Virus record (IMG/VR): IMGVR_UViG_3300029258_002750
Coordinates: 62,001-126,000 of that record
DNA length: 64,000 nucleotides
Reading direction: 5' to 3' (one strand)
The stretch's first letter is position 1, and the number at the start of each line of letters is the position of its first letter. Positions 1 to 64,000 of the stretch are shown in pieces. The position numbers and the translations under genes are program-made. The notes under the pieces were generated by a model that was given only the letters and a program-made list of their open reading frames with translations, made no database searches and was not told where the DNA came from.

Positions 1-785
1 AGCTCTTCATGGGCGAGAGTGCGGACAAGGAACCTTGCCCTGCCTGCTGCCCTGGCGCAGTTCGACACGTTCACATCGACCTGAGCACGAACCAGTGCGC
101 GACTGGCTTCTGTATGGGGCACGTGGCGGGTTCTGTCGAGGTGACCCGGCGCGACCCGGAGACGAACGAGCAGCGGCGGGAGGATGCCGTCGTTATCCAC
201 ATCGACTGCATCCTGCGGATCGTGGCGCCGGACGGCGGCGATGTGGATCACGGCGAGGTTCGCGGCCTGGTCTACAAGCTGATGAAGGGCGGGGTCCCGA
301 TCCGGTCGGTCTCGATGGACCAGTACCTAGCTCCCTCCAACCTCCAGATGTTCAAGCGCAAGGGACTCAGGACTGAGGAGATCGGCGAGCGGCGCTTCAA
401 GCTCAAGCCTTACATCACGACCAGGCAGGCTCTCTACGAGGGGCGCGTGATGTCCCCTGTGTCCGAGAATCTGTCGAACGAGCTGAAGTCGCTCGAGTTG
501 CACCCGTCCGGCAAGAAGGTGATCGTTCCCGCGAAGGGGTCGAAGGATCTGGCGGATGCGCTATGCGGCGTGGTCTACTACATCTCGGAGAACATGCGGG
601 CCGGGGTTGTCCTCGCGCCATCGCTGGGGGTATCCGGGAGCGCGAGACCAAGCGGTCCGCAGTGGAGTTCCGGCGGGAATATCGACTGGGGCGACGACGA
701 TGAGTACGATTATGCGCCTCCGCCTACGTCCGATGGCCCCGGCGGTGATGGTGGAGGGTTCTCGTCGTGGATCATTCTCGGCTGA
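1..785 (+). CDS. terL: Terminase large subunit, C-terminal nuclease domain (5'-truncated by window edge)
   Basis: RNase H-fold nuclease motifs SVSMDQY and KKVIVPAKGSKDLADAL (typical TerL C-terminal K-D-x-A-D-A); frame open from the window start; followed by putative head-protein genes. Confidence 0.75.
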   Translation, partial: LFMGESADKEPCPACCPGAVRHVHIDLSTNQCATGFCMGHVAGSVEVTRRDPETNEQRREDAVVIHIDCILRIVAPDGGDVDHGEVRGLVYKLMKGGVPIRSVSMDQYLAPSNLQMFKRKGLRTEEIGERRFKLKPYITTRQALYEGRVMSPVSENLSNELKSLELHPSGKKVIVPAKGSKDLADALCGVVYYISENMRAGVVLAPSLGVSGSARPSGPQWSSGGNIDWGDDDEYDYAPPPTSDGPGGDGGGFSSWIILG

Positions 786-1057
786 CTCGTAGGCCGCTCA
801 AGACCCTGAGCGAGGTCGCGACGGGCCGCGAGCCCCACAAGGCCGACCGTCTGACCAACCGAGTTCGACGGCTCGTGGACAAGTTTGCCTCCAGGCGGTT
901 CAACCGAGCTGGCTACAACCGCAAGGAGCGGGAGAACTACCACAAGCGGATCCCTCAGTCGCAGGACAAGCGTCGGCTCCACCCAGCTGACACCTCCGGC
1001 AAGAAGCGGGTCGCGCCCGAGAAGCGCGTCGGCGCGGGCAGGCTCCGCCGTCGATGA
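767..1057 (+). CDS. Small very basic protein with RRPLKTLSE motif
   Basis: ORF bridges terL and next gene (ATGA overlap at 1054); R/K-rich; motif shared with ORFs at 10087, 17474 and 42737. Confidence 0.55.
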   Translation: MDHSRLTRRPLKTLSEVATGREPHKADRLTNRVRRLVDKFASRRFNRAGYNRKERENYHKRIPQSQDKRRLHPADTSGKKRVAPEKRVGAGRLRRR

Positions 1058-1305
1058 GATGCCCTCGTTGCAAGCACCACGGCTCGAAGGTGACGAAGAC
1101 GACGCGCCCGATCGATGAGGGCATGTTCGAGTTCGGCACCCTGAAGAAGCGCGAGCGCCGGTGCGACGAGTGCAAGGGCCGGTTCTTTACCTACGAGATC
1201 CATGAGGATGCGTTTCGTAGAATGCTCACCCTTACTGAGGGTAAGCCTGTCCGCCGGTCGCTCCGAACGGGGGGCACGCCGAAGTACCGCAAGTCGCACG
1301 TGTAG
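1054..1305 (+). CDS. NrdR-like N-terminal zinc ribbon protein (no ATP-cone)
   Basis: MRCPRC...SKV...RERRCDECKGRFFTYE matches the NrdR Zn-ribbon pattern; only 83 aa. Confidence 0.65.
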   Translation: MRCPRCKHHGSKVTKTTRPIDEGMFEFGTLKKRERRCDECKGRFFTYEIHEDAFRRMLTLTEGKPVRRSLRTGGTPKYRKSHV

Positions 1306-1312
1306 GGGCAGC

Positions 1313-4300
1313 ATGAACTGGGCAACCCTGATCGAGGTCGAATGCGACAAGGACATCAAGATCAAGGATCCGACGCCCAAGCCCGAGGTGCAGGCGTCGC
1401 CGATCATCCTGGGTCGGGTCACGGCCGCGATCGAGCGCGGTCGTCAGCGGGTCGATGCTCAGGCCGCGAAGCTCGCTAAGGCCAAGGCGAAGGTAGGCAA
1501 AGCGAAGACGGACAAGGCGAAGCACAAGGCCGAGGTCTCGGCGGCCTGCGAAGCGCTCCGCGTGAAGGCGCGAGAGGCCGACCTGGAGTTCTCCCTCAAC
1601 AGGTGGAAGAACCTGGAGGTGATGGCGAAGGAGAACCTGGCGAAGGAGAAGGAGACGCGGGCCAACCTCATCGCCAAGGGCAAGCCCACGGACCACGTGG
1701 ACGAGACCATCGCGAAGATCGAGGCGTGGCTGCATTTCGGCGGTAGTGCGTCGAGCCACGGCCAGGATCACCTGGCCAACCACGGGAACGAGGACTTCAA
1801 GCCTGGGCCGATGCTCGGCATCTCCTACAACTACGGCAAGAGCAAACTGCTCGGGCCGGACGGCAACGAGTTCGACCCTATCTCGTGTTTCGAGACTGAG
1901 AAGGAGAAAGCAAAGACCGATGCGGTGATGACGGCCCTCGCGCCTGAGCCATCGCTCGAGCCCGCGACCGAGCCGGTCGTGGCTGGACCGAAGTCGGTCG
2001 ATGACCTGTCGGCCTCTGAAACAGCCAAGCTCAAGGCCGATCTCAAGACCGCTTTCCTCACCGCCACCAGCAAGGGAAACTTCCAGTGGACGCCTGGGGA
2101 GGTGTTCGAGAAGGCGGGAGTCATCCCGCCCCCGGCCGGAACCCTGAGCGTGTCCGTGGCCGAGCAGCACGCGAGCGCGCTGTACTACGCTGTCAGGGAT
2201 GAGGCCACGGTCAAATCGCTCGATGATCTCGACATCGAGGAGGCGACCAAGCTGGTCTCGGCGGCGTTCAAGGCTGTCTCAGATCAGATGAAGGCGGACG
2301 TTGCTGCGGGCGGGACGTTCAAGAAGATCGCGACCATCAAGGCGCTACGAGCGGCTAGCGTTGCCGCGCTCGGCGACAAGCGGCTCAATCTGAAGGTGGC
2401 GAAGACCTTCGTCGACCAGGCGGTCGAGAAGTGGTACTCGGTTCCGAAGCCCTACAACGCCTATACACCGGAAGACCAGGCCAAGATCAAGGCCAAGGCG
2501 AAGTCACTGGCGATCAAGAAGGCGTTCGTCGTTGCCGGTGTGCCGCAGGTGCCGGATGTCGCTACTCTCATCAAGCAGCAGCTCTCGGCTGACGGCCTGG
2601 GGATCTCCTCTGCGGCTGCGATGACACTGTCGGCTGCCACCATCGACGCGAACACGAACAAGGCGTTTGGCGCGCTTCCGGCAGACAAGCAGCAGGCGAT
2701 CCTGGCCGTGGCGCAGAAGGCGTCCGACAAGGGGCAGAGCGTCGTGGGCGCGCTCCAGCAGGCCGAGATCGCGCACCTCGATTCGGCCAGCATGAAGGAG
2801 GTTGCCGACAAGGTTGCGGCCAAGGCCGACGAGCCGGGCTTCCTGAAGGCGATCGAGAAGCACCTGAAGGACATCCCCGGCCACGACATCGTCCCCTTCC
2901 AGCCCGAGGCCGTCATCTCGCACATTGATCAGTTCGGCGAGAAGCCGTTCATCGCGCTGATGAGCGAGTACCACATTCCGAAGGTCAAAAGCACGCCGCT
3001 CGAAGGTCTCATCAAGACAAAGGCGATCGGTGTCGTCTCGAGCAGGTGGAGCCCCGAGAAGATCGCCAAGATCGTTCAGGACAACTGGGACTGGATGTAC
3101 GGCGAGCATAAGGCGAAGCCGAGCAAGGAGGTTGCGATCTCCTCGATCTCGAGTCTCTTCAGCCCGCTCCCCAGTCCGGGGGTTACCAAGGCGGGGGGCT
3201 GGCCCGAGGCGATCAAGGCGCTCACCGACAAGCACTTCACGGTATGGGTCGGTGATGTTCCCTGGCCCCCTTGGAGCGAGAAGTGGGACCAGGAGCACAA
3301 GAATCTGGCATCGAAGGAGGAGATCGACGCCTTCACTGATGAGGTGATGGCCGACCCGCAGTTCCTGTCGCCGGGCGTCATCCCCAGCGGTACCGCGCTC
3401 CACGCGAAGGTCAAGGCGTGGGCCGCCGATCATCTCGATGGGGACACGAACGCGATCGTCGATGCGCTCCTCGCGAAGAGCGCGAAGGCGACGATCGATA
3501 CCTCCTCGGAGGAGGAGCTTGGCGCAGCCAGCATCTCGATCAACGCGACCGAGACTGGCGATACCGAGCCGAAGCCGCTCCCAACGACACCAGCTCTGCC
3601 GACCGTCTCGGGCAAGACGAAGGTCACGAAGATCTCCAAGGCGCATCACCTGACCGGAGAGCAGAAGAAGCTGCTTGCCACGCTGGTCGCATCGGCTATC
3701 GGGAGCGGCGCGCCGTTCTCGAAAACCGGGAAGCTCAAGAGTCAGCTGGGCGGGGTGGCCGGGACCATCGCCAAGCAGTTCAAGGATGCGCACCTCGCGG
3801 TCGGGACCAAGCTCGCGATCGGCAAGCCGCTCGTGCTGGAGACACTCAAGAAGGGTCTTACCGGGATCAAGCACTCCGACTGGATGTCCTACCAGACCTA
3901 CAAGGCGCTCCCGGATGAAGCTATCGCGCAAGCGCTGACCACGTCCCAGCTCAACGCGCTCCAGTCGATGATCAGCGAGTGCTTCCTTCAGGAGACCCAC
4001 CAGAAGAAGAAGGGCGGCGGCTACTACGGCGGGCCGTTCGAGAACAAGAAGCAGAAGCAGTACTTCAACGAGCTGATCTCCAAATGCGAAGCGGTCGCGT
4101 CGGCTCCGGTCGAACTGGAAGCGGTGGCCGGACCAGGTGGCGAGGTCCACGGAAGCTCGCTGTCCGTGGTCGAGCTGTTCGGCATGAGCAAGCCGGACCT
4201 GGACGAGTACGCCGGTCTTGGTCCCGTGGCCGGTACGACGATGGCGCCTGCCATCGGCAAGGGGTGGACCAGCTCCAGCTCGGATCTTGACGACAGCGGC

Positions 4301-7300
4301 GGTTCCGAGGGGAGCACCAAGAAGTTCTTGTCGGCGACTCTCGACGGCAAGCAGCACACCGGAGCTGGCAAGGCTCCGGCCCAGTTCCTCTTCAAGCACG
4401 ACGGCTACAGGGCGCTCGGCGAGGCGGCAGCCAACCGGACTCAGGCTCTTCTCGGCTTGGGCGGTGTCGGCACGGACGGCTACGTCATGTCGCGCGGCGG
4501 CAAGACCGGCTTCATGCAGTTCTTCCGCGTCACCAAGAACCTCCGCCGCCGGTACGGCCATCACAGCAAGCCCTGGCTGGGTCTTCCGGGATCGGGCATG
4601 GCCGGTTCTCCCGAGGACGAGCGAAAGCGACTGGCGCAAGGTCTCCAGCTCGCGCTCGTGAGCAACTGGCTGGTCGACGATAAGGACGACCACGGTGGCA
4701 ACTACACGTTCGACGAGAACGACCAGGTCACCGGGATCGACCACGGGCAGAGCTGCAAGTTCTTCGACTCTGGCGGGACCCTGCTCTCCCACTGGGACTG
4801 GTCTACCGGCAAGATCGCCAACAAGGACAGCAAGGCTACGCTCGAGTCCAACAAGGGCTGGCCGAAGCGGATGCTGATGGACTGGGCGGCTGGCGCTGAC
4901 CTGGGTCCCGACAAGACCGAGATTCCTCTCCTGGCGCTGACGGATCCGGCGTTCGAGAAGATGATCCAGCGCGCCGAGGGTATCCCGGACGACGTCTACG
5001 ACAAGATGTGGCGGCCGTATGCGGAGGGCGCGGACGCGGCGAAGTCGCGCGACGGCGAGCAGCGGCTCGCGCGATACTCGCACAACCCGAAGGACCGGAC
5101 CGTCGAGGGCTTCATCGATGGGATGCAGCAGCGGCGCAAGACGATCCGCAAGCAGGTCGCCGACCTGTTCTCGATGCTGGCGAAGAAACGTGCTCAGGCG
5201 CTTGCCGCGCACGGGGACACGCGCCCGCTGCCAGAGATCGAGGCGGAGGTCCGCGAGCAGCTCGGTCTGGACAGGTTCGCAGCCGGTGGCGGCGCGATCA
5301 CCGACAAGCAGGCCGACAAGATGTCGCCGTCTGCCGAGGAGATCGCGGCCGGTGCCGAGGCCCCCGGCTGGGACGAGTCGAAGCTGCCCGAGTCGTCGCA
5401 TATGCCGACGTCGGAGACGATCGCCAAGTGGGGCGTCAAGGGCTACGACATGAGCGTCGGCGGCGACGCGATCAAGGGCGGCGCGGTGACATTCCGTCAG
5501 CTGGGGGAGGTACCGATCGCCCAGTTCATGCTGGATGGTCCGGCGCGCGCGACGCTCGAGGCGCGTCTCCCGGGTTTCGGCGGAACCGGCCCTCAGCCCC
5601 CGCCCAAGCCCGCCGACCCCGCGATTCCGACGTTCAAGGAGCCGCCGGTCCCGTCGTTCAGTCAGTCGCCGGAATCCCTGGCGACTACCGCTCTGACCGG
5701 CGACGACCCGCACAATTTCACCGGCATTGCGCTCAAGGGTCTGGCCGGGGATCGCCTGACGAAGATCGAGAAGTACGTCAACAAGTGGCGCGATGGAAAG
5801 CTGTCTCCGCCGAAGGGCTCGAAGTACTGGGTGCGCGGTCTCGAAGCCAGCCGGAAGATGAAGACCGATGCCGATCCGATCGTCGCGGCGGCCGGTGCCC
5901 ACTACGAGAAGGAGCTGCTCAAGTTCGGAGCCGAGGGGGGACCGGACGGGTTCACGTTCGCCGACCCCGCCACTGTTCCTGAGGAGGAGCGGCTCATCAA
6001 GCCGTTCGAGCCGACCGAGGAGCAGAAGGCCGCCCAGGAGGCTGCGAAGGCCAACGTCGAAGCGGCCCACAAGAAGGCCGTCGCGGATGCCAAGGTGGCG
6101 CACGACAAGCAGGTCGAGAAGATCAAGGCGGATCACGAGAAGGCCCTCGCCAACTGGCAGACGGCCATGAAGAAATTCGAGGAGGAGCAGGGTCCGACAT
6201 CAACACTTACTATCGCGAAGAAGATGGCCGGTGTGATGCAACCCGGGAACGCGAAGCACCACGCGGCGGACAACAAGACCGCTTCGATGGGCGCGGACTG
6301 GGATGGATCGTGGACTAAGTGGTACGGCGCGCCCGGCAACCACCAGGCGTCGTGGGAGATCGACCTGACCGACGTCGTGTCTCAGCTGGGTGCCGTGGCC
6401 ACCGGCGAGAAGGACAGCCGGTTCAAGATCGTCTACTCCCCCGGTACCCAGTCTTCTGGGAAGTCGGGCAAGCACACCGGGCTCGACGGCACGACGTTCG
6501 TCCAATTCCCAAAGGGATCAACAACCGAGCAGAACAAGGCGATGCTCAAGAAGGCGTTCGAGGTCTTGGGTATCGACGCGCGACCGGCGTCGGCCGAGGA
6601 CCATGAGCTGAACTACGTGCGCAAGATGGCGTGGCTGCTCGGGGTCGAGGGGGCCTCGGGAACCGCCGCAACCGACGACGCCCGGTGGCACGTGGTCGAA
6701 CCGTCCGGTGGTACCAGGAAGGAGCGGACCGACTTCTGGCTGAAGAAGCTCAAGAGCCACCTCGGTTACGATCCTCGCCATGCCCCGGAGCTGGACGATT
6801 ACGGGCGCCCCAAGACCGTGCCAGGCTCTCACGGTAAGGTCATCATGAAAGAGGGGCCGGACGGTGGTCCGGTGCCGAACCCCTACTACCAGCCGATCGC
6901 GGCCCACTCTGGTGGTCAGGTCTCGCATCGCCGACCGGACTTCACCGACGAAGAGATGGTCCACATGATGAAGGCGGGCCGTCAGGTATTCACTCAGCAC
7001 TCCGGCGCGGCGCGGAAGTCCAAGATCCTTCAGGGCATGTTCCTGTCCACGCGCGACAGGCACCTGAGCGGGATCGAGAAGCAGCTCGGCGCGTCAGAGA
7101 GCGGAGACCTGGCCTCCGGTGGAGGCATGGCCGCCTTCCTCTACAACCGGGAGACGGACCGGCTCCACCAGAAGGGGAACGTCAAGACGCAGCACCCGGT
7201 CCGCATGGTGGTTCACCCGGCCATCCTGCTCCGAACCAACAACTTCTCGGCCGCTGGCGACACGTTCGGCTCGAAGAAGAGTGGCTACCGTCACAAGACG

Positions 7301-7573
7301 CTCGCTGAGGCGACGCTGGTGGAGATCCTCGGTGCGCACAGTTCGACGGCGGAGCTGATGGTCGAGGGTGGACTGGACGTCTTCGAGTACGCGATGTTCT
7401 ACAAGGACGATGAGCCGGGGAAGCTGTGCGCCGCGCTGGCCGAGGCTGGGATCAAGAAGATCGGGATGCCGAAGAGGCCGTGCAAGCAGGTCATCAAGAA
7501 GAGCATCACCAAGAGCATGGTGAACAAGCTTCTCGACAAGAGCGCTGACGCGAAGGACTGGGCGACCGCATGA
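1313..7573 (+). CDS. Giant (~2,090 aa) multidomain protein with atypical PI3/PI4-kinase/HipA-like domain; probable virion-associated polyvalent protein
   Basis: Kinase motifs FLFK, GEAAA, DKDDHGGN and GIDHG at about 4380-4750; start MNWATLIE at 1313 preferred over the track start 1202, which lies inside the upstream gene. Confidence 0.7.
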   Translation: MNWATLIEVECDKDIKIKDPTPKPEVQASPIILGRVTAAIERGRQRVDAQAAKLAKAKAKVGKAKTDKAKHKAEVSAACEALRVKAREADLEFSLNRWKNLEVMAKENLAKEKETRANLIAKGKPTDHVDETIAKIEAWLHFGGSASSHGQDHLANHGNEDFKPGPMLGISYNYGKSKLLGPDGNEFDPISCFETEKEKAKTDAVMTALAPEPSLEPATEPVVAGPKSVDDLSASETAKLKADLKTAFLTATSKGNFQWTPGEVFEKAGVIPPPAGTLSVSVAEQHASALYYAVRDEATVKSLDDLDIEEATKLVSAAFKAVSDQMKADVAAGGTFKKIATIKALRAASVAALGDKRLNLKVAKTFVDQAVEKWYSVPKPYNAYTPEDQAKIKAKAKSLAIKKAFVVAGVPQVPDVATLIKQQLSADGLGISSAAAMTLSAATIDANTNKAFGALPADKQQAILAVAQKASDKGQSVVGALQQAEIAHLDSASMKEVADKVAAKADEPGFLKAIEKHLKDIPGHDIVPFQPEAVISHIDQFGEKPFIALMSEYHIPKVKSTPLEGLIKTKAIGVVSSRWSPEKIAKIVQDNWDWMYGEHKAKPSKEVAISSISSLFSPLPSPGVTKAGGWPEAIKALTDKHFTVWVGDVPWPPWSEKWDQEHKNLASKEEIDAFTDEVMADPQFLSPGVIPSGTALHAKVKAWAADHLDGDTNAIVDALLAKSAKATIDTSSEEELGAASISINATETGDTEPKPLPTTPALPTVSGKTKVTKISKAHHLTGEQKKLLATLVASAIGSGAPFSKTGKLKSQLGGVAGTIAKQFKDAHLAVGTKLAIGKPLVLETLKKGLTGIKHSDWMSYQTYKALPDEAIAQALTTSQLNALQSMISECFLQETHQKKKGGGYYGGPFENKKQKQYFNELISKCEAVASAPVELEAVAGPGGEVHGSSLSVVELFGMSKPDLDEYAGLGPVAGTTMAPAIGKGWTSSSSDLDDSGGSEGSTKKFLSATLDGKQHTGAGKAPAQFLFKHDGYRALGEAAANRTQALLGLGGVGTDGYVMSRGGKTGFMQFFRVTKNLRRRYGHHSKPWLGLPGSGMAGSPEDERKRLAQGLQLALVSNWLVDDKDDHGGNYTFDENDQVTGIDHGQSCKFFDSGGTLLSHWDWSTGKIANKDSKATLESNKGWPKRMLMDWAAGADLGPDKTEIPLLALTDPAFEKMIQRAEGIPDDVYDKMWRPYAEGADAAKSRDGEQRLARYSHNPKDRTVEGFIDGMQQRRKTIRKQVADLFSMLAKKRAQALAAHGDTRPLPEIEAEVREQLGLDRFAAGGGAITDKQADKMSPSAEEIAAGAEAPGWDESKLPESSHMPTSETIAKWGVKGYDMSVGGDAIKGGAVTFRQLGEVPIAQFMLDGPARATLEARLPGFGGTGPQPPPKPADPAIPTFKEPPVPSFSQSPESLATTALTGDDPHNFTGIALKGLAGDRLTKIEKYVNKWRDGKLSPPKGSKYWVRGLEASRKMKTDADPIVAAAGAHYEKELLKFGAEGGPDGFTFADPATVPEEERLIKPFEPTEEQKAAQEAAKANVEAAHKKAVADAKVAHDKQVEKIKADHEKALANWQTAMKKFEEEQGPTSTLTIAKKMAGVMQPGNAKHHAADNKTASMGADWDGSWTKWYGAPGNHQASWEIDLTDVVSQLGAVATGEKDSRFKIVYSPGTQSSGKSGKHTGLDGTTFVQFPKGSTTEQNKAMLKKAFEVLGIDARPASAEDHELNYVRKMAWLLGVEGASGTAATDDARWHVVEPSGGTRKERTDFWLKKLKSHLGYDPRHAPELDDYGRPKTVPGSHGKVIMKEGPDGGPVPNPYYQPIAAHSGGQVSHRRPDFTDEEMVHMMKAGRQVFTQHSGAARKSKILQGMFLSTRDRHLSGIEKQLGASESGDLASGGGMAAFLYNRETDRLHQKGNVKTQHPVRMVVHPAILLRTNNFSAAGDTFGSKKSGYRHKTLAEATLVEILGAHSSTAELMVEGGLDVFEYAMFYKDDEPGKLCAALAEAGIKKIGMPKRPCKQVIKKSITKSMVNKLLDKSADAKDWATA

Positions 7574-8307
7574 AGCTGGCCGATCTTCCCGAGCTGCTGC
7601 ACACGGGCAAGTTCTCCCTGATCCGCGCGTACCCGGAGATCGGGCGGGAGGATGAGTTGCTCGGCAACGTGTTCGATATCCTCGTCAAAAGGCGCGATGT
7701 CGTGGTGCTCGCGAGCCCAACCGCCGGGTCCGGCGAGCCGTGCCGGTCATACGGCTTCAGCGCATTCGAGGTGATGTCGACCAACGGCGGAGCGCTCGTG
7801 ACCGAGGCCATCGACTGGCCTGTGACCACCTGGCGGTTGCGGAAGCTCGAATCGCCCGAGGACATCGAGCTGTGGGACAGGGAGCACGACGTTTACGATG
7901 ATGTCGAGGATGAGGTCTTGGAAGCGGCCAAGGAGGTCTTCGCTGACCTGGCGGCCAGGCCCGCGCCGCCCGAGCCCTCCCAGCTCTCGGCGTTCGACTA
8001 CGTCCGATGGAGCGTGCTGACCGAGGACGGGTGGACGCCCGCCGGTGCTGTGGCCGTCAAGTCCGACCAGAGCGGGCTGGCTGTCGACAGTTTTGGTGGT
8101 TCCGAGGCGGATGCGCACTTCTGGGAGACCCGCTACACGTTCGTTCCCGAGGGTTTCCTGCGAGACATCAACCAGGCATCCGGCCGGGATGAGATGTTCT
8201 CGGAGCCCACATCGATCAAGGCTGCTTCGCTAGAGGAGGCGCTGGAGCGCGCCAAGTACCAGATCGCGAAGGAGCACTACGAGCAGACAGGAAGGAGTCT
8301 CTTCTGA
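7570..8307 (+). CDS. Hypothetical acidic protein
   Basis: ATGA overlap with upstream gene; codon usage like neighbours; no recognised motif. Confidence 0.6.
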   Translation: MKLADLPELLHTGKFSLIRAYPEIGREDELLGNVFDILVKRRDVVVLASPTAGSGEPCRSYGFSAFEVMSTNGGALVTEAIDWPVTTWRLRKLESPEDIELWDREHDVYDDVEDEVLEAAKEVFADLAARPAPPEPSQLSAFDYVRWSVLTEDGWTPAGAVAVKSDQSGLAVDSFGGSEADAHFWETRYTFVPEGFLRDINQASGRDEMFSEPTSIKAASLEEALERAKYQIAKEHYEQTGRSLF

Positions 8308-9254
8308 TGGACGAGAAGCAACTGACCGACGCCGTGGCGACCCTCGCCAGTTCGTCCGCGTTCCGGCACGGGGACGCCAGCACGTTCTCCGTGACGTTCC
8401 TCCGACACGTGGCGGAGCTGCCGGGTCCAGCCGACCCCAAGAAGTACCTCCAGGTCATCAAGAACAAGCTCGGGCTCATCGTGGGCGAGGACGACAGCGT
8501 TGCGGTCGTTTGCCCCGGCAACGGTGGTCTGGTAGCCGAGGTGCTCCTGGCCGGAGCCGAGCAGGCTGTCGCGATCGAGCCGCGTGTCCGCTTCCACCAG
8601 GCGATCGATCGGGTGTGCACCCTTCTGCGGGAGACCCACGACCGGGTCGATGTCAAGACCTACCTCGGCTGGCCGAGCCCGAAGTCCAGCGTCGGCCCGT
8701 TCGATGTGATCCTCTGGCCCGAGGGGCTCGAGGAGTGCCAGGACCCCGCCGGTTCCCTCGAGAAGCTGCTCAAGTGCCTCCGGCCAGACGGGATCCTGTG
8801 TGTCGAGGTCGCCCACGGCGAGCACACCAAGACCGAGCCGCCGCTCAACGCGTTCCGGCCGACCGAGGGCACGTGGGCCGAGCTGCTGGATCAGCTGGGC
8901 ACCGAGTCCGGGATGCAGACGGACGGTCGCGCTCAGGGCCGGGTGCTCTACCGGATCGGCGGGTCGGCGAAGCTGACCGCGAAGAAGCTGACCCCAAAGC
9001 CGAAGCCTGTGCCTCCGCCTGCTCCGGCTCCCAAGGCCGCGCCCAAGCCTCCGCCTCCGCCAGCGAAGCCGCCTGCGCCGAAGCCGACTCCGCCCAGGCC
9101 CGAGCCGAAGCCCGAGCCGAAGCCCGAGCCGAAGGTCGAGCCGAAGGTCGCCAAGAAGAAGGTCACCAAGAAGAAGACGTCGAGCCGGATCAAGAAGGAG
9201 GCCGCGCCGCCGCCTCCGCCGCCCGCCGACAAGCCGAAGGACGAGAACGGGTAG
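8307..9254 (+). CDS. Class I SAM-methyltransferase-like fold protein with Pro/Lys-rich tail
   Basis: DSVAVVCPGNGG...LAGAEQAVAIEP resembles motifs I/II; FDVIL and LRPDGILCVE resemble later strands; C-terminal PKP/EPKP repeats. Confidence 0.5.
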   Translation: MDEKQLTDAVATLASSSAFRHGDASTFSVTFLRHVAELPGPADPKKYLQVIKNKLGLIVGEDDSVAVVCPGNGGLVAEVLLAGAEQAVAIEPRVRFHQAIDRVCTLLRETHDRVDVKTYLGWPSPKSSVGPFDVILWPEGLEECQDPAGSLEKLLKCLRPDGILCVEVAHGEHTKTEPPLNAFRPTEGTWAELLDQLGTESGMQTDGRAQGRVLYRIGGSAKLTAKKLTPKPKPVPPPAPAPKAAPKPPPPPAKPPAPKPTPPRPEPKPEPKPEPKVEPKVAKKKVTKKKTSSRIKKEAAPPPPPPADKPKDENG

Positions 9255-9314
9255 CGCATACCGCGATTAGGCTCAAGTAGTTAGAATCCACGGTCAGTAG
9301 CGGAGGTCGCGCCT

Positions 9315-9674
9315 GTGTCGAAGACCGTCAAGATCCAAGCCCAGTTCCAGGTGATCGACGCTGACGGCACCCAGGCCATCAACCGGGTCACCCGGGACGA
9401 GGTCACCATCGAGGAGGGCACAGGAGTCTTCCCGGAGAAGATCCCGGCCACCACGGTCGATCATCCGGTCCAGTTCTCCGGGGTCACCAACGGCAAGCGC
9501 GTCTTCCTCCGGTCGAACCAGGAGGTCACGCTCAAGATCAACAACCTCGGGGACATCGGCTTCCCGTTCGGTCCTGGCGATGGCTACCTCACCAGCTACA
9601 CCGGGATCACCGCGCTCTACGTCACGACTGGCGGGAGCGAGACCGAGTTCGAGGCCGTGGTCACCGGCGACTGA
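9315..9674 (+). CDS. Small beta-rich putative virion structural protein
   Basis: GGAGG RBS before GTG; alternating hydrophobic pattern; TAGAAT element upstream near 9282. Confidence 0.5.
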   Translation: MSKTVKIQAQFQVIDADGTQAINRVTRDEVTIEEGTGVFPEKIPATTVDHPVQFSGVTNGKRVFLRSNQEVTLKINNLGDIGFPFGPGDGYLTSYTGITALYVTTGGSETEFEAVVTGD

Positions 9675-9689
9675 GCGAGGAGATAGAGC

Positions 9690-10067
9690 ATGGCTCACCA
9701 GCACCACTTCAGCGTCAGGACCAGCGATTGGCCGCTGATCTCGATCAACGACGAGCTGATGATCGTGCACCGCAACCAGATGGCCATCAACGCGGTGCTC
9801 TACATCGGCGCGCACGAGGAATCCACGGTCGAGATCCGGTCGGCGGCCGATCGGGAGGCCGTGGAGACAGCAACCATTCCGGCCGTAGGCGTGTCAGCGC
9901 TGACCCTGCCCGCCGGTGGCCTCACCAAGTTCGACCTTCCCGGCGGTGGCACTACGCCAATCGATCAGGTCACGAAGATCTCCCTCACCCAGGGGAGCGT
10001 CTTCGTGCACATCTCGTCGCCGGGCGAGTTCTCGACGTACCTGAAGCAAGTGGACTCGGGCATCTAG
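9690..10067 (+). CDS. Small beta-rich putative virion structural protein
   Basis: GAGGAG RBS; composition like upstream gene. Confidence 0.5.
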   Translation: MAHQHHFSVRTSDWPLISINDELMIVHRNQMAINAVLYIGAHEESTVEIRSAADREAVETATIPAVGVSALTLPAGGLTKFDLPGGGTTPIDQVTKISLTQGSVFVHISSPGEFSTYLKQVDSGI

Positions 10068-10086
10068 TCACTAGGGCCTCCCATAC

Positions 10087-10389
10087 ATGATGGAGGAAGC
10101 GATGAGCAACTTCGATAAGCTGGCTGGCATCGATGAGGGCGTGACCCTCACGCGTCGCCCGCTCAAGACCCTCGACGAGGCCGGTGGCGGCAAGAAGGTC
10201 ACGACCGCCGCGACGACCGACTACGGTGACAAGGCGCCGCCCACCAAGCTGGGCACTCCCAACAGCGCCTATCGGCCGATGCCGAAGTCGCCGATCGGGA
10301 CTGCGCCCGCGTTCCCCGTCAAGGCGCGCCAGCTCCGCACCGGGAAGACCCCGTCGCCGCGCCAGCCGATCCCCGTGCGGAAGGAGTAG
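10087..10389 (+). CDS. Small basic protein with GIDE and RRPLKTLDE putative cleavage motifs
   Basis: ORF in + strand head cluster; motif shared with other ORFs; true start may be the downstream ATG (MSNF). Confidence 0.55.
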   Translation: MMEEAMSNFDKLAGIDEGVTLTRRPLKTLDEAGGGKKVTTAATTDYGDKAPPTKLGTPNSAYRPMPKSPIGTAPAFPVKARQLRTGKTPSPRQPIPVRKE

Positions 10390-10425
10390 CGCCGCTCCTC
10401 CCAACCGCGTCTGGAGGTCGCGCTA

Positions 10426-10767
10426 GTGGGCTATCTGTCTGACAACCTGGCTCCGGGTCGGTCCGTTGCGGACTGCCCGGAGCTTTACCCGTATGCGATG
10501 GTGGTCGAGTACTCTCGCAACGACCCGTTCTTCGCGCCCGGCCCGGTCGATCAGCTCTCGTTAGCCATCCGCGAGGCTCTCCCCGATGTGGAGGTATGGC
10601 AGCGTTCCATCGTTCGCCCCGACGAGAACCGCGTGAAGTTCCGTTTTCGCTCCGAGGGCGAGCGCACCCAGGGGAGCAACGCCCTCACCTCCGTCGATCC
10701 GTCGATCTCGATCCGCCGGATCGTGTTCCAGAACCCGCCCGATCGAGCGAGACGAGGAATCCCATGA
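10426..10767 (+). CDS. Hypothetical protein
   Basis: GGAGG RBS, GTG start, ATGA overlap with next gene. Confidence 0.55.
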   Translation: MGYLSDNLAPGRSVADCPELYPYAMVVEYSRNDPFFAPGPVDQLSLAIREALPDVEVWQRSIVRPDENRVKFRFRSEGERTQGSNALTSVDPSISIRRIVFQNPPDRARRGIP

Positions 10768-12275
10768 GCGAGCCGTCCATGACCACGCTCCCGCCGCAGA
10801 TGCTCAAGAACGCGAAGAAGTGGGCGAAGATCAGCGGCAAGAAGCTGTACGTCTACTGGAGCCCGGCGATGGGCCGCCCGATGTTCGCCGAGGGGCCGCC
10901 CAGCGATCCCAAGCGGTTCAAGGTGCTGGCGACCGTCTCCCCGGACGGTACCGTCAAGAAGATGCACGGCAAGAAGGCGACGGCCGTGGCCGAGGCCGAC
11001 GACGCGCTCTTCGACAACCTGGTTGACCTGTCGCGCGGCGCGTTCTCCGGCTACCAGGGGTCGTTAGCCGAGGGTTCGACGAAGCACGGCCAGTCGATGT
11101 CGTCTGGCTTCTCTCGCGACGCCAAGCTGATGGCGCCTGGCACCCGCGAGCTGGTGCTCAAGAGCCGCATGACCGAGATCGAGGCGTTTGCCGAGGACCG
11201 GGGCTACGACCCTGCGCTCGTGTTCGCCGTGGCCGAGGTCGCAATGCGGATGGGCCGCGTGCCCGACCTGCGCCAGTACGGCTTCGCGGGCGAGGATGCG
11301 AAGGCCGTCCGCCACTTCGTCGCGGGCGACATCCTCAACATCGCGGTCGAGGACGTCCAGCGGCGACGGGCGCCCGGCTGTGCCTACGGCTCGGCTGGTG
11401 CGATCCCAGCTGACCTGGCCGAGGACCATCTGGAGGAGTCAACCCACGAGCGCCAGCTCGGCCTCCACCCGAACAGCGACGGCTCGGGGTTCACTGCCCT
11501 GACCCACTCGGCCAGCAAGACCTTCAAGAGCCGGGGAGGCGCGATCCGCTGGCTCAAGAGGCGCGGCTACGACGAGAAGGGCGGCCGGATCAAGCAGGAG
11601 GACGAGGACTGGTCCGAGATCGAGGACATCTGCCAGGCAACCGCGCTCCGCGCGCCCAGCGCCGCCCACGCGCTGGCCGACTCGCTCTCCGGCGAGCTGT
11701 CCGAGGACCGGGTGCACCGCAACGCGGCTGGTCCTGCGATGGAGGCTGGCAGTCTGGTCGAGGACGCCCTCTCCGAGAGCCTGCAAGACAAGATCGGCCA
11801 GCACGGCAAGGAGATCAGCAAGGACAAGCTCAACGCGCTCGGGTCGCTGTGGCTCTACGACGGGAAGGTCTGGTACCTGCGCGGGCCAAGCGCCAAGTTC
11901 GTGAACTGGGGGCCGCCCGAGCAGTTCCTCAAGCACCGCTACCGGAAGAGCCAGTTCCCCGGCGTGGATCCCAAGAAGCTCAAGGCGATGGCGGAGAGCG
12001 TCGGGCTGGACGAGGTCTCTCCTCCCGGCTGGTCCGGCACCGTCAAGGCGATGAAGGGCGAGGGCGGCAAGAAGCTCAAGAAGTACGCCGACGAGCCCGA
12101 GAGCGGCGACAAGAAGGACATCGACAACCCGTGGGCGCTCGCCTGGTACATGCACAAGAAGGGCGCGAAGCCGCACTACAAGCCGGAGCCCGGCAAGCCC
12201 AAGTACAAGGCGCCGAAGACCGAGGAGACCGGCATCTCGGCGGCCGTTGCCGAGTTCCGCGCGATGGAGGACTGA
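10764..12275 (+). CDS. Putative internal head protein with multiple L-x-E sites
   Basis: Start MSEPSM at ATGA overlap; LAE, LEE, LSE, LVE and LDE sites separate distinct segments. Confidence 0.6.
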   Translation: MSEPSMTTLPPQMLKNAKKWAKISGKKLYVYWSPAMGRPMFAEGPPSDPKRFKVLATVSPDGTVKKMHGKKATAVAEADDALFDNLVDLSRGAFSGYQGSLAEGSTKHGQSMSSGFSRDAKLMAPGTRELVLKSRMTEIEAFAEDRGYDPALVFAVAEVAMRMGRVPDLRQYGFAGEDAKAVRHFVAGDILNIAVEDVQRRRAPGCAYGSAGAIPADLAEDHLEESTHERQLGLHPNSDGSGFTALTHSASKTFKSRGGAIRWLKRRGYDEKGGRIKQEDEDWSEIEDICQATALRAPSAAHALADSLSGELSEDRVHRNAAGPAMEAGSLVEDALSESLQDKIGQHGKEISKDKLNALGSLWLYDGKVWYLRGPSAKFVNWGPPEQFLKHRYRKSQFPGVDPKKLKAMAESVGLDEVSPPGWSGTVKAMKGEGGKKLKKYADEPESGDKKDIDNPWALAWYMHKKGAKPHYKPEPGKPKYKAPKTEETGISAAVAEFRAMED

Positions 12276-12276
12276 C

Positions 12277-14418
12277 GTGACGATTCGACAGCAGCAGCAG
12301 GAGGACTGGTACAAGGGCTGGCCCAGGAACATCAGCTTGTTGCCCGTCGAGAAGGGCGCGAAGAAGGGCTCGTTCTCCAACATCCGCATCTCGTCCACGA
12401 GCCCATCTGACATCAAGATGATCGTCGGTACCTCCAAGCGGAAGCCGTTCGGTGGGAAGATCAAGATCAAGGACAAGCAGCGATCCTCGGTGATCGTGCA
12501 CAGCTACGACGATGGCATGTTGAAGGCGTTCCTCAACGCCATCATTCGGGCTGACTACGGCCAGAAGATGACGTTCGAGCGGGTAGCCGTCCAAGAGGGA
12601 GAGGAAGACGTGAGCGATCTCGACGAGGCCACGATGGGCGGCGCAGCGATGGGCGCGCACATGCAGCTCGGCTCGGCGTTCATGCAGCGTCCGCGCTCCA
12701 TGATCCCCTACAACCAGTGGGCGGAGACTGACACCGACGATCTCTCATCCGTCACGACCGGACCGCTGGTTTCAGCGTTCGAGCCGTTCAGCGTCCGCGA
12801 CATGATGCGGATCGACGAGTACAACCTCGACGATCTGGAGAAGGCCGAGCGCGGGCAGCTTCCGTTCGGCTTCCACCACGATCCACCGGCGAAGCAGAAG
12901 AGCTTTCTGCGGCACTGGATGAAGCCGTCGAACTTCAAGAAGCTCAACAAGGAGCAGCAGGAGACCTACAAGAAGGAAGCCATCCGCCAAGGCGTGATCA
13001 AGTCGGATGTGCAGCAGGCCGGTGAGCCGATCGACGAGATGGAGTACGCCAAGTTCTACAAGCCGAAGGCGCCGAAGAAGTCGAAGTGGGGTGATCCGGG
13101 CGTGGATTGGGCATGGGGCGGAAAGACCGCATTCCATCCCAAGGACGACCAGTTGGCGGTCAAGAACGCGCCCAAGATGCTGAAGTCACTCAGCGAGAAG
13201 CAGAAGGCAGTCCTCAAGAAGAAGTTCCCAGGGTACTGGAAGGCCATGAACGCCGCCGCGAAGGGGATGAAGGCGTATCGCGACTACATCGCCTCGATCA
13301 GCGATCCCAACACGGGAATGCACGGCAAAGGGGCTGATGCTCGCAAGGAGTTCAACCAGGCTGAGACGTTCTGGGGAAACGCCAGAGTCGGCGAGGTTCG
13401 TTGGGGCGGCCGGATGATGGAGGAGAAGACCCGCAAGCAGCGCTCGATCGAGAACAAGAAGCGCTTCGCCAAGCTCTCCCCGGAGCAGAAGGCCGCGACC
13501 AAGGGCGACAAGCCGTTCCATCCTGACGTGAAGGAGGACGACGATCTCGACGAGTCGCGTGACTCATACGGCCAGGCGCCGTCCCTCGGCGAGATCTTCA
13601 CGCCCGAGCGAGCCGCTCGAGCCGGTGACTTCCTCTCCAAGTGGATGAAGAAGGGCAGGGAGGCCCAAGCCAAGAAGGCCAAGAAGGCCAAGAAGCACGA
13701 GGGGCTGGACGAGGAGAAGACGCGCAAGCAGCGATCGGCCGAGAACAAGGCCAGGTTCGCCAAGATGTCGCCGAAGGAGAAGGCGGCCACGAAGGGTGAC
13801 GCCCCGTTCCACCCGGACGTGAAGGAAGACGAGGAGCTGGTCGAGGGGTTCAATCCGACCAAGTTCGCGAAGGGCCTGGCGATGCACATCATGACCGGCC
13901 CGATGAAGGGGAAGCTCCCCTCGAGCAAGGTCATCTGGCTCAGTTCGGTCGCCGCCGCGTTCGTGAAGAAGAACGAGGCGATGATCCGCAAGCAGCTCGA
14001 GGCCGGAACGCTCGACCCCAAGGCGTTCATGGCGTCGTTCAAGAAGTACGCCGAGAACGCGGCCAAGAAGGCCGAGGAGGCGCCGGTCAGCGCTGCCGTG
14101 CTTCGCGAGGCGCGGCCGAACCCCAAGACGCACCCGAAGATGAAGGGCAACATCAACAGCCCGGCCTTCAAGGCGCACGTCGGCGACTCCGACGACAGCG
14201 AGAAGCCCTACCACAAGGGCAAGGGCATCCAGAAGGAAGGCGAGGAGAAGTGGATCGCGGGCGCGATCAAGCGTCCTGGTGCGCTGAAGAAGAAGATCGA
14301 GAAGCGCACCAAGAAGGGGACGATCCCGGCGGATGAGCTGAAGAAGGCCGCGAAGAAGCCCGGCCGCACTGGTCAGCAGGCACGACTGGCGCAGACGCTC
14401 AGGAAGCTCAACAAGTGA
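12277..14418 (+). CDS. Lys-rich putative internal head polyprotein with internal 45-aa duplication
   Basis: GTG start after GGAGG; repeated LDE/LVE/LRE sites; duplicated EEKTRKQRS...PFHPDVKE unit. Confidence 0.6.
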   Translation: MTIRQQQQEDWYKGWPRNISLLPVEKGAKKGSFSNIRISSTSPSDIKMIVGTSKRKPFGGKIKIKDKQRSSVIVHSYDDGMLKAFLNAIIRADYGQKMTFERVAVQEGEEDVSDLDEATMGGAAMGAHMQLGSAFMQRPRSMIPYNQWAETDTDDLSSVTTGPLVSAFEPFSVRDMMRIDEYNLDDLEKAERGQLPFGFHHDPPAKQKSFLRHWMKPSNFKKLNKEQQETYKKEAIRQGVIKSDVQQAGEPIDEMEYAKFYKPKAPKKSKWGDPGVDWAWGGKTAFHPKDDQLAVKNAPKMLKSLSEKQKAVLKKKFPGYWKAMNAAAKGMKAYRDYIASISDPNTGMHGKGADARKEFNQAETFWGNARVGEVRWGGRMMEEKTRKQRSIENKKRFAKLSPEQKAATKGDKPFHPDVKEDDDLDESRDSYGQAPSLGEIFTPERAARAGDFLSKWMKKGREAQAKKAKKAKKHEGLDEEKTRKQRSAENKARFAKMSPKEKAATKGDAPFHPDVKEDEELVEGFNPTKFAKGLAMHIMTGPMKGKLPSSKVIWLSSVAAAFVKKNEAMIRKQLEAGTLDPKAFMASFKKYAENAAKKAEEAPVSAAVLREARPNPKTHPKMKGNINSPAFKAHVGDSDDSEKPYHKGKGIQKEGEEKWIAGAIKRPGALKKKIEKRTKKGTIPADELKKAAKKPGRTGQQARLAQTLRKLNK

Positions 14419-14693
14419 CGCTGACCGAGGCGGTCCGGCGGTTCCGCGAGATGGATGAGGCCACGACCACGGCCAACATCGGCGCACGTACGACCGGCGG
14501 CCTCCCGTTCTACGGCCGTCGCGGGCTGGCAGTCATCGAGCGCGAGCGCAAGCGGCGCATGAAGCGCCAGCGACGGAGCAAGTGCAAGGGCTACGACCCC
14601 AAGTGCCGTGACAAGGAGTGGGAGGTGCCCGCGCCGGTCGGCGGAGTCGCGATCCTGCGGCGCAGCTCGGTGACGAGTCCATCGCCAAGTTGA
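14415..14693 (+). CDS. Small basic protein (MTLTEAVRRFREMDE)
   Basis: GTGA overlap; N-terminus resembles MNLSDAIRRFRGEDE inside the 14741 ORF. Confidence 0.5.
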   Translation: MTLTEAVRRFREMDEATTTANIGARTTGGLPFYGRRGLAVIERERKRRMKRQRRSKCKGYDPKCRDKEWEVPAPVGGVAILRRSSVTSPSPS

Positions 14694-14740
14694 TCGACCC
14701 GCAGCTGGAGAGCGGGTAAGATGTTGAGCCGAGGCCACCT

Positions 14741-16957
14741 ATGAGCGATTCGATCGACAAGCTGCTCCACATGGCGATGGCGGGTCCGTTCGCCGACTGC
14801 TCGCTGAACGAGCCGCTGACCGAGGACAGCCAGGCGGAGTGGAATCGGATCTTCGCCTCGCTGAAGCCCAAGGAGACGCTCCTCGTTGCCATGACCAGCA
14901 TCATGGGGCGGCACCCCAAGATGGACGGCAAGTTCCATCCGTGGAAGGTCGGTCGCCGGTCGCACAGCAAGCGGTCGGGGATGACGTCCGTGACGCTCCT
15001 ACCGATGGAGGGGAAGCCGAAGAAGGGTGCCCGGCTCCATCGCATCTCCCTCTACACCTTCAAGGACGGGGACGTCAACGCCGGTTGGGGCGACATGGCC
15101 GTGATGCTCAAGGGCCTCAAGCGCGCGCCCAAGACCGAGGGCGTGGACGACCACCTGACTCCCGAGGAGCGGATGCTCCTGGGGCTCGATCGCGGCGCCA
15201 GCTCCGGCCCCTGGTTCGGTGACGACGCCCCGACCGGCCCCCGGCCGCTGATGGAGGGCGAGACCTCCCACTACTTCCCCCAGCCGATGACGTTAGCCGA
15301 GCACCGCTCGGACGATCACCCGATCGTCGAGGAGGCGCTCGACTGCGAGATGATCCAGTCGGTCTCGTTCTCAGCTGGGCCGGGCGACCCCCGCGAGCCG
15401 GAGTACGAGGGCGTCCCGTTCAAGCTCGAGGAGGACGAGGAGCTGGTCGAGGCCGCCGGTCCCAGGAAGGGCGAGCGGTACACTGTCAAGGGCATCGACG
15501 GTGTGATCAGCGGGCCGTGGGAGGTCTGGATGGACAGCTCCTCGCCCAAGCAGAACATCCTGATGACGCGCCTCGGTTCCAAGGGCAAGAAGAAGGGCAA
15601 GGCGCTCTCGATCTACGTGCCGAGCAATCAGTTCGGCATCTCGCTCAAGCAGTGGCAGCAGTTCACCAAGAGCGGGCACATCAAGCCGTTGCGCGAGGAC
15701 GAGCTGGCCGAGCTGGCCGAGGCGGTCACCAAGGTCACCTACCTGGGCAAGAAGGATCAGGTCTCCTACAAGGACGCGCTGGCTGAGATCGACAAGACCT
15801 GGAAGCACCAGGGCAACTGGAACATGCCCGCGATCCAGTTCATTCGGCGGACGGCCAAACAGGAGCATCACGCGGCCATCGCGTTCGAGGCCGGTCAGCT
15901 TCTCCAGGTCATCAAGCACAGCCCGCTTGGCATCCAGAAGCAGAAGGCCATGTACGATCGCCTCCGCAAAGCGGTCTCCAAGCACAAGGAGGAGAGCGCG
16001 GAGGACCGGGCGAACCTGGCCGAGATGGAGGCCGGTGACATCGACGGCGCCATGAAGGAGATCCGAAAGAAGGTCATCAAGGGCGCCAAGCCTACGCGCG
16101 CCCGTCGACTCGCCGGATGTCTACGCGCGCTGCGCACGGGCGGAATCACGGTCTCTGGCCAGTCCCAGACCGACCTGAACCCGGTGCCCAAGGTCGAGCG
16201 CAACAAGGAAGACCAGCCGAAGGACGACACGCCCGGCGAGGTGGACGAGTCGCTTGATGAGACCACCGGGCCGCCGGATGCCGATGACCCGAAGGCCCGT
16301 CAGTTCGGAATGCCGTCCCCGAATTGGCAGACGAAGCGCCCGCCGCGCGCAAAGCGGGGCAGGCGCAAGAAGAAGTACGAAGACACGGAGGATGTCATGA
16401 ACCTGAGTGATGCGATCCGGCGCTTCCGGGGCGAGGACGAGGAGCCCGCGCCGAAGCCCGAGCCGAAGCCCGAGCCGCAGGCGGAATCCCACGCGCGCGG
16501 TGCCACCCCCGAGTACGGCGAGTCGTTCAACGAGCTGCGCGAGAAGGGCATGGCCCTCGACGACTTCGGGTCGTTCGGCGACGCGAGCGACGTGCAGTTC
16601 GCCGAGGCCATGCTGACCGACGATCCGACCTTGACCGGGATGGATCGTCGGCTGGCCCAGCTCGAGGCCAACATCCCCGTGAAGGGCGGGAAGTCCAAGA
16701 GCAGGTTCCGCCAGCCCTACAAGGGGCCGGGCAAGGGCGTGCACGGGCCTGCGTCGACTCCCGCTGATCCCGAGGCGAAGGCGGCGGCCACGCGCAGTAC
16801 CGCTGGCGTGTCGGGTCCGGGCTACACGCCTGATGGCCGCGAGGAGGTGGACGTCCGCACCGAGCGGCGCGAGCCCAAGAGCGCGCGCGACCTCGACCTC
16901 TTCGCCGAGGGCATGGAGTACCCGGACGATCTGATCAAGCGCGACAAGCGGCCGTAG
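14741..16957 (+). CDS. Putative internal head polyprotein with multiple L-x-E sites
   Basis: 738-aa ORF; LTE, LME, LAE, LVE, LRE and LDE sites flank basic segments. Confidence 0.6.
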   Translation: MSDSIDKLLHMAMAGPFADCSLNEPLTEDSQAEWNRIFASLKPKETLLVAMTSIMGRHPKMDGKFHPWKVGRRSHSKRSGMTSVTLLPMEGKPKKGARLHRISLYTFKDGDVNAGWGDMAVMLKGLKRAPKTEGVDDHLTPEERMLLGLDRGASSGPWFGDDAPTGPRPLMEGETSHYFPQPMTLAEHRSDDHPIVEEALDCEMIQSVSFSAGPGDPREPEYEGVPFKLEEDEELVEAAGPRKGERYTVKGIDGVISGPWEVWMDSSSPKQNILMTRLGSKGKKKGKALSIYVPSNQFGISLKQWQQFTKSGHIKPLREDELAELAEAVTKVTYLGKKDQVSYKDALAEIDKTWKHQGNWNMPAIQFIRRTAKQEHHAAIAFEAGQLLQVIKHSPLGIQKQKAMYDRLRKAVSKHKEESAEDRANLAEMEAGDIDGAMKEIRKKVIKGAKPTRARRLAGCLRALRTGGITVSGQSQTDLNPVPKVERNKEDQPKDDTPGEVDESLDETTGPPDADDPKARQFGMPSPNWQTKRPPRAKRGRRKKKYEDTEDVMNLSDAIRRFRGEDEEPAPKPEPKPEPQAESHARGATPEYGESFNELREKGMALDDFGSFGDASDVQFAEAMLTDDPTLTGMDRRLAQLEANIPVKGGKSKSRFRQPYKGPGKGVHGPASTPADPEAKAAATRSTAGVSGPGYTPDGREEVDVRTERREPKSARDLDLFAEGMEYPDDLIKRDKRP

Positions 16958-16973
16958 CTCGCGGGAGGCTACC

Positions 16974-17477
16974 GTGGGCCTGAAGGATGTGGCCGAGGAT
17001 CTCGCTGGCTTCCTCGTGGAGGCCGACCCCGACCCGGGGCCGGGTCCGCCTGTACTCACCGAGGAGCAGGTCGACGAGGCCGCAACGGCCGTACTGGACT
17101 ACGTGCTCAGTCGGATGGAGAGCGACGATACGCCCGCCACGCTGGGCGAGGCGCTCGTCATCGGCGCGCGGGCCGTCAGCGTGGACCTCGATCAGGGTGA
17201 CGACCGGATCGCTCAGGCGGCCGTCTCCCGACTCGAGGACATCGCGCGGGCAGCTCGGGTGTCGATCGAGGAACAGGAAGAGCCGATCGAGGAGGCGACC
17301 GCTCCCGAGACGAGCGCGATCATCGACCTGCTCCGCAAGAAGAAGGGCGCGAAGCTGCGCGAGGTCGCCAAGGCAATCGGCAGCGATGTGAGGGCGGCAG
17401 CCAAGGCGCTCAAGAAGCTCCAGGCGCAGGGTCGGCTCGACTACAACCTCAAGACCGGATACTCGGTGGTGCAGTGA
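16974..17477 (+). CDS. Protein with C-terminal winged helix-turn-helix
   Basis: IIDLLRKKKGAKLREVAKAIGSDVRAAAKALKKLQAQGRLDY is a wHTH pattern. Confidence 0.55.
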   Translation: MGLKDVAEDLAGFLVEADPDPGPGPPVLTEEQVDEAATAVLDYVLSRMESDDTPATLGEALVIGARAVSVDLDQGDDRIAQAAVSRLEDIARAARVSIEEQEEPIEEATAPETSAIIDLLRKKKGAKLREVAKAIGSDVRAAAKALKKLQAQGRLDYNLKTGYSVVQ

Positions 17478-18577
17478 GCCTCTACGAGCGGGTGCTAGGC
17501 GAGGCCGCCGCGACGGCGGCAGCTGGTTTCGCCGCTCTCTCCTCCGATGAGAAGCGGGCGCTCGCTCGTGCGTGGGACGCGTGGCGGAACAAGCCATCCT
17601 GGGAGAAGCGTGGCCAGAACGCCTGGTACGACTGTCCGCGTGTGAAGGCGGTGCTAGGGCTCTCGCCGGGCGACAAGGTCCCACGCTTCATCAAGCGGCT
17701 CAAGCGGAAGGATCTGAGCGAGTCGAAGCAGGGGGGCGCGGCAGCGTCCAAGAAGCTCAGTGGGACGTGGGGGCATCCGCGCCGACACGGCAAGAAGGCG
17801 GCCAGCAAGAAGCGCCGTCAGCAAGGCAAGCGGATCGACGAGGGCAAGGCCGCGTCCAGCTCGCAGATCAGCTACGCCCAGCACCTCGCCAAGCAGCAGA
17901 AGCTCAGAAGCCCGACTGCCGACGAGATCGCGGCGATGGACGACGTGACCATCAGCAAGCTGATCGACGGCCTCAAGAAGAAGCGCGGCGAGCCGGTGTT
18001 CTACGGCAACGGCAAGTTCAAGGGCTGGGTCAAGAAGGGTGAGCTGTGGCCCAAGGGCAAGAAGGAGTCGCTCGGCGAGGCCGCCTGGGGCATGTTCACC
18101 GGCGGGGCGGCGCCGCTGGATGTTCCCTACCACGTGGGCGGAGACTGGAAGGAAGGCGCGGCGCAATTGCTCCGTCGGGAGCTTGCGAAGCTCAAGGGGA
18201 TGGAGCGCGCGCGCCTTGCCCTCCTCGCTGACGCGCTAGAACGCCGGGATCTCAAGGCGGCCAAGAGGTTCTACAAGAAGCTGTCGAAGGCCGCCCGGAA
18301 CCGCTACGTCACGGTGGCGGCCCGCGAGAAGCTCTCAGAGTCGCTCGAGGAGTACGGCGGCATCGGCGGCCGGATCGCCGGTGGTCGTCATCCCTACCGC
18401 GTGCCTCCGTCGAACACGATCCCGCCTGCCAACACGATCGTCACCCGCAAGGACATGACGCCCGAGCTGCTGGCGAAGCGGCAGCGCGAGTTGGAACAGC
18501 GGGCCGAGACGCGAGAGCGGATGCGTCAGCTGGCGATCGAAGGCAAGCGCCGACCACTGAAGACTCTCAGTTCGTAG
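17474..18577 (+). CDS. Basic protein with N-terminal MSLYERVLGE motif (putative capsid-targeted protein)
   Basis: GTGA overlap; LSE, IDE, LGE and LEE sites; ends RRPLKTLSS. Confidence 0.6.
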   Translation: MSLYERVLGEAAATAAAGFAALSSDEKRALARAWDAWRNKPSWEKRGQNAWYDCPRVKAVLGLSPGDKVPRFIKRLKRKDLSESKQGGAAASKKLSGTWGHPRRHGKKAASKKRRQQGKRIDEGKAASSSQISYAQHLAKQQKLRSPTADEIAAMDDVTISKLIDGLKKKRGEPVFYGNGKFKGWVKKGELWPKGKKESLGEAAWGMFTGGAAPLDVPYHVGGDWKEGAAQLLRRELAKLKGMERARLALLADALERRDLKAAKRFYKKLSKAARNRYVTVAAREKLSESLEEYGGIGGRIAGGRHPYRVPPSNTIPPANTIVTRKDMTPELLAKRQRELEQRAETRERMRQLAIEGKRRPLKTLSS

Positions 18578-18597
18578 CTCGATTCGTCGCTCGTCCT

Positions 18598-18606
18598 GGG
18601 TAGAAC
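18598..18606 (+). promoter_or_regulatory. GGGTAGAAC -10-like promoter, leaderless start 7 nt downstream
   Basis: TAGAAC-GTGGGTC-ATG(18614), no SD; motif recurs upstream of many genes. Confidence 0.55.
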
Positions 18607-18613
18607 GTGGGTC

Positions 18614-18829
18614 ATGGTCGAGCCTACGTGGTGCCCGGTCTGTCACGAGATCATGGCTGAGGGCGAAGAGTGCCCGCGCTGCGCCGGGAGGCCAATACCG
18701 AGGGAGACTGTTCCACGGCGCTCTCACCGGCACACCAGCGAGTACGTTGCGGGGTGCGCGCTAACCGCTGGCGCCATCGCGCTGGTCTTGGGGTTCGCGC
18801 TCGGTTTCCTCGTGAGGGGCTGCACGTAG
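18614..18829 (+). CDS. Small Zn-ribbon protein with C-terminal transmembrane helix
   Basis: CPVC...CPRC plus hydrophobic C-terminal segment. Confidence 0.5.
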   Translation: MVEPTWCPVCHEIMAEGEECPRCAGRPIPRETVPRRSHRHTSEYVAGCALTAGAIALVLGFALGFLVRGCT

Positions 18830-19012
18830 TGCCCCCCTGGAAGAGCGGCTGGTCAGCGCTGACCGATGGCAACGGAAACACGATCGCGTGCCTGTGTGGA
18901 TGCGGGCGCGCCTGTAACACGTACGAGTTCGACACAGGTGAGCCCCTCAGCATCGAGTGCTGGCAGGAGGGCTCGGCGAAGCGGTGCCGAGCGCACCGGG
19001 AGAGAGGGCAAC

Positions 19013-19789
19013 GTGGGTCCACGGGTTCTAGTGGTCGTCGCGGGGAACAAAGGACATGGCAAGGACGTGACGGCGGATGCGCTAGCCGAGCTGCTCCCGG
19101 ACGCGCGGCGGGATGCCTACGCAGCTCCGCTGAAGGTGTGCGTCCACCTGAAGACGGGGATCCCGATGGACGTGCTCAATGGGCCGCAGTCGGTGAAGGA
19201 GGACCCCAAGTTCGGACGTTACGGGCAGACCCCGCGTAAACTCATGCAGGACGAGGGTCAGGAGGCCCGGGAGCGGATCGGCCCGACCGTCTGGATGGAT
19301 CGGCTCGTAGAACGCACACGGGCCGCCCAGGAGCGCTGCACGATCGTCAGTGACGGACGACACCCAAACGAGGAGATCGTTGGTGTACGGGCCGCGCTGG
19401 GCTTCCACGGGCTTGTCCTGGCAGTTCGTGTGGTCCGTCAGAGCGTCCCCGTCGTCCGTGGCCACCCCTCCGAGGACAAGATCGCCGACGCCCCGGACTC
19501 CCTGTTCGACGTGATCGTCCGTAACGATGGAACTCTGGAGGACTTACGGGCGATGGTCCAGCAGGTCGCCGACCTGGCCGTGCTCCGCTCCAAGACGGGC
19601 GGCCGGAAGAAGGCCCCGGAGGGCTGGATCATCCGGTGCCCGAGGGGCGGGCGACGGGCCGAGCCGATCGAACTGGAGCAGACGGCGAGGATCACCGCCG
19701 CGCAGCCGATGATGCCGTGCCCGGGGTGCGGCTACCAGGACGAGCATACCGTCGAGCCGGTCAGCTACGACCTGATCGAGATCGTTTGA
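19013..19789 (+). CDS. Deoxynucleoside monophosphate kinase (phage dNMP kinase)
   Basis: P-loop AGNKGHGKD, AYAAPLK, TPRKLMQ..G, VSDGRHPNE; C-terminal Cys-rich extension. Confidence 0.85.
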   Translation: MGPRVLVVVAGNKGHGKDVTADALAELLPDARRDAYAAPLKVCVHLKTGIPMDVLNGPQSVKEDPKFGRYGQTPRKLMQDEGQEARERIGPTVWMDRLVERTRAAQERCTIVSDGRHPNEEIVGVRAALGFHGLVLAVRVVRQSVPVVRGHPSEDKIADAPDSLFDVIVRNDGTLEDLRAMVQQVADLAVLRSKTGGRKKAPEGWIIRCPRGGRRAEPIELEQTARITAAQPMMPCPGCGYQDEHTVEPVSYDLIEIV

Positions 19790-19915
19790 GTTAGCGAATC
19801 AGCGCTGATTTGGACGGCCGGTGCCCCCGTAGAGCGGGCAGCGATGTTCGGAAGACCTCGGTAGAATACGCCCTGCCGGTCATCCGGCGGTCCCTCTACC
19901 AACTATGGAGACCGT

Positions 19916-22669
19916 ATGTCGTCACCCGTAAGTGCTGTTGGTGATAAGACTTCTGCCGTACAGCTCAAGCCCTACTTCACCAAGACCGATGATCCCTTCG
20001 AGGGGATCGAGTGGGATCGTCGCCGAGCTGTGATCCAGAACGCGGACGGGACCGTCGTGTTCGAGATGGAGGACGTGGAGGTTCCCGCGAGCTGGAGCCA
20101 GCGCGCGACCGACATTGTCGTCTCGAAGTACTTCCGCAAGGGAGGCGTGCCCAAGACGAAGACCGAGACATCGGTTCGCCAGGTGGTGCACCGGATCGCC
20201 GATGCACTCTCATCGGCCGGGCAGCACCAGGGCTACTTCACACCGGAGACCGGCCGCATCTTCTACCGCGAGCTGGCGCACCTCCTCGTGAACCAGGTCG
20301 GCTGCTTCAACTCGCCGGTCCTGTTCAACGTCGGACTGGCCGAGAGCTACAACATCACCGGCGAGTCAGCTGGCAACTGGGCCTGGGTCGAATCGCTGGG
20401 CGAGGCGGTCCAGACGACCGACGGTTACTCGCGCGCTCAGGCTTCGGCCTGCTTCATCCGCTCAGTCGAGGACGACCTCATGTCAATCGCCGAGGGCATC
20501 AAGACCGAGATGCGCCTCTTCAAATACGGAAGCGGCACTGGAACCAATTTCTCCCGCCTGCGCGCGATCGGGGAACCGCTCTCCAGCGGCGGATCTTCGT
20601 CGGGCGTGATGAGCTTCTTGCGCGCGTACGATACGGCGGCCGGATCGGTCAAATCGGGCGGCGCAACGCGCCGGGCTGCGAAGATGGTAATCCTCGACGC
20701 CGACCACCCGGACGTCGAGCGGTTCATCGACTGGAAGGTGCAAGAGGAGAGGAAGGCGAAGGCGCTCATTGCTGCCGGGTTCTCCGGCGGCATCGACGGC
20801 GAGGCATACAGGACCGTCTCTGGGCAGAACGCGAACAACACGGTGCGGGTAACCGATGGCTTCATGCGCGCGACCGAGAAGGGCGATGAGTGGTCAACAC
20901 GGTTCCGCACGTCGGGCGAGGTTGCCACGAAGCTCGACGCGAAGAAGCTGCTCCGCAAGATCGCGTCGGCCGTCTGGGAGTGCGGCGACCCTGGCATCCA
21001 GTTCCACGACACGATCAACAAGTGGAATCCGACGCCGAACGCTGGGAAGATCAGGGCCTCGAACCCGTGCGGCGAGTTCATGTTCGTCGATGAGTCGGCC
21101 TGCAATCTGGCCAGCCTGAACCTGGTCAAGTTCCTCCATTCCGACGGCACGTTCGACATCGAGAGCTTCCGCCAGGCGTGCAGGGTTTTCATCCTCGCCC
21201 AGGAGATCATCGTCGACTACGCGAGCTACCCGACGAAGAAGATCGCCGAGAACAGCCACCGGCTCCGGCCCCTCGGCCTGGGCTACGCGAACCTCGGCGG
21301 TCTGCTCATGCGGATGGGGCTCCCTTACGACAGCGACGAGGGCCGTGCCGTCTGCTCGGCCATCACCGCGCTGATGAGCGGAACCGCCTGGGAGATGTCG
21401 GCCGAGATCGCGATGCGCGTCGGGCCGTTCACCGGCTTCGCGTTCAACAGGGACTCCATGCTCCGCGTCGGCCAGATGCACAAGGACGCGCTCGACGGCA
21501 TCCCGCAGAGTCCGATCCGTGACGAAGCGACACTCGCCTGGGAGCGCGCGCTTGACCTCGGTGGGCAGCACGGCTTCCGCAATGCGCAGTTGTCCTTGCT
21601 CGCCCCGACCGGGACCGTCTCGTTCCTGATGGACTGCGACACGACGGGGATCGAGCCGACCTACGCGCTGATCGCGCACAAGAAGCTCGCCGGTGGTGGG
21701 ACGATGAAGATCACCAGTGGCGCTGTGATCGAGGCTCTCCATGCGCTCGGCTACGAGCCGGACGCGCAGCGCGAGGTGGCCGAGTACATCGACGACAACG
21801 GGAAGATCGAGGGCGCGCCGCACGTCCGGCCGGAGCACTACCCGGTCTTCTCGTGTGCGACCGGCGAGGGCGCGATCACCCCGAAGGGCCACCTGGGCAT
21901 GATGGCCGCCGCGCAGCCGTTCCTCTGCGGTGGGATCTCCAAGACGTGCAACCTGCCGAAGAATGCGACCGTCGAGCAGATCGAGCAGCTCTACCGCGAC
22001 GCCTGGGAGATGGGGCTCAAGGCCGTGGCCGTGTTCCGTGCGGGCAGCAAGGGCTGCCAGGTGCTCACGTCGGGCCGGAAGAAGCGCCAGCCGGATGAGC
22101 CTGCGGCCGAGCGCGCTCAGGACGAGCAGGTCCGCGCGCGCCGTCGTCGCCACCGGCTACCGAAGCGCCGGACTGGCTTCACCCAGGAGGCAACGATCGG
22201 CGGGCACAAGGTCTACCTGCGGACCGGCGATTACGAGGACGGTTCCCTGGGCGAGATCTTCATCGACATGCACAAGGAGGGCGCGACGCTCCGCTCGCTC
22301 CTCAACACGGTGGCGATTTCCATCTCGTTGGGACTCCAACACGGCGTGCCGCTCGAGGAGTACGTGGACGCCTTTACGTGGACGCGCTTCCTTCCGGCCG
22401 GGCCGGTTGTCGGCCACGACCACGTCAAGACGGCGACCTCGATCATCGACTACATCTTCAAGGTGCTTGCGGTCGAGTACCTCGGCCGACACGACCTCGC
22501 CCACGTGCACCCGCTCAAGAGCAAAGGTGACGGCAGCGTAGAGCCGGTGCCGCCGACGAACGGTGCCTCCCGTGAGGCCCAGATCTGTCCGCGCTGTGGG
22601 GGCCTTACGCAGACGAGCGGAACGTGCAGCGTTTGCGTCTCGTGCGGAGAGACCACAGGCTGCTCCTAA
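19916..22669 (+). CDS. nrdJ: Class II (adenosylcobalamin-dependent) ribonucleotide reductase with C-terminal TSCPD domain and Zn ribbon
   Basis: FNSPV, SACF, GSGTG, RRAAKM, SNPCGE, APTGTVS..DCDTTGIEP, GGISKTCN; C-terminal CPRC...CSVCVSCGETTGCS. Confidence 0.95.
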   Translation: MSSPVSAVGDKTSAVQLKPYFTKTDDPFEGIEWDRRRAVIQNADGTVVFEMEDVEVPASWSQRATDIVVSKYFRKGGVPKTKTETSVRQVVHRIADALSSAGQHQGYFTPETGRIFYRELAHLLVNQVGCFNSPVLFNVGLAESYNITGESAGNWAWVESLGEAVQTTDGYSRAQASACFIRSVEDDLMSIAEGIKTEMRLFKYGSGTGTNFSRLRAIGEPLSSGGSSSGVMSFLRAYDTAAGSVKSGGATRRAAKMVILDADHPDVERFIDWKVQEERKAKALIAAGFSGGIDGEAYRTVSGQNANNTVRVTDGFMRATEKGDEWSTRFRTSGEVATKLDAKKLLRKIASAVWECGDPGIQFHDTINKWNPTPNAGKIRASNPCGEFMFVDESACNLASLNLVKFLHSDGTFDIESFRQACRVFILAQEIIVDYASYPTKKIAENSHRLRPLGLGYANLGGLLMRMGLPYDSDEGRAVCSAITALMSGTAWEMSAEIAMRVGPFTGFAFNRDSMLRVGQMHKDALDGIPQSPIRDEATLAWERALDLGGQHGFRNAQLSLLAPTGTVSFLMDCDTTGIEPTYALIAHKKLAGGGTMKITSGAVIEALHALGYEPDAQREVAEYIDDNGKIEGAPHVRPEHYPVFSCATGEGAITPKGHLGMMAAAQPFLCGGISKTCNLPKNATVEQIEQLYRDAWEMGLKAVAVFRAGSKGCQVLTSGRKKRQPDEPAAERAQDEQVRARRRRHRLPKRRTGFTQEATIGGHKVYLRTGDYEDGSLGEIFIDMHKEGATLRSLLNTVAISISLGLQHGVPLEEYVDAFTWTRFLPAGPVVGHDHVKTATSIIDYIFKVLAVEYLGRHDLAHVHPLKSKGDGSVEPVPPTNGASREAQICPRCGGLTQTSGTCSVCVSCGETTGCS

Positions 22670-22694
22670 GCCCACTGGCTGTTAGTATCGACGT

Positions 22695-23345
22695 ATGAAC
22701 GAAGCGCTCATGGCCGCCTTTATCGCAATGGCCCTGGCGTTGGTCGAGGGCTTCAAGTACGCCATCGGCCGACTCAAGGAACGCGACGCCGAGAAGAAGG
22801 CACAACAGCAGGCCGACAAGGACAAGAAGGACGGGAAGCCTGTCAGCGCTGACGACAAGCTGAACAACCTCCTCGAGCTGGTCTCAGCGATGCGGACGGA
22901 GAGCGCGGACCTGCACAAGTGGCACGCGGTCGATGACCCGGCGCAACCCGGCGTGAAGGTCTGGTGGAACACCGACAGACAACAGGCGCTCTCGCTGGAG
23001 ATGGACGAGAAGCTGGATGCGCTGACGACGATGCTCGCGAGCATGAGGGACGTTCATCGGACGTGCAACGAGGGTCAGATCGACTTCATTCAGAAGATGC
23101 GAGACGAGAACGAAGCACTTAGGAGGCGTATCGACGAGTTGCACGAGCTTCGAGTGGCCGACCGAGATACTCTGTACGAACGTGTCATCGGCGTCACCGA
23201 GTCATTCTCTCGACGGATCGAGGAGGGAATCTCTGGCACCGGGACTGGGTCGGGAACCGGGCCGGTTGATACCACAGGCAGGTTCCACAAGAAGTCGGAA
23301 CAGCAACCTTCGGGCGAAGACAACGGGGAAGAGGTTCAAGCATGA
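22695..23345 (+). CDS. Membrane-anchored coiled-coil protein
   Basis: N-terminal hydrophobic helix; TAGTAT-N6-ATG leaderless start. Confidence 0.55.
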   Translation: MNEALMAAFIAMALALVEGFKYAIGRLKERDAEKKAQQQADKDKKDGKPVSADDKLNNLLELVSAMRTESADLHKWHAVDDPAQPGVKVWWNTDRQQALSLEMDEKLDALTTMLASMRDVHRTCNEGQIDFIQKMRDENEALRRRIDELHELRVADRDTLYERVIGVTESFSRRIEEGISGTGTGSGTGPVDTTGRFHKKSEQQPSGEDNGEEVQA

Positions 23346-23632
23346 CCGTTCAGCCGCTCAGTCGAGAGCCATCTGCGGAAGAGGCGGGTCGCGAGAGGGA
23401 GCTGCAAGGGCGGCTTCGGGCGGCTGAAGCGCGCCTCATCCAGACAGCGGTCAAGCTACTCAAGAGTGCGAAGCGAGAGGACGTTGTCCGTCAGGTGGTG
23501 CTGGAGGCAGCTGGCGAAGTCTCACCAATGAACGGCAATTCGCCCGTGCACGACATCGTCCCGTTCTGGGACGACCTCACGAAGAGCCAGCAGCACAAGG
23601 TCGGCGGGATGCTGCGCGAGAACGGGGACTAG
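23342..23632 (+). CDS. Hypothetical protein
   Basis: ATGA overlap; ends convergent with 23629 ORF. Confidence 0.45.
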   Translation: MTVQPLSREPSAEEAGRERELQGRLRAAEARLIQTAVKLLKSAKREDVVRQVVLEAAGEVSPMNGNSPVHDIVPFWDDLTKSQQHKVGGMLRENGD

Positions 23633-24246
23633 GCGCGCCGCTTTCTTCGCCGCCTCGCTCCGAGAATCTCGAACGCCTCGTCGCTAACCGCGTCCTCTGT
23701 CTCCGGCGGGAGTCGACGCAGCAGTCCCTTGAACTCCCGCTTGAGCACCAAGTTCTCGTGCTCCAGCTTCTTGATCCGCGCGGCCCATTCGTTTTCGCGC
23801 TGGACGCTGTCCTTGACCTCCAGTGACGGGGCCAGGTCGCGGAGGAGCTGCTTGAAGGTGGCCTTCGACAGTTTGCCGCGCCCGCCCTTCCCGATGCGCT
23901 TCAGCACCTCGTCGTGAACCGCCTTTCGCTCGCGCGCCTTGGGGATGCGCTCGAGCTGAGAGACGCCGCCGCTCCAGCCGAGCCGTTCCCAGATCGCCTT
24001 CTCGGGCGCGCTCTTGAGCGCCGAGATCATGCGGCGGGCCGTCTTGATCTTGTTGCTGTCCAGACCGAGACCATCGGCCGGATCGGCCAGGAACTCCCGG
24101 AACTCGTCCGGCGACGTGCAGTCGCCCCAGAGGCCCTGGTAGCCCTTGGCCAGGTCCCATTCGGCCCCGCCGACCTTCTTGATCGCCTTCGCGATCTTGG
24201 TCTTGTGGGCCTGGAACTTCTTCAGCTTGAATCTCGGAGTAGCCAT
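23629..24246 (-). CDS. Hypothetical basic helical protein
   Basis: GGAG RBS; codon usage like neighbours. Confidence 0.6.
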   Translation of the reverse strand: MATPRFKLKKFQAHKTKIAKAIKKVGGAEWDLAKGYQGLWGDCTSPDEFREFLADPADGLGLDSNKIKTARRMISALKSAPEKAIWERLGWSGGVSQLERIPKARERKAVHDEVLKRIGKGGRGKLSKATFKQLLRDLAPSLEVKDSVQRENEWAARIKKLEHENLVLKREFKGLLRRLPPETEDAVSDEAFEILGARRRRKRRA

Positions 24247-24255
24247 GATGACGTT

Positions 24256-25620
24256 CTACCTCGCTCTCCTGCTTTCGGAGCGCTCGTCCACCGTTTTGGG
24301 GACCAGCTCTGTCCGAAGGTACTTGAGATCCCGGGTAACCTCGTCCACGCGGGCGTCCAGCTCGGAGACCTGCTGGGACCCCTCGTAGCCGAGTGCTTCA
24401 CGCAGCTCACCGCCGGACTCGATCTCCTCGACCAGGGTCTCGGCGATGCCACTGACCACCTTGAGGCTCCCGAGCGCTGCCTTCAGGCGCTCGCGGACGC
24501 GGTGGGGGTAGAACTCCATCCCGTCCACGACCACGCGGCCGTCGCCGCGACGCTTGTCGACTGCCTGGGCCAGCCGAGGCCCCTCACCGCTCTCGTCGTT
24601 GTTGTAGCCGTTCACGAAGAAGCCGAGATCGGCGAGTGACAGCTCATGTTCGGCCAGGAGCCCCTCGACCTCCATGATTGCAGCACCGATTGCGTGATAG
24701 CTGACCGGATCTTCGACGCCCGCGTCGTAAGCGGCCCGCGCCGCGTGCTTCTCGAGCGGCGTCTCCCAGTCGCGATCCTCCTCGAACTCGGGGGTGAGTT
24801 GGACCTCACCTGTGTCGCTGAGGGCCGACGAGATCGCTGCGTCTTCGCAGGTTCGACAGAGCCGCCGACCTTCCATCTTGGACCTGAGGCAGCAGACAGG
24901 GCAGAGCATGTTTTCGAGGCGCAGCCTCTCCAGCTCGGCCTCGCGCTCCTCCTGTTCTCGTTTGATCCGAGCGGCCTCTTCCTCCGCCCGGCGCTGGCGC
25001 TCGTTCTCCTCTTCCTCCTGCACGATGATCTGAAGCGCGTCGAGCTGTGTGATGCGCTCGGCCTTCTTCTGCTCATACTCATCGACGAAGTCCGAGAGCG
25101 ACAGGGGGTCGTCGGTTAGCACCGCGTTGCAGCGCTGGTGGTAGTCGATGATCTCGATCAGCTTCGCGACCGCGTTCGGGATCTTGCATCCGTTGCGCAG
25201 CCACCCGAGCACGTCCTCCGAGTCGAGGCCGCTCGCTCGGGCGACGCCGCGATGCCCCTCTTGGACCATCGCGCAGACGGCCTGCACGTCCGGCGCGTAC
25301 ATGATCCGCATGACGTCTTTGAGTTCGACGTTGCTGTCCACGGCCCGTACGAAGACGCTCTCGATCCGCTCGCCCTTCCAGGTGGCGGACGACTGGAACT
25401 CGTCCATGTCGTTGAGGAGTGAGAGCGCGGCCACGAGACGCGTGGTCGCCTCGCCACGGTCGCCTCCGTTGGTCTGGCCACAGGCGTGGAGGAGCGACTT
25501 GACCTTGACGGTGATGAACCTGTGCGCGACGACGTCCGTGCGCAGGCCGAGGAGGGTCTGACGAACAGCGTCGGCGTCGCGGAAGACCGTCTTGGGGATT
25601 GCTGGTGCCTCGTCGCTCAT
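24256..25620 (-). CDS. Hypothetical coiled-coil protein with CxxC-CxxC module
   Basis: 454-aa ORF; E/R-rich coiled coil; LCPVCC...LCRTC. Confidence 0.6.
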   Translation of the reverse strand: MSDEAPAIPKTVFRDADAVRQTLLGLRTDVVAHRFITVKVKSLLHACGQTNGGDRGEATTRLVAALSLLNDMDEFQSSATWKGERIESVFVRAVDSNVELKDVMRIMYAPDVQAVCAMVQEGHRGVARASGLDSEDVLGWLRNGCKIPNAVAKLIEIIDYHQRCNAVLTDDPLSLSDFVDEYEQKKAERITQLDALQIIVQEEEENERQRRAEEEAARIKREQEEREAELERLRLENMLCPVCCLRSKMEGRRLCRTCEDAAISSALSDTGEVQLTPEFEEDRDWETPLEKHAARAAYDAGVEDPVSYHAIGAAIMEVEGLLAEHELSLADLGFFVNGYNNDESGEGPRLAQAVDKRRGDGRVVVDGMEFYPHRVRERLKAALGSLKVVSGIAETLVEEIESGGELREALGYEGSQQVSELDARVDEVTRDLKYLRTELVPKTVDERSESRRAR

Positions 25621-25661
25621 GTCTGGTCTCTGTCCTTTACGCCCCTGGTTCTACCCAAGGC

Positions 25662-26204
25662 TCACCGGCGCTTTCCTTTCTTCTGGTCTGCGCTGACCTT
25701 CTTCGCGAGTCGGATACCGAGCTTCGCCATGCCGCGCTTCGCCTGCTTGACGACGGCCTCGCCGATACCAGGCATCTCACTGAGTTGCTTCTCGGTCATG
25801 CCAGCGAGCTGACCGATCGTCGTGATCCCGGCCTTCTTCAGCCGCCACGTGTACCTCCTCCTGATAGGGAGAGATTCGATGGGCGCGGTCCCCGGGGGAT
25901 CGATCGTCAGTTTTCCGGTCCCCCCGCTGGCCGTGAACGAGGTGAGCATGGAACTGCCGCCTCCGCTGCCGCTGACGTAACCGGATCCCGCGCCTGGGAT
26001 TGGGATCAAGCCCTGGGCCGCGCGCTTCTCGGCCTCCTCGAGCAGACCCTCCATCTGGCGCACGCGCTCGGCGAGCTGGCTCGGCGCCTCGACGGCCATT
26101 TCCCAGGCGACACCGCCCGGGAGCTGGAAGAGGCGGGCGATCCGCCCGCCGTCTGAGATTACGTGGACGTTGCCCACCAGGGCGATCGTGAGCTTGTGCT
26201 TCAT
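25662..26204 (-). CDS. RNA polymerase alpha-subunit CTD-like (HhH) protein with N-terminal domain and Gly/Ser linker
   Basis: PIESLPI..R....LKKAGITTIGQLAGMTEKQLSEMPGIGEAVV...LAKLG matches alpha-CTD; GGAGG RBS before ATG 26204. Confidence 0.75.
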   Translation of the reverse strand: MKHKLTIALVGNVHVISDGGRIARLFQLPGGVAWEMAVEAPSQLAERVRQMEGLLEEAEKRAAQGLIPIPGAGSGYVSGSGGGSSMLTSFTASGGTGKLTIDPPGTAPIESLPIRRRYTWRLKKAGITTIGQLAGMTEKQLSEMPGIGEAVVKQAKRGMAKLGIRLAKKVSADQKKGKRR

Positions 26205-26225
26205 CGGATTGTGCCTCCACAAGAA

Positions 26226-26262
26226 GTTCTACCCGGGCCTCGTCGGCCGACCCGGGTATAAC
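26226..26262. promoter_or_regulatory. Back-to-back divergent promoters (GGGTAGAAC on -, GGGTATAAC on +)
   Basis: gttctacccggg...cccgggtataac inverted pair between divergent ORFs 26204(-) and 26268(+). Confidence 0.55.
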
Positions 26263-26267
26263 CCCCA

Positions 26268-26693
26268 GTGATGAAAGAGAAACTGACGTGCGACTGCGGC
26301 CGGAGCATTCCGGTGATCTCGCTCTGGACGGCTCTTGCCGAGGAGAAGGCGCTGAGATGCACAGAGTGCCGGGCTAGGATCACCAGGCAGAGCCTAATCG
26401 ATAGAGCTGACATGCTGGTCTACGGCCGCGTTGTGCTTGCGATCTACCGCCAGTTGCTCCGGTTCGGCTGGACCTCGGCCGACGCGATCACCAATGCGGT
26501 ACCCCAGGCCGATGACGGCCAGGCCATCGGCGGTCTACTCGCTGGTCTGGTCCGTGCCGGTCTAATCCGGCGCGGCGATCCGCCAGCGACGGTGTCGTCG
26601 GCGGTCGCCGGGCTCATCTCATCTCCATCGAGTCCGGTGTTCGTGCCGGGACCGACGTTCCCTGTGGAGGACGAGCGTGTCGAGACCAGCTAA
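26268..26693 (+). CDS. Zn-finger plus winged-helix-like protein
   Basis: CDC...CTEC, then helical region ending LAGLVRAGLIRR. Confidence 0.45.
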   Translation: MMKEKLTCDCGRSIPVISLWTALAEEKALRCTECRARITRQSLIDRADMLVYGRVVLAIYRQLLRFGWTSADAITNAVPQADDGQAIGGLLAGLVRAGLIRRGDPPATVSSAVAGLISSPSSPVFVPGPTFPVEDERVETS

Positions 26694-27120
26694 TCAGTCG
26701 ATTCGGGATGCGCTGAGATGTCCGAGGTGCGGCAAGCTAGGAAACATCCGTCCGAACGCGACGGGCACGAACGACCCGAATCTGTCGATTCAGCTGGCTT
26801 GCGTGGATTGCGGGTTCCTCGGCACGTTCTCGCCGCCTGACCCCATCGCCTGGAGCATGATCACGCCGCCGGACGCCGTGGAGCAGCTCCAGGCGTTCCT
26901 CGACAAGAACGCGCTGCCCGAGGACGCGGTGGACCTCCTTGCGACAATGCGCCGGAAGGACGAGCGGATCGAGGAGCTGGAGACGGAGATCAGGAAGATC
27001 GCCCAGATGACACACCAGGCGTACCATGGCGCCCATCCGCCGGACCTCTGCGACTGCACCTGGGACGAGTGTCCGCGCGGGATCTGCCGCCGAGCCCAGG
27101 ACGTGCTCGGGATGCGATGA
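26677..27120 (+). CDS. Zn-ribbon protein with C-terminal His/Cys motif
   Basis: CPRC...CVDC; C-terminal HQAYH...W.EC....C. Confidence 0.55.
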   Translation: MSRPANQSIRDALRCPRCGKLGNIRPNATGTNDPNLSIQLACVDCGFLGTFSPPDPIAWSMITPPDAVEQLQAFLDKNALPEDAVDLLATMRRKDERIEELETEIRKIAQMTHQAYHGAHPPDLCDCTWDECPRGICRRAQDVLGMR

Positions 27121-27663
27121 ATGCTGATCACCGAGCTGGGACCGTGGAACCTCAAGGACCACATGGAGGAGTCCCTCGTCGCCGTCAACGTGCTGGAGCG
27201 TGTCCGGTGCCCAGAGTGCGATCAGCGAGCGCGGGTCGGCTGGAAGCGGACAGGCACGGAGCTGGTCTCGACCGAGTTCTACTGTGTGGACTGCGGCTAC
27301 CTGGCTACCTTCGGGGGCACATTCTCGCTAGATACGCAGTGTCCGTCCGGTGTGCCGTTCTCGGATCACGTTGATGGGATGGCGATGATGGTACAGGCGA
27401 CTCTCTCCGACGCGCGGCAAGGCCAGTCGGCCGTGGACAAGCTCGCGAAGATCGCCTACGACGACATGGTCGCGAAGCTCAAGCCTCTCATCCTGCGCCA
27501 GGACTCGCTCGAGAAGGCGGTCGAGGAGTTGGCGCAGCGCTGCCACGCGGCGCACCACGTACACAGCACGCACATCGACAACTGGCGCGATTGCTGGAAG
27601 CCGGAGTGCGGGCGGATGAGGAGGCTCATGGAAGCCCGGATAGAGGTCGAAGGAGGAGAGTGA
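27121..27663 (+). CDS. Zn-ribbon protein, paralogous to upstream gene
   Basis: CPEC...CVDC; HAAHH...W.DC....C; carries SAVDKLAKIA. Confidence 0.55.
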   Translation: MLITELGPWNLKDHMEESLVAVNVLERVRCPECDQRARVGWKRTGTELVSTEFYCVDCGYLATFGGTFSLDTQCPSGVPFSDHVDGMAMMVQATLSDARQGQSAVDKLAKIAYDDMVAKLKPLILRQDSLEKAVEELAQRCHAAHHVHSTHIDNWRDCWKPECGRMRRLMEARIEVEGGE

Positions 27664-28175
27664 TGCTCATCACGTGTGCCCAGTGCGGTAACGATATCCC
27701 GATGACGAGGGACCTGCTCCAGAAGATGGAGGAGGCGGTGCGGCTCGATCACCCGATCTACTGTCCGGCGAAGGACTGCGACCGCCAGATCGGATCGGCC
27801 ACGCTTCGGTCGATCCTCTCCCGGGTCGCGGCCAAGCGTCGCCAGCCGAAGGTGAATCCCAAGGCGGTGAAGCAGAAGTCGGCCAAGGCGCTCGGCGGGG
27901 CCGGTATTCTCACGCAGCGAGACCTGGTCGAGCTGTCCGCAGGGGCGAAGCGAGTCGCCGACATGATGGGCGACGGGCTCTGGTACGAGGCTGACGAGAT
28001 CCGCACGGCGGCTGGGGAGAACGGGCGCCCGGCGAGCGAGGGGCTCCGGCGGCTCCGAGAGCTGCGCGACCTGCCTGGCATCGTGGTCGACAAGATGAAG
28101 AAGCCGGGCGCGTCGCGGATCTGGCTGTACCGGCTGCGGCGCGTTGCGAAGACGAAGGCGGGCGCCGGTGCCTGA
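27663..28175 (+). CDS. Zn-ribbon plus winged-HTH protein
   Basis: CAQC...CPAKDC; VADMMGDGLWYEADEI...SEGLRRLRELRD. Confidence 0.55.
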   Translation: MLITCAQCGNDIPMTRDLLQKMEEAVRLDHPIYCPAKDCDRQIGSATLRSILSRVAAKRRQPKVNPKAVKQKSAKALGGAGILTQRDLVELSAGAKRVADMMGDGLWYEADEIRTAAGENGRPASEGLRRLRELRDLPGIVVDKMKKPGASRIWLYRLRRVAKTKAGAGA

Positions 28176-28581
28176 CGAGCCTCTCCAGATCAGCGTGAGC
28201 TACCCGATGGACGGTCTGCTGAACGCGAACGGCCGGGTCTACCCGCCCGAGCTGTTCAAGGAGGCGATGGAGAAGGCTGCGCGAGAGGGGAAGCTCAAGG
28301 TCGACATCGGTGGCACCCAGGAGCCCTGGCTGAAGGGCAAGCCGATCACGCTCGGCAACAAGCGGTTCGTCGACCCCAAGATGCAGATCGAGAGCATGGA
28401 CATGGGACCAGACGGCGAGCTACAGGCGACGATCCGTGTCGAGGAGCAGGCCGGGGCGGTGGATCAGCTGGCGGCGGTAGCCCGCGACGATGAAGATGTC
28501 CTCGATCGATGCCGTGACGCCGGTCTGGGCAGCTCGTCGAAGTCCACGAAGGTGTCGGAGGGCGACGGCCAGACGCGCTGA
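28168..28581 (+). CDS. Degenerate T4 gp21-like prohead protease fragment
   Basis: LNANGRVYPPELFKEAM matches the gp21-family N-x-NGRxYP motif; catalytic GELxHP and SSR motifs not seen. Confidence 0.45.
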   Translation: MPDEPLQISVSYPMDGLLNANGRVYPPELFKEAMEKAAREGKLKVDIGGTQEPWLKGKPITLGNKRFVDPKMQIESMDMGPDGELQATIRVEEQAGAVDQLAAVARDDEDVLDRCRDAGLGSSSKSTKVSEGDGQTR

Positions 28582-29321
28582 AGGTTGCCGCCGAGCGAGG
28601 CTGCGAGCAGGAGGTAGGAACGCCCGTTGATCTGGACGTGGTAGACGATCTCCCCCGGGGCGCATCTCCGAGCGTTGCGGTAGCCCAGCGGTGGGCAGCG
28701 GCCGGTGGCGGCTAGCGCCGTGTTGAGTACCTCGTCCACTATCTCGAGGCGCCGTCGTAGGCGATCGACTCGGTCTCGCGCCGCATCGTACTCCACGCCG
28801 AGTTCGATTTCGTCTGGTCGCGGAAGGCACGCGAGACGATCGATCGCGTTCTCCGGGTCTCGTTCCGTGTGCTCGAACCACTCGTCGATGTCGTAGCTCT
28901 CCTGGTTGCCGTGCTCGTCCCACTTCGTGAACTGCTCTTGTCCTGTGCCTGACCACTTACGATGGAAGATGCGGCCGATCTTCTTCGAGCGCTCGCGAAC
29001 CTCTCCGAACGTCGGAATAGCCTTCTCGTGCAGGACGCGCAGGATGCGCCAGCGAAGGGCCTCGATCGCGCGGATGTCGGTGAGCTTGTCGCGACGGACG
29101 ATCCAGGCGGTGTTGTAACCGTGCTTCTCGATGCAGACGTACCAGCGCTCGAGCGGGTGTCTCCAGATTCGCCGGTGCTTGGGTGGGTAGACCCAGCCGT
29201 CCGCGTCCAGCTCGTAGTCGTAGATGCCGCGTGACATCGAGTAGACGGAGCCATCGTCGCGGATGCCGCCAACGAAGGTGTAGAGCGCGATCTTCTTGTC
29301 GCGCTTCTCGTTCAGATTCAT
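28464..29321 (-). CDS. Hypothetical protein
   Basis: 285-aa ORF with GGGTAGAAC-N6-ATG start. Confidence 0.6.
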   Translation of the reverse strand: MNLNEKRDKKIALYTFVGGIRDDGSVYSMSRGIYDYELDADGWVYPPKHRRIWRHPLERWYVCIEKHGYNTAWIVRRDKLTDIRAIEALRWRILRVLHEKAIPTFGEVRERSKKIGRIFHRKWSGTGQEQFTKWDEHGNQESYDIDEWFEHTERDPENAIDRLACLPRPDEIELGVEYDAARDRVDRLRRRLEIVDEVLNTALAATGRCPPLGYRNARRCAPGEIVYHVQINGRSYLLLAASLGGNLQRVWPSPSDTFVDFDELPRPASRHRSRTSSSSRATAAS

Positions 29322-29330
29322 ACCACCGTT

Positions 29331-29663
29331 CTACCCGGCGGTGTCCTCCGTCAGCTCTCCGGCAGGTGGTCCCTCGGTGAGCATCTGGGGACCGGCCTCC
29401 TGCGTGCTCGGGTCGTAGACGCGCAGCGCGCTCATAGCCACGCGCACGCTCCCGAGGCCCCCGCACGCGAAGCAACCGTTGTTCGGCGGCGGCCCGCACC
29501 GTGGACAGGGCAGAACGACCATCGCCTCGGTCGGCTCGCGCGGCGGGTTCCGGTCGCAGCTCGCGCACGTCCACGCGCCCGTCGGGTCCTCCACCACGCT
29601 CAGGACCGCATCCCGATGCAGGCCGCACTTTGGGCAGTGCGTTTGGGTCTGGGTTTCACTCAT
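29331..29663 (-). CDS. Double Zn-ribbon protein
   Basis: CPKC..CASC and CPRC..CFAC. Confidence 0.55.
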   Translation of the reverse strand: MSETQTQTHCPKCGLHRDAVLSVVEDPTGAWTCASCDRNPPREPTEAMVVLPCPRCGPPPNNGCFACGGLGSVRVAMSALRVYDPSTQEAGPQMLTEGPPAGELTEDTAG

Positions 29664-30213
29664 CGTCGTCTTCCTCGCTGTCCGTCGCCGAGCTGTCGGC
29701 GGCGATGATGCTACCTGGTTCCGCCTTCGTCGCCGAGCGTCCGATCTTCTCGAAGCCCGGCGGGGCTAACGGAAAAGCCTCCCTGATCGCGGCGCACAGG
29801 ACGATCGCCTGAAGCTCGTGCATGTCCGGGCTTTCGTCCTCGACGATGATCGTTCGCGAGGCGATGCCGTGAACGCACGCTTCCCAGTCGTCCCTCGACG
29901 CTAACGCGGCCCAGGCTTTCCGTAACCGGCTCAGTGCCCTGGTTCTCACGTTCGGGGTGCACGCGGTCTCGTTGATCGCCTTGCGGGTCTCTTGGAGGAA
30001 GTTGGCTATCGGTACCCGTACGCCCCATCCAGCGTTCTGGCAGGCGACGTACATACGCCTCCAAGCGATGCAGGCGTCCCAATCCCCCTGGTCGTAAGGT
30101 CTTGGCGTACCTTTCCTTCTCGAGCGGCCCATCCCCGGATTCTCAGGGCGGGACGACGAGGAGTCCAGATTAGAAATGGTTGTAGACCCGGACAAAACGA
30201 AACCATTCGGGGT

Positions 30214-30519
30214 CTACGAGGTCTTCGCGGTCTTCGCTGGCTCCTGCTCGAGATCCCTGTTCTGGTCGTTGATCGCTGGCATCGAGAAGACGTTCTCGGC
30301 CCACAGGATTCCCTGGATGACGCCGAGCTGGTGAAGCGCCTTCCGCTCCGACCACTTGTCCTTGGCGGCGTTCTGCTGCATGAAGTCGATCATCCACCGG
30401 GCGTGCGCCAGGCGGAGATCGCTGGTTTGAGCCGAATGTGGCTCCTCTCGCCGGTGGATCCCCTGAACCGACAGGGTGTTCTCGTAGAGCTGTAGCAGTT
30501 CGATGATTCGCTCGTTCAT
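30214..30519 (-). CDS. Hypothetical phage protein
   Basis: GGAGG RBS, upstream GGTAGAAC at 30538-30545; KALHQLGVIQGILW motif. Confidence 0.55.
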   Translation of the reverse strand: MNERIIELLQLYENTLSVQGIHRREEPHSAQTSDLRLAHARWMIDFMQQNAAKDKWSERKALHQLGVIQGILWAENVFSMPAINDQNRDLEQEPAKTAKTS

Positions 30520-30714
30520 AAGCCCTCCCAGGATGGCGTTCTACCGAAACGGTCCGACAGATAGAATGGGATTCCGTATGAGGCTGCCGAGCTGGGTACG
30601 AAAGCTCATCTGCTCGATCCTGGGCCACGTTCCCCTCACGGTGAAGGAAAGCCCGGAGAAGGTGGTGATGTGCAAGCGGTGCTGGACCCGGCTCGACAGG
30701 AAGGGACGCAGGCG

Positions 30715-31665
30715 GTGAGCCTCTTCGATCGCGTGTTGGGCGAGGAAATCGGCGCGGCCGGATCCTGGGATCAGACCAACCCGGTCGGGGTCTCGAAGCA
30801 GTCCCGCAAGGTGATCGGGAACTTCCCGCTTCCGCTCAACAGGAGGCGGAAGAAGGGAGAGCGGCTCGACCCGAACCTGTACACCGAGCAGCAGCCTGCC
30901 CCGATCTCAGGCTGGGTTGTGCTGCGCTACCCAGCTGGCACGAAGCACGCGGGCAAGGCCGATGTCGTAATCGGCAAGGGCGGCGATCGGAAGCGGGCGA
31001 AGAAGATCGCCGACTCACTGCGGTGGATCTACGGCAAGCGGGTGAAGACAGAGGGCAGGTACGATCCCAGTCGGTGCACGAACACGGTCATGCGGGCATT
31101 CGGTGTCTGCGCCAACGACGCCATGAACACCGGGCATATTCTCAGCGGCTTGCGCCAGGCGGGGTGGAAGTATCAGCCGGTTCGACTACCGTGGGACAAG
31201 AAGACAAAACTGCGCGACTTCGTGAATTCGCATCCGAAGGGGCGCTACGTGATCGGTGTTCGTCGACACGCGATGGCCCTTATCGACGGGAAACTGATCG
31301 ACACGACGGAGAAAGGCCCGGACGGTAGGCACGTCAAGGACGTCTACGTCGTATGGCGAGCAGGCGAACCGACGCCCACGTTCGAGGACGAGCAGCCGTC
31401 GTTCAAGGTGCTGAGGAAGGGCCGCAAGCCGCTCGACCCCGAGGAACGGCAGCTCTGCTTCGATCGGAAGGCCGTCTGGCACAACCGGCTCAAGCGGAAC
31501 GAGAAGACTGGCGAGATCGAGCACCTGCCGACGCCAGCCGTCTGGAAGTCCGAAGTGGACGGCAAGACCTGGTACGTGACGAACACGCACCGGGCCTACA
31601 ACGTGACGCCGACGCTGAAGGCTACGATCAAACGGTTTCACGACTTCATCAGGGGCACGGCGTGA
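30715..31665 (+). CDS. MSLFDRVLGE protein with papain-like (C39-like) Cys-His-Asp domain
   Basis: SRCTNTVMRAF...KGRYVIGVRRHAMALIDGKLIDT; GTGA overlap start. Confidence 0.5.
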   Translation: MSLFDRVLGEEIGAAGSWDQTNPVGVSKQSRKVIGNFPLPLNRRRKKGERLDPNLYTEQQPAPISGWVVLRYPAGTKHAGKADVVIGKGGDRKRAKKIADSLRWIYGKRVKTEGRYDPSRCTNTVMRAFGVCANDAMNTGHILSGLRQAGWKYQPVRLPWDKKTKLRDFVNSHPKGRYVIGVRRHAMALIDGKLIDTTEKGPDGRHVKDVYVVWRAGEPTPTFEDEQPSFKVLRKGRKPLDPEERQLCFDRKAVWHNRLKRNEKTGEIEHLPTPAVWKSEVDGKTWYVTNTHRAYNVTPTLKATIKRFHDFIRGTA

Positions 31666-31724
31666 GCCTCTACGATCGGGTGCTCGCGGAGGAGGACCGG
31701 GGGGCTGTTCGCACGCTCTACGCG
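31662..31724 (+). pseudogene. Original 5' end (MSLYDRVLAEEDRGAVRTLY) of the HAD gene, split off by HNH insertion
   Basis: EDRG..VRTLY is duplicated at the start of the 32297 ORF on the other side of the HNH gene. Confidence 0.6.
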
Positions 31725-32216
31725 TCAGGGAACGTGCGTCCAGGTGCGCCCCTGCTTGATGTGGGCGATGGCGCTCTTGCTGACGCCGAGCGATGTGGCG
31801 ATGGCTTGCAGCGATTCTCCGGTCTTGAGGCGTTGTCGGATGCCCGGGATGTCGGCCTCGACGAGTTGCGCCTTCCTGTTCTTCGACCCTCTCCTGTCGT
31901 CAAACCGACCCTTTCGCGAGCAGTCTTCCATGTTCCTCTTCTGGGTGCCGAGGAACAGGTGGTCAGGATTCACGCAGGCCGGTGTGTCGCAGGAGTGGCA
32001 GACATTCATTCCCGGGGGGATGCTCCCTTTTTCCAGCAGGTAGGCTATCCGATGGGCACGTTGTTCTTTTCCCCATCGGATGTGCCCGTACCCGTCGTGG
32101 TTCACCGCCCCTGTCCAGAGCCAGCATCCGCTCTTCGTGCGACGAACTCTGCTCCAGAGTCGTGTCTCGATTGGGGTGTGGTGCGAGAAGCGCGGGGTAT
32201 GATGGTTGGTGGCCAT
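31725..32216 (-). mobile_element. Free-standing HNH homing endonuclease with C-terminal HTH
   Basis: CWLWTG..GYG..AHRIAY..VCHSCDTPACVNPDHL..GTQKRNMED; AAGGAGG RBS; inserted antisense within a + strand operon. Confidence 0.88.
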
Positions 32217-32247
32217 CGTGCCTCCTTCACAGGCTCGGCGGTCTGCG

Positions 32248-32273
32248 CAGCCCGGAGCCCTAACTCCGGGCTG
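32248..32273. promoter_or_regulatory. 10-bp stem hairpin in the HNH 5' leader
   Basis: cagcccggag-ccctaa-ctccgggctg; TACTAT -10-like element on minus strand near 32290-32295. Confidence 0.45.
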
Positions 32274-32296
32274 TCGCCTTCTGCAAGGATAGTAGC

Positions 32297-33037
32297 GTGA
32301 GACGGCGGGGGTTGAAGGTGCTCCTGTCGGAGGACAGGGGGAGTGACCTAAAGGTAAGAACACTATATATTTATGACTTCGACGACACGCTGGTCTACTC
32401 GCCGCCGGTCGAGCACATCCGTGACATCACGAAGGCGAGCAGCATCGTCGGCAAGCCGATCAAGGCCAAGCCTCAGGTGCGCGTGGCCTACCAGCGAGCG
32501 AAGCGGGATCACCTGGGCAAGGTCATCGTGATGACCGGCCGGATCAACACGCCCGAGCTGCGGAAGGCCGTGAAGAACGCGCTCGATCAGGCGGGCTACC
32601 CGGGCCACAAGCACGGCCGCGACCTCTTCCTCAAGGACCCGAAGGTGCGCCGCACGGCCGAGTGGAAGAAGAAGATGCTGCGCGGCCTCATGCGCCGGTT
32701 TCCGAACGTGACCTCGGTGCATATGTGGGACGACCGGGGCGAGCACGTCGAGCAGTTCCGCAAGCAGATCAAGGATCTCGGCCGCCAGGACCACGTCGTG
32801 CACGTCGCCGAGAGCCTCTACGACCGGATCATCGAGAGCTACCCGAACCGGCCTCGCGGACAAGCTCGCGACACGCCGGTACTATCCAAGGGGGAGAAAC
32901 CGCCGCCCGAGGCGCCAGCCGAAGAGCCTGAACAGCCGATGGACAAGCCGTTACCTGGGAACGTGAGTCCGAGAGCGTTCATGAGAGGAGCAGGTACAAG
33001 GGCTCAACGCATGAGAGGACCAAGGCCGCCTCGATGA
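32297..33037 (+). CDS. HAD-superfamily hydrolase (phage HAD, Swiss-Army-Knife-like)
   Basis: YDFDDTL, VMTGR, LFLK and MWDDR motifs; internal SLYDRIIE copy at 32813. Confidence 0.8.
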   Translation: MRRRGLKVLLSEDRGSDLKVRTLYIYDFDDTLVYSPPVEHIRDITKASSIVGKPIKAKPQVRVAYQRAKRDHLGKVIVMTGRINTPELRKAVKNALDQAGYPGHKHGRDLFLKDPKVRRTAEWKKKMLRGLMRRFPNVTSVHMWDDRGEHVEQFRKQIKDLGRQDHVVHVAESLYDRIIESYPNRPRGQARDTPVLSKGEKPPPEAPAEEPEQPMDKPLPGNVSPRAFMRGAGTRAQRMRGPRPPR

Positions 33038-33477
33038 CCGACCTCATGATCCTGCTCGCCGACACGGCGACGAAGACCGCCGCTGACCCCACGATCCCGA
33101 GCTGGGGCAAGTACGTTCTCGGCCCACTTGGCTGCCTGGTGCTGCTCCTGGTCTACGCCATCTACACGGAGAAGTACCGGATCCCCAAGTTCGAGGGGCT
33201 GCTGAAGACGAAGGACGACGCGCTGAAGGAGGCGCGGGACGAGCTGAGTACGCTCCGCGAGCAGAACTCGATCAAGCGGGAGGAGATCCGCGACAAGGCT
33301 GAGTCCAGGGAGGACGATCTGGAAGCGGAGATTCGGAAGCTCCAGGCCAAGATCGCGAAGGAGAAATCAGCCCGCGCGTGGTGGCAGGCGAAGGCGACTG
33401 GCGCCTTCAAGCGGCTCGACGAGGAGTTGAGCATCCCCGAGGACATCGACAAGACGCACTACGGGGGCGATGGCTAG
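33034..33477 (+). CDS. Membrane protein with coiled coil (lysis-type architecture possible)
   Basis: TM helix VLGPLGCLVLLLVYAIY followed by coiled coil. Confidence 0.5.
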   Translation: MTDLMILLADTATKTAADPTIPSWGKYVLGPLGCLVLLLVYAIYTEKYRIPKFEGLLKTKDDALKEARDELSTLREQNSIKREEIRDKAESREDDLEAEIRKLQAKIAKEKSARAWWQAKATGAFKRLDEELSIPEDIDKTHYGGDG

Positions 33478-33932
33478 AGGTTGTTGAGCGCGCACCACAG
33501 CTCGCGCAGGGTCGCCCAGCGCTTCTTGCCGTCCAGCTTGATGCGCACCTTCGCCTCGTGGAGCTTGTGGAGACGGCGCTTGTAGGTGAGCACGATGTCG
33601 GAGTCTTGGGCCGGAGCGTGCTTCCAGGTGATCTGCACACAGCCGGTCACGTAGCTGACCGAGCCGGAGCAGTCGCCGTGCAGAGCACCATCCTCGCTGA
33701 CGTCGCAGCAGGCCATCTCCGGTTTCACGTGCCCGGCCAGCGCGCCCAGCTGGCTCACGGCGTCTGGCGGCATGACGCGGATGAACACGGAGCCCGGGAC
33801 GATCGGGCCGCGTATCGCGATCGAGTAGTTCGTCGTCGCGTGGTCGCCCTTCCCGATCGACATCCGGCGGTCTTCGGTCTTCGGGAACTCGTCCCACCGA
33901 TCGTCGCTCCAGTCGCTAGCGCTCATCGGCAA
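33474..33932 (-). CDS. Protein with a virion-type beta module (PIVPGSV...GSVSYVTG...APA...IVLTY)
   Basis: Motif recalls insertion modules of tail sheath/baseplate proteins. Confidence 0.4.
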   Translation of the reverse strand: MPMSASDWSDDRWDEFPKTEDRRMSIGKGDHATTNYSIAIRGPIVPGSVFIRVMPPDAVSQLGALAGHVKPEMACCDVSEDGALHGDCSGSVSYVTGCVQITWKHAPAQDSDIVLTYKRRLHKLHEAKVRIKLDGKKRWATLRELWCALNNL

Positions 33933-34194
33933 GACTCCCGAGAGCCGTGATTGCGCAGGGTGCGACCGGCTCCCAGTTGCGCGTCATGAACCATTCGAGC
34001 AGATCGGGCTTGTTCGTCTCCAGCCAGATGGTACTGCGGACTGTCTGGGGTGCAGAGCGAGAACCACCTGGAGGCGCCCGCGTGCGTCGGCAGGTGCTCT
34101 TTTGCCTGCGCCTCGTAGTCGAGGGGGTGCCGCTTCTCATCCCTGTAGGACAGCGCAGACCCGACGCGCGAGAGCCGGATGGCCTCGTGCAGCG

Positions 34195-34533
34195 TCACGC
34201 CTTCACCTGGCACTCGCAGCCCTTCGCCACGAGGATGCGACGCTGATCCGCGAGTGTGGTGATGCGCGACGGCGGTGGTACCTGCTCGTCCCAGTACGGC
34301 AAGCACGCGAGCGGTGATTTGTGATTCCACCCGCGCCGGACCATCTCCTCGGCCTGCTGCTGGTGGCGAACCGCCAGGTGTTGGAGACGCCCCTCCCAGC
34401 GCTTGACCTCTGGATGATGGCGGTAGCCTTGCCTGTCCTCGGTCAGGATCGTCCAGATCGCGTGCAGCTCGCGGTGCTCACCGAGCAGGTGCTTGCGGCA
34501 GAGAACGCGAACCGGCAGATCCCAGATCCTCAC
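34195..34533 (-). CDS. Pyrimidine-dimer DNA glycosylase (DenV/Pyr_excise-like family)
   Basis: MRIWD...LCRKHLLGEHRELH...GYRHHPEVKRW..L..RH...EMVRRG.NHKSPL. Confidence 0.8.
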   Translation of the reverse strand: MRIWDLPVRVLCRKHLLGEHRELHAIWTILTEDRQGYRHHPEVKRWEGRLQHLAVRHQQQAEEMVRRGWNHKSPLACLPYWDEQVPPPSRITTLADQRRILVAKGCECQVKA

Positions 34534-35207
34534 TCGAAGCTCTCGTCAGCGATGGCGGCGAGGTGATCGACGGCCGATGGGAACACGTCCGGCTGGATGT
34601 CGGCCAGCACACGGGCGGGCATCCTGCCCTCGGCGGCGGCAATCGTGAGAAGTGCGTCGAGGAGTTTCTCCTGCGACTCCCAGGGGGGTCCGCTGATGTT
34701 CACCTCCATGTTCGTCTTGATGTGCGTGTAGTAGCCGGTGTAGGTACCGCGCTGCCACGTGGCCTCGTCATCCCTGCAACGATCGGCTAGGTACTGCTCG
34801 AACGGTTCCGTCCTGAGGAGCATGAGTTCGTGGGGAAGGATGGGCGCTAGGAAGAGGCGGACGACCTGCTCCAGCCGCTCGATTCGCTCGACGAGCTTCT
34901 CGAACTCCTCGACAAACTCGCGCCCCGGCCCAGAGATCACTGTCGCCGCTTGCCCTTCTTGCCTCGCTTCGCCTGCCGCTCCCGGCGGGCCTCCATCCGC
35001 TCAAGGCGCTGGGCCTCAAGCGTCGTGTTGTGAATGAAGAGATCGACGCCGCCCTCCTCGACTTCGATGCCCTCGAGCGCGCCCAGCATGTTCTGAAGCA
35101 GCGCCCCCGGATCGTCGGGGTCAGCTGGCGCGGACGGCGGCATCGTGCTCGCGACCTCGATCTTCGGGGTCGGTCCCTTCGGCTTCTTCTTGGGCGGCAG
35201 GTTGTCG

Positions 35208-35462
35208 TCAGGCGGTGGCGGTCCGGTGAAGAACTCGGCTTCCTTCATTCGGCTTCCTCTTTCTCTCTAGCCGAGCGAGCTGGTCGATGGCCGAGACCAG
35301 TCGAACCCTGCCAGCCCAGCACTTCATCATCTTGGGCTCGCCAATGGCCGCGTCGTGAAGCCAGAACACGACCTCCTCCGTGAGCGGCCAGTAGCAGTAG
35401 ACCTTGCCGGTGCGGCCAGCGTAGCGGCCCTCGATGATGTGGATCTCGTCGCCCGGTTCCAT
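35208..35462 (-). CDS. KOW/SH3-like protein with C-terminal tag
   Basis: PGDEIHIIEGRYAGRTGKV; SAIDQLARL; leaderless promoter at 35469-35477. Confidence 0.6.
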   Translation of the reverse strand: MEPGDEIHIIEGRYAGRTGKVYCYWPLTEEVVFWLHDAAIGEPKMMKCWAGRVRLVSAIDQLARLERKRKPNEGSRVLHRTATA

Positions 35463-35471
35463 ACCCTAGTT

Positions 35472-36593
35472 CTACCCGTCGTCTTGGTCGTTCATCTCGA
35501 GCATCTTGGTCTCGGCGGGCGGGGCCAGGATCGGCCCGGCCGCCTCCCAGAGCGTCTTCTGGTCGAGGCTCTGCTGGCCGATGAACTGGATCGCGGCCGA
35601 CTCCATGATGCCAGTGATCTCCTCGCGCGCCTGGTCCACGGTGAACGCGGCGTTCGCGGCCGAGTGTTCGACGGCCCGTGCCACGCGCTCGGCGAACTCG
35701 CGGAGCTGGGTCTTGCGCGCGGGCTTGCCGCTCTCGGCCTGCGCCTCCAGCTCCTCGGCGATCTCGCGTAGCGCGTCGGCCTGCTCGCCCAGGCGGTGCT
35801 TGAGGCGCTTCTCCATGCGCGCGCGGATGGGCTCGGGCGGGCGAACGCGCTCGCGCAGGAGGACCGCGTCGTCGGTCACACTCCAGTAGGACGAAAGCGT
35901 GCACGGGGTGTGCGAGTTGCCGACCAGCGCCATTGCGAACTGCTCGGGGCTCATCGTGACCTCGCAGATGCGGCGGCCGTCCGGGTTCGTGATGGTGATG
36001 TGCACCACGGACGAGTGGTAGACCTTCGACCCGTTGAGCGCTTGACCGGGTGGCCCGGCCGACGCGATGCCGATGTAGATCGTGGACCGGCTCTTGTCGA
36101 TGTCGAAGTCGTCCGACTGCTTGTGAAGGCCGTCCTTGGCCGAGTCGATGGCGTCGGTGCCGGGGTGCGTCTTGGCGCGCGCCTCCTCGAAGATGCGCTC
36201 CTTCTCGCCTTTCGCGCCAGTCATCTTTCGGTGCGCGTGGATGGCCGCCGCGTAGTCGAGGATCTCCTCCTCGCTGATGAAGGACCCCTGATCGGCCATC
36301 CGCTTGAGGTGCGGCTTCGGCCGCTTGGAGAGGATCTCCTCCTTCTTGCGATCGTAGACGCGGCCTCTGCTCTCCTTGGAGAAGCCACCGTGCGAGACGA
36401 GGAAGCCGTCGCCGGGGATGTAGTGCGTCTCTCCGTGCGCTGGGCCACGGATGGTGAGCACGACGTCAGCGTGATCGTGCGTGTCGGGAATCTCGTCGGC
36501 GCCGGTGATGCCAGCTGGGTGGCGCTGGTCGTCGTCGAAGGTCTTGGACGGTACGCGCTGGACCTTCTTCTTCTTCCTCTTCTTGCGGCTCAT
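35472..36593 (-). CDS. Hypothetical 373-aa protein
   Basis: GGAGG-like RBS; stop codon is part of the downstream GGGTAGAAC promoter. Confidence 0.6.
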   Translation of the reverse strand: MSRKKRKKKKVQRVPSKTFDDDQRHPAGITGADEIPDTHDHADVVLTIRGPAHGETHYIPGDGFLVSHGGFSKESRGRVYDRKKEEILSKRPKPHLKRMADQGSFISEEEILDYAAAIHAHRKMTGAKGEKERIFEEARAKTHPGTDAIDSAKDGLHKQSDDFDIDKSRSTIYIGIASAGPPGQALNGSKVYHSSVVHITITNPDGRRICEVTMSPEQFAMALVGNSHTPCTLSSYWSVTDDAVLLRERVRPPEPIRARMEKRLKHRLGEQADALREIAEELEAQAESGKPARKTQLREFAERVARAVEHSAANAAFTVDQAREEITGIMESAAIQFIGQQSLDQKTLWEAAGPILAPPAETKMLEMNDQDDG

Positions 36594-36773
36594 GTTGCCC
36601 TCCCTAGCACGTGTAGAGGACGAACGACGGCTCGGTGTAGACGCGTTCGACCGGGTCGTTCGAGGGGTCGTAGCCCTCGATGAAGGTGCCCGCCTTGACC
36701 TGTTCTCGGAGCAGCTCGCGCGCCTGATCTTCGTTCTCGGCCAGGCAGGCGAATCCGTCCCATTCGTAGAGGT

Positions 36774-37175
36774 TCATCCGTCCCACTCCTCGTCGTCCTT
36801 GTCGGTGACGCCGCAGATCGGAAGCAGGTCGAGCTTGCGGGCCAGCTTGACGGCGAGCGCCAGCTCCTCGTCGACCGGCTGGACCCGGCCGTCGCCGAAG
36901 CGCAGGCCGCTCTTGTAGTCCTCGGGCTTGTCGCCGTAGCGCGCGATGACGGTCGGTAGCCGGTTGTCCTGCTTGTTGCAGAAGTACAGGTCGAAGAACT
37001 CGGACGGCTTGACGCCCATCTCGCGGTGCAGGTCGGCGATCGAGGGGCTCTCGATGTGGCGGGTCAGCGCTGACACGACCTTGTCGGTGACGAGGATCAT
37101 CTCGGAGCGCGTGATCTTCCCCAGGAAGACGCACTCGTCGCAGTCGTGGGTGAAGTGGGGATCGGGGTCGCTCAC
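36774..37175 (-). CDS. Phage protein with FTHDCDEC motif
   Basis: PHFTHDCDECVFLG...DLYFC...TVIARYGD pattern. Confidence 0.5.
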   Translation of the reverse strand: MSDPDPHFTHDCDECVFLGKITRSEMILVTDKVVSALTRHIESPSIADLHREMGVKPSEFFDLYFCNKQDNRLPTVIARYGDKPEDYKSGLRFGDGRVQPVDEELALAVKLARKLDLLPICGVTDKDDEEWDG

Positions 37176-37938
37176 TCGGTCTCCTCCTCGTGTCTGATCA
37201 CGTTGCCGAGTCTCGTGATCGCATCCGAGCACAGATCGTGGATGATCCTGAGCCGTCCACGCTCGAGGCTCGCTTCCTTGAGCGCCTTCGAGGCGGCCCG
37301 CTTTGAGCGAAAACTCTCGGGCAGTGCCTCGCCCTCGTAGCCGTCTTCGCCGTAGAGCCTGGCGATCCACCGGCCCTGGACCCTGGTGATTCGGCCGAGC
37401 CGCACGTTGATGCCGCTGTGTTTTCTGCCGAGCCACACCTGGCGGCCCCGGTTCCTGTAGGAGAACGGCAACTCGATCAGCTTGGCCCAGCCCTCGCTGT
37501 CCAATTCGATCGTGAGAGCTGAGATCCAGTAGGGAACACCGCGCAGCCAACGCCAGTCTGCGGCCGATTCCGGCCGCGTCAGCCAGAACTCGATGTCACC
37601 GAGCCTGCGCCAGAACCGCCAGCTCGTACCGGACACGGTCTCGGAGCCGTCTTCCCCGGTCACTGTGCGGCGGCCGTGCATCTCCGGGTAGCGGGACGAC
37701 CACCGGCCCCACCGATCGCTCTCGTCAGTCGCGCTGCGCTCGCGCTTGAACGAGATCTTGCACTCGACCTCCCACTCCGGGTCGGCCTTGATTGGGTAGC
37801 GAAGGAACGCCTCGAACCATTGCGTGTGCCAGCGAGAGTTGCTGCGCTCCTCGACGCCCTTCGTGTGGACGGTCCACCCGTGGCTGGCGGCGAGCTTGAT
37901 CATGCGCTCGGCACGGGTCGGCAGGCTAACGGTCGTCG

Positions 37939-38277
37939 TCACGCCGCCTCCTCTTCGTCGAGCAGCGAGCCCATCCGGGTGATGACGTCGATCTCCTTCG
38001 TGTATCCCTTGTCGCGCTTCTTGCCCTTCAGCTCCCGCGCGTGCTTCTTCGCCGAGAACCTGCTGTGGCGGATCTCGACCTTGATCTGGCCCCTCGTGCC
38101 GTACTTGCCCCAGCGCCGGACGACCTTCCACTGGCCGTCGTGCCTGAAGATCGCGACCTCCCAGTACTTGTCGCTTTTCCCGCTCTTGTTCGAGGCATTG
38201 GGTCCGAGGTACTCGAGGTAGCGGTGGTAGACCGGCTCGGGCCAGGTGTCGTAGGGACTGATGTCGGTGATCTTCAC
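37939..38277 (-). CDS. WGR domain protein with C-terminal tag
   Basis: SDKYWEV...VVRRWGKYGTRGQ...KKRDKGY; DVITRMGSLL. Confidence 0.8.
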   Translation of the reverse strand: MKITDISPYDTWPEPVYHRYLEYLGPNASNKSGKSDKYWEVAIFRHDGQWKVVRRWGKYGTRGQIKVEIRHSRFSAKKHARELKGKKRDKGYTKEIDVITRMGSLLDEEEAA

Positions 38278-38870
38278 TTGTCGTCCTCCCCGGTCCACAG
38301 CGGCCGACCGTCGCGGTCCACCTGGTTGTGCGGGCGGCGGCAGCGCGCCTCGCCCTGCCAGACGTTGTTGGCCGACTGCTTACGGACACCGGCCCAGACC
38401 CGGCCCGAGTAGCGCCGGATCCGTCGGCGGGTGTGTCCGTGTTGCGGCTTGCCCTTGATGCTCACGGTCCCCTCCTCTCCTAGTCCAGCAGGTCCACGTT
38501 GAAGCAGAGCTTGTCGATGTCGATCCAGTAGCCCGACCCGTCCACCTTGCAGCGCGTGCCATCGCGGGTGACGGCCACGACGTACTCCCAGCCGGTGAAC
38601 CGGGCGCGGCCCCGCCCCGGCATCTCGTTCTCGCAGCCCTTGCGCGGGAAGGCCGAGACCAGGAACGTGGCGCGGCGATCGGCCTGCCGGTGCAGGACCA
38701 TCGCGCGCAGACGCGGCCCGGACACGTAGTAGTTGCTGGACCGCTTGTAGTGCTGGACCTTGCCGTCGAACACGACGCGCACGCCGCCCTCGGCGGTAGC
38801 GCGGGAATAGCCTGCCTCGGTGATCGTCGGGAGTTGAATCGCTTGGGTCTGAGCCACGGTTGTCTTGCCT

Positions 38871-38905
38871 CCACCTCTCTCAACAACCATGCTCTCCGTT
38901 CTCAC
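38871..38905 (-). promoter_or_regulatory. Conserved leader GTGAGAAC-N8/9-GTTGT(T/G)G(A/G)GAGAG, copy 1 of 3
   Basis: Same element at 45531-45568 and 57911-57947, each directly upstream of an RBS and minus-strand gene. Confidence 0.55.
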
Positions 38906-38978
38906 ACGATTTCGTAGACGGGTGTCGCTAAAGGACTTCCGGCGCCGGTCTCTGGTGGGCGGTCTCACACCCAAGGTT

Positions 38979-39530
38979 CTACCCGGGGTCGGCCAGTTCT
39001 CCGAGATGCTCGATGGCGCTCAGGAGATCGATCTCCCCCGGCTCCTCGCGACCGTCGCACAGGCGATCTGCGCAGTTGTTCCAGCGCGTGAAATCCGAGT
39101 TGTCGCGCTGATGTCCCGCGTGGTGGATGAATGACAGGAAGAGCCCGCGATCCTCGGCGATGGCCATCGCGTGTTCTATCTTGCCGCGCACCAGCTGATC
39201 TTTGATCTTCCAGTTGCCTGTCATCCAGGCCGCGATCCCGAGGTAGTCGGAGACGATGGTGACCTCGGTGTTCTCCGGTGCGCGAGCGAGTCCGAGGCAC
39301 AAGGCATCCAGCTCTGCACCAACGTTCCTCGTGCTCGTAGGCTTGTTGAAGCCCGCGTACTTCCTCGCGTAGGCGCGGGTGACAACCACGGCCCCGAAGC
39401 CGCCCTTCGAGCTGCCATCGGTGAAGACGTACGTCTTGTCGGCCATGCAGCGTCGGTCCTCTAGGAGAGAGACCCACTTGGCCTGGTGCGGAACGCGGGT
39501 GGTCTTGAGATTCGTGGAGTAGACGGTCAT
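38979..39530 (-). CDS. rnhA: Ribonuclease HI with C-terminal tag
   Basis: FTDGS, AEL.A, VSDY, HHAGH...WNNCAD; ends SAIEHLGELADPG. Confidence 0.85.
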   Translation of the reverse strand: MTVYSTNLKTTRVPHQAKWVSLLEDRRCMADKTYVFTDGSSKGGFGAVVVTRAYARKYAGFNKPTSTRNVGAELDALCLGLARAPENTEVTIVSDYLGIAAWMTGNWKIKDQLVRGKIEHAMAIAEDRGLFLSFIHHAGHQRDNSDFTRWNNCADRLCDGREEPGEIDLLSAIEHLGELADPG

Positions 39531-39559
39531 GTGGCCGTTCTACCCCAAGGTGGCGACGG

Positions 39560-39973
39560 CTAGGGTTGTCGGGGCTGCTCGGGGTCGCCTATTTCAGCGA
39601 GCAGCCCCGCCAGAGCCGCTTCGGAATCGGCCTCCTCGGCGGCGCCGGTATCTCCCCGAGATGCAAGCAAGCCCGACCAGTTTCCCGATCGGGCTGCTTC
39701 TAGGATCCGAACGGCCCTCGGATCGGGGCTCGGACCTCGCGTCGCCTTCACGAGCGCGACGACCCTGTCCATCGCCCAGGGATGCCGGGCCAGCTGGCCC
39801 TCGATCACGCGCCGTTCGTGGCTTGATACGGCACCGGCGGCATAGCGACAGAGTCCGTACACATCGACGCCCGACTCCAGGGCGAAGTCGGGCGCGGTTC
39901 GGGCCGCCGTGGCCTCGGTCAGCAGATCAGCAAACAACGTCTGGCCGGGGCGCTTGGAATTGACGGGGGGCAT
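39560..39973 (-). CDS. Possible anti-sigma-factor N-terminal-like protein
   Basis: LCRYAAGAVSSHERRVIEGQLARHPWAMDRV resembles degenerate zf-HC2 helices. Confidence 0.3.
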   Translation of the reverse strand: MPPVNSKRPGQTLFADLLTEATAARTAPDFALESGVDVYGLCRYAAGAVSSHERRVIEGQLARHPWAMDRVVALVKATRGPSPDPRAVRILEAARSGNWSGLLASRGDTGAAEEADSEAALAGLLAEIGDPEQPRQP

Positions 39974-41167
39974 GGGGTCCTCTTTGGTGGGGGTGGTACT
40001 CCTTAGACCTTCGAGGGTGTCTCCCCTGTCAGTTCGACTGCACGTAGAGCAGCCACAACTCGTTTGTCCAGCGGCGCATCTTGAGCACGGCCGGGTGTTG
40101 CGTCGCCGGGCACGCCCGGTACATGGCCCAGGTCTCGGCCGCGATCTCGGGCGTCACCGGCTCGTGCGTCGCCGGGACCAGCTCGTGCCAGATCCAGGCG
40201 AGGAGCATCACGTGCTCCTCCTTGACGCTCGGCAGATCCCAGACCACGACGCTCACCTCACCTCCTAGCACTCTTCTCGGTACCTCGGTGCTCCCCAGCC
40301 CGGCCCGCGTCTGATCGCGGTGAAGTACGGCCAGTCGGGCGCGAGTTCGGCGAGGATCTGCTTGTCGATCTCGCGTCGCAGGTCAGTGCTGGCGGCCTCG
40401 ATCAGATCGCACTCGACCGACATCTACTGCCTCGTGTAGTCGTCGTGGTGCCCGTACGGCGATCCGTCTTCGCCAGCGAACACCCTCTCTCCGGTTTCCC
40501 GATTGACCAGGTAGCGTGTGCCAGGGCCGCCCTGGACACCAGGCACGCCGGTGCCTGGAACACTGGCCTCGCTCCCCCTCGGCTTGGCTGTGGCGATCGG
40601 CAGCTCGCCTTTGAGGTGCCGCACTCGGCCGCAGCCCTCCTCGTCCTCGCAGTCCGGTGTCGGGCCGTGCAGGTCGGGCACGCTGCCGCAGGTTCCGCAC
40701 GGCGCGCCGCTCGCGACCATCTCACTGTCAGCTGGGAGGGGCGCGGCCGGTGCGGCCGGAGGGGGTACCATGCCCGCCTGCTGCGCCTGGTACATGGCCG
40801 GAGAGACCATTGGAGCTGCGGGCGGTCCCTCGACCTCCTTACGCCAGCGAACCGAGAACACGATCTCCGCGTCGTCGGGGATGTCCTCGACCTTCTCTCG
40901 AGCGATCTTCTTCAGGTCGGTCGGCCCGATGACGCTCTCTGCGTTGCCTACGACGGCGCAGAGCTTGATGTCGCGCGGGTCGATCTCGGTCTCCTCGGGC
41001 AGCACGTCCTTGAGAAGATCGGCCAGCTCATCGCGGTTGAAGGTGATCAAGTGCTCCTCGACCGTCACCACCTTGCGCTTGCTCTCGTGCTTCATGTTGG
41101 GCATGGCTCCTACTTCCTTCTTCTCCTTCTACCTCAGATGGCCGACACAAGAGGTAGAACATCTTTC

Positions 41168-41443
41168 GTGAGAGATCCCGAGCGGATTCCGAGGATGCTG
41201 CGGAAAGTGTATCTCATCTGGAAGCGGTCCCCAGACTTACGACTGCTCCAGATGCTCTCGTGGATCGCCGAGAAGCCGCTGCCAGAGCAGGGCAGTTTGC
41301 CCAGGCGGTCGATCGCCGCGCGGTTCGTGGATGATGACCGACTGGAGCAGCAGCTCGATCGCGCTCTCCAAGATCGCTGTGTGATCGATGCGCTCGGTGA
41401 CTCGCTGGGGTTCGAGGATGCGGTGCTCCGAGATGACGGCTAG
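41168..41443 (+). CDS. DUF1040/YihD-like phage protein with tag
   Basis: MRDPERIPRML...WKRSPDLRLLQ; VIDALGDSL; GGTAGAAC-N7-GTG start. Confidence 0.6.
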   Translation: MRDPERIPRMLRKVYLIWKRSPDLRLLQMLSWIAEKPLPEQGSLPRRSIAARFVDDDRLEQQLDRALQDRCVIDALGDSLGFEDAVLRDDG

Positions 41444-42428
41444 CGTGGTCTGAGCGTCAGTGCGACGTTGGGGATCTCTCGCGAGAACGTGTCCACCTTC
41501 GGCGCTCCGACATCCAGCTGGCCTGTCGATGGCGGCGGCGGGCTGCTCTCCGGCTTCTTCTTGAGCGTCTTCAGCGCACGTCGCTTCAGCTTCACGCCAC
41601 ACCTCGCGCCGGGATGAAGAAGTCCTCGTCGCAGGCGAGCGGGTTGAACCGCAGATCGAGTTTGCCTCCGCCCCGCCTCTGCTCCTGCTCCTTCTTCCAC
41701 TTCGCCCATTCCGGGTTCTCGGCGACCGGCATGTCGCAGAGTTTCTTCATGGCCGCGCCCGCGACCTCGCCCTGGCGCCGCGCCTCTTTGGTTGCTGCCT
41801 CCATCTCGTCCCACGCATCGACCCACGCCTTCAGCTCCGGGTCGGCCAGTGCGCCGAGCCGATCGTGGACGGTCGGTTCGCGGAGCGGGCTTGGCGTCCG
41901 TCGCGGCGGCGGTGCGCAGACCTGCTTCTTCTTGAGGTCGCGCTTCACGCGACGAAGGAAATCATCGACCTCGGACATCTTGTCGTAGCCGAGACCGCGC
42001 AGCCGCTTGATGATCCGCTCTCGAATGCTGCTCATAGGTACTTCCTCTTGATCTTCTCTGCCGCCCGGTCGCGCGCCGTCTTGCCTGTGATCTTTACCTC
42101 CTTGGGCTTGGGCGGGTCTACGACGGCCGCGAGTCGGTCGACGGCGTGTGCGTTGAGGAATTCGAGGATCTCGGTCGCGAGCTTCCTAAACGCTCTGCCG
42201 TAGGTCTTTCCGTAACCACGGATGCGGAGTACGTGAGCGAGCCACTCAAGGCAGTCCTTGTCGGCCGAGTGAAGGTTCAAGAAAGCGCCCTCGTCGTCGC
42301 CCTCGAAGCTCTCGGCGATGCGATGCCAGATCTGCTGCTCGGGTTCGGTGCGACGCGAATGCGGCTTGCCGATGGTGCGGCGGATCCACATCATCACCTT
42401 CGACTCGATGTAGATCTTCGAGCTGACT

Positions 42429-42737
42429 CTACGTCTTCGGCCAGGCTGGGCTGATTTCATCCGCCATATCGTCGCGCGGGTCGTTGTGCTTGTAGGTAAC
42501 ACCGCCGACTGGCGCCGGGAACGAATCGCAGCGCGGGCAGTACGCGGCGTGCCAGGGCTCGTGGTAGTTCGGGCACCGGCGGCGGAACCGCTCGTAGTCT
42601 CGAACCGGATCGACCACTTGGGGCGAGACATTTGACGAGTCGCCGATCACGTCATAGACGCCCATGCCCAGGGTATGGAGCCCACCGGCCATCGTGGCCT
42701 CGGCGAGTGTCTTGAGCGGCCTGCGTCGGAGGTTCAT
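42429..42737 (-). CDS. Small protein with N-terminal MNLRRRPLKTLAE motif
   Basis: GGGTAGAAT-N6-ATG start; C-x-x-C motif. Confidence 0.55.
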   Translation of the reverse strand: MNLRRRPLKTLAEATMAGGLHTLGMGVYDVIGDSSNVSPQVVDPVRDYERFRRRCPNYHEPWHAAYCPRCDSFPAPVGGVTYKHNDPRDDMADEISPAWPKT

Positions 42738-43451
42738 GTCGAGATTCTACCCAAGCGGTTCGTGAGATCATCGCCGGTTCCGGCGTCGGGAGAGTTTCGC
42801 TAGCCAGTTGCGTCGTCGGCGTCGATGCTTCTCGCGTGGCGAGAGCGGCTGACGCTGCGGCATGTTCCTGAAGATGTCACCGAGCCTTGTGACCGCGTCG
42901 TCCGGCTCGGGATCGACGGGCTCGATGCACGTGCTTGCGCTGCTTGTGCTGCTTGTGAGGATCGTACCGCTGGCGGCGGTCCACTCGAGATCCTCTGCCT
43001 CGTGGTAGGTAATCACGCCACTCGGCATCGCCTCTGGGTTTTCGATGTAGAGCATCGCCTCCGCTGCCTTCTACCTCCAGGTCTAGCACTACCGTGCTGG
43101 CAGTGCTCGCGCTCTCCACCATCGTCCACGTGATCAGGCCGTTCGGGCAGTTCGTGTGGTGCCGCTGGCAGCGATCGGGGCCGTGGTCCATGCAGCCTTC
43201 GCAGCGGTGCAGGTCGGCGAGCGCATCGACGGCCGAGTAGGGCTTCACCGCGCGGGGAGTGCGGTAGACGAGGCGGCCCGTGGCCAGCTTGACGCCGTAT
43301 CCCCATTCGTCGTCTTTATCGGTGACGACTTCGCCTCGGATCCACACGACGCGCTCTAGGGCTTCTGTCTCGGAGATGCCGAGCGCCCAGGCGGTGTGCA
43401 TGACCGCTTCTAGGGACTCGCGGGTGACGAGGACGCGGTCGCCGCGCTTGA

Positions 43452-43742
43452 TCACGGAGAGCCGATGACCTCGATCTCGTCCGGCGGGATCACGAGGTTG
43501 AGCGCGCGCGGCCCATCCCAGCTGACGGTGACGTGGTGCGTGTCGTCGTGCGGCCACTTGATGCACTGGAGTACGGTGCCCTCGGCGCCGGGCTCCATCG
43601 GGCACGGGTCCTCGCCCATCTTGACCAGGCGGATGCGGGTTCCGACGGGCAGGTTCACGCGGCCTCCTCGTGCTTCATTTACCTTGTAGACCGCCTGCCG
43701 GATCACGGGAGTCCCAGCTTCTTGTTCCGGCAGCTGTCGCAC
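43452..43742 (-). CDS. DUF4314 family protein
   Basis: GTRIRLVKMGEDPCP..PGAEGTV....HVTVSWDG..ALNLVIPPDEIEV. Confidence 0.7.
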   Translation of the reverse strand: MRQLPEQEAGTPVIRQAVYKVNEARGGRVNLPVGTRIRLVKMGEDPCPMEPGAEGTVLQCIKWPHDDTHHVTVSWDGPRALNLVIPPDEIEVIGSP

Positions 43743-45530
43743 CGGGCCTCGTTACCACACCAGTGCACCAGCCCCTCGATCGGTTGCTCGCAGTCGGCGC
43801 AGACCGGCCTCTCGTCTTCCATCTCGTTCAGCACGTCCTTCAGGTCGCGGCGGCCGAGCACGTCGCCCAGCCGGGAGACCGAGTCGAGCGGCTCGACGGC
43901 TTGCGGCGGCGCCCATGCGAACTCCAACCCGTCATCGAGGATAAGCCGGAGCGTCGTGGTCCCGTCGGGGTTCGTGATGACTCGATCGACCGTCGCCTTC
44001 TTGCGAACGCCCTGGCCCTCTTGGATCGCCTTGTCGAACGACGAGAGCAGGTGGTCCTTCGGCAGGTCGTGCGAGCCGTGTGTGCCGCCGGGTCCGTAGG
44101 AGCAACCGGGCTGGGGGACGAAGTCGACTCGATCGCCGGGTTGCCAAGATGGTCCGATGATGGGGATGTCCATGACGTCTCCTAGTCCTGTTCTACCTCG
44201 ACGACCGGACACAGGGCGCCGAGAGCATCGACGGGGTTCGGGTTCGGCCAGATCTCGATCCACCGGGTCCTGGCGACCGGCTTCCCCGGGATGACCTGCT
44301 GTACCAGGATCGACGCGCGCCAGCCTCGCCGGATGAACTCAGCTGGCACCTTGGCTTTGAGCGCGGCCCGCGCCTTCTTCTCCGACCGGAAGGTGTGCTT
44401 GAACATGGGCCTGGTGGCGACCGTCCACATGCCCTTGCGCAGATGGAAGCCGAACTGGCGCCTGTGCATTCCGTAGCGGAACTGGACGACGTCGAGCACC
44501 TCGTGACGCTTCTTCCCGCGCCGATCGATCTCGGTCTTGTCCAGGCGCACGATGTAGGAGCGGCCGTCGTCCATCAGGGCAGCTTCGCCTTCCTTGCCAG
44601 GGCGATGATCGAGGAGAGGTTGAACCACTCCTCCTCGCCGGTGTTGTCGTTGCGGAGCAGGAAGCACCTCTCCCCGGAGTCGGGACCCTCGCCGTGGGCG
44701 TTGTCGAGCTTGGTGCCGCGCACCTTGACCACGCGCACGCCCTGGCAGTCGGGCTCGTGCATCTCGTCGTTGCACTCACTGGTTAGGGCGCACAGCCGGG
44801 CGTGCATGTCGCTCCAGCGCTGGCGCCGGTCCTCCTCGCGCCTCTGCATCTCGGCCGCGAACTCGGCGTTCGCGCGGACCCGCTCGTCGATCAGGGCGTT
44901 GATGGCCTTTCCCCGGCTGGGGAACACGCCCAGCTCGGTCTTCCGCTCGCAGTCCCAGGCGGTCGCCTCGTAGGCGCGGCTGGAGACGTCGCGGCGCTTG
45001 CTCACGCCGCCCAGGTAGTTCTGACCGTCGGGCCGGGTGACCCCCTGGTCGCGGGCCGTCTTGGTGTTGGCCGCCCAGACGCGCAGGCCCCACCACTTGC
45101 GCTCGGTCTCGGTCAGTGCTCGGATCTCGTCGGCCGTTCGACTCTGGGTCACTGTGCTCACTCTGCGCTCGCTTTCTAGCTTCCGACGAACACCGCGCCC
45201 TCGCGCGGCTTGAAGTAGACGATGTTGGTCCGGTTGTTCCGCTCGACGAACACGTGGTCGCCGGGGCTGACGCCCACGCTCCAGTCGCTCCACTCTCCCT
45301 CGGGATCCTGCGCGATCAGCGACAGCAGCTTGAGCATGTGCTTGACCTTGCGGCGGGCCTTGCTCAGGCCGGACTCGGTGGACGTGTCGAGCTTGGTGTG
45401 CGTTCCGAGGCACCCGCAGCAGCACCCGACCCGGCCGTTGTAGACCTGGGTCACGGTCCGCAGGTCCAGGGTCTTCAGGAAAGCCTCGACTCCCTTGGTG
45501 CTTTCGATCGCGTAGCTCATTGCGTTCTCC

Positions 45531-45568
45531 TTTCCGTCTCTCCCCACAACCACGGTTCGCGTTCTCAC
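45531..45568 (-). promoter_or_regulatory. Conserved leader element, copy 2 of 3
   Basis: gtgagaac-gcgaaccgt-ggttgtggggagagacggaaagga upstream of ATG 45520. Confidence 0.55.
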
Positions 45569-45836
45569 AGGGGTTCTTGATGGAATCGTGCAACCCACTC
45601 GGTCGGCTGTCGTTATGACGGCCTTTTCCCTCGTGGATGCGCATCTCCGGCGGCGGCACGCCCAGGCGCACACACGGCCGCGCTACGGGCCTCGGCCGCT
45701 CGGACGGCTCAGAGGTCGAGGAGAGGGGCGATCGTCGCGTCACAGGCCGCCCCGACGCTCTGGGGCGCCAAGGACGGTGCTGCCTGGCTAGGCTCTACTT
45801 GGTAGACTCGTCTGAGGTTACGCCAGGAGGCGTCGC

Positions 45837-46631
45837 GTGAGTCTGTACGACCGGCTGATGGAACAGCCCGAGCACGGCGGGGGAGGCGGCGGTGCTCAGG
45901 GTCGGTTCCGGCCAGCGCCGGGCGGCGCGCTCCAGATCACCGACCGCTCCCGGCAGGGTGTGCGGAACAAGATGAAGGGCGGCAAGTTCGTCGGCCGCAA
46001 CAAGCGCTACCCGGTCTCCAAGAAGCGCGGCAAGGCGGCGGCCCTCGGCTCGCTCTCCCAGGCGATGCAGCGTGGGGCCGGGGTCAAGAAGGTCGCGAGC
46101 GCGGTCCGCAAGGCGTTCCCGGAGGTGTGCCCGACTGTCCTGTCCGGTTGTCCGGGGAGACGGAACCACGGAGCTGGCGGTGCGCCCGTGTCCGGCCGCG
46201 AGGGGCCGAGTGAGCACGGCGCGAAGTCGAACTGGCCCTTCTACCACTCGCGGAAGAAGCCGAAGTGGGACGTGGACTGGACAGCCCTCGGCCACGAGAA
46301 GAAGTCGTCCGGGCTGAAGCGTCAGCGCAGTCACCCGAAGCGGATGGCGTTCAAGAAGACGAAGGGCTACTCGAAGGCGCAGCACCACGACCTCAAGAAG
46401 CAGGCGAAGGCGGCGGCAGAGAAGGAAGCCCAGCTGAAGAAGGCCGCGAAGGCGGCGAAGAAGGGCAAGGCCGGGAAGGCCGCGAAAGCTGCCGCAAAGG
46501 CCGAGAAGGCGCACAAGAAGCTCCGGCGCGCGCTCAAGCGCTACGAGCGACGGAAGAAGGGCGCCGAGCGTCCTTACCGTACCAAGGCGCAGGCCGCGCA
46601 CGGCAAGGGCACGAGCCACCAGACGATCTAG
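45837..46631 (+). CDS. Very basic Lys/Ala-rich (histone H1-like) protein with MSLYDRLME N-terminus
   Basis: AGGAGG RBS; KKAAKAAKK repeats; GGTAGACT upstream. Confidence 0.65.
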   Translation: MSLYDRLMEQPEHGGGGGGAQGRFRPAPGGALQITDRSRQGVRNKMKGGKFVGRNKRYPVSKKRGKAAALGSLSQAMQRGAGVKKVASAVRKAFPEVCPTVLSGCPGRRNHGAGGAPVSGREGPSEHGAKSNWPFYHSRKKPKWDVDWTALGHEKKSSGLKRQRSHPKRMAFKKTKGYSKAQHHDLKKQAKAAAEKEAQLKKAAKAAKKGKAGKAAKAAAKAEKAHKKLRRALKRYERRKKGAERPYRTKAQAAHGKGTSHQTI

Positions 46632-46640
46632 GAGCGTCGC

Positions 46641-47564
46641 GTGAGCCTCTACGAGCGGGTGGTCCTGCTGACCGAAGATGCGATGCCGGAGAATGCGGTC
46701 GACATCTTCCGCTCGCGCGTCCCGGGTTCGCTGAAGAAGCACTACGGCATTGAGATCCGGCCGATCGACCCGAACAAGGTTGCGCTGTCGAAGGACCGTA
46801 CGCTGGCGACGCTCTTCCTGAAGGGGAAGGACGGCCGCCCGTACTCGCTGTCGGTTCGCAGCAAGGGCTCCCACTGGACGGTCACGCTCAAGAGCAAGGG
46901 CCAGACGCTTCTCCAGGGCGATGGACCGAAGGCATTCACCGCGCTCTGGTCGATGAAGGAACCGAAGAAGGCGCACGCGCTCAAGCAGCTCACCGCGCCG
47001 CAGCCCAAGCTCAAGCAGGATGACGATGAGCCGGTCGTCGGGATCTACAAGGGCAAGAAGTACCGGGTGACCGGCTTCAAGCACGGCGGCAATGTCGTCG
47101 AGTTGGCGTGGTTCAGCGACCCGACCAAGAGCTTCAAGGTGGCCACGAAGAAGGTCAAGATCGCCGACCTCCACGGTCCGGCCGTACAGAAGCTCATGCC
47201 CAAGCCGCCGCCCGGTCAGGTCGGTTACTACCGCTTCTCCACGACGCTCGTGAAGGGCTCACCGCTCAAGGACCGGGCCGTGGACGTCGTCAAGGCCGAA
47301 GGTCCCGAGGGCAAGAACATCGGTGGTGCGAAGCGGACGCAGCGTACCGGCGGCTGGCGCGACCGGATCCTCCAGAAGTTCACCCAGCTCTCTGGGGTCA
47401 AGACCCAGCTGTTCGGCGACAAAAAGGACAAGCTCCAGCGATGGCCGACGATGGCCGACTGGGAAGCGATCAAGCAGAAGATCGAGGCCGCGACGGGCGT
47501 GAAGAAGGCGTACTTCATGGTCCCGAAGAAGTGGCACCAGACGGCGCTGATCGTCGAGGTCTAG
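46641..47564 (+). CDS. Basic protein with MSLYERVVLLTE N-terminus
   Basis: First 21 nt identical to the 17474 ORF start; GGAG RBS. Confidence 0.65.
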   Translation: MSLYERVVLLTEDAMPENAVDIFRSRVPGSLKKHYGIEIRPIDPNKVALSKDRTLATLFLKGKDGRPYSLSVRSKGSHWTVTLKSKGQTLLQGDGPKAFTALWSMKEPKKAHALKQLTAPQPKLKQDDDEPVVGIYKGKKYRVTGFKHGGNVVELAWFSDPTKSFKVATKKVKIADLHGPAVQKLMPKPPPGQVGYYRFSTTLVKGSPLKDRAVDVVKAEGPEGKNIGGAKRTQRTGGWRDRILQKFTQLSGVKTQLFGDKKDKLQRWPTMADWEAIKQKIEAATGVKKAYFMVPKKWHQTALIVEV

Positions 47565-48788
47565 TCGTCCTTCTTCTCGATCACCTCGGCCAGCTGGTCG
47601 ACCGCTGGCATCGGCTCGATCGCGTCGAGCGGGACCCAGGCTGTTTTGTTCGTGCCGATCGCGATCGACGCGTCGCTCTGCCGCTCGTCGAAATCGACCT
47701 TCACCGGCTGCTTCGACGTCAGGTCGAGGCCGACTACCGTGCCGGTCGCGGTGATTCCGGGGCCGGGCGGGAGACTGTCTCCGTACACTGCGCGCATCAG
47801 CTGGGAAGCGGACGGGTTCCACCTGCGCCTTCGCTTGTAAAGGACCCGGTCGCCGATCTCGAACGGCAGCGACTCGTGCTCGAGCCTCACGGGTCGAGCA
47901 GCCTTCGGAACGGGTCTTCCGGTGGGGTCGGCTCATCCGTGTTGGCGATGTTGCCCAGGGCGTCGATCGCGGACGGCTCGATCTCGTCGGCCTCGACGAT
48001 CCACGTGTCCTCACTGCCAGGGAACTGGATGGCGAATCCGACGATGACGCCCAGACGATCGCGCGGCGGCGGCGAGTCCTCCTCGTGCTTGTCGCGGACG
48101 ATCACTACCCGGTCGCCGACGCGGTACCTCATCGCGGGTCCTTCTCCTTCCGCGTGTCGATGATCGTGAGCGACTCCAGCCGGTCCACGCGGCGGATGAG
48201 CCGGTAGATCAGCCAGCCCTGGAGGATGACGGCGAGCGTGAGTGCGGCGGTTGAGGCGGTCACGGGTACTCCACATAGACCGTGCTGGTGCCGTGGGGGT
48301 CTTGGCCGTGGCTGCACTCCTTCACGTCTGGCGCGACGCCTCGGCCACAGACCGGGCACTCCCACCCACGCTTTGGCGGCGGTGGGCAGTTGCATGGATG
48401 ACAGACCGAGTGGTCGGAGCAGAATCCCAGGTGTCCGCTGCACCGTGGGCAGTGTCCCGCAGAGCCCATGCCTACTCTCCCTCGTCAGCGCTGACCCCCG
48501 ACGAGAGCGCGCCGAGCAGCTCGACGCCGGAGATCACGGAGATGTCCACGTCATCGGTGTGGACGATCACTTGCACTTCTTCGAGTCCCATCCGATCGAG
48601 CGCTTCTCGAAAGGTTCGCTTCACTATTTCGAGGTACTTGTTCACGGCGATGCGGTCGAGCGACTCCGGCACCCGGTAACGGATGAGCACTAGGTCCCCC
48701 GGCCGCAGGACCATTCGCCGGATGTCGCTGATCTCGAGCGGCGGCGGCTCGCGCGGCGGCAGATGCGGTATGGGATCTCCCAGGCCCA

Positions 48789-49139
48789 TCACTCCTCCAG
48801 CCCAGCTGCCTCGCGCGCTTCGCGGCAGCTCATGCCTCCGGCCTTGAACTGTCGACACGCTCGCGGCCGGTCTTCGTATATCGAGCACGAGCACTGTTTG
48901 CCGACGGAGCCGCGAAACGCGATGCACACGATGTGGCCCTGCTTGTTCTCCTTCGTGCGTAGCGCGGGGAACGACATCCCGTAGTCGCCGCGCTCGTAGT
49001 GGACCCAGTGTGCCTGCTTCCACTCGGAGAGCCGATCGACCTCGTTCGGGTGCATGGCGACGTAGCTCGGCTCGTCCCAGTTCGAGATGCAGCAGGCCCC
49101 ACATCGACGGCAGTCAAGGTCAGCGCGCGCCACTGGCAC
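48789..49139 (-). CDS. YkgJ-family Cys-cluster (CxxCxxCC) protein
   Basis: DCRRCGACC...CIAF...CSIYEDRPRACRQF. Confidence 0.85.
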   Translation of the reverse strand: MPVARADLDCRRCGACCISNWDEPSYVAMHPNEVDRLSEWKQAHWVHYERGDYGMSFPALRTKENKQGHIVCIAFRGSVGKQCSCSIYEDRPRACRQFKAGGMSCREAREAAGLEE

Positions 49140-49448
49140 TGGTCCCCCCGTACCGCCGACCGGGCGGCGGCCTCACGATGGCAGCCAGCTGATCGATCAC
49201 CCCCGGCTTCCGAATCAGGTGAGGCTTCTTCGAGATCAGCTCCAGGTCGCCATCGTACTGGACGATCACGGCAAGGACGTCGCCTTTCTTGCCTGTGTCG
49301 TCTCGGATCCGACCGCCGCGCGAGCACGGACTCTCGACGTCTCTGGTCCGCCGGATCACGTGTGTGATCGTGGCAACTCTCCAAGGGGCGCCACGCTTGT
49401 CCTCGGTCTTCGCCTCGCACCGCGCGTGAGGTTTCATCCACTTGAGCT

Positions 49449-49829
49449 TCATCGAGCCAGCTTGCTGGTGGCCGGTTGGACTACGATCGAGCCACGCTTG
49501 GTTTTACCCAGCTTCACCAGCCCGGCCTCTGCCATGACCTCGACGTACACCGTGGTGACGGCGATGGTGGTGTTGAACATCCGCTCCCGGTTGATCCGCT
49601 GGACGGTGCGCGGGCCGACCTCGTCCAGGTAGCTCAACAGATCATCGACGACAGTCCCATCCAGGCGCACGCCCTTTGCGCCGACCTTCTTGACCCGCTT
49701 GATCTCGTTCTCGCGGGCGGCCAGCTCGGCAACGATTCCCGCGACGTAGGAGTGATGCTCCACGTGCTCCGGGCAGTACGGCTTGTTCTCCCGGGTCGTC
49801 TCCTCGCAGCCCGGAAACTCGCAGATCAT
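49449..49829 (-). CDS. Zn-finger plus winged-helix protein
   Basis: CEFPGC...YCPEH; wHTH-like C-terminus ending EAGLVKL; GGGTAAAAC-N6-ATG start. Confidence 0.5.
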   Translation of the reverse strand: MICEFPGCEETTRENKPYCPEHVEHHSYVAGIVAELAARENEIKRVKKVGAKGVRLDGTVVDDLLSYLDEVGPRTVQRINRERMFNTTIAVTTVYVEVMAEAGLVKLGKTKRGSIVVQPATSKLAR

Positions 49830-52800
49830 GTTTCCGTTTTACCCGGTTGAACCGACTCGCGTCCCGGTGCTTCTGGCGATGTCGGCGAGCCGATCGACGG
49901 CCGATCTTTCCCGAACGGTCACATCGTAGGCGGGCAAGGTGCGATTGTCCCAGTCGACCGTCCACTTGTAGGCCGCTGGGTCCAGTTGCGCGTGGTCGCG
50001 GCAGTAGCGATCGACGGCCGCCTCGATCTGCTCACGCTCCTCGCGGCTGCCGTGTCTGGCGATGTAGTTATCGACCGCGATGCCCCGCGCGATCTGCAAG
50101 CAGTTCTGGCGGATCTCTTCGAGCGTCCAGGGGCTACTCACGTGGTGCTCCGCACGGCGGGTGGCAGAGCGGGAAGCACTGGCAGCGGCGGCGGAATCTC
50201 TTGCGGCCGACCTCGGCGAGCCGGTCGACGACCGATAGCTCGGAGAACTCGGTCACGACCTTGAGCTTCCTTCGCAGTGAACGCTTGGTGATGTCTCGCC
50301 GCTTGCGGCCAAACACCCCCGGCTTCCCGACCGCCTCGAGCACCTCTTTCAGGTCTTCTACCTGTTCGGCCGAGAGTTTCCGCAGGTTGATGGTCATGGG
50401 GATGTAGAGGCTGGCGTACACGAGAGCGGCCAGCTCTGTCTTCCCCAGCTCCTTCGCACGGTGCCAGACGACCCACGTCTGCCGCTCGGTCAGTCGGATC
50501 GACCACTTAGCCATCGGCCAGGTCCGCCAGCTGATCCACAGCCGACCGTTCCGCGAAGCTGAGGCTGATCCTGTTCCGGTCCGGTAGGACCGTGCAGTGG
50601 ACCTCGTAGCGCCTGCGGATTTTCGGCAGCATCATCTCGATCGCCTGCTCGACCGCCTCGTGCACCTTGTCGATCAACTCGTGGCTGATGTTCTCGAACA
50701 TGAACGCGCGGAGGGTCGTCTCGACGGCCGAGAAGATCTCCTCGGGAGGGTAGGGCATCTCGGGACCGGCGTTCGTCAGATGGATGTTGATCCAGTCACT
50801 CACTGGCCGTCTTCCCCACCAGTGCGAGCAGGTCCACGATGTTGATCGCCTGCACATCCACATCGCTGGCTGTCGTGAGGATCGGCGGATTCTTGACGCC
50901 CATCGCCATGAAGAACTGCATCAGCTCCTCGCCGATCGCGTTGACAGTGTCCGGCTCGTAGCGGTCCGGGTCGAACTGGACCCACAGGACCATGCCCGGC
51001 TTCCACTCGATCGTGGTGAGTTGCCGCACCGGCTCCCGGAGCATCGCATTCCGCTCGGCCTGCTCCAGGTGCCGCATCCAACGGCGGTTCCACAGGAAGA
51101 CGATGAGCATCATCACGCCCGTGCAGCCGATCACCACATACGTACAGATGGTCATCGGGCTACGACCAGGTACCTTACCAGGTCGCCCAGCCTGTCGATC
51201 GCTGACAGCTTCTTCAGCCGGTCGATGTGCACATCTTCGAGCTGTCGGCCGTCGTCCATCTCGACCAGCCATTTCTCGAGGTTGGGCTCGTCCGAACCGC
51301 GCCTGAGCAGCGGGTGTGAGACGAGCGTTCCCCGCTCGCAGTCGAGGAGCACCCGGTCTCCGGCCGACCAGCCGTGGGCCGACTCGCGGCGGCGGCGCAC
51401 GTAGCGGAGCCACTTCCACGTCGGCCAGACGCCGAACACGGCCGCAGCAAAGCCCATCGCCCAGAACTCCCAGTTGCTCCACCAGTGGCCGAGTAGCCAC
51501 TTCTCGAGGGTCGATAGGGCGAAGATGATCAACATGCTCAGGTCGATGATGAGCGCGATTCGGGTCCAGAATCCCATGCTTACGTTCTACCCGGCCAGCT
51601 CGCCCAGTCGCTCGACCGCGCTCGTGTTGTTGTAGTCGTGGACCGCCTCTGCGAGCAGGTTGAAGTCCCAGCCCGGCGACCAGCGGTGCAACCACCGGAA
51701 GAACGCGGCGATCTCGATCAGCTCTTTGGGCGAGAAGACCCAGACCCGGCTCATGTTGATCGCGTGACCGCCGCGCAGGTCTTCGAGTAGCCTCTCGACA
51801 CCGGGCACGACGACCTCGGGTGGCGTGTAGTAGTGCTCCTCCCGGAGGATCACACTCCGCTGGGCATCGGTAAGCGCCAGCATGTGCGGCGCCAGCAGCT
51901 CGCGCGCCTGCTCTTCGGTCATGTCAGCTGGGTCGAGCGGCATCGTATAGCTCCCCCAGCCGAACCACGGCCGACCTCGGTCGGATCCAGTGGGCCGAGA
52001 GCATCTGCGGATCGTGCGGCGGCCGGTCCTCGCCCTCCTCCAGCACGTAATCCAGGTAGTAGAAGATGGTCTGGCCGTAGGCCCCATAGCGCGCGACGTG
52101 TGTGACCCGGCAGAGGTAGCGCAGGGACGGATCGTCCTTGCGCGGGTGCAGCCAGACTGGATCGCCCTCCGCGAACTCTGGCTCGGGGACCTCGAACGTG
52201 GGCGGGCTGAACGTCATCCCGGCGTGCTTCTCGGGATTGCAGCGGTTGCAGTTACAGATCACGCTCGGCTATCTCCCCCAGACGTTCTACCGCGCTCCTC
52301 TCCTCGTAGAGCTTCCATCTCGCCTTGTGCAGTCCGCCGATGTGGTCGTGGCCTGGTCCGTGTTCCGTGGCCTTGACCCGTCCGGTACGCGAGTCCCACA
52401 CCTGGTTCCACGGGATGATCTTCTGGCAGGGTTGACCGGGCTCGGCCATGCAGCGCGGGCAGCGGTGCTGCTTCGCGCGCTCGTGCCTGAGCCTGCGCAG
52501 CTCATTCGCGTCCGGCACGCTCGGACAATCTTCCCAGGGTGCTGATGATCTCGACCTCACGCAGATCGCACTCGGCTACCTGGATTCGCACGCCGTTGAT
52601 CTCAGTTCCGTACCAGAACCGGAACCGATCGGTGAAGGCAAACCAGACGTCGTCGATCTTGGTGACGAGCACCTTGTTCGCTCCCTTGTGCTCCGCGTAG
52701 TCGCCGATCTTGAAGCGGCTCTTCGGCGCCTCGTGGCCAGGCAGGCACGTGCACGTGTCGCGACCGTTGTGGATGAGCCGTTGTCGGCCCAGGTAGCAGA

Positions 52801-52841
52801 TCTCTCCCGGACAGTCTTCGCAGAGGAACAGGACGAACTCG

Positions 52842-53093
52842 TCAGCCATCGAGCCGCTCCCGGCCGCGCTTCTTCTTGAGCTTCGCCTCCACTCGCTGCG
52901 CCTCGCTGCGCGAGCCCAGGGGTCCGTGCACGCGCGCGAGCTTCCAGGGCCGACCTACTCGTGTCGCCTTCGCGCCCCCCGGCCGGGAACCATTGTGCTC
53001 TTCCAGTCTCCGGTCGACGTTCACGCACGAGCCGACGTACGTCCGCGATGAGTCGGCGCTGACCAAGACATAGACGAACCAGGCTTCACTCAT
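52842..53093 (-). CDS. GIY-YIG nuclease (SLX1/UPF0213-like)
   Basis: FVYVL...TYVG..VDRRLEEHNG..GGAKATR.GRPW...SEAQRVE. Confidence 0.88.
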   Translation of the reverse strand: MSEAWFVYVLVSADSSRTYVGSCVNVDRRLEEHNGSRPGGAKATRVGRPWKLARVHGPLGSRSEAQRVEAKLKKKRGRERLDG

Positions 53094-56000
53094 CGGCCAG
53101 TTCCGCGAGCATGTCCACGGCGCTTGGCGCGCAACGGTCGCAGCACCAAGAATTGCGCAGGATCCATCCTCGCCGCCGCGCGGCGTCGAGCAGTCGGGCT
53201 ACCGCATCATGGAACGCGCCTTCTTCCTCCGGGTAGTCGTAGAACTCCGATAGGCCGAGCCGCGCCAAGCACTTACGGCACTCGATCATTGGCTGGACCT
53301 GGTGACTGCTACTCACGAACCAGATCCCCCAGTTGATCGACAGCGGGCGCGGGCCGGATGTAGTTGAAGTTGCCTGGTGCGTAGCCGACCTTGTGGTGCT
53401 TCTCTCCCGTCTCGACGATGCGGAAGTCGAACTTGCTGCCGTTGATTCGGAGGATGATGGCCTTGTGCCACGTGTCGCTGAAGTCTCGCTTCGCTCGGTC
53501 CCACAACCGGACCTCGATGCTGTCGCCCGGCCGGTAGAAGACGCCCTTGTTCTTCTTCCGCGCTTGCGCGTGCCGCCACTTCTTCCGCTTACCCATACGT
53601 CAGCTCCCCGAGCCGCGTGATCGCGTCGTCGCAGGGACGAAGGGACGTCACGTGGTAGGAGCGCGATCGACCGTGGCGGCGCGGCTGGTTCGGGTAGATC
53701 CACCGGACGAAGACGCGTTGAGGGTCCTTGCGCTCGTAGCGTTGGACGACCCCGTGTTGGTGACGGTGCCGCATCGCGACCGTGTTGATGATCACGCGCT
53801 CGCCGACCTCCGGCCTCCACCTATCCACTGAGGAACTCCATCAGGATTGCGGCCAGCACGACGCCTGCCACGACGCCCCACAGGAACGCTTTCGTTCGCC
53901 CGCGCGCGTACCCCGCGTTGTAGGCGGCCGGGTGCTTCGCCTGAAGGTGCCAGTGCACCTGGTCGATAGCCTGGGTCGGCCAGAACAGGAAGCAGCCGCG
54001 CGGCTTGAACTCGGGCAGGTCTTCGATCTCCTTCTTGTAGTCTTCCTGTGGATCGTTCACAGGAGATCCTCTGCGAGCGAGCCGAGCGCGTCGATGGCTT
54101 TGCCGTCTTCGATGAGTTTGTCGCGATAGCGCAGCTTCGCCTGTATCTCGCTGATCATCCGCGTGAAGCGCGCCGCCGAGGCCGCCGAGAGCCCACACAG
54201 ATTGAGACAGATGTGCGTGTCGCTGTCCTCCGGCAGCGAGAGTTGGGCGTTGCACTCGGGGCAGCGCCACCGGGAGAGCGCGCCGTCGAGAAGCAGCACG
54301 TCGCTCATCTCGTCGTCCCAGCGCGCGGGCTTCATGTTGACGTGGGGGACGCCTCCGATCGTGCAGTAGCCGATGATCATCGGTCGGTCTCCCATCCCAT
54401 CAGCGGCTCCCACTCTTGGGTCCGGTAGTCCACGAGCCATTTGCAGCCGTAGCAGATGATGAAGAAGCTGCCGACGCGATCCGTTTCGCCCTCGTGCTTG
54501 CACTCCCGGAAGCGCGCGAGACTCTCCTCGAACTTCCCGAGGTTCGCCAGCGTGTCGATCGCGCTGCTCTTCGTGTTCTTCGCCCTGGCGCGCCAGTAGT
54601 CCTCGCCGCTCTTGATCGTGTCGTGTTCAGCCATCGCTCTCGTCCTCTTCCGCGTCCTCGAGCACGCGCGCGATGTCGCCCAGGAGCGTGATCGTGTCCA
54701 TCTTCATGAGGAACTGCGGGCCGAGCATCGTGGTCTTCCCGCGCTGTGGGCCGGTCGTCCAGCGAACGTGGACCGACCAGCAGCCGCCGTACTTGGAGCA
54801 CGACTCGACGCGGGCCGTGAACCGGCCCGCCTCACCGCCGTCGCCGTCGCCCATCGCGACGCGGAAGGTCTGGCCCTTCTTGAACGGTGGATTGTCGCCG
54901 TAGATGAGCGCGCGCCGAGCTGCCTCGTCGTCGCGAGCTTTCTCAACCTCGCGCTTCATCCGCTTCAGCACGGCGTCCGGGTCGTCGCTGGAGCTGTGCC
55001 TATACACAGATCCCCTCCGCATCGAAGAACTCGTTGTGCGCGCCCAGCCAGCTGAGGTGGTTGGTCGTGGTCGCGAAGCCCATGCACCAGCCGTTCGGCG
55101 GAACGGACGGGTGCCTGGCATCGCCTGTGTGCTTGCCGTGCTCGTAGGTCAGGCGGCGGCACTTCCCCCAGTTGGAGCACGAGCCGGGGATGAAGCTGAT
55201 GCAGGTCCGACAGGTCGGCAGCACGCGGAACTTGGCGTCTCGCAGAGCTTGGAGCTTGTTCGGATCAGGCATCGTCGTCTTCCAGCAGCGTCACGTCGTC
55301 AGCCCAGAACCAGCCGATGTCGCCCTCGTCCTCGGAGAACCTGACGAGGTACATCTTGTCGGTCGAGTTGTAGTCAACGACGTCGCCGACGACGGCAACG
55401 CCGTCCATCTCGACGCGCACTCGCCCTCTCATGGGTCACCAGTCCTGCTAGCTGCTCGATCGCACCGGCCAGCTCGACGTTGCAGATGCCCTTGTCGATC
55501 TTCTGCCTGCCGACGCGCACGCGGCAGAAGTACCATGGCTCCTCCCCTACCAGGAAGAACTCGAAGATCCGACCGCGCAGTCGGCTTCCGCCCAGCGTCT
55601 CGAACTCGACCAGGGACCCGATGCTGAGGCCCCGGCTCTCCTTGATCAGCGCGACCTCGGAAGAGTCGGCGGAGAGCTTGATGCGGCGGGGTTGCTTCAT
55701 GCTCCCGTTCTTCATGCTCCCGTTCTACCCGGGATCGGCGACGATCTCTCCGAGCAGTTCCACGGCCGAGAGCGGCTCGATCTCGAACTGCGTGACCCAG
55801 AACCGGACCGCCTCGCCGTCGAGAACGACGTCGGAACGGATGTAGTAGGCCGGGCTGCTCCCGTCGCTCCATCGGTGAGGGTCGATGGCCTCGATGGTCC
55901 CTCGCCTCGGCCCGTCCTCAATGTGGTAGATCACCCGGTCGCCGATCCTCACAGCAGTGCCCCGAGCCGCGTGACCGCGTCGGCCTCGACCCAGTAGTCG

Positions 56001-57910
56001 TCCAAACTGACGAACGTCTGGATCTTCAGCCGCAAGTCCCGCGCGATCCACCACAAGGTCTCGTCGCATATCGCGTCTGGATCTCTCCCGCCGTGGTACT
56101 GGCCGAAGCACTCCTCGACCGTAGCCGGGCGCGTCAGTTGGACGAGTCTGCGGCCGGTTCCCACGAGCAGCAGTCCTGGTTCCGGCTCGATCACGCGGCC
56201 ACCAGACTACCCAGCTGATCGACCGCGTCGAGCGCCTCGACCGCGCGCACGTCCACGAACGTGCAGACCTCCATCAGGTCGTCGTCCCAGGCAATGTCGA
56301 GGGAGCGGGGCCGCTTGTCCTTGTCCCACGAGCGGATGCACTTGATCGTTCCTGCGCGCGCGAGACCCCGGGTCGTGCGAACACGGACGCCTGTCGCGAG
56401 CGCGAGCTTCATCGCTGGCTCGCGATCAGCCGGATCAAACTGTTGGTCAGCCACTCGAATTCGGTCTGGCCGCTCTCCATCCACTGCTTGGCCACGCGGC
56501 GTATCTCGTTGCAGCGCGCCTGGGCCTGCGAGAACTCGCCGGGGTCGGACGCGCGGCCGACGATGTTCGCGGCCTGCTGCTTGTGCGCGGCCACGTGGTG
56601 GCCGATGCACGCGGGAGTGATTTGGACCGAGTCCCAGAAGAGCCCCCACGTGAGCTGATCGACTCCCGGCTCGGTCGGCATGGCCCAGACCTCGGGCGCG
56701 ACCAGGAGCATGGTGAGTCGAATGTCCAGCTCGCGGTTCTTCATCACTATCGTTCTACCCCGCCTGGCTATCTGTCCATCTCGTAGAGAGAAAGGGTGAG
56801 CAGCTCGAAGCCCTCCTCGAGCCGGTCGTACTCGGTGCGCCGATCCTCGCGGAACTCCTCCTCGACCTCCCTCCAGGCTGCCAGGAGGCCCGGGTCGACC
56901 ACGGGAAGGGCCGTCAGGCCGCCGGAGAGCGTCTCAGGCGAACGATCGTCGGCCGGATGGGTAACGAGACCTCGCTCGATCAAACCGGCCGTCTCCGGGG
57001 CCGAGAGGAGCTTGTCGAACCTCCGGGGGTCCGGGGGCGGGCTCCTATCGAGCCGGAAGGGCCGACCGATCAGGGCCAGGTCGTTGCGGGACAAGGCGTC
57101 TCGCAGGTCCAGCTCGCGCAAGTCGTTGATTCCCAGGATGTTCACTTCTGCCTCCTCGCCAGGTCTGCCATCAGGTCGATGGCGGTGTTCTCTCTCAGAA
57201 TGAGGCCCGGGAGCCACCCGGTCGCGCTCGGGCAGTCGGGGTCTCGGACCTCGATAAGACCGTCGCCCACTTCGCCCGTGCCGCGCAGCACCAGGCCCGC
57301 AGACCAATAGGGCGGGTCGAGGGCCGGGTCTCCATCTTCGGCCCACCAGTCGGCGGTCAGGGTGTAGTCGGTCACGCTACTCCGCCGTCGAGACGTAGTG
57401 GGGAGCGAGCAGGTCGCGCGCGGCGTCGAAGAGAAACCGGGTCGCGGCGAGCCGCGTCTCCGGCGTGGCCGACTCCTTGGAGCCGGACGGGTACTTGACC
57501 GAGCGGTACTCCTCGTATCGCTCGGGCGCGGCGGCCCTCAGCAGCGAGCGGAACTGCTCGCGGGCCTGGGCGCAGATCACCGCGCCGACCGTGATCGGCT
57601 GGATTCCGTCATCGGTGATCTTGTCGTTGACGATTTGGTTCAGATCGAACTGGCTCATGGGTTCCCTTCCTAGCGCAGCACCACAACGCTGCGCGTGCTC
57701 TCGAAGTCGTCCTCCCTGACCTCTTCCTCGACCACGACATCGCAGCCGAAGTAGTCGGACCGGCCGACCTGCTCCACCGACACGCTGCGCACCTCGGGCG
57801 CGATCGTGGTGTGGCAGTAGTCCCGCGCGTCGTGTCCGAAGTGGATCGTGGCGTCGGCGGGCATTGTCTTGAGCAGGTTGATCAGTTCGTTGCGGGTCAT
57901 GGTTGTCTCC

Positions 57911-57947
57911 TTCCGTCTCTCTCAACAACACCGACTCCTGTTCTCAC
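57911..57947 (-). promoter_or_regulatory. Conserved leader element, copy 3 of 3
   Basis: gtgagaac-aggagtcg-gtgttgttgagagagacggaagga upstream of ATG 57900. Confidence 0.55.
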
Positions 57948-57980
57948 GACCTTTTCCTAAGTGGCCGTGAGGCCAGGGGT

Positions 57981-58078
57981 TGGTGGGTCTCGATTCCGGT
58001 AGGGTCCGGCCCTCATCGGGGCTGGTTGGGGGGAAGCCGAGCGTGGTGGGTCTCGGTTCCTGTAGGGACCCCGCCTCA
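57981..58078. repeat. 35-bp imperfect direct repeat, two copies 63 bp apart
   Basis: tggtgggtctcgattccggtagggtccggccctca versus tggtgggtctcggttcctgtagggaccccgcctca. Confidence 0.7.
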
Positions 58079-58492
58079 CGCGTGACCTCGCTCTCGTACG
58101 AGCTTGCCGACCAGCTCGCGGTCGGGGTTTTCGCCGAGCTGGCGCATGACTGCTCGCCACGTCGGCCCGTGTTGGACCGGCCCACGACCGTTCATCTTCG
58201 CGTGAGCGTCGGCGATCAGGTGCGCGACCTCGTGAACGACCAGGTGGTAGCGCTCGTCGAGACTCAGCTGGTTCCACCAGTAGCGGTAGAGCTTGATCCG
58301 GCCGATCCAGTGGACGCACGGGATCACGCGCACGTCCAGCTGTGCGCTTCCCATCACATCCCACGCGTCCGGGTCAGGGTCGAAGAACTGGATGTCGAGC
58401 CCGATGTGGCCGAGCTTGTAGAGACCGAGCGCGGCGCGCGCGATCTCGGCGGCCCACCGGACCTGCTCGGTCCAGTGCTCGTGGTTTCTCAT
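58076..58492 (-). CDS. SprT-like zinc metalloprotease
   Basis: VVHEVAH...HGPTWRAVMRQLG. Confidence 0.8.
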   Translation of the reverse strand: MRNHEHWTEQVRWAAEIARAALGLYKLGHIGLDIQFFDPDPDAWDVMGSAQLDVRVIPCVHWIGRIKLYRYWWNQLSLDERYHLVVHEVAHLIADAHAKMNGRGPVQHGPTWRAVMRQLGENPDRELVGKLVRERGHA

Positions 58493-58516
58493 GTTGGGTT
58501 ACGGAAGAAGTCGGCC

Positions 58517-58640
58517 GGATCTTTCGGCTCTATCCAGTAACGAAGCGGGGCGAGAAAGCCTTAGAGGCTCCCTCGCCCTGTCTGCCTCGTCCGCCCGGAT
58601 CTCTTGCCTCATACCCAGTAACGAATCGGCGTGAGGAAGT
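58517..58640. repeat. About 42-bp imperfect direct repeat, period about 80 bp, intergenic
   Basis: ggatct...ccagtaacgaa...gagaaag / ggatct...ccagtaacgaa...gaggaag. Confidence 0.6.
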
Positions 58641-58666
58641 CTTACGGCTCGGCCGGAATTTTCTTC

Positions 58667-59314
58667 TTAGCGCCTACCGCAGCAGCGCTTGTGCTTCTTG
58701 CCGCTGCCGCACCAGCAGGGGTCGTTGCGGCCGATCTTGTTGAAGCCGCGCCGGAAGGTGCGAACCGTGCGGAAGAACCTCTCGGCGTGCCCCTCCGATG
58801 CCATCGCCTGCTGCCAGCCGAGCGAGGTGAGCGAGAGCCGAGCGTGGAACGACCGGAACGACTCGGAGTGGCCCTCGGTCGGTGACAGCTCGTTGATGGT
58901 CTCGACGACGTTCTTGTCCTCGTGAGCGTGAAGCGCGCGCGCGAGGGCCAGGTCGAGCGCGATCATCGCCGGTGCGTCGGTCTCCACCATCGTGTTCGGC
59001 TGCTCGCCATCCTTGACCACCACGAGCGCGGCGGCGAGCGCGCGCGTGCTGTCGAGCGATGGCGGAGTCCGCTTGACGGGCTGCGTGAAGTGACCCTCTA
59101 TGCGGCGGTGCCGGTCCGGGTCACCGCAGACGTCGTCGATCTCACGCACGGCCGACTCGATCGCGGTCGGGTGCAGCTCTAGTATGGTCTCCAGAACCTC
59201 GGCCGCGAGCCGGTCGATCTCGACATAGAAGCTCTTCGTGTCGCAGTGGAAGCCGTGGCGAGCCGCGTTACGGATCAGCGCTTTGACATCGTCGCTTGGC
59301 TCTTCGTAGGCCAT
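58667..59314 (-). CDS. SEC-C motif protein
   Basis: KIGRNDPCWCGSGKKHKRCCG. Confidence 0.85.
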   Translation of the reverse strand: MAYEEPSDDVKALIRNAARHGFHCDTKSFYVEIDRLAAEVLETILELHPTAIESAVREIDDVCGDPDRHRRIEGHFTQPVKRTPPSLDSTRALAAALVVVKDGEQPNTMVETDAPAMIALDLALARALHAHEDKNVVETINELSPTEGHSESFRSFHARLSLTSLGWQQAMASEGHAERFFRTVRTFRRGFNKIGRNDPCWCGSGKKHKRCCGRR

Positions 59315-61020
59315 GCCCTTGTTCTACCTGTCCTTCACCTCCATCCTCCTGGCTACGTTGGCGAGTCGGTCGATCGCGGTCACGCCAGCTGACTCGGACA
59401 GGGCATCGACGCGGTGACGAAACTGATTCGCCAGCCGCTTGTCTCCTCGGCGTCGCGCCCAGCTCTCCGCTCGCTTGCACAGCTCGCGCAGCCGCTTGAA
59501 GCGCGGCAGGTCGAAGCTGACCATGTTCACGTGGTCGGGCGAGAGCTTCACTGCCCACCCGTTCATGTTCTTGGCGCCGAACGCGAGCGCGCGGTGCACG
59601 GCCCATACGGGGTTCACGACATTCAGCTCGTGGTTCTTGCCAACGATCTTCGGGTTCCAGTCCTTAGCGATCTGGTACGTCTCGCGGTCGAGGTGGAGCA
59701 GGATCACACAGTGGCGCTGAGTGAGGGTTGTAGTACGCGGTGGTGTGGGGGTGCCCATCGCTCACTTCCGGTTAGTGGCGATGGTCTCTCTCAGCTCTGG
59801 TAGCCCGATCTTTGGCGGGTCGACGGTCGCGTGATACTCAAGAAGCGCCAGGCACAAGGATACGAGGCCGGTGGCGATCTCGTCCTCGTCGGCCATTCGT
59901 CCGCCGATAGTGCCCAGTTGGTTGCGGAGCGCGTTGATCTCGCGGCGATTCCCTTCGTCGAGTTTCACGAGGCACTTTGTCGAGTGATCGAGCGGCTTGC
60001 CGACGCGCTCGACCTTGCCGCCCTTGGCCCATCGTCGCCACGTTGCCAGGGAGCACTTGCGCTCGTGCCGACCGTTTTGAACCGAGTAGACGACCGTTCC
60101 CAGGGCCGTCACGTACTCGACGCAGCGCTCGTTCTTGCCCACCCGCACGACATCGAGGAGCTGCGGGGTCACACGAGGGTCGCGGTCGGGCATGGTTACC
60201 TCCGACCGCGTTTCTACCTCAATCTACCGACACATCCCCCACTTCTTCCCAGACGAGCGCGCCGAGCCGATCGACGGCGCTAAGTGACGCCGCGAAGGCG
60301 GCTCGGAGCGCTTCCCAGGCGGCCTCCCGTCGCTTGGGTCGCCTGATCCTGCCATCCCACAGGTCGGCGCCGACATCGAATCTCGGCTCCTCGGACCGGC
60401 GCTTCACGTTGATCGCGACGTGGGGGAGTACGATCCGGGCGATACCCGCGCTGGTGGGCTTGTTGTTCAAGTAGGTCCAGCTGTGCCAGACGACCGTGGT
60501 TCCGTGTGGGTCGGCGACCGCGACTGCGAGCTGCGTCCAGTAGGCGGTGGCCTCGTAACGCTGCCTGCTGGATGTTCGCGAACAGGCGGCCAGCGCCGAC
60601 CACTTCCGGTTGCGCTTGATCTTCTTCCCTCGCTTCTTCTGTGCCCGCTGGCCGAGCTTCATCGGGTCGAACCGATCGCACTCGGCGATCCTGTGTGCCG
60701 ACCGGGAGCCCGGCCCGCTCGTGCGTTGGTCCGGCGGCGTGTCGAGGTAGATGACCTTGATCATGCCAGCTCCCCCAGCTTGTCGATCACGTTCTTCGGC
60801 TCGACCGGCTCCCAGTTCTTCCAGTTGCCGAACTCGGCCTCCTCGCGAGTCGTGGAGAACAGCGCGTCATGCCCGACCGCCGAACGAGTCCGGCACCAGC
60901 GCACGGCATGGCGCGCGGTCTCCCACGAGCCGCGAACGAAGTAGTAGTTCCACGTCCCGTAAGCCTTGGTGCGTCGGATGACCAGGCCGATCCTGCTCTC
61001 GGCTAGCGCCTCGTCCAGCG

Positions 61021-61614
61021 TCACTTCGGCCTTCCGCAGCATCGTTTGTGCTTCTTCCCAGAACCACAGGCGCAGCGCTCGTTGCGGCCCTGCTTGGAGT
61101 AGAAGTTCCGGTAGGTTCCAGCTGACTTCCTGACTATGTCGAAGTGCCCATCGGTCACGTCGCCCTGATTCAGGGCGGCGGCCGTCGCGCATACCCTAGT
61201 CCACCACTCAGTGAAGGACCACTTGTGGTCCTCGTTGGGTGCGATAGCGTTCACACGCCGTTCGCATTCGGCTCCCGTACCGAACGCCGCCTGAACAGCG
61301 TGGGCCACTACGGCGAAGTGGGTAGTGCTCATTGGTCTGCTGGCTACCGTGTCGTGCACGTTGCAGAGCGCGTCCAGATGCTCCCACACGTCAGACTCGT
61401 CGATGTCGAATTCGGTGAACTGGTGGAGCTTCTCTCGTACAGCCTGTCTTGTCTCGTCCTCGGCGTTGCGCAGGAGCGCCTGGAGCATCGCCGACGCTGA
61501 CGGGTCGATCTCGACATCCCACACGTTCTCGGATCGATCGAGATGGAAGCACAGTCGTGCGGCGGCCCGTCGTACCTGTCGGTCGATGTCCCTCATGCCG
61601 AACTCTCTCGACAA
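61021..61614 (-). CDS. SEC-C motif protein
   Basis: QGRNERCACGSGKKHKRCCG. Confidence 0.8.
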   Translation of the reverse strand: MSREFGMRDIDRQVRRAAARLCFHLDRSENVWDVEIDPSASAMLQALLRNAEDETRQAVREKLHQFTEFDIDESDVWEHLDALCNVHDTVASRPMSTTHFAVVAHAVQAAFGTGAECERRVNAIAPNEDHKWSFTEWWTRVCATAAALNQGDVTDGHFDIVRKSAGTYRNFYSKQGRNERCACGSGKKHKRCCGRPK

Positions 61615-61963
61615 ACGCAGACGAGCACGACGCCGACCATTGCGGTGATTCCCCAGAAGATGATTGGGATGTCCGGTGCGGCTTTCATGCAGAGTCCGAG
61701 GACGATGGAGAGTAGGAGCAGCTCGCTCCAGAATCGAATCTCGAGCCTAATGTGTGTCAGCACGAGATGTCTCCCAGTCGATCGACGGCCGGGATCAGGT
61801 TCTCTAGCGCGCGGATGGCCCGCTTGATCTCGTCCACGTTGCGGAAGTGGATGCAGCCGCGCGACGCTGTACCCGCCGGTCTGCCCCTGAAGTCGTAGAT
61901 CGAGTCCTTGATGTGGAGCCAGCCGATGACGTCCGGCTCGTTCGGCGCGGGCCGTGTGTAGAT

Positions 61964-62024
61964 CTCGGCCTCAGAAGGGGAACTCACTTGGAAGGGGAAC
62001 TCGGCCTCAGAAGGGGAACTCACT
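61964..62024. repeat. 25-bp direct repeat with 36-bp period (in-frame duplication)
   Basis: ctcggcctcagaaggggaactcact at 61964 and 62000, giving VSSPSEAE twice in ORF 61757-62044. Confidence 0.8.
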
Positions 62025-63551
62025 CGGATCGATCCCTGGTTCAATGTCGTTCGCGACCTCGGCCAGTCCGACGACGGCGCCCTTGTGGTCGAGGATCTGC
62101 TCCCGCATCTTGTCTCGGTAGACCTCTCCCGCGTACGCGCGAGCAGTGTTGTCGAGGCTCTCCCACGTGCTCCTGTGCTGGATCGAGCAGAAGATGAGCA
62201 CGCGCTTCTTCGGTCCCTTTCGGAACATGCCGCCCATCTCCAGCACCGTCGAGACGTGGGAGGCGTTGTGTGCTACCCAGCCGGGCGGCAGGTCGCCCCG
62301 GAAGTAGTCCTTGGCGTCCCGCGCCTGCTTGTGGATCGCAGCCTCGGCCTTCATCTTCGTTCCGCACAGTTCGCACGTGAAGGTGACATCGATGCCGCTC
62401 ACGTGCTCTCTCCGACACTCGCCAGCCGATCGATCGCCGAGCACGAGTCGAGCGGGGCCTCGGCCCACTCGTACTGGCAGGTCCGACAGGAGCGGTGCAT
62501 GTGCTCCTCGGCGGAGAGCCTGCCTTCCATCAGGCGATTGCCGATCGTCGCCGGTACTGACAGCCCGCTCTTCAGCCTCTTCTTCAAGAACGGCTGTGCC
62601 TTGACCCACACCACGTGGATGTCGCGCTGGCCGCACTTGGGGCAGGAGCGATCGTGTCGGTAAGGCTTCAGCTCGCTCACGCGTTCGCCTTGTAGTGCAG
62701 GTCGCCGATCCACATCCCGCAGACACAGCAGCAGCCGACGTCACCGGCCCAGTGATCGGTGCGTAGGACGGTGGTGAGTTCCCCCTCCACCTCAGCCTGC
62801 TTCGGCTCGTGGTCCTTGCACCAGACCGTGCTCTTCTCATCGAACCAGGCGATAACCTCGTCCATCAGTCCATCCCACTTGGAGCGGTCGATCTCTTCGC
62901 CTGCTCCTCGGCGTAGATCCGATTCGCGTAGTCCGCGTAGGCGGAGAAGATCTCCCTGTCATCTCCCCAACTGGCGATCTCCTTTCGGCCCCTCTCGGTG
63001 CAGTGACCGGCCGAGATGAGACCGAGACGCGACAGGGAGATGACCAGCTCGCGGCCCTCTTGGGTATCGGTCACGCCGACGCTGAACCAGTGGTAGTAGT
63101 AGCGCAGGAGCATCAGCTTTTGCTCTTGCGTCAGGTCCGAACCGGCCACTTCTTACTCCTCTGGGATCGGTCCCAGTCGCAGCTTCTTGGAAACGGATAC
63201 CATTCGCTCGTGGGTGACCGATCCCGCGCACGTCTTGCAGAGAGGGCTACAGCTGTTACCCCACCAGTAGCAGGTGTGCTTGCCGCAGATCACGCAGACC
63301 TCGACGACTTCGTCGCACGGCTGTTCTCTGGTCACTGGTACGGGCATCAGTCCAGCCACTTCTCGCACCCGCGTTTCATGTTCTCCAGCGCCTCGTACTG
63401 GGCTTCGGTCACGTGCCGCCGGTCCTCGATCCAGGCGCGGATGTCCCGCACTTTCTCCTCGACCGACCCGGCGAACTCCTCGGCCTTCTCGGGCAGCTCG
63501 TTGTCGATCATGTCGAGGATCTCATCGGCGATCTCGAGCGCGCTCTCCCAG

Positions 63552-64000
63552 TCAGCCATCTCGTCTCCCGCAGCAGCGCTTCCACTTCTTCCCGGAGCCA
63601 CAACCGCACGGTGCGTTGCGGCCTGTCTTCTTCCTCGGTCGGCGGTAGGTTCCGGCGTGCTTGAAGTAGCGGTGCAGGTGGCCATCGGACGTCATGGCCT
63701 CCTTGATGCCCAAGCCGGTGGTGAGCAGCCGCTCCAGCCAGTTGTCCGCGAACCACGACCACACGCCCCCGGGCAGCGGCGAGAACCGATCGTTGAGCAG
63801 CTCGGTCAGGTCGGTCAGGCCCTCGGGGGTCTCCTCCGACTCTTCGTTCACGTCCATCTGGTAGACCGCCCAGACGGCGATCTCGATGAGCGTGAGCACC
63901 TCGGTGACGCTGGCGTTGATGACCGATCCCTCGATGTGATCGGCCGCGCCGAACACGCGCAGGAGCAGCTTGGCGATGTCCTCGTCGTCCGGGTGGACGC
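63552..64000 (-). CDS. SEC-C motif protein (5' end beyond window)
   Basis: TGRNAPCGCGSGKKWKRCCG; frame open to window edge. Confidence 0.8.
   Translation of the reverse strand, partial: VHPDDEDIAKLLLRVFGAADHIEGSVINASVTEVLTLIEIAVWAVYQMDVNEESEETPEGLTDLTELLNDRFSPLPGGVWSWFADNWLERLLTTGLGIKEAMTSDGHLHRYFKHAGTYRRPRKKTGRNAPCGCGSGKKWKRCCGRRDG

What the first reader, a model, noticed from the sequence alone, without database searches (positions are those of the whole stretch)
31662..32380. HNH endonuclease inserted into a gene start and supplying a recoded replacement N-terminus
Seen: left of the HNH lies MSLYDRVLAE-EDRGAVRTLY (31662-31721). Right of it the HAD ORF restarts as MRRRGLKVLLSE-DRGSDLKVRTLYIYDFDD. 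The EDRG..VRTLY peptide is duplicated but the DNA is recoded to AT-rich codons (cgcacgctctac versus agaacactatatatttat), and an L-x-E site is retained. The old start also reads stop-free across the antisense HNH to TGA at 32298-32300, overlapping the new GTG at 32297, which would preserve translational coupling. Established: free-standing homing endonucleases protect their own allele through divergence at the target site. Inference: the element rebuilt the 5' end of its target gene, swapping one targeting motif type for the other.
Basis: partly seen in the sequence, partly recalled or inferred. Interest (0 to 1): 0.65.

Follow-up and report, generated by a model that had tools for sequence, protein, structure and literature searches.

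The report
Homing endonuclease cassette replacing a gene start
A mobile HNH endonuclease cassette sits inside the first codons of a jumbo-phage phosphatase gene and brings its own start codon plus a heavily recoded copy of the displaced coding segment, so the gene stays whole while the presumed cut site is destroyed; it resembles two recently described homing elements rather than a new principle.

Summary
The window lies in a complete 275-kb, 65% GC virus genome.

In the window, a 652-bp cassette (31723-32374) interrupts that sequence. It consists of:
- an antisense HNH_3 gene (31725-32216), whose fold is closest to I-HmuI;
- a hairpin, a ribosome-binding site and a new GTG at 32297;
- 26 codons that re-encode the displaced segment.

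The original 20 codons (31662-31721) remain upstream as a relic.

Between two phage lineages whose flanks are 77-90% identical, the stretch 31710-32382 differs at 1 of 673 bases. So the endonuclease and the new N-terminus move as one unit.

The recoded core (32354-32374) is the only 20-nt stretch with at least 16 A/T in the genome. It is also the longest run of rare codons, seven in a row. It differs from the empty site at 10 of 21 bases, yet changes only V>I and F>Y.

- a swap of "targeting motif types";
- selected translational coupling through the antisense frame, which is open by chance about 39% of the time;
- splicing.

The closest analogues are the T4-type MobA/gene 60 element and yeast WHO elements. 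I rate this a new variant of a known kind. Immunity to self-cleavage is inferred, not shown.

The parts
30715..31665 (+). Upstream gene. It starts with the recurrent MSLF/YDRVL motif, and its stop (31663-31665) overlaps the old GTG.
   Evidence: PHROG 3754, unknown function
31662..31722 (+). Relic of the original 5' end of the HAD gene: GTG plus 19 codons plus 1 base. It belongs to the host lineage, not to the cassette.
   Evidence: It aligns with the start of the uninterrupted gene in L002. It has 5 differences between lineages A and B, all synonymous.
31723..32374 (.). Inserted cassette of 652 bp. It replaces 5 nt of the empty site.
   Evidence: Alignment A1 of occupied and empty alleles; near-identity over 31710-32382
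31725..32216 (-). HNH_3 / His-Me finger endonuclease gene (163 aa plus stop) with a C-terminal helix-turn-helix
   Evidence: Pfam PF13392 at 8.4e-11. PHROG endonuclease families. Model pLDDT 93. Best PDB matches: I-HmuI 1u3e (Foldseek prob 0.99; VIA Z 7.4), I-PpoI (Z 6.9), and the Hin/resolvase DNA-binding domain for residues 108-160 (Z about 6).
32221..32228 (-). Ribosome-binding site GAAGGAGG of the HNH gene
   Evidence: read directly from the sequence
32247..32274 (.). G+C-rich hairpin between the two divergent starts. It lies in the 5' leader of the HNH message, and no T-run follows it.
   Evidence: strand folding: z -2.7 on the minus strand, -1.95 on the plus strand. The terminator scan does not call it.
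32285..32289 (+). AAGGA ribosome-binding site, 7 nt before the new GTG. In the MFE fold, its complement on the minus strand pairs with the HNH RBS.
   Evidence: MFE only; the pairing is absent from the centroid structure
32297..32374 (+). Element-encoded N-terminal replacement of 26 codons. Codons 1-7 are unique; codons 8-26 are homologous to the displaced segment.
32354..32374 (+). Recoded core (VRTLYIY), written as seven consecutive rare A/T-ending codons. It corresponds to the left part of the presumed target.
32375..33037 (+). Resident body of the HAD phosphatase gene, starting at the DxDxT motif. The whole ORF is 32297-33037.
   Evidence: Pfam HAD_SAK_1; PHROG 415, polynucleotide kinase. 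TLY[VI]FDFDDT is conserved even in homologues with about 34% identity over the short aligned N-terminal segment.

Best explanation
This is a free-standing HNH homing-endonuclease cassette that homes into the 5' end of a phage HAD-phosphatase gene, at the DNA encoding the first beta-strand and the catalytic DxDxT motif.

It is not removed by splicing. Instead it works by replacement. The cassette carries:
- the endonuclease gene on the opposite strand;
- a hairpin-containing leader;
- on the host-gene strand, a ribosome-binding site, a GTG start and 26 codons that re-encode the displaced N-terminal segment.

The 21 bases corresponding to the left part of the empty-site sequence are changed at 10 positions while the peptide stays almost unchanged. 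An occupied genome therefore still makes a complete phosphatase but has no intact copy of the site. The original 20 codons stay behind as a relic.

Shown here:
- the insertion point;
- the empty allele;
- that the endonuclease and the new N-terminus move as one unit between diverged phages;
- that the recoding is statistically exceptional and protein-conserving.

Inferred, not shown:
- that the HNH cuts or nicks the empty site;
- that the recoding confers immunity;
- that the new start is the one used.
For: - Empty versus occupied alleles align base for base up to 31722 and again from 32375.
- Cassette identity is 672/673 between lineages A and B, against 77-90% in the flanks. The same holds across all assembled copies.
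- The identical HNH protein occurs on 16 contigs. In the 8 places shown it always sits antisense next to this HAD gene. The next nearest homologue is at most 54% identical and the two examined lie in other contexts.
- The catalytic domain is intact and the fold resembles I-HmuI/I-PpoI.
- The recoded core is the genome's single most A/T-rich spot and its longest rare-codon run. The changes are 6 synonymous plus V>I and F>Y, both seen in natural homologues.
- No intact target remains in the genome.
- The cassette's overall GC is 58-66%, so the A/T patch is not a remnant of an A/T-rich donor.
- There are precedents for element-encoded replacement segments: MobA homR (bioRxiv 10.1101/2022.08.31.505936) and WHO elements (bioRxiv 10.64898/2026.08.13.744650).
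Against: - There are no cleavage, expression or proteomic data, and no RNA runs hold the locus.
- Only two assembled occupied lineages and one empty lineage exist, so conservation of the cassette's internal features cannot be tested independently.
- For MobA, target polymorphisms alone did not stop nicking.
- The A/T patch lies about 140 nt upstream of the HNH start on the minus strand and contains TATAGT, so it could serve, or also serve, as a promoter element.
- A second possible start (GTG 32318, preceded by a G-run) is not excluded.
- The new N-terminus lacks the MSLY motif, so the protein may have lost whatever that motif does.
Confidence: 0.75

Rival explanations
1. The new N-terminus is just the native 5' end of the HAD gene from the donor phage lineage. 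It was dragged along with the HNH gene by co-conversion or illegitimate recombination, and the element carries no special adaptation.
For: A 151-nt contig of run X12 shows a third lineage with the same junction. Its native left copy reads TLSEDRAADL before VRTLY, so it shares the 3-residue insert of the cassette's copy. This suggests the replacement segment descends from a natural allele. Both starts begin GTGAG.
Against: The seven-codon rare run is unique in the genome. The rest of the cassette has ordinary GC. In X12, the native VRTLY codons lay on the G+C-rich reference with few differences. A plain donor allele would not be expected to carry this patch. The X12 evidence is a single contig at depth 2.
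Confidence: 0.2
2. The A/T-rich patch exists mainly as a promoter or other regulatory element, for the antisense HNH gene or for the HAD gene. Protection from cleavage is incidental.
For: It is the only A/T-rich spot in a 65% GC genome. The minus strand reads TATAGT about 140 nt upstream of the HNH start. A plus-strand sigma-70-like match (9 of 12) ends at 32371.
Against: No minus-strand promoter passed the scan. No similar motif occurs elsewhere in the genome, so it is not a phage promoter class. A promoter alone would not require changes at nearly every wobble position across exactly the codons homologous to the empty site while the peptide is conserved.
Confidence: 0.15
3. One reading: the relic start is kept in use, ribosomes read through the antisense HNH and terminate at the GTGA, and this reinitiates translation at the new start as a selected feature.
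For: The frame is open from 31662 to the TGA at 32298-32300, which overlaps the GTG at 32297. ATGA/GTGA overlaps are the usual gene junction here.
Against: This antisense frame is open by chance in about 39% of cases. The new start has its own AAGGA site. The cassette is identical in both lineages, so there is no independent conservation test. The arrangement would cost a 212-residue nonsense product.
Confidence: 0.1
4. The insert is a self-splicing intron or an intein, and the two halves are rejoined at the RNA or protein level.
For: HNH genes often ride in group I introns (established knowledge).
Against: No Rfam intron match in 31000-33200 at E<=1. The HNH is on the opposite strand. No Hint domain was found. 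Joining would duplicate the EDRG..VRTLY peptide. The downstream ORF has its own start and RBS.
Confidence: 0.02

Closest known systems
MobA / gene 60 mobile cassette of T4-like phages (Bonocora et al. 2011, cited from memory and not read here; analysed in bioRxiv 10.1101/2022.08.31.505936; review PMC2988022)
   Same: - A free-standing HNH gene inserted in a functionally critical part of a phage gene.
- The element encodes a new N-terminal extension for the downstream ORF.
- That extension contains a region homologous to the displaced target segment (homR) with many polymorphisms.
- The element is near-identical within clades, and empty alleles exist.
   Different: - Here there is no 50-nt translational bypass; the ORF is continuous.
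- The HNH is antisense.
- Nothing is deleted except 5 nt.
- The upstream piece is only a 20-codon relic rather than a functional half-protein.
- Target disruption is by dense, mostly synonymous recoding.
- Sequence relationship of this HNH to MobA was not tested.
WHO elements of Torulaspora yeasts (bioRxiv 10.64898/2026.08.13.744650)
   Same: - Homing by replacement rather than splicing.
- The element is an endonuclease gene plus an alternative version of one end of the host gene, starting at the cleavage site.
- The old end is left beside it as a relic.
- The target region is under pressure to diversify at the DNA level.
   Different: - WHO elements use a LAGLIDADG/zinc-finger endonuclease in a eukaryotic nuclear gene and replace the 3' half.
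- Here it is an HNH enzyme in a phage, replacing 26 codons at the 5' end.
- There is no cluster of successive elements.
mobE in nrdA of Aeromonas phage Aeh1 and other genes-in-pieces insertions (PMC2988022)
   Same: An HNH homing endonuclease inserted inside a conserved coding region. RNA hairpins near the endonuclease RBS are reported there too.
   Different: There the host gene is split into two polypeptides that reassemble. Here the downstream ORF is made complete by an element-borne copy.
I-HmuI (PDB 1u3e), intron-encoded HNH nicking endonuclease of phage SPO1
   Same: It is the best structural match for the catalytic part. The overall plan is the same: an N-terminal sheet, an HNH domain and a C-terminal helix-turn-helix.
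   Different: Only 19-21% identity and Z 7.4, which is middling. There is no phmmer hit to it. I-HmuI is intron-encoded, whereas this gene is free-standing and antisense.

Membership tests
HNH_3 / His-Me finger homing endonucleases | beta-beta-alpha-metal catalytic motif (Pfam HNH_3 above the gathering score) | tested here: met
   41.8 bits against a cut-off of 24.8. H74, N83 and H86 are invariant or nearly invariant in a 30-sequence alignment.
HNH_3 / His-Me finger homing endonucleases | Fold like a characterised homing HNH enzyme | tested here: inconclusive
   I-HmuI ranks top (Foldseek prob 0.99 but E 4.9e-3; VIA Z 7.4 over 85 residues). That is within the range the tool calls middling.
Homing genetic element (any class) | Occupied and empty alleles of the same site in related genomes | tested here: met
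   L002 is empty; the window, L001 and others are occupied.
Homing genetic element (any class) | The element is much more similar between genomes than its flanks (recent lateral spread) | tested here: met
   1/673 differences inside against 77-90% identity outside.
Homing genetic element (any class) | The endonuclease cleaves the empty allele and not its own | not testable with these tools
   This needs an enzyme assay. What can be shown is that no intact site is left in the genome.
Group I/II intron or intein | Ribozyme core, or Hint splicing domain in frame with the host protein | tested here: not met
   No Rfam match. There is no Hint domain, and the HNH is on the opposite strand.
MobA/gene 60-type cassette | Element-encoded N-terminal extension containing a homologue of the target segment | tested here: met
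   32297-32374: codons 8-26 align with the displaced segment.
MobA/gene 60-type cassette | Translational bypass cassette, and the host gene split into two functional ORFs | tested here: not met
   The ORF from 32297 is continuous, and the upstream piece is only 20 native codons.
WHO-type replacement homing element | Endonuclease gene plus an alternative end of the host gene, with the old end left as a relic | tested here: met
   Cassette 31723-32374 with the relic at 31662-31722.
WHO-type replacement homing element | LAGLIDADG plus zinc-finger WHO/HO-type endonuclease | tested here: not met
   The enzyme is HNH_3. The element works like a WHO element but is not a member.
T4-type capsid targeting sequence (old N-terminus) | A roughly 10-residue N-terminal propeptide with an aromatic residue at 4, hydrophobic residues at 7-8 and Glu at 10, plus a gp21-type protease in the genome | tested here: met
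   The pattern is Y4, V7, L8, E10. Seven genes start with this motif, each followed by [LI]-x-E. Peptidase_S77 lies at genome 193206-193460. The T4 rules are taken from PMC9026906. Actual packaging and cleavage are not testable here.

The most novel reading that the evidence does not exclude
Replacement homing may be a general solution found independently in phages. In this strategy, an endonuclease travels with a cleavage-immune, recoded 'rescue' copy of the gene segment it targets. It was recently defined in yeast as a third category beside introns and inteins. This cassette would be a natural equivalent of a home-and-rescue gene drive. As a side effect, it strips a virion-targeting propeptide from an enzyme, changing where that enzyme acts.
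Probability: 0.35. Interest if true: 0.7.

Novelty: new variant of a known kind. Interest (0 to 1): 0.55.

Why it matters
It gives a clean natural example, with both empty and occupied alleles in hand, of a homing endonuclease that keeps its host gene working by carrying a recoded replacement of the targeted codons. No intron, intein or translational bypass is involved.

Three things follow:
- It links the phage MobA/gene 60 case and the yeast WHO elements into one strategy.
- It offers a 33-bp sensitive site and a 10-change presumed resistant site that could be tested directly.
- It warns annotators that short relic starts and long antisense ORFs next to such cassettes are not genes.

It also marks the catalytic motif I of this HAD family as a homing target.

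Tried and rejected
- Intron or intein: an Rfam scan at E<=1 found nothing relevant.
- A/T-rich donor origin: three distant homologues come from 28-31% GC contigs (two more from about 41% GC) and share the TLY[VI]FDFDD peptide, but their DNA differs, and the cassette as a whole has 58-66% GC.
- A second 'motif type': patterns built from the new start matched nothing else in the genome.
- More alleles:
  - The phage collection gave only weak HNH hits.
  - IMG/VR gave one related contig plus distant homologues.
  - The metagenome scan added only copies of the two known lineages.
  - The genome-contig scan found none.
  - The X12 flank was absent from IMG/VR.
- Empty-site joints in contigs of four runs: none were seen. 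Contigs drop rare variants, so this proves nothing.
- RNA evidence: no RNA run holds the locus.
- Generality:
  - The genome's other HNH, a double domain after the capsid-like gene, has no relic duplicate beside it.
  - Two of the nearest HNH homologues sit in unrelated contexts.
- A PDB sequence search with the HNH was uninformative.
Full report
**Setting.** The window is bases 62001-126000 of a single 275,101-bp contig with 65% GC. The record is a virus genome with direct terminal repeats and is rated complete. A near-identical 275-kb sibling and several shorter contigs occur in sediment, seawater and other metagenomes.

**Observation.**
- The GTG at 31662 overlaps the stop of the upstream ORF. 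It opens 20 codons that end in VRTLY at 31721.
- On the minus strand, 31725-32216 encodes a 163-residue protein. It matches Pfam HNH_3 above the curated cut-off, with a weak helix-turn-helix match at its C-terminus. The RBS GAAGGAGG precedes it at 32221-32228.
- A strong hairpin lies at about 32247-32274.
- An AAGGA at 32285-32289 is followed by the GTG at 32297. This opens a 246-codon ORF that matches HAD_SAK_1 and a phage polynucleotide-kinase family.
- The frame of the old start stays open across the antisense HNH to the TGA at 32298-32300.

A protein word search with the HAD ORF returned four proteins. One of them, P0003, lies on a 5.6-kb contig (L002). It begins with the old-type start and runs without interruption through VRTLY-VF into DFDDT.

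The DNA alignment shows that the window and L002 are collinear up to 31722 and again from 32375. The 652 bases 31723-32374 are present only in the occupied alleles and replace five bases of the empty site. L002 has ordinary G+C-rich codons there and no trace of the cassette, so it is a naive site rather than a deletion product.

**The cassette moves as a unit.** All assembled occupied copies fall into two host lineages: A (the window type) and B (L001 and others). Identity between A and B by region:

| Region | Identity |
|---|---|
| Upstream gene | 77% |
| Relic (31662-31709) | 90% (5 differences, all synonymous) |
| HAD body | 82% |
| 31710-32382 | 672 of 673 |

The endonuclease gene, the leader and the new N-terminal codons therefore arrived recently and together in at least one lineage. 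Co-conversion of the flanks was at most 13 and 8 bases.

The identical HNH protein is on 16 contigs. In the 8 places shown it always sits antisense next to this HAD gene. The next nearest homologue is at most 54% identical, and the two I looked at lie in unrelated contexts.

**The recoding.** The 26 element-borne codons consist of seven unique codons followed by 19 codons homologous to old residues 7-22, with a three-codon insert.

The last seven codons (32354-32374) correspond to the 21 bases just left of the DFDD codons in the empty site. They differ from it at 10 of 21 positions. Six changes are synonymous, and the other four give V>I and F>Y, both seen in natural homologues.

Each of the seven codons is used for under 10% of its amino acid in this genome. 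This is the longest such run among about 69,000 codons; the next longest is five. The same stretch is the only 20-nt stretch with at least 16 A/T in the entire genome.

Random substitution at this density leaves two or fewer residue changes in about 5 of 10,000 trials. The rest of the cassette has 58-66% GC, so the patch is not a remnant of an A/T-rich donor. No intact copy of the empty-site sequence remains anywhere in the genome.

The peptide concerned is the hydrophobic strand that leads into the DxDxT nucleophile motif of HAD enzymes (established knowledge). It is conserved as TLY[VI]FDFDDT even in homologues with about 34% identity over the short aligned N-terminal segment. This fits the habit of homing endonucleases of targeting conserved catalytic sequence.

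**The enzyme.** A model built on 30 homologues has a mean pLDDT of 93. Its best solved-structure matches are I-HmuI and I-PpoI for residues 10-106, and the Hin/resolvase DNA-binding domain for residues 108-160. The scores are middling, so I treat this as consistent with, not proof of, an I-HmuI-like site-specific nuclease.

**Origin of the replacement segment.** One 151-nt contig from a wetland run carries the same left junction. It is preceded by a different native N-terminus that shares the three-residue insert of the cassette's copy. This suggests the replacement segment descends from a natural allele of another lineage and was then recoded. It is a single low-depth contig, and I could not extend it.

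**Claims that do not hold.**
- The stop-free antisense frame is expected in about 39% of cases, both by synonymous resampling of the HNH gene and empirically in 98 of 253 gene segments. The GTGA overlap is the genome's ordinary gene junction, and both starts begin GTGAG. Selected translational coupling is therefore not supported.
- The new MRRRGLK start matches nothing else in the genome, so there is no second 'motif type'.
- No intron family matches the region.

**The old N-terminus.**
- Seven genes in this genome start with M-S-L-[YF]-[DE]-R, each followed within 9-17 residues by [LI]-x-E.
- The genome encodes a T4-type prohead protease domain.
- In T4, the 10-residue capsid targeting sequence depends on residues 4 and 7 for targeting and on residues 8 and 10 for processing (PMC9026906). 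The old start has Y4, V7, L8 and E10.
- The cassette's start lacks the first part of the motif and keeps an L-x-E.

The insertion may therefore have detached the enzyme from virion targeting. This is inference only.

**Comparison with known systems.**
- In the MobA/gene 60 element of T4-like phages, an HNH gene inserts into the topoisomerase gene. It adds an element-encoded N-terminal extension that contains a region homologous to the displaced target segment. A bypass insert protects against nicking (bioRxiv 10.1101/2022.08.31.505936).
- Other phage endonuclease insertions split genes into pieces (PMC2988022).
- Yeast WHO elements consist of an endonuclease gene plus an alternative 3' half of FBA1. 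They leave the old half as a relic, with arms-race diversification of the site (bioRxiv 10.64898/2026.08.13.744650).

The present cassette works like these elements but differs in enzyme class or layout:
- the HNH is antisense;
- it replaces the 5' end;
- there is no bypass;
- the target is disrupted by dense, almost silent recoding.

**Verdict.** The anatomy and mobility are shown. Cleavage specificity, immunity and expression are inferred. This is a new variant of a known kind, of moderate interest.

Noticed in passing
window 17474, 30715, 31662, 45837, 46641; genome 150585 and 208921; internal copies at window 23169 and 32813 and genome 173222: At least seven genes start with M-S-L-[YF]-[DE]-R-[VL], each followed by [LI]-x-E within 9-17 residues. 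This resembles the T4 capsid targeting sequence. The genome has a Peptidase_S77 prohead protease domain at 193206-193460. In L002, three consecutive genes (HAD, NUDIX and a 139-aa protein) all start this way.
   Followed up: partly
window 32813-32839; L002:1955-3832: The HAD ORF ends in a fused SLYDRIIES motif. Compared with L002, the window lineage lacks about 1.9 kb (a C-terminal extension of the HAD gene plus a NUDIX gene). The junction lies inside the motif-coding DNA. Lineage B has a longer in-frame fusion to the next gene. The repeated motif DNA may act as a recombination site, and it leaves an internal copy of the motif on the HAD protein.
   Followed up: partly
run X12, laid on window 31704-31806: A third host lineage, from a wetland metagenome, has the same left junction but a different native N-terminus (TLSEDRAADL before VRTLY). 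That N-terminus resembles the cassette's own replacement segment. It rests on one 151-nt contig at depth 2.
   Followed up: partly
window 31666-31702: Contigs of much higher depth (96 in X5, 30 in X10) from other organisms match only this 37-nt motif-coding stretch, with 7 differences. The motif's DNA therefore recurs in other abundant phages of the same samples.
   Followed up: no
window 32200-32310, minus strand: In the minimum-energy fold of the HNH leader, the complement of the plus-strand AAGGA site pairs with the HNH ribosome-binding site next to the strong hairpin (z -2.7). This recalls RBS sequestration described for mobE and I-TevI. The pairing is absent from the centroid structure.
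   Followed up: partly
genome 196278-197429 (L004:2279-3430): A 383-aa protein with two HNH_3-like halves lies directly after a 477-aa capsid-like gene. No relic or duplicated gene end sits beside it.
   Followed up: partly
window 30670-31665 versus L001:2155-3369: The upstream motif-bearing gene differs by large internal insertions or deletions between lineages (331 against 404 codons as listed).
   Followed up: no
window 34195-34533, minus strand: A 112-aa ORF matching Pyr_excise (T4 endonuclease V-type pyrimidine-dimer glycosylase) in the precomputed annotation of the sibling contig.
   Followed up: no

What the first reader, a model, noticed from the sequence alone, without database searches (positions are those of the whole stretch)
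35208..60193. Library of Tudor/KOW/SH3-like barrels plus constant tag: a possible prokaryotic adaptor family
Seen: at least a dozen ORFs start with the SH3/Tudor-type strand pattern x-x-G-D-x-V: PGDEIHI 35208, KRGDRVLV 43455, QPGDRVDF 44173, EIGDRVLY 47561, RVGDRVVI 48132, SAGDRVLL 51152, AEGDPVWL 51924, KIGDYAEH 52502, RPGDSIEV 53309, EVGERVII 53589, SIGSLVEF 55374, RIGDRVIY 55952, ATGVRVRT 56412. They are otherwise highly divergent, and nearly all end immediately in the shared helix. Established: a variable binding domain plus a constant C-terminal recruitment motif is the architecture of eukaryotic F-box/SOCS-box adaptors and poxviral ankyrin-PRANC proteins. Inference: this may be a diversified set of substrate-recognition modules that deliver host targets, such as defence proteins, to one shared effector.
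Basis: inference. Interest (0 to 1): 0.75.

Follow-up and report, generated by a model that had tools for sequence, protein, structure and literature searches.

The report
Shared docking helix on phage proteins
About a hundred otherwise unrelated small proteins of an uncultured 275-kb phage, many of them tiny SH3/KOW/Tudor-like barrels, carry the same ten-residue helix, which looks like a common address label whose receiver is still unknown.

Summary
The window is part of a complete 275,101-bp T4-like jumbo phage found in sediment and seawater metagenomes.

- **The tag.** 110 GC3-rich ORFs (38 in the window) carry the helix [S/D]-A-[V/I]-[D/E/T]-x-L-[G/A]-x-[L/V/I]. In 62 of them it lies within 12 residues of the stop. 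Loose matches number 150, against 24 in a reversed-genome control.
- **Level of selection.** Conservation is at the protein level. Wobble positions vary, and Ser and Arg each use both of their codon families. Between orthologues the tag is 81% identical and the rest of the protein 65%.
- **The barrels.** AlphaFold models (pLDDT 84.5 and 90) match Tudor domains (Z about 8) and NusG/Spt5 KOW domains (Z 10.8, rmsd 0.9 Å). The KOW fold is complete before the helix starts.
- **Portability.** The helix also follows RNase H and WGR domains and sits in two loop insertions in the DNA polymerase exonuclease domain.

Best reading: a portable docking helix that ties many early proteins to one common partner. 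The partner and the "adaptor to an effector" idea remain untested. I found nothing like it described for phages.

The parts
35208..35462 (-). KOW-type barrel (aa 1-56) + tag helix AIDQLARL (35268-35291) + 19-aa tail
   Evidence: AF2 pLDDT 90. VIA-align to NusG/Spt5 KOW: Z 10.8, rmsd 0.9 Å over model residues 1-56. Pfam KOW E 0.0025, below cut-off. Family profile E 2.5e-16.
42877..43464 (-). barrel (KRGDRVLV) + internal tag AVDALADL (43210-43233) + 110-aa Cys/His-rich extension
   Evidence: profile E 2.5e-11
43703..44263 (-). weak barrel (QPGDRVDF) + tag SVSRLGDV (43859-43882) + Zn-ribbon-like tail
   Evidence: profile E 1.9e-4
47561..47890 (-). barrel (EIGDRVLY) + tag AVDQLAEV (47582-47605)
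   Evidence: Profile E 1.3e-17. The orthologue in L090 keeps the tag as AVDRLGEI.
47887..48132 (-). barrel (RVGDRVVI) + tag AIDALGNI (47947-47970) + acidic/Pro tail
   Evidence: profile E 2.6e-12
51152..51577 (-). N-terminal membrane segment + barrel (SAGDRVLL) + tag AIDRLGDL (51179-51202)
   Evidence: Profile E 5e-14. It is the only tagged ORF of 92 with a hydrophobic segment.
51924..52262 (-). Cys-rich N-terminus + barrel (AEGDPVWL) + tag AVVRLGEL (51948-51971)
   Evidence: profile E 1e-14
   Evidence: orthologue 73% identical in L090, dN/dS 0.48
53309..53596 (-). Lys/Arg-rich N-terminus + barrel (RPGDSIEV) + tag AVDQLGDL (53321-53344)
   Evidence: profile E 3e-12
53589..53828 (-). barrel (EVGERVII) + tag AITRLGEL (53601-53624)
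   Evidence: AF2 pLDDT 84.5, five strands plus helix 69-78. Foldseek/VIA matches to Tudor, PWWP and KOW, Z 7-8.4.
54627..55121 (-). weak barrel + tag TITLLGDI (54672-54695) + acidic tail
   Evidence: profile E 1.6e-4
55374..55715 (-). weak barrel (SIGSLVEF) + tag AIEQLAGL (55440-55463) + Arg-rich tail
   Evidence: profile E 1.7e-4
55725..56021 (-). barrel (RIGDRVIY) + tag AVELLGEI (55743-55766)
   Evidence: profile E 1.4e-14
56191..56412 (-). barrel (ATGVRVRT) + tag AVDQLGSL (56203-56226)
   Evidence: profile E 3.1e-8
60219..60764 (-). C-terminal barrel-like part + tag AVDRLGAL (60255-60278)
   Evidence: profile E 1.4e-10
38979..39530 (-). RNase H (Pfam domain aa 32-157) + appended tag AIEHLGEL (aa 171-178 of 183)
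   Evidence: Pfam RNase_H E 1.1e-7. The tag is kept as AVEHLGEL in the 79%-identical orthologue.
37939..38298 (-). WGR domain (aa 35-101) + appended tag VITRMGSL (aa 104-111 of 119)
   Evidence: Pfam WGR E 1.1e-12. Tag 10/10 identical in the orthologue.
34530..34940 (-). ORFan + tag AVDHLAAI six residues before the stop
   Evidence: dN/dS 0.34
37172..37900 (-). ORFan + tag AITRLGNV (37199-37222)
49120..49452 (-). ORFan + tag VIDQLAAI (49177-49200)
49839..50141 (-). helical ORFan + tag AVDRLADI (49878-49901)
50134..50514 (-). ORFan + tag VVDRLAEV (50209-50232) + Cys-rich tail
50507..50863 (-). ORFan + tag AVDQLADL (50519-50542)
51587..52087 (-). ORFan + tag AVERLGEL (51596-51619); its stop codon lies inside a GGTAGAAC box
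52252..52560 (-). Cys/His-rich ORFan + tag AVERLGEI (52270-52293)
53086..53300 (-). Cys-rich small ORF + tag AVDMLAEL (53098-53121)
54057..54503 (-). ORFan + tag AIDALGSL (54075-54098)
55949..56194 (-). ORFan + tag AVTRLGAL (55955-55978), one residue before the stop
59324..59758 (-). ORFan + tag AIDRLANV (59354-59377)
60761..61192 (-). ORFan + tag VIDKLGEL (60767-60790)
61757..62044 (-). ORFan + tag AVDRLGDI (61766-61789)
62399..62713 (-). Cys-rich ORFan + tag AIDRLASV (62414-62437)

Best explanation
The region is the small-gene (probably early) block of a complete 275-kb T4-like jumbo phage. The recurrent element is a ten-residue amphipathic helix with three features:
- a helix N-cap (S/D) and capping-box acid (D/E/T at position 3);
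- a hydrophobic face made of A1, V/I2, L5, L/V/I8 and A/V9;
- an obligatory small residue at position 6 (G/A).

It is a portable module. It follows a complete ~60-residue SH3-like (KOW/Tudor-type) barrel in about half of its carriers. It also follows unrelated domains and sits in loop insertions of the DNA polymerase.

The most likely mechanism is that the helix is a docking motif. Its buried face plugs into a groove of one common partner (a hub), so about a hundred otherwise unrelated phage proteins share one address. The barrels and other bodies supply the individual activities.

Every tagged protein with a recognisable domain acts on nucleic acids: RNase H, an SNase-type nuclease, WGR, a phage Zn finger, the family-A polymerase, a helicase and KOW/Tudor-like barrels. 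My best guess is therefore that the address is the phage DNA replication/repair or transcription site.

**Shown:** the motif, its excess over chance, protein-level selection, the barrel fold, portability, and its presence in several related phage lineages.

**Inferred:** that it binds in trans, that there is a single partner, and where that partner sits.
For: **Excess over chance and position near stop codons:**

**Protein-level selection**
- Wobble positions vary.
- Arg is coded by both CGN and AGR, and the preceding Ser by both TCN and AGY.
- DNA copies are only about 70% alike.

**Stronger constraint on the helix than on the body**
- Between orthologues the tag is 81% identical and the rest 65%. 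Positions S-1, D3 and L5 are kept in 15 of 15 pairs.
- In the paralogue alignment, the helix columns carry about 3.0 bits and the barrel strands about 1.5 bits.

**Portability**
- The tag lies outside the Pfam RNase H and WGR domains.
- Both copies in the polymerase lie in 35-45-residue insertions relative to RNase D-like exonucleases.
- Among 87 tagged ORFs, the only Pfam hits are WGR, RNase_H (with the overlapping RVT_3), SNase and Phage_zn_bind_8.
- With the tag masked, the carriers share no detectable similarity.

**The helix is an add-on to a complete fold:** model residues 1-56 of 35208-35462 superpose on full NusG C-terminal domains at rmsd 0.9-1.0 Å, Z 10.8. The helix starts at residue 58.

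**Gain or loss between close relatives:** the pyrimidine-dimer glycosylase of the 80%-identical relative ends in ...ERSAIDQLADL..., while the window's copy does not.

**Carriers are real genes:** dN/dS 0.24-0.55. They are soluble: 1 of 92 has a membrane segment.

**The tag recurs in other phage lineages**
- IMG/VR contig 3300033153_010718, with the consensus V-R-P-L-S-A-V-E-x-L-A-E-L-A-stop.
- Logan contig L286.
- New small proteins in an exhaustive profile search.
Against: - No partner was found. The one complex prediction tried gave no answer (see Tried and rejected).
- In the barrels, the helix follows the last strand with only one or two residues between them. In the second model it has pLDDT 86-96, so it may lie against its own barrel rather than being free.
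- A barrel-only profile finds no barrel without a helix.
- In another element, about ten [barrel + S-P-L-E-E-L-A-x-L-G helix + KKNP] modules are strung into single proteins. This fits a structural or inter-module role as well as it fits multivalent docking.
- A hundred proteins competing for one site is unusual for a phage.
- The nucleic-acid bias rests on about seven proteins. About 95% of carriers have no recognisable domain.
Confidence: 0.5

Rival explanations
1. The barrels are substrate-recognition heads that each seize a different host protein, for example a defence protein. The constant helix hands the target to one shared effector such as a protease or modifying enzyme, as in F-box/SOCS-box adaptors. 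In bacteria, a comparable case is SspB with its C-terminal ClpX-binding peptide (own knowledge).
For: - Variable body plus constant helix.
- The barrel fold is a common protein- and peptide-binding scaffold.
- The phage encodes candidate remodelling machines: two MoxR-type AAA+ ATPases, one with a VWA/metallopeptidase-like protein and one with a CobT-like VWA protein.
Against: - The same helix is on enzymes that are not adaptors (RNase H, nuclease) and is inserted twice in the phage's own DNA polymerase.
- Tagged genes show no excess of amino-acid change over their neighbours (dN/dS 0.24-0.55).
- No effector was identified and no host is known.
Confidence: 0.15
2. The helix has no common external partner. 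It is either a stabilising C-terminal cap that packs on its own domain, or a self-association element through which tagged proteins form homo- or hetero-oligomers, as chromoshadow domains dimerise through their C-terminal helix (own knowledge). Copies on other domains would then be fusion remnants kept because they aid folding or solubility.
For: - There is no linker between the last strand and the helix.
- The helix has high pLDDT in model 2.
- Every detectable barrel has the helix.
- Tandem arrays carry a helix after each barrel.
- Two-module proteins exist: P0023, P0037 and P0064.
Against: - A cap that packs on folds as different as KOW, RNase H, WGR and an exonuclease loop should not keep the same residues (A1, L5, G/A6, L8). 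Yet it is twice as conserved as the barrel core.
- NusG-type KOW domains are complete and stable without it.
- In model 1 the helix is the least confident part, with pLDDT about 61. Alignments that include it have rmsd 5-6.5 Å.
Confidence: 0.2
3. The helix is a virion-targeting or maturation signal. Tagged proteins would be loaded into the prohead and/or cut by the T4 gp21-like prohead protease after L-x-E/D. This would be the counterpart of the T4 capsid targeting sequence shared by the otherwise diverse internal proteins.
For: - The phage has a gp23-like capsid protein and a prohead protease.
- L-G/A-E/D within the tag resembles the L/I-x-E cleavage rule (own knowledge; PMC9026906 for cleavage after Glu).
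Against: - Position 7 is D or E in only about 42% of copies; A, R, S and N are common.
- About 100 cargo species is far more than is known for any capsid.
- Carriers include the replicative polymerase, a helicase and a membrane protein.
- A better CTS-like candidate exists in the same genome: N-terminal M-S-L-Y-E-R-V-L-G-E on 8 larger proteins.
Confidence: 0.07
4. The conserved element works at the nucleic-acid level, and the peptide is a by-product. It could be a ribosome-binding or coupling signal for the next gene, a promoter, or a recombination or methylation site.
For: - L-G-E/D is often coded by G-rich, SD-like strings that lie 7-13 nt before the next start when the tag is 1-3 codons from the stop.
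- GATC is present in 53 of 114 tag sequences. GAT before C is used in 71% of tags, against 40% genome-wide.
Against: - The tag is always in frame with the carrier ORF, in all three genomic frames.
- Third positions vary freely, and Ser and Arg each use both codon families.
- The distance to the stop ranges from 1 to more than 100 codons.
- Position 6 is Ala (GCN) in 42% of copies.
- GATC is 3.2-fold over-represented genome-wide, not only in tags.
- A separate, much sharper start-associated DNA box already exists: GGTAGAAC-N6-ATG.
Confidence: 0.02

Closest known systems
T4 internal proteins with the capsid targeting sequence (CTS)
   Same: A T4-type phage in which a set of otherwise unrelated proteins shares only one short peptide that gives them a common destination (PMC3012670, PMC9026906).
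   Different: - The CTS is the first 10 residues, is removed by the prohead protease after Glu, and marks a handful of proteins.
- Here the peptide is C-terminal or internal and has no fixed acidic cleavage position.
- It marks about 110 ORFs, including replication enzymes.
Hub-binding short linear motifs: bacterial beta-clamp-binding motif and PCNA PIP-box
   Same: A short motif, often at the C-terminus or in loops, by which polymerases, nucleases and many other DNA enzymes dock in one hydrophobic pocket of a hub (PMC11139829). The phage encodes its own DnaN-like clamp.
   Different: - The sequence does not fit QL[SD]LF.
- The tag is a predicted alpha-helix of about 10 residues.
- Most carriers are tiny ORFans.
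Adaptors with a tethering peptide (SspB ClpX-binding tail; F-box/SOCS-box; poxvirus ankyrin-PRANC)
   Same: Architecture of a variable recognition body plus a constant recruitment element.
   Different: - F-box, SOCS and PRANC are 40-50-residue helical domains with known partners.
- The SspB tail follows a long flexible linker.
- Here a 10-residue helix abuts the last strand, no effector is known, and the tag also sits on enzymes.
- This comparison rests on my own knowledge.
Encapsulation peptides of bacterial microcompartments and cargo-loading peptides of encapsulins
   Same: Short, mostly terminal peptides that direct diverse cargo enzymes to one protein assembly. In microcompartments they are amphipathic helices (own knowledge).
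   Different: No shell or encapsulin gene was recognised in this phage. Encapsulin peptides bind in an extended form. There is no sequence similarity.
NusG/Spt5 KOW, Tudor/Agenet/PWWP 'royal family' barrels
   Same: - Same five-stranded SH3-like barrel.
- 35208-35462 superposes on NusG KOW at 0.9 Å, with 18-32% identity.
- 53589-53828 matches PHF1/TDRD3 Tudor at Z about 8.
- One relative hits Pfam Agenet at E 5.5e-5.
   Different: - The proteins are stand-alone and carry an extra C-terminal helix.
- There is no conserved aromatic cage.
- Only G9, D/E10, V12, G26 and the helix are conserved across paralogues.
Protein import into the chimallivirus phage nucleus
   Same: A jumbo phage that must sort many of its own proteins to a DNA compartment.
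   Different: [quoted passage not shown] This phage is T4-like and shows a clear linear motif. No phage-encoded RNA polymerase turned up among the large ORFs scanned; chimallin and PhuZ were not searched for.

Membership tests
SH3-like small beta-barrel (KOW / Tudor / Agenet / PWWP superfold) | Five-stranded, highly bent antiparallel barrel of about 55-65 residues | tested here: met
   AF2 models have five strands, pLDDT 84.5 and 90. Foldseek probability 1.00, TM 0.55-0.65. VIA-align Z 7-8.4 for model 1 and up to 10.8 for model 2. Atlas structural neighbours are KOW, DUF2158, DUF4926 and Agenet.
KOW motif family (Pfam PF00467, NusG/Spt5/L24) | Sequence match to the KOW motif above Pfam's gathering score | tested here: inconclusive
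   35208-35462 scores 18.0 bits, E 0.0025, against a cut-off of 22.3. The structural match to NusG KOW is very close: rmsd 0.9 Å, 18-32% identity. The other barrels give no KOW hit.
Tudor/Agenet/PWWP methyl-lysine or methyl-arginine readers | Conserved aromatic cage in the barrel | tested here: not met
   In the 38-sequence alignment no aromatic column is conserved apart from a general aromatic preference at position 6. The conserved columns are G9, D/E10, V12, G26, V28 and the helix.
F-box / SOCS-box / PRANC adaptors | A 40-50-residue helical box homologous to those that bind Skp1 or Elongin BC | tested here: not met
   The constant element is a single 10-residue helix. Pfam finds no such box in 87 tagged ORFs.
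F-box / SOCS-box / PRANC adaptors | Binding of a shared effector complex | not testable with these tools
   No partner is known, and the host is uncultured.
T4-type capsid targeting sequence | N-terminal 10-residue propeptide, cut after Glu by the prohead protease | tested here: not met
   The tag is C-terminal or internal, and position 7 is D/E in only about 42% of copies.
Beta-clamp-binding motif | Consensus QL[SD]LF / QLxLxL | tested here: not met
   The tag consensus is [S/D]A[VI][DE]xL[GA]x[LVI]. Position 4 is Q in only 19% of copies, and no aromatic residue follows.
Beta-clamp-binding motif | Docking in the clamp's hydrophobic cleft | tested here: inconclusive
   The complex prediction with the phage clamp gave no verdict. 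That result is not evidence either way.
ssrA-like C-terminal degron | Free C-terminal L-A-A-COOH | tested here: not met
   Tags lie 1 to more than 100 residues from the C-terminus and also inside the polymerase. The terminal residues vary.

The most novel reading that the evidence does not exclude
The helix is a true sorting signal: a linear 'address label' that a T4-like jumbo phage puts on roughly a third of its proteins to gather them at one phage-made structure or hub, for instance a replication factory. This would be the first proteome-wide targeting code seen in a phage. The SH3-like barrels would form a large library of small effectors delivered by it.
Probability: 0.3. Interest if true: 0.9.

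Novelty: new variant of a known kind. Interest (0 to 1): 0.72.

Why it matters
Most genes of large phages are small ORFans with no handle for study. Here one ten-residue helix links about 110 of them, and links them to the polymerase, RNase H and nucleases.

- **A single bait.** Finding the single receiver of that helix would place a third of a phage proteome in one pathway at a stroke. A peptide bait makes this directly testable.
- **A rare case in phages.** It would add an example of short-linear-motif logic in phages, where nucleus-forming phages have yielded no linear signal (PMC11087766).
- **Practical uses.** It would offer a portable tag for directing foreign proteins in infected cells, and a set of more than 45 minimal KOW/Tudor-like barrels with very different surfaces.

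Tried and rejected
1. **Complex prediction.** Two copies of the phage DnaN-like clamp were folded with the tagged barrel 53312-53596. The result was 'no answer' (score 0.00) and the controls were not run. This is neither support nor evidence against.
2. **DNA-level explanation.** Rejected on codon evidence.
3. **Recent paralogy.** With the tag masked, all-against-all BLAST gave only three tiny clusters.
4. **Tag profile against PDB sequences.** Only chance internal helices turned up, at E of 0.08 or more.
5. **Search for 'receptor' barrels lacking the helix.** A barrel-only profile found none.
6. **Literature.** Full-text searches for six tag variants, and for jumbo-phage C-terminal motifs, found nothing relevant.
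7. **Known phage records.** The phages collection gave no nucleotide or 738-aa protein match. The capsid protein is only 26-31% identical to T4-type capsids.
8. **Metagenome and IMG/VR pattern scans.**
   - Most single hits were internal helices of unrelated proteins.
   - Only contigs of this phage clade show the tag in bulk.
9. **Positive selection.** Gene-wide dN/dS is not raised in tagged genes. Site-wise tests were not possible with two or three orthologues.
10. **Helix-to-barrel contacts.** Model coordinates are not returned by the tools, so these contacts could not be measured. I relied on pLDDT and on the ranges of the structural alignments.
11. **Rfam.** No RNA family was found in the window.

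Full report
**What the window is**

The window is bases 62,001-126,000 of a single 275,101-bp contig with 65% G+C. IMG/VR holds it as a virus record with direct terminal repeats and 100% estimated completeness.

- It carries 36 tRNA genes and a tmRNA.
- Structural genes include a portal, a prohead protease, a T4 gp23-like major head protein (26-31% identity to T4-type capsids), a tail sheath, a tape measure and a baseplate wedge.
- Replication and related genes include a DnaN-like clamp, a DnaB-like helicase, a primase, a RecA-like protein, a family-A DNA polymerase, two DNA methyltransferases, two MoxR-type AAA+/VWA pairs and a sigma factor.
- The same sequence is a 275,080-bp contig in a JGI metagenome. 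It is present in sediment and seawater runs from 2018 and 2021. No RNA run was shown to hold it; the search was of kind 'any', not a search for RNA.
- Its class II ribonucleotide reductase is nearest (55-57% identity) to those of Myxococcota genomes. This is only a hint at the host.
- The finding's region, 33-64 kb, is a block of tightly packed small minus-strand genes, almost all without database matches.

**The shared helix is real and acts at the protein level**

A loose pattern for the helix gives 38 hits on the minus strand of the window and 3 on the plus strand. The hits are in all three frames and always in frame with a GC3-rich ORF. Genome-wide there are 150 hits against 24 in the reversed genome, and 84 against 3 within 12 residues of a stop. 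In total 110 ORFs carry it, 62 within 12 residues of the stop.

Over 114 copies the consensus is as follows:

| Position | Residues (count) |
|---|---|
| -3 / -2 | P, frequent |
| -1 | S 50, D 31 |
| 1 | A 85 |
| 2 | V 69, I 45 |
| 3 | D 57, E 24, T 15, S 12 |
| 4 | R 47, Q 22 |
| 5 | L 107 |
| 6 | G 64, A 48 |
| 7 | variable, D/E about 42% |
| 8 | L 66, V 24, I 21 |
| 9 | A 39, V 24 |

An acidic or proline-rich tail often follows. This pattern reads as an N-capped amphipathic helix with a hydrophobic face and a required small residue.

Third codon positions vary. Arg is coded by both CGN and AGR, and the preceding Ser by both TCN and AGY. The DNA copies are only about 70% alike. GATC is frequent in the tag, but it is 3.2-fold over-represented across the whole genome. 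I therefore reject a DNA- or RNA-level element.

**The barrels are real**

In tagged ORFs, G[DE]x[VI] occurs 26 times against 9.7 +/- 3.4 in shuffles. In 23 of those 26 cases it lies 48-67 residues before the helix. A profile built from these finds 63 full-length members in the genome plus two loci of a relative. Three of those are weak (43703, 55374, and the unlisted 54627), and 52502-52849 is not detected.

Two AlphaFold models were made with paralogue alignments.

- **53589-53828:** pLDDT 84.5, five strands plus helix 69-78. It matches Agenet, Tudor, PWWP and KOW structures. Foldseek gives probability 1.00 and TM 0.55-0.65, and VIA-align gives Z 7-8.4.
- **35208-35462:** pLDDT 90, five strands plus helix 58-69. 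Its residues 1-56 superpose on NusG and Spt5 KOW domains at Z up to 10.8, rmsd 0.9-1.0 Å and 18-32% identity.

Those KOW domains end where the helix begins, so the helix is an addition to a complete fold, not part of the barrel core. ESM Atlas neighbours (KOW, DUF2158, DUF4926, Agenet) and a Pfam Agenet hit in a relative agree with this fold. No aromatic cage is conserved.

**The helix is portable and constrained**

- With the tag masked, 110 carriers show almost no pairwise similarity.
- In RNase H (38979-39530) the Pfam domain spans residues 32-157 and the tag 171-178. In the WGR protein (37939-38298) the domain spans 35-101 and the tag 104-111.
- Of 87 tagged ORFs, the only Pfam hits are WGR, RNase_H (with the overlapping RVT_3), SNase and a phage Zn finger. 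PHROGs adds only 'endonuclease' and 'RNase H'.
- The family-A polymerase (genome 40799-43639) has two perfect copies. Both lie in 35-45-residue insertions of its 3'-5' exonuclease domain relative to RNase D-like exonucleases.
- A helicase and an ATPase carry internal copies.
- In the paralogue alignment, the helix columns hold about 3.0 bits each against about 1.5 for the barrel strands.
- In 15-16 orthologue pairs with relatives of 78-92% nucleotide identity, the tag is 81% identical and the rest 65%. S-1, D3 and L5 are kept in every pair.
- dN/dS of tagged genes is 0.24-0.55, like their neighbours. They are real genes under moderate purifying selection, with no gene-wide sign of an arms race.
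- The tag can be gained or lost. The relative's pyrimidine-dimer glycosylase has it, and the window's copy (34195-34533) does not.
- Carriers are soluble, with a median length of about 108 residues. One of 92 has a membrane segment.

**Distribution beyond this phage**

Pattern scans of IMG/VR and metagenome contigs show the tag in bulk only in this clade:

- close relatives in sister samples;
- a more distant 120-kb IMG/VR contig, where nearly every small ORF ends ...V-R-P-L-S-A-V-E-x-L-A-E-L-A.

Other hits are ordinary internal helices.

An exhaustive profile search of 1.84 billion representative proteins gave 1366 hits at E of 1e-3 or better. These fall into three groups:

- new 70-155-residue barrel+tag proteins, some with two modules;
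- another tag-rich phage fragment, L286;
- long proteins made of tandem SH3-like barrels.

In one element (L285), two adjacent genes each string about ten [barrel + S/T-P-L-E-E-L-A-x-L-G helix + KKNP linker] modules together. The barrel-plus-helix unit is therefore older and wider than this phage. A barrel-only profile finds no barrel without the helix.

**How it most likely works**

The facts that need explaining are these:

- a helix more conserved than anything else in its carriers;
- its position after complete but unrelated folds and in enzyme loops;
- about 110 ORFs that carry it;
- its maintenance by selection in several lineages.

The simplest account is a docking helix that binds in trans to one common partner, and I give this 0.5. 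Because every carrier with a recognisable domain acts on nucleic acids, I guess the partner sits at phage DNA replication, repair or transcription.

| Reading | Weight | Main points |
|---|---|---|
| Structural cap or self-association helix | 0.2 | No linker before the helix, high pLDDT in model 2, and the tandem arrays speak for it; the identical residues on unrelated folds speak against it |
| Capsid-targeting or protease signal | 0.07 | Unlikely given variable position 7, the number of carriers and their nature |
| Nucleic-acid element | 0.02 | Contradicted by the codon evidence |

**Comparison with what is known**

- The nearest viral parallel is the T4 internal-protein set, which shares only a capsid targeting sequence (PMC3012670, PMC9026906).
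- The nearest mechanistic parallels are clamp- and PCNA-binding motifs (PMC11139829), SspB-type tethering peptides, and microcompartment or encapsulin targeting peptides (own knowledge).
- None of these families' defining features is met (see the membership table).
- In nucleus-forming phages, no linear signal has been found (PMC11087766).
- Full-text searches found no description of this motif.

**Verdict**

I rate it a new variant of a known kind of thing, a shared docking or targeting peptide. It occurs on an unusual scale and its receiver is unknown.

Noticed in passing
window 51590, 55728, 59327, 35475, 39543 and about 60 sites genome-wide: The start-associated box GGTAGAAC has 62 copies against about 6 expected.
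- The consensus is CCSGGGTAGAAC-N6-ATG, and the ATG lies exactly 6 nt downstream in 25 of 32 cases with an ORF of 40 aa or more.
- It is oriented with the downstream gene, and several copies form back-to-back divergent pairs.
- Its TAG often serves as the stop codon of the upstream gene, which explains tails such as -AG* and -DPG* after tags.
- It is probably a phage promoter (-10-like box) giving leaderless mRNAs, or a translation start signal.
- It has no special link with tagged genes: 10 of 32 downstream ORFs are tagged.
   Followed up: partly
window 17474, 30718, 31665, 32813, 45840, 46644; genome 150588, 208924: Eight plus-strand proteins carry (M/V)-S-L-[YF]-[DE]-R-[VLI], most of them as their first residues. 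One copy, at window 32813, lies 184 residues after the previous in-frame stop.
- In the fullest form, M-S-L-Y-E-R-V-L-G-E, the pattern is Tyr4, hydrophobic 7-8, small 9 and Glu10.
- This recalls the 10-residue T4 capsid targeting sequence, whose residues 4 and 7 govern targeting and 8 and 10 govern cleavage (PMC9026906).
- They may be this phage's internal (ejected) proteins.
   Followed up: partly
window 788, 10153, 18548, 42725 (-); genome 179839, 185194: The peptide R-[RK]-P-L-K-T-[LA] recurs in six proteins. Meaning unknown.
   Followed up: no
whole genome: GATC occurs 2805 times against 887 expected from base composition. GAT is preferred over GAC before a C. The phage encodes at least two DNA methyltransferases.
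   Followed up: partly
genome 40799-43639 (L068:799-3636): The family-A DNA polymerase appears to hold a mini-intein (C-V-S-G ... H-N-S, about aa 476-611) and a Cys-rich insertion, besides the two tag insertions.
   Followed up: no
window 58667-59314, 61021-61614, 63552-63956; also L286:1710-2069: Several proteins with unrelated N-terminal parts end in a SEC-C zinc motif (Pfam E 3.7e-9). This is a second 'variable body plus constant C-terminal element' set in the same gene block. The DNA of the three motifs is 70-72% alike.
   Followed up: no
window 41168-41443 (+): A 91-aa plus-strand ORF lies behind a GGTAGAAC box, inside the minus-strand block, and ends with a tag-like C-V-I-D-A-L-G-D-S. 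The 'AAIDRLGKL' hit on the opposite strand at 41293 lies in an ORF with no start codon and is probably not real.
   Followed up: partly
L285 (JGI Ga0393277_0001030) 8001-12997: Two adjacent genes of 795 and 870 aa are each made of about ten SH3-like barrels. Each barrel is followed by an S/T-P-L-E-E-L-A-x-L-G helix and a K-K-N-P linker. The surrounding genes have no Pfam matches.
   Followed up: partly
genome 6.5-16.7 kb and 17340-19016: There is a block of 35 tRNA genes with a tmRNA (tag ANAPVRLAA). Next to it is a TROVE/Ro-like 'RNA-binding protein' (phrog_850).
   Followed up: no
window 34195-34533 versus L185/L198: The pyrimidine-dimer DNA glycosylase lacks the tag here but carries a perfect one (ERSAIDQLADL) in the roughly 80%-identical relative. 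The tag is therefore gained or lost on short time scales.
   Followed up: partly
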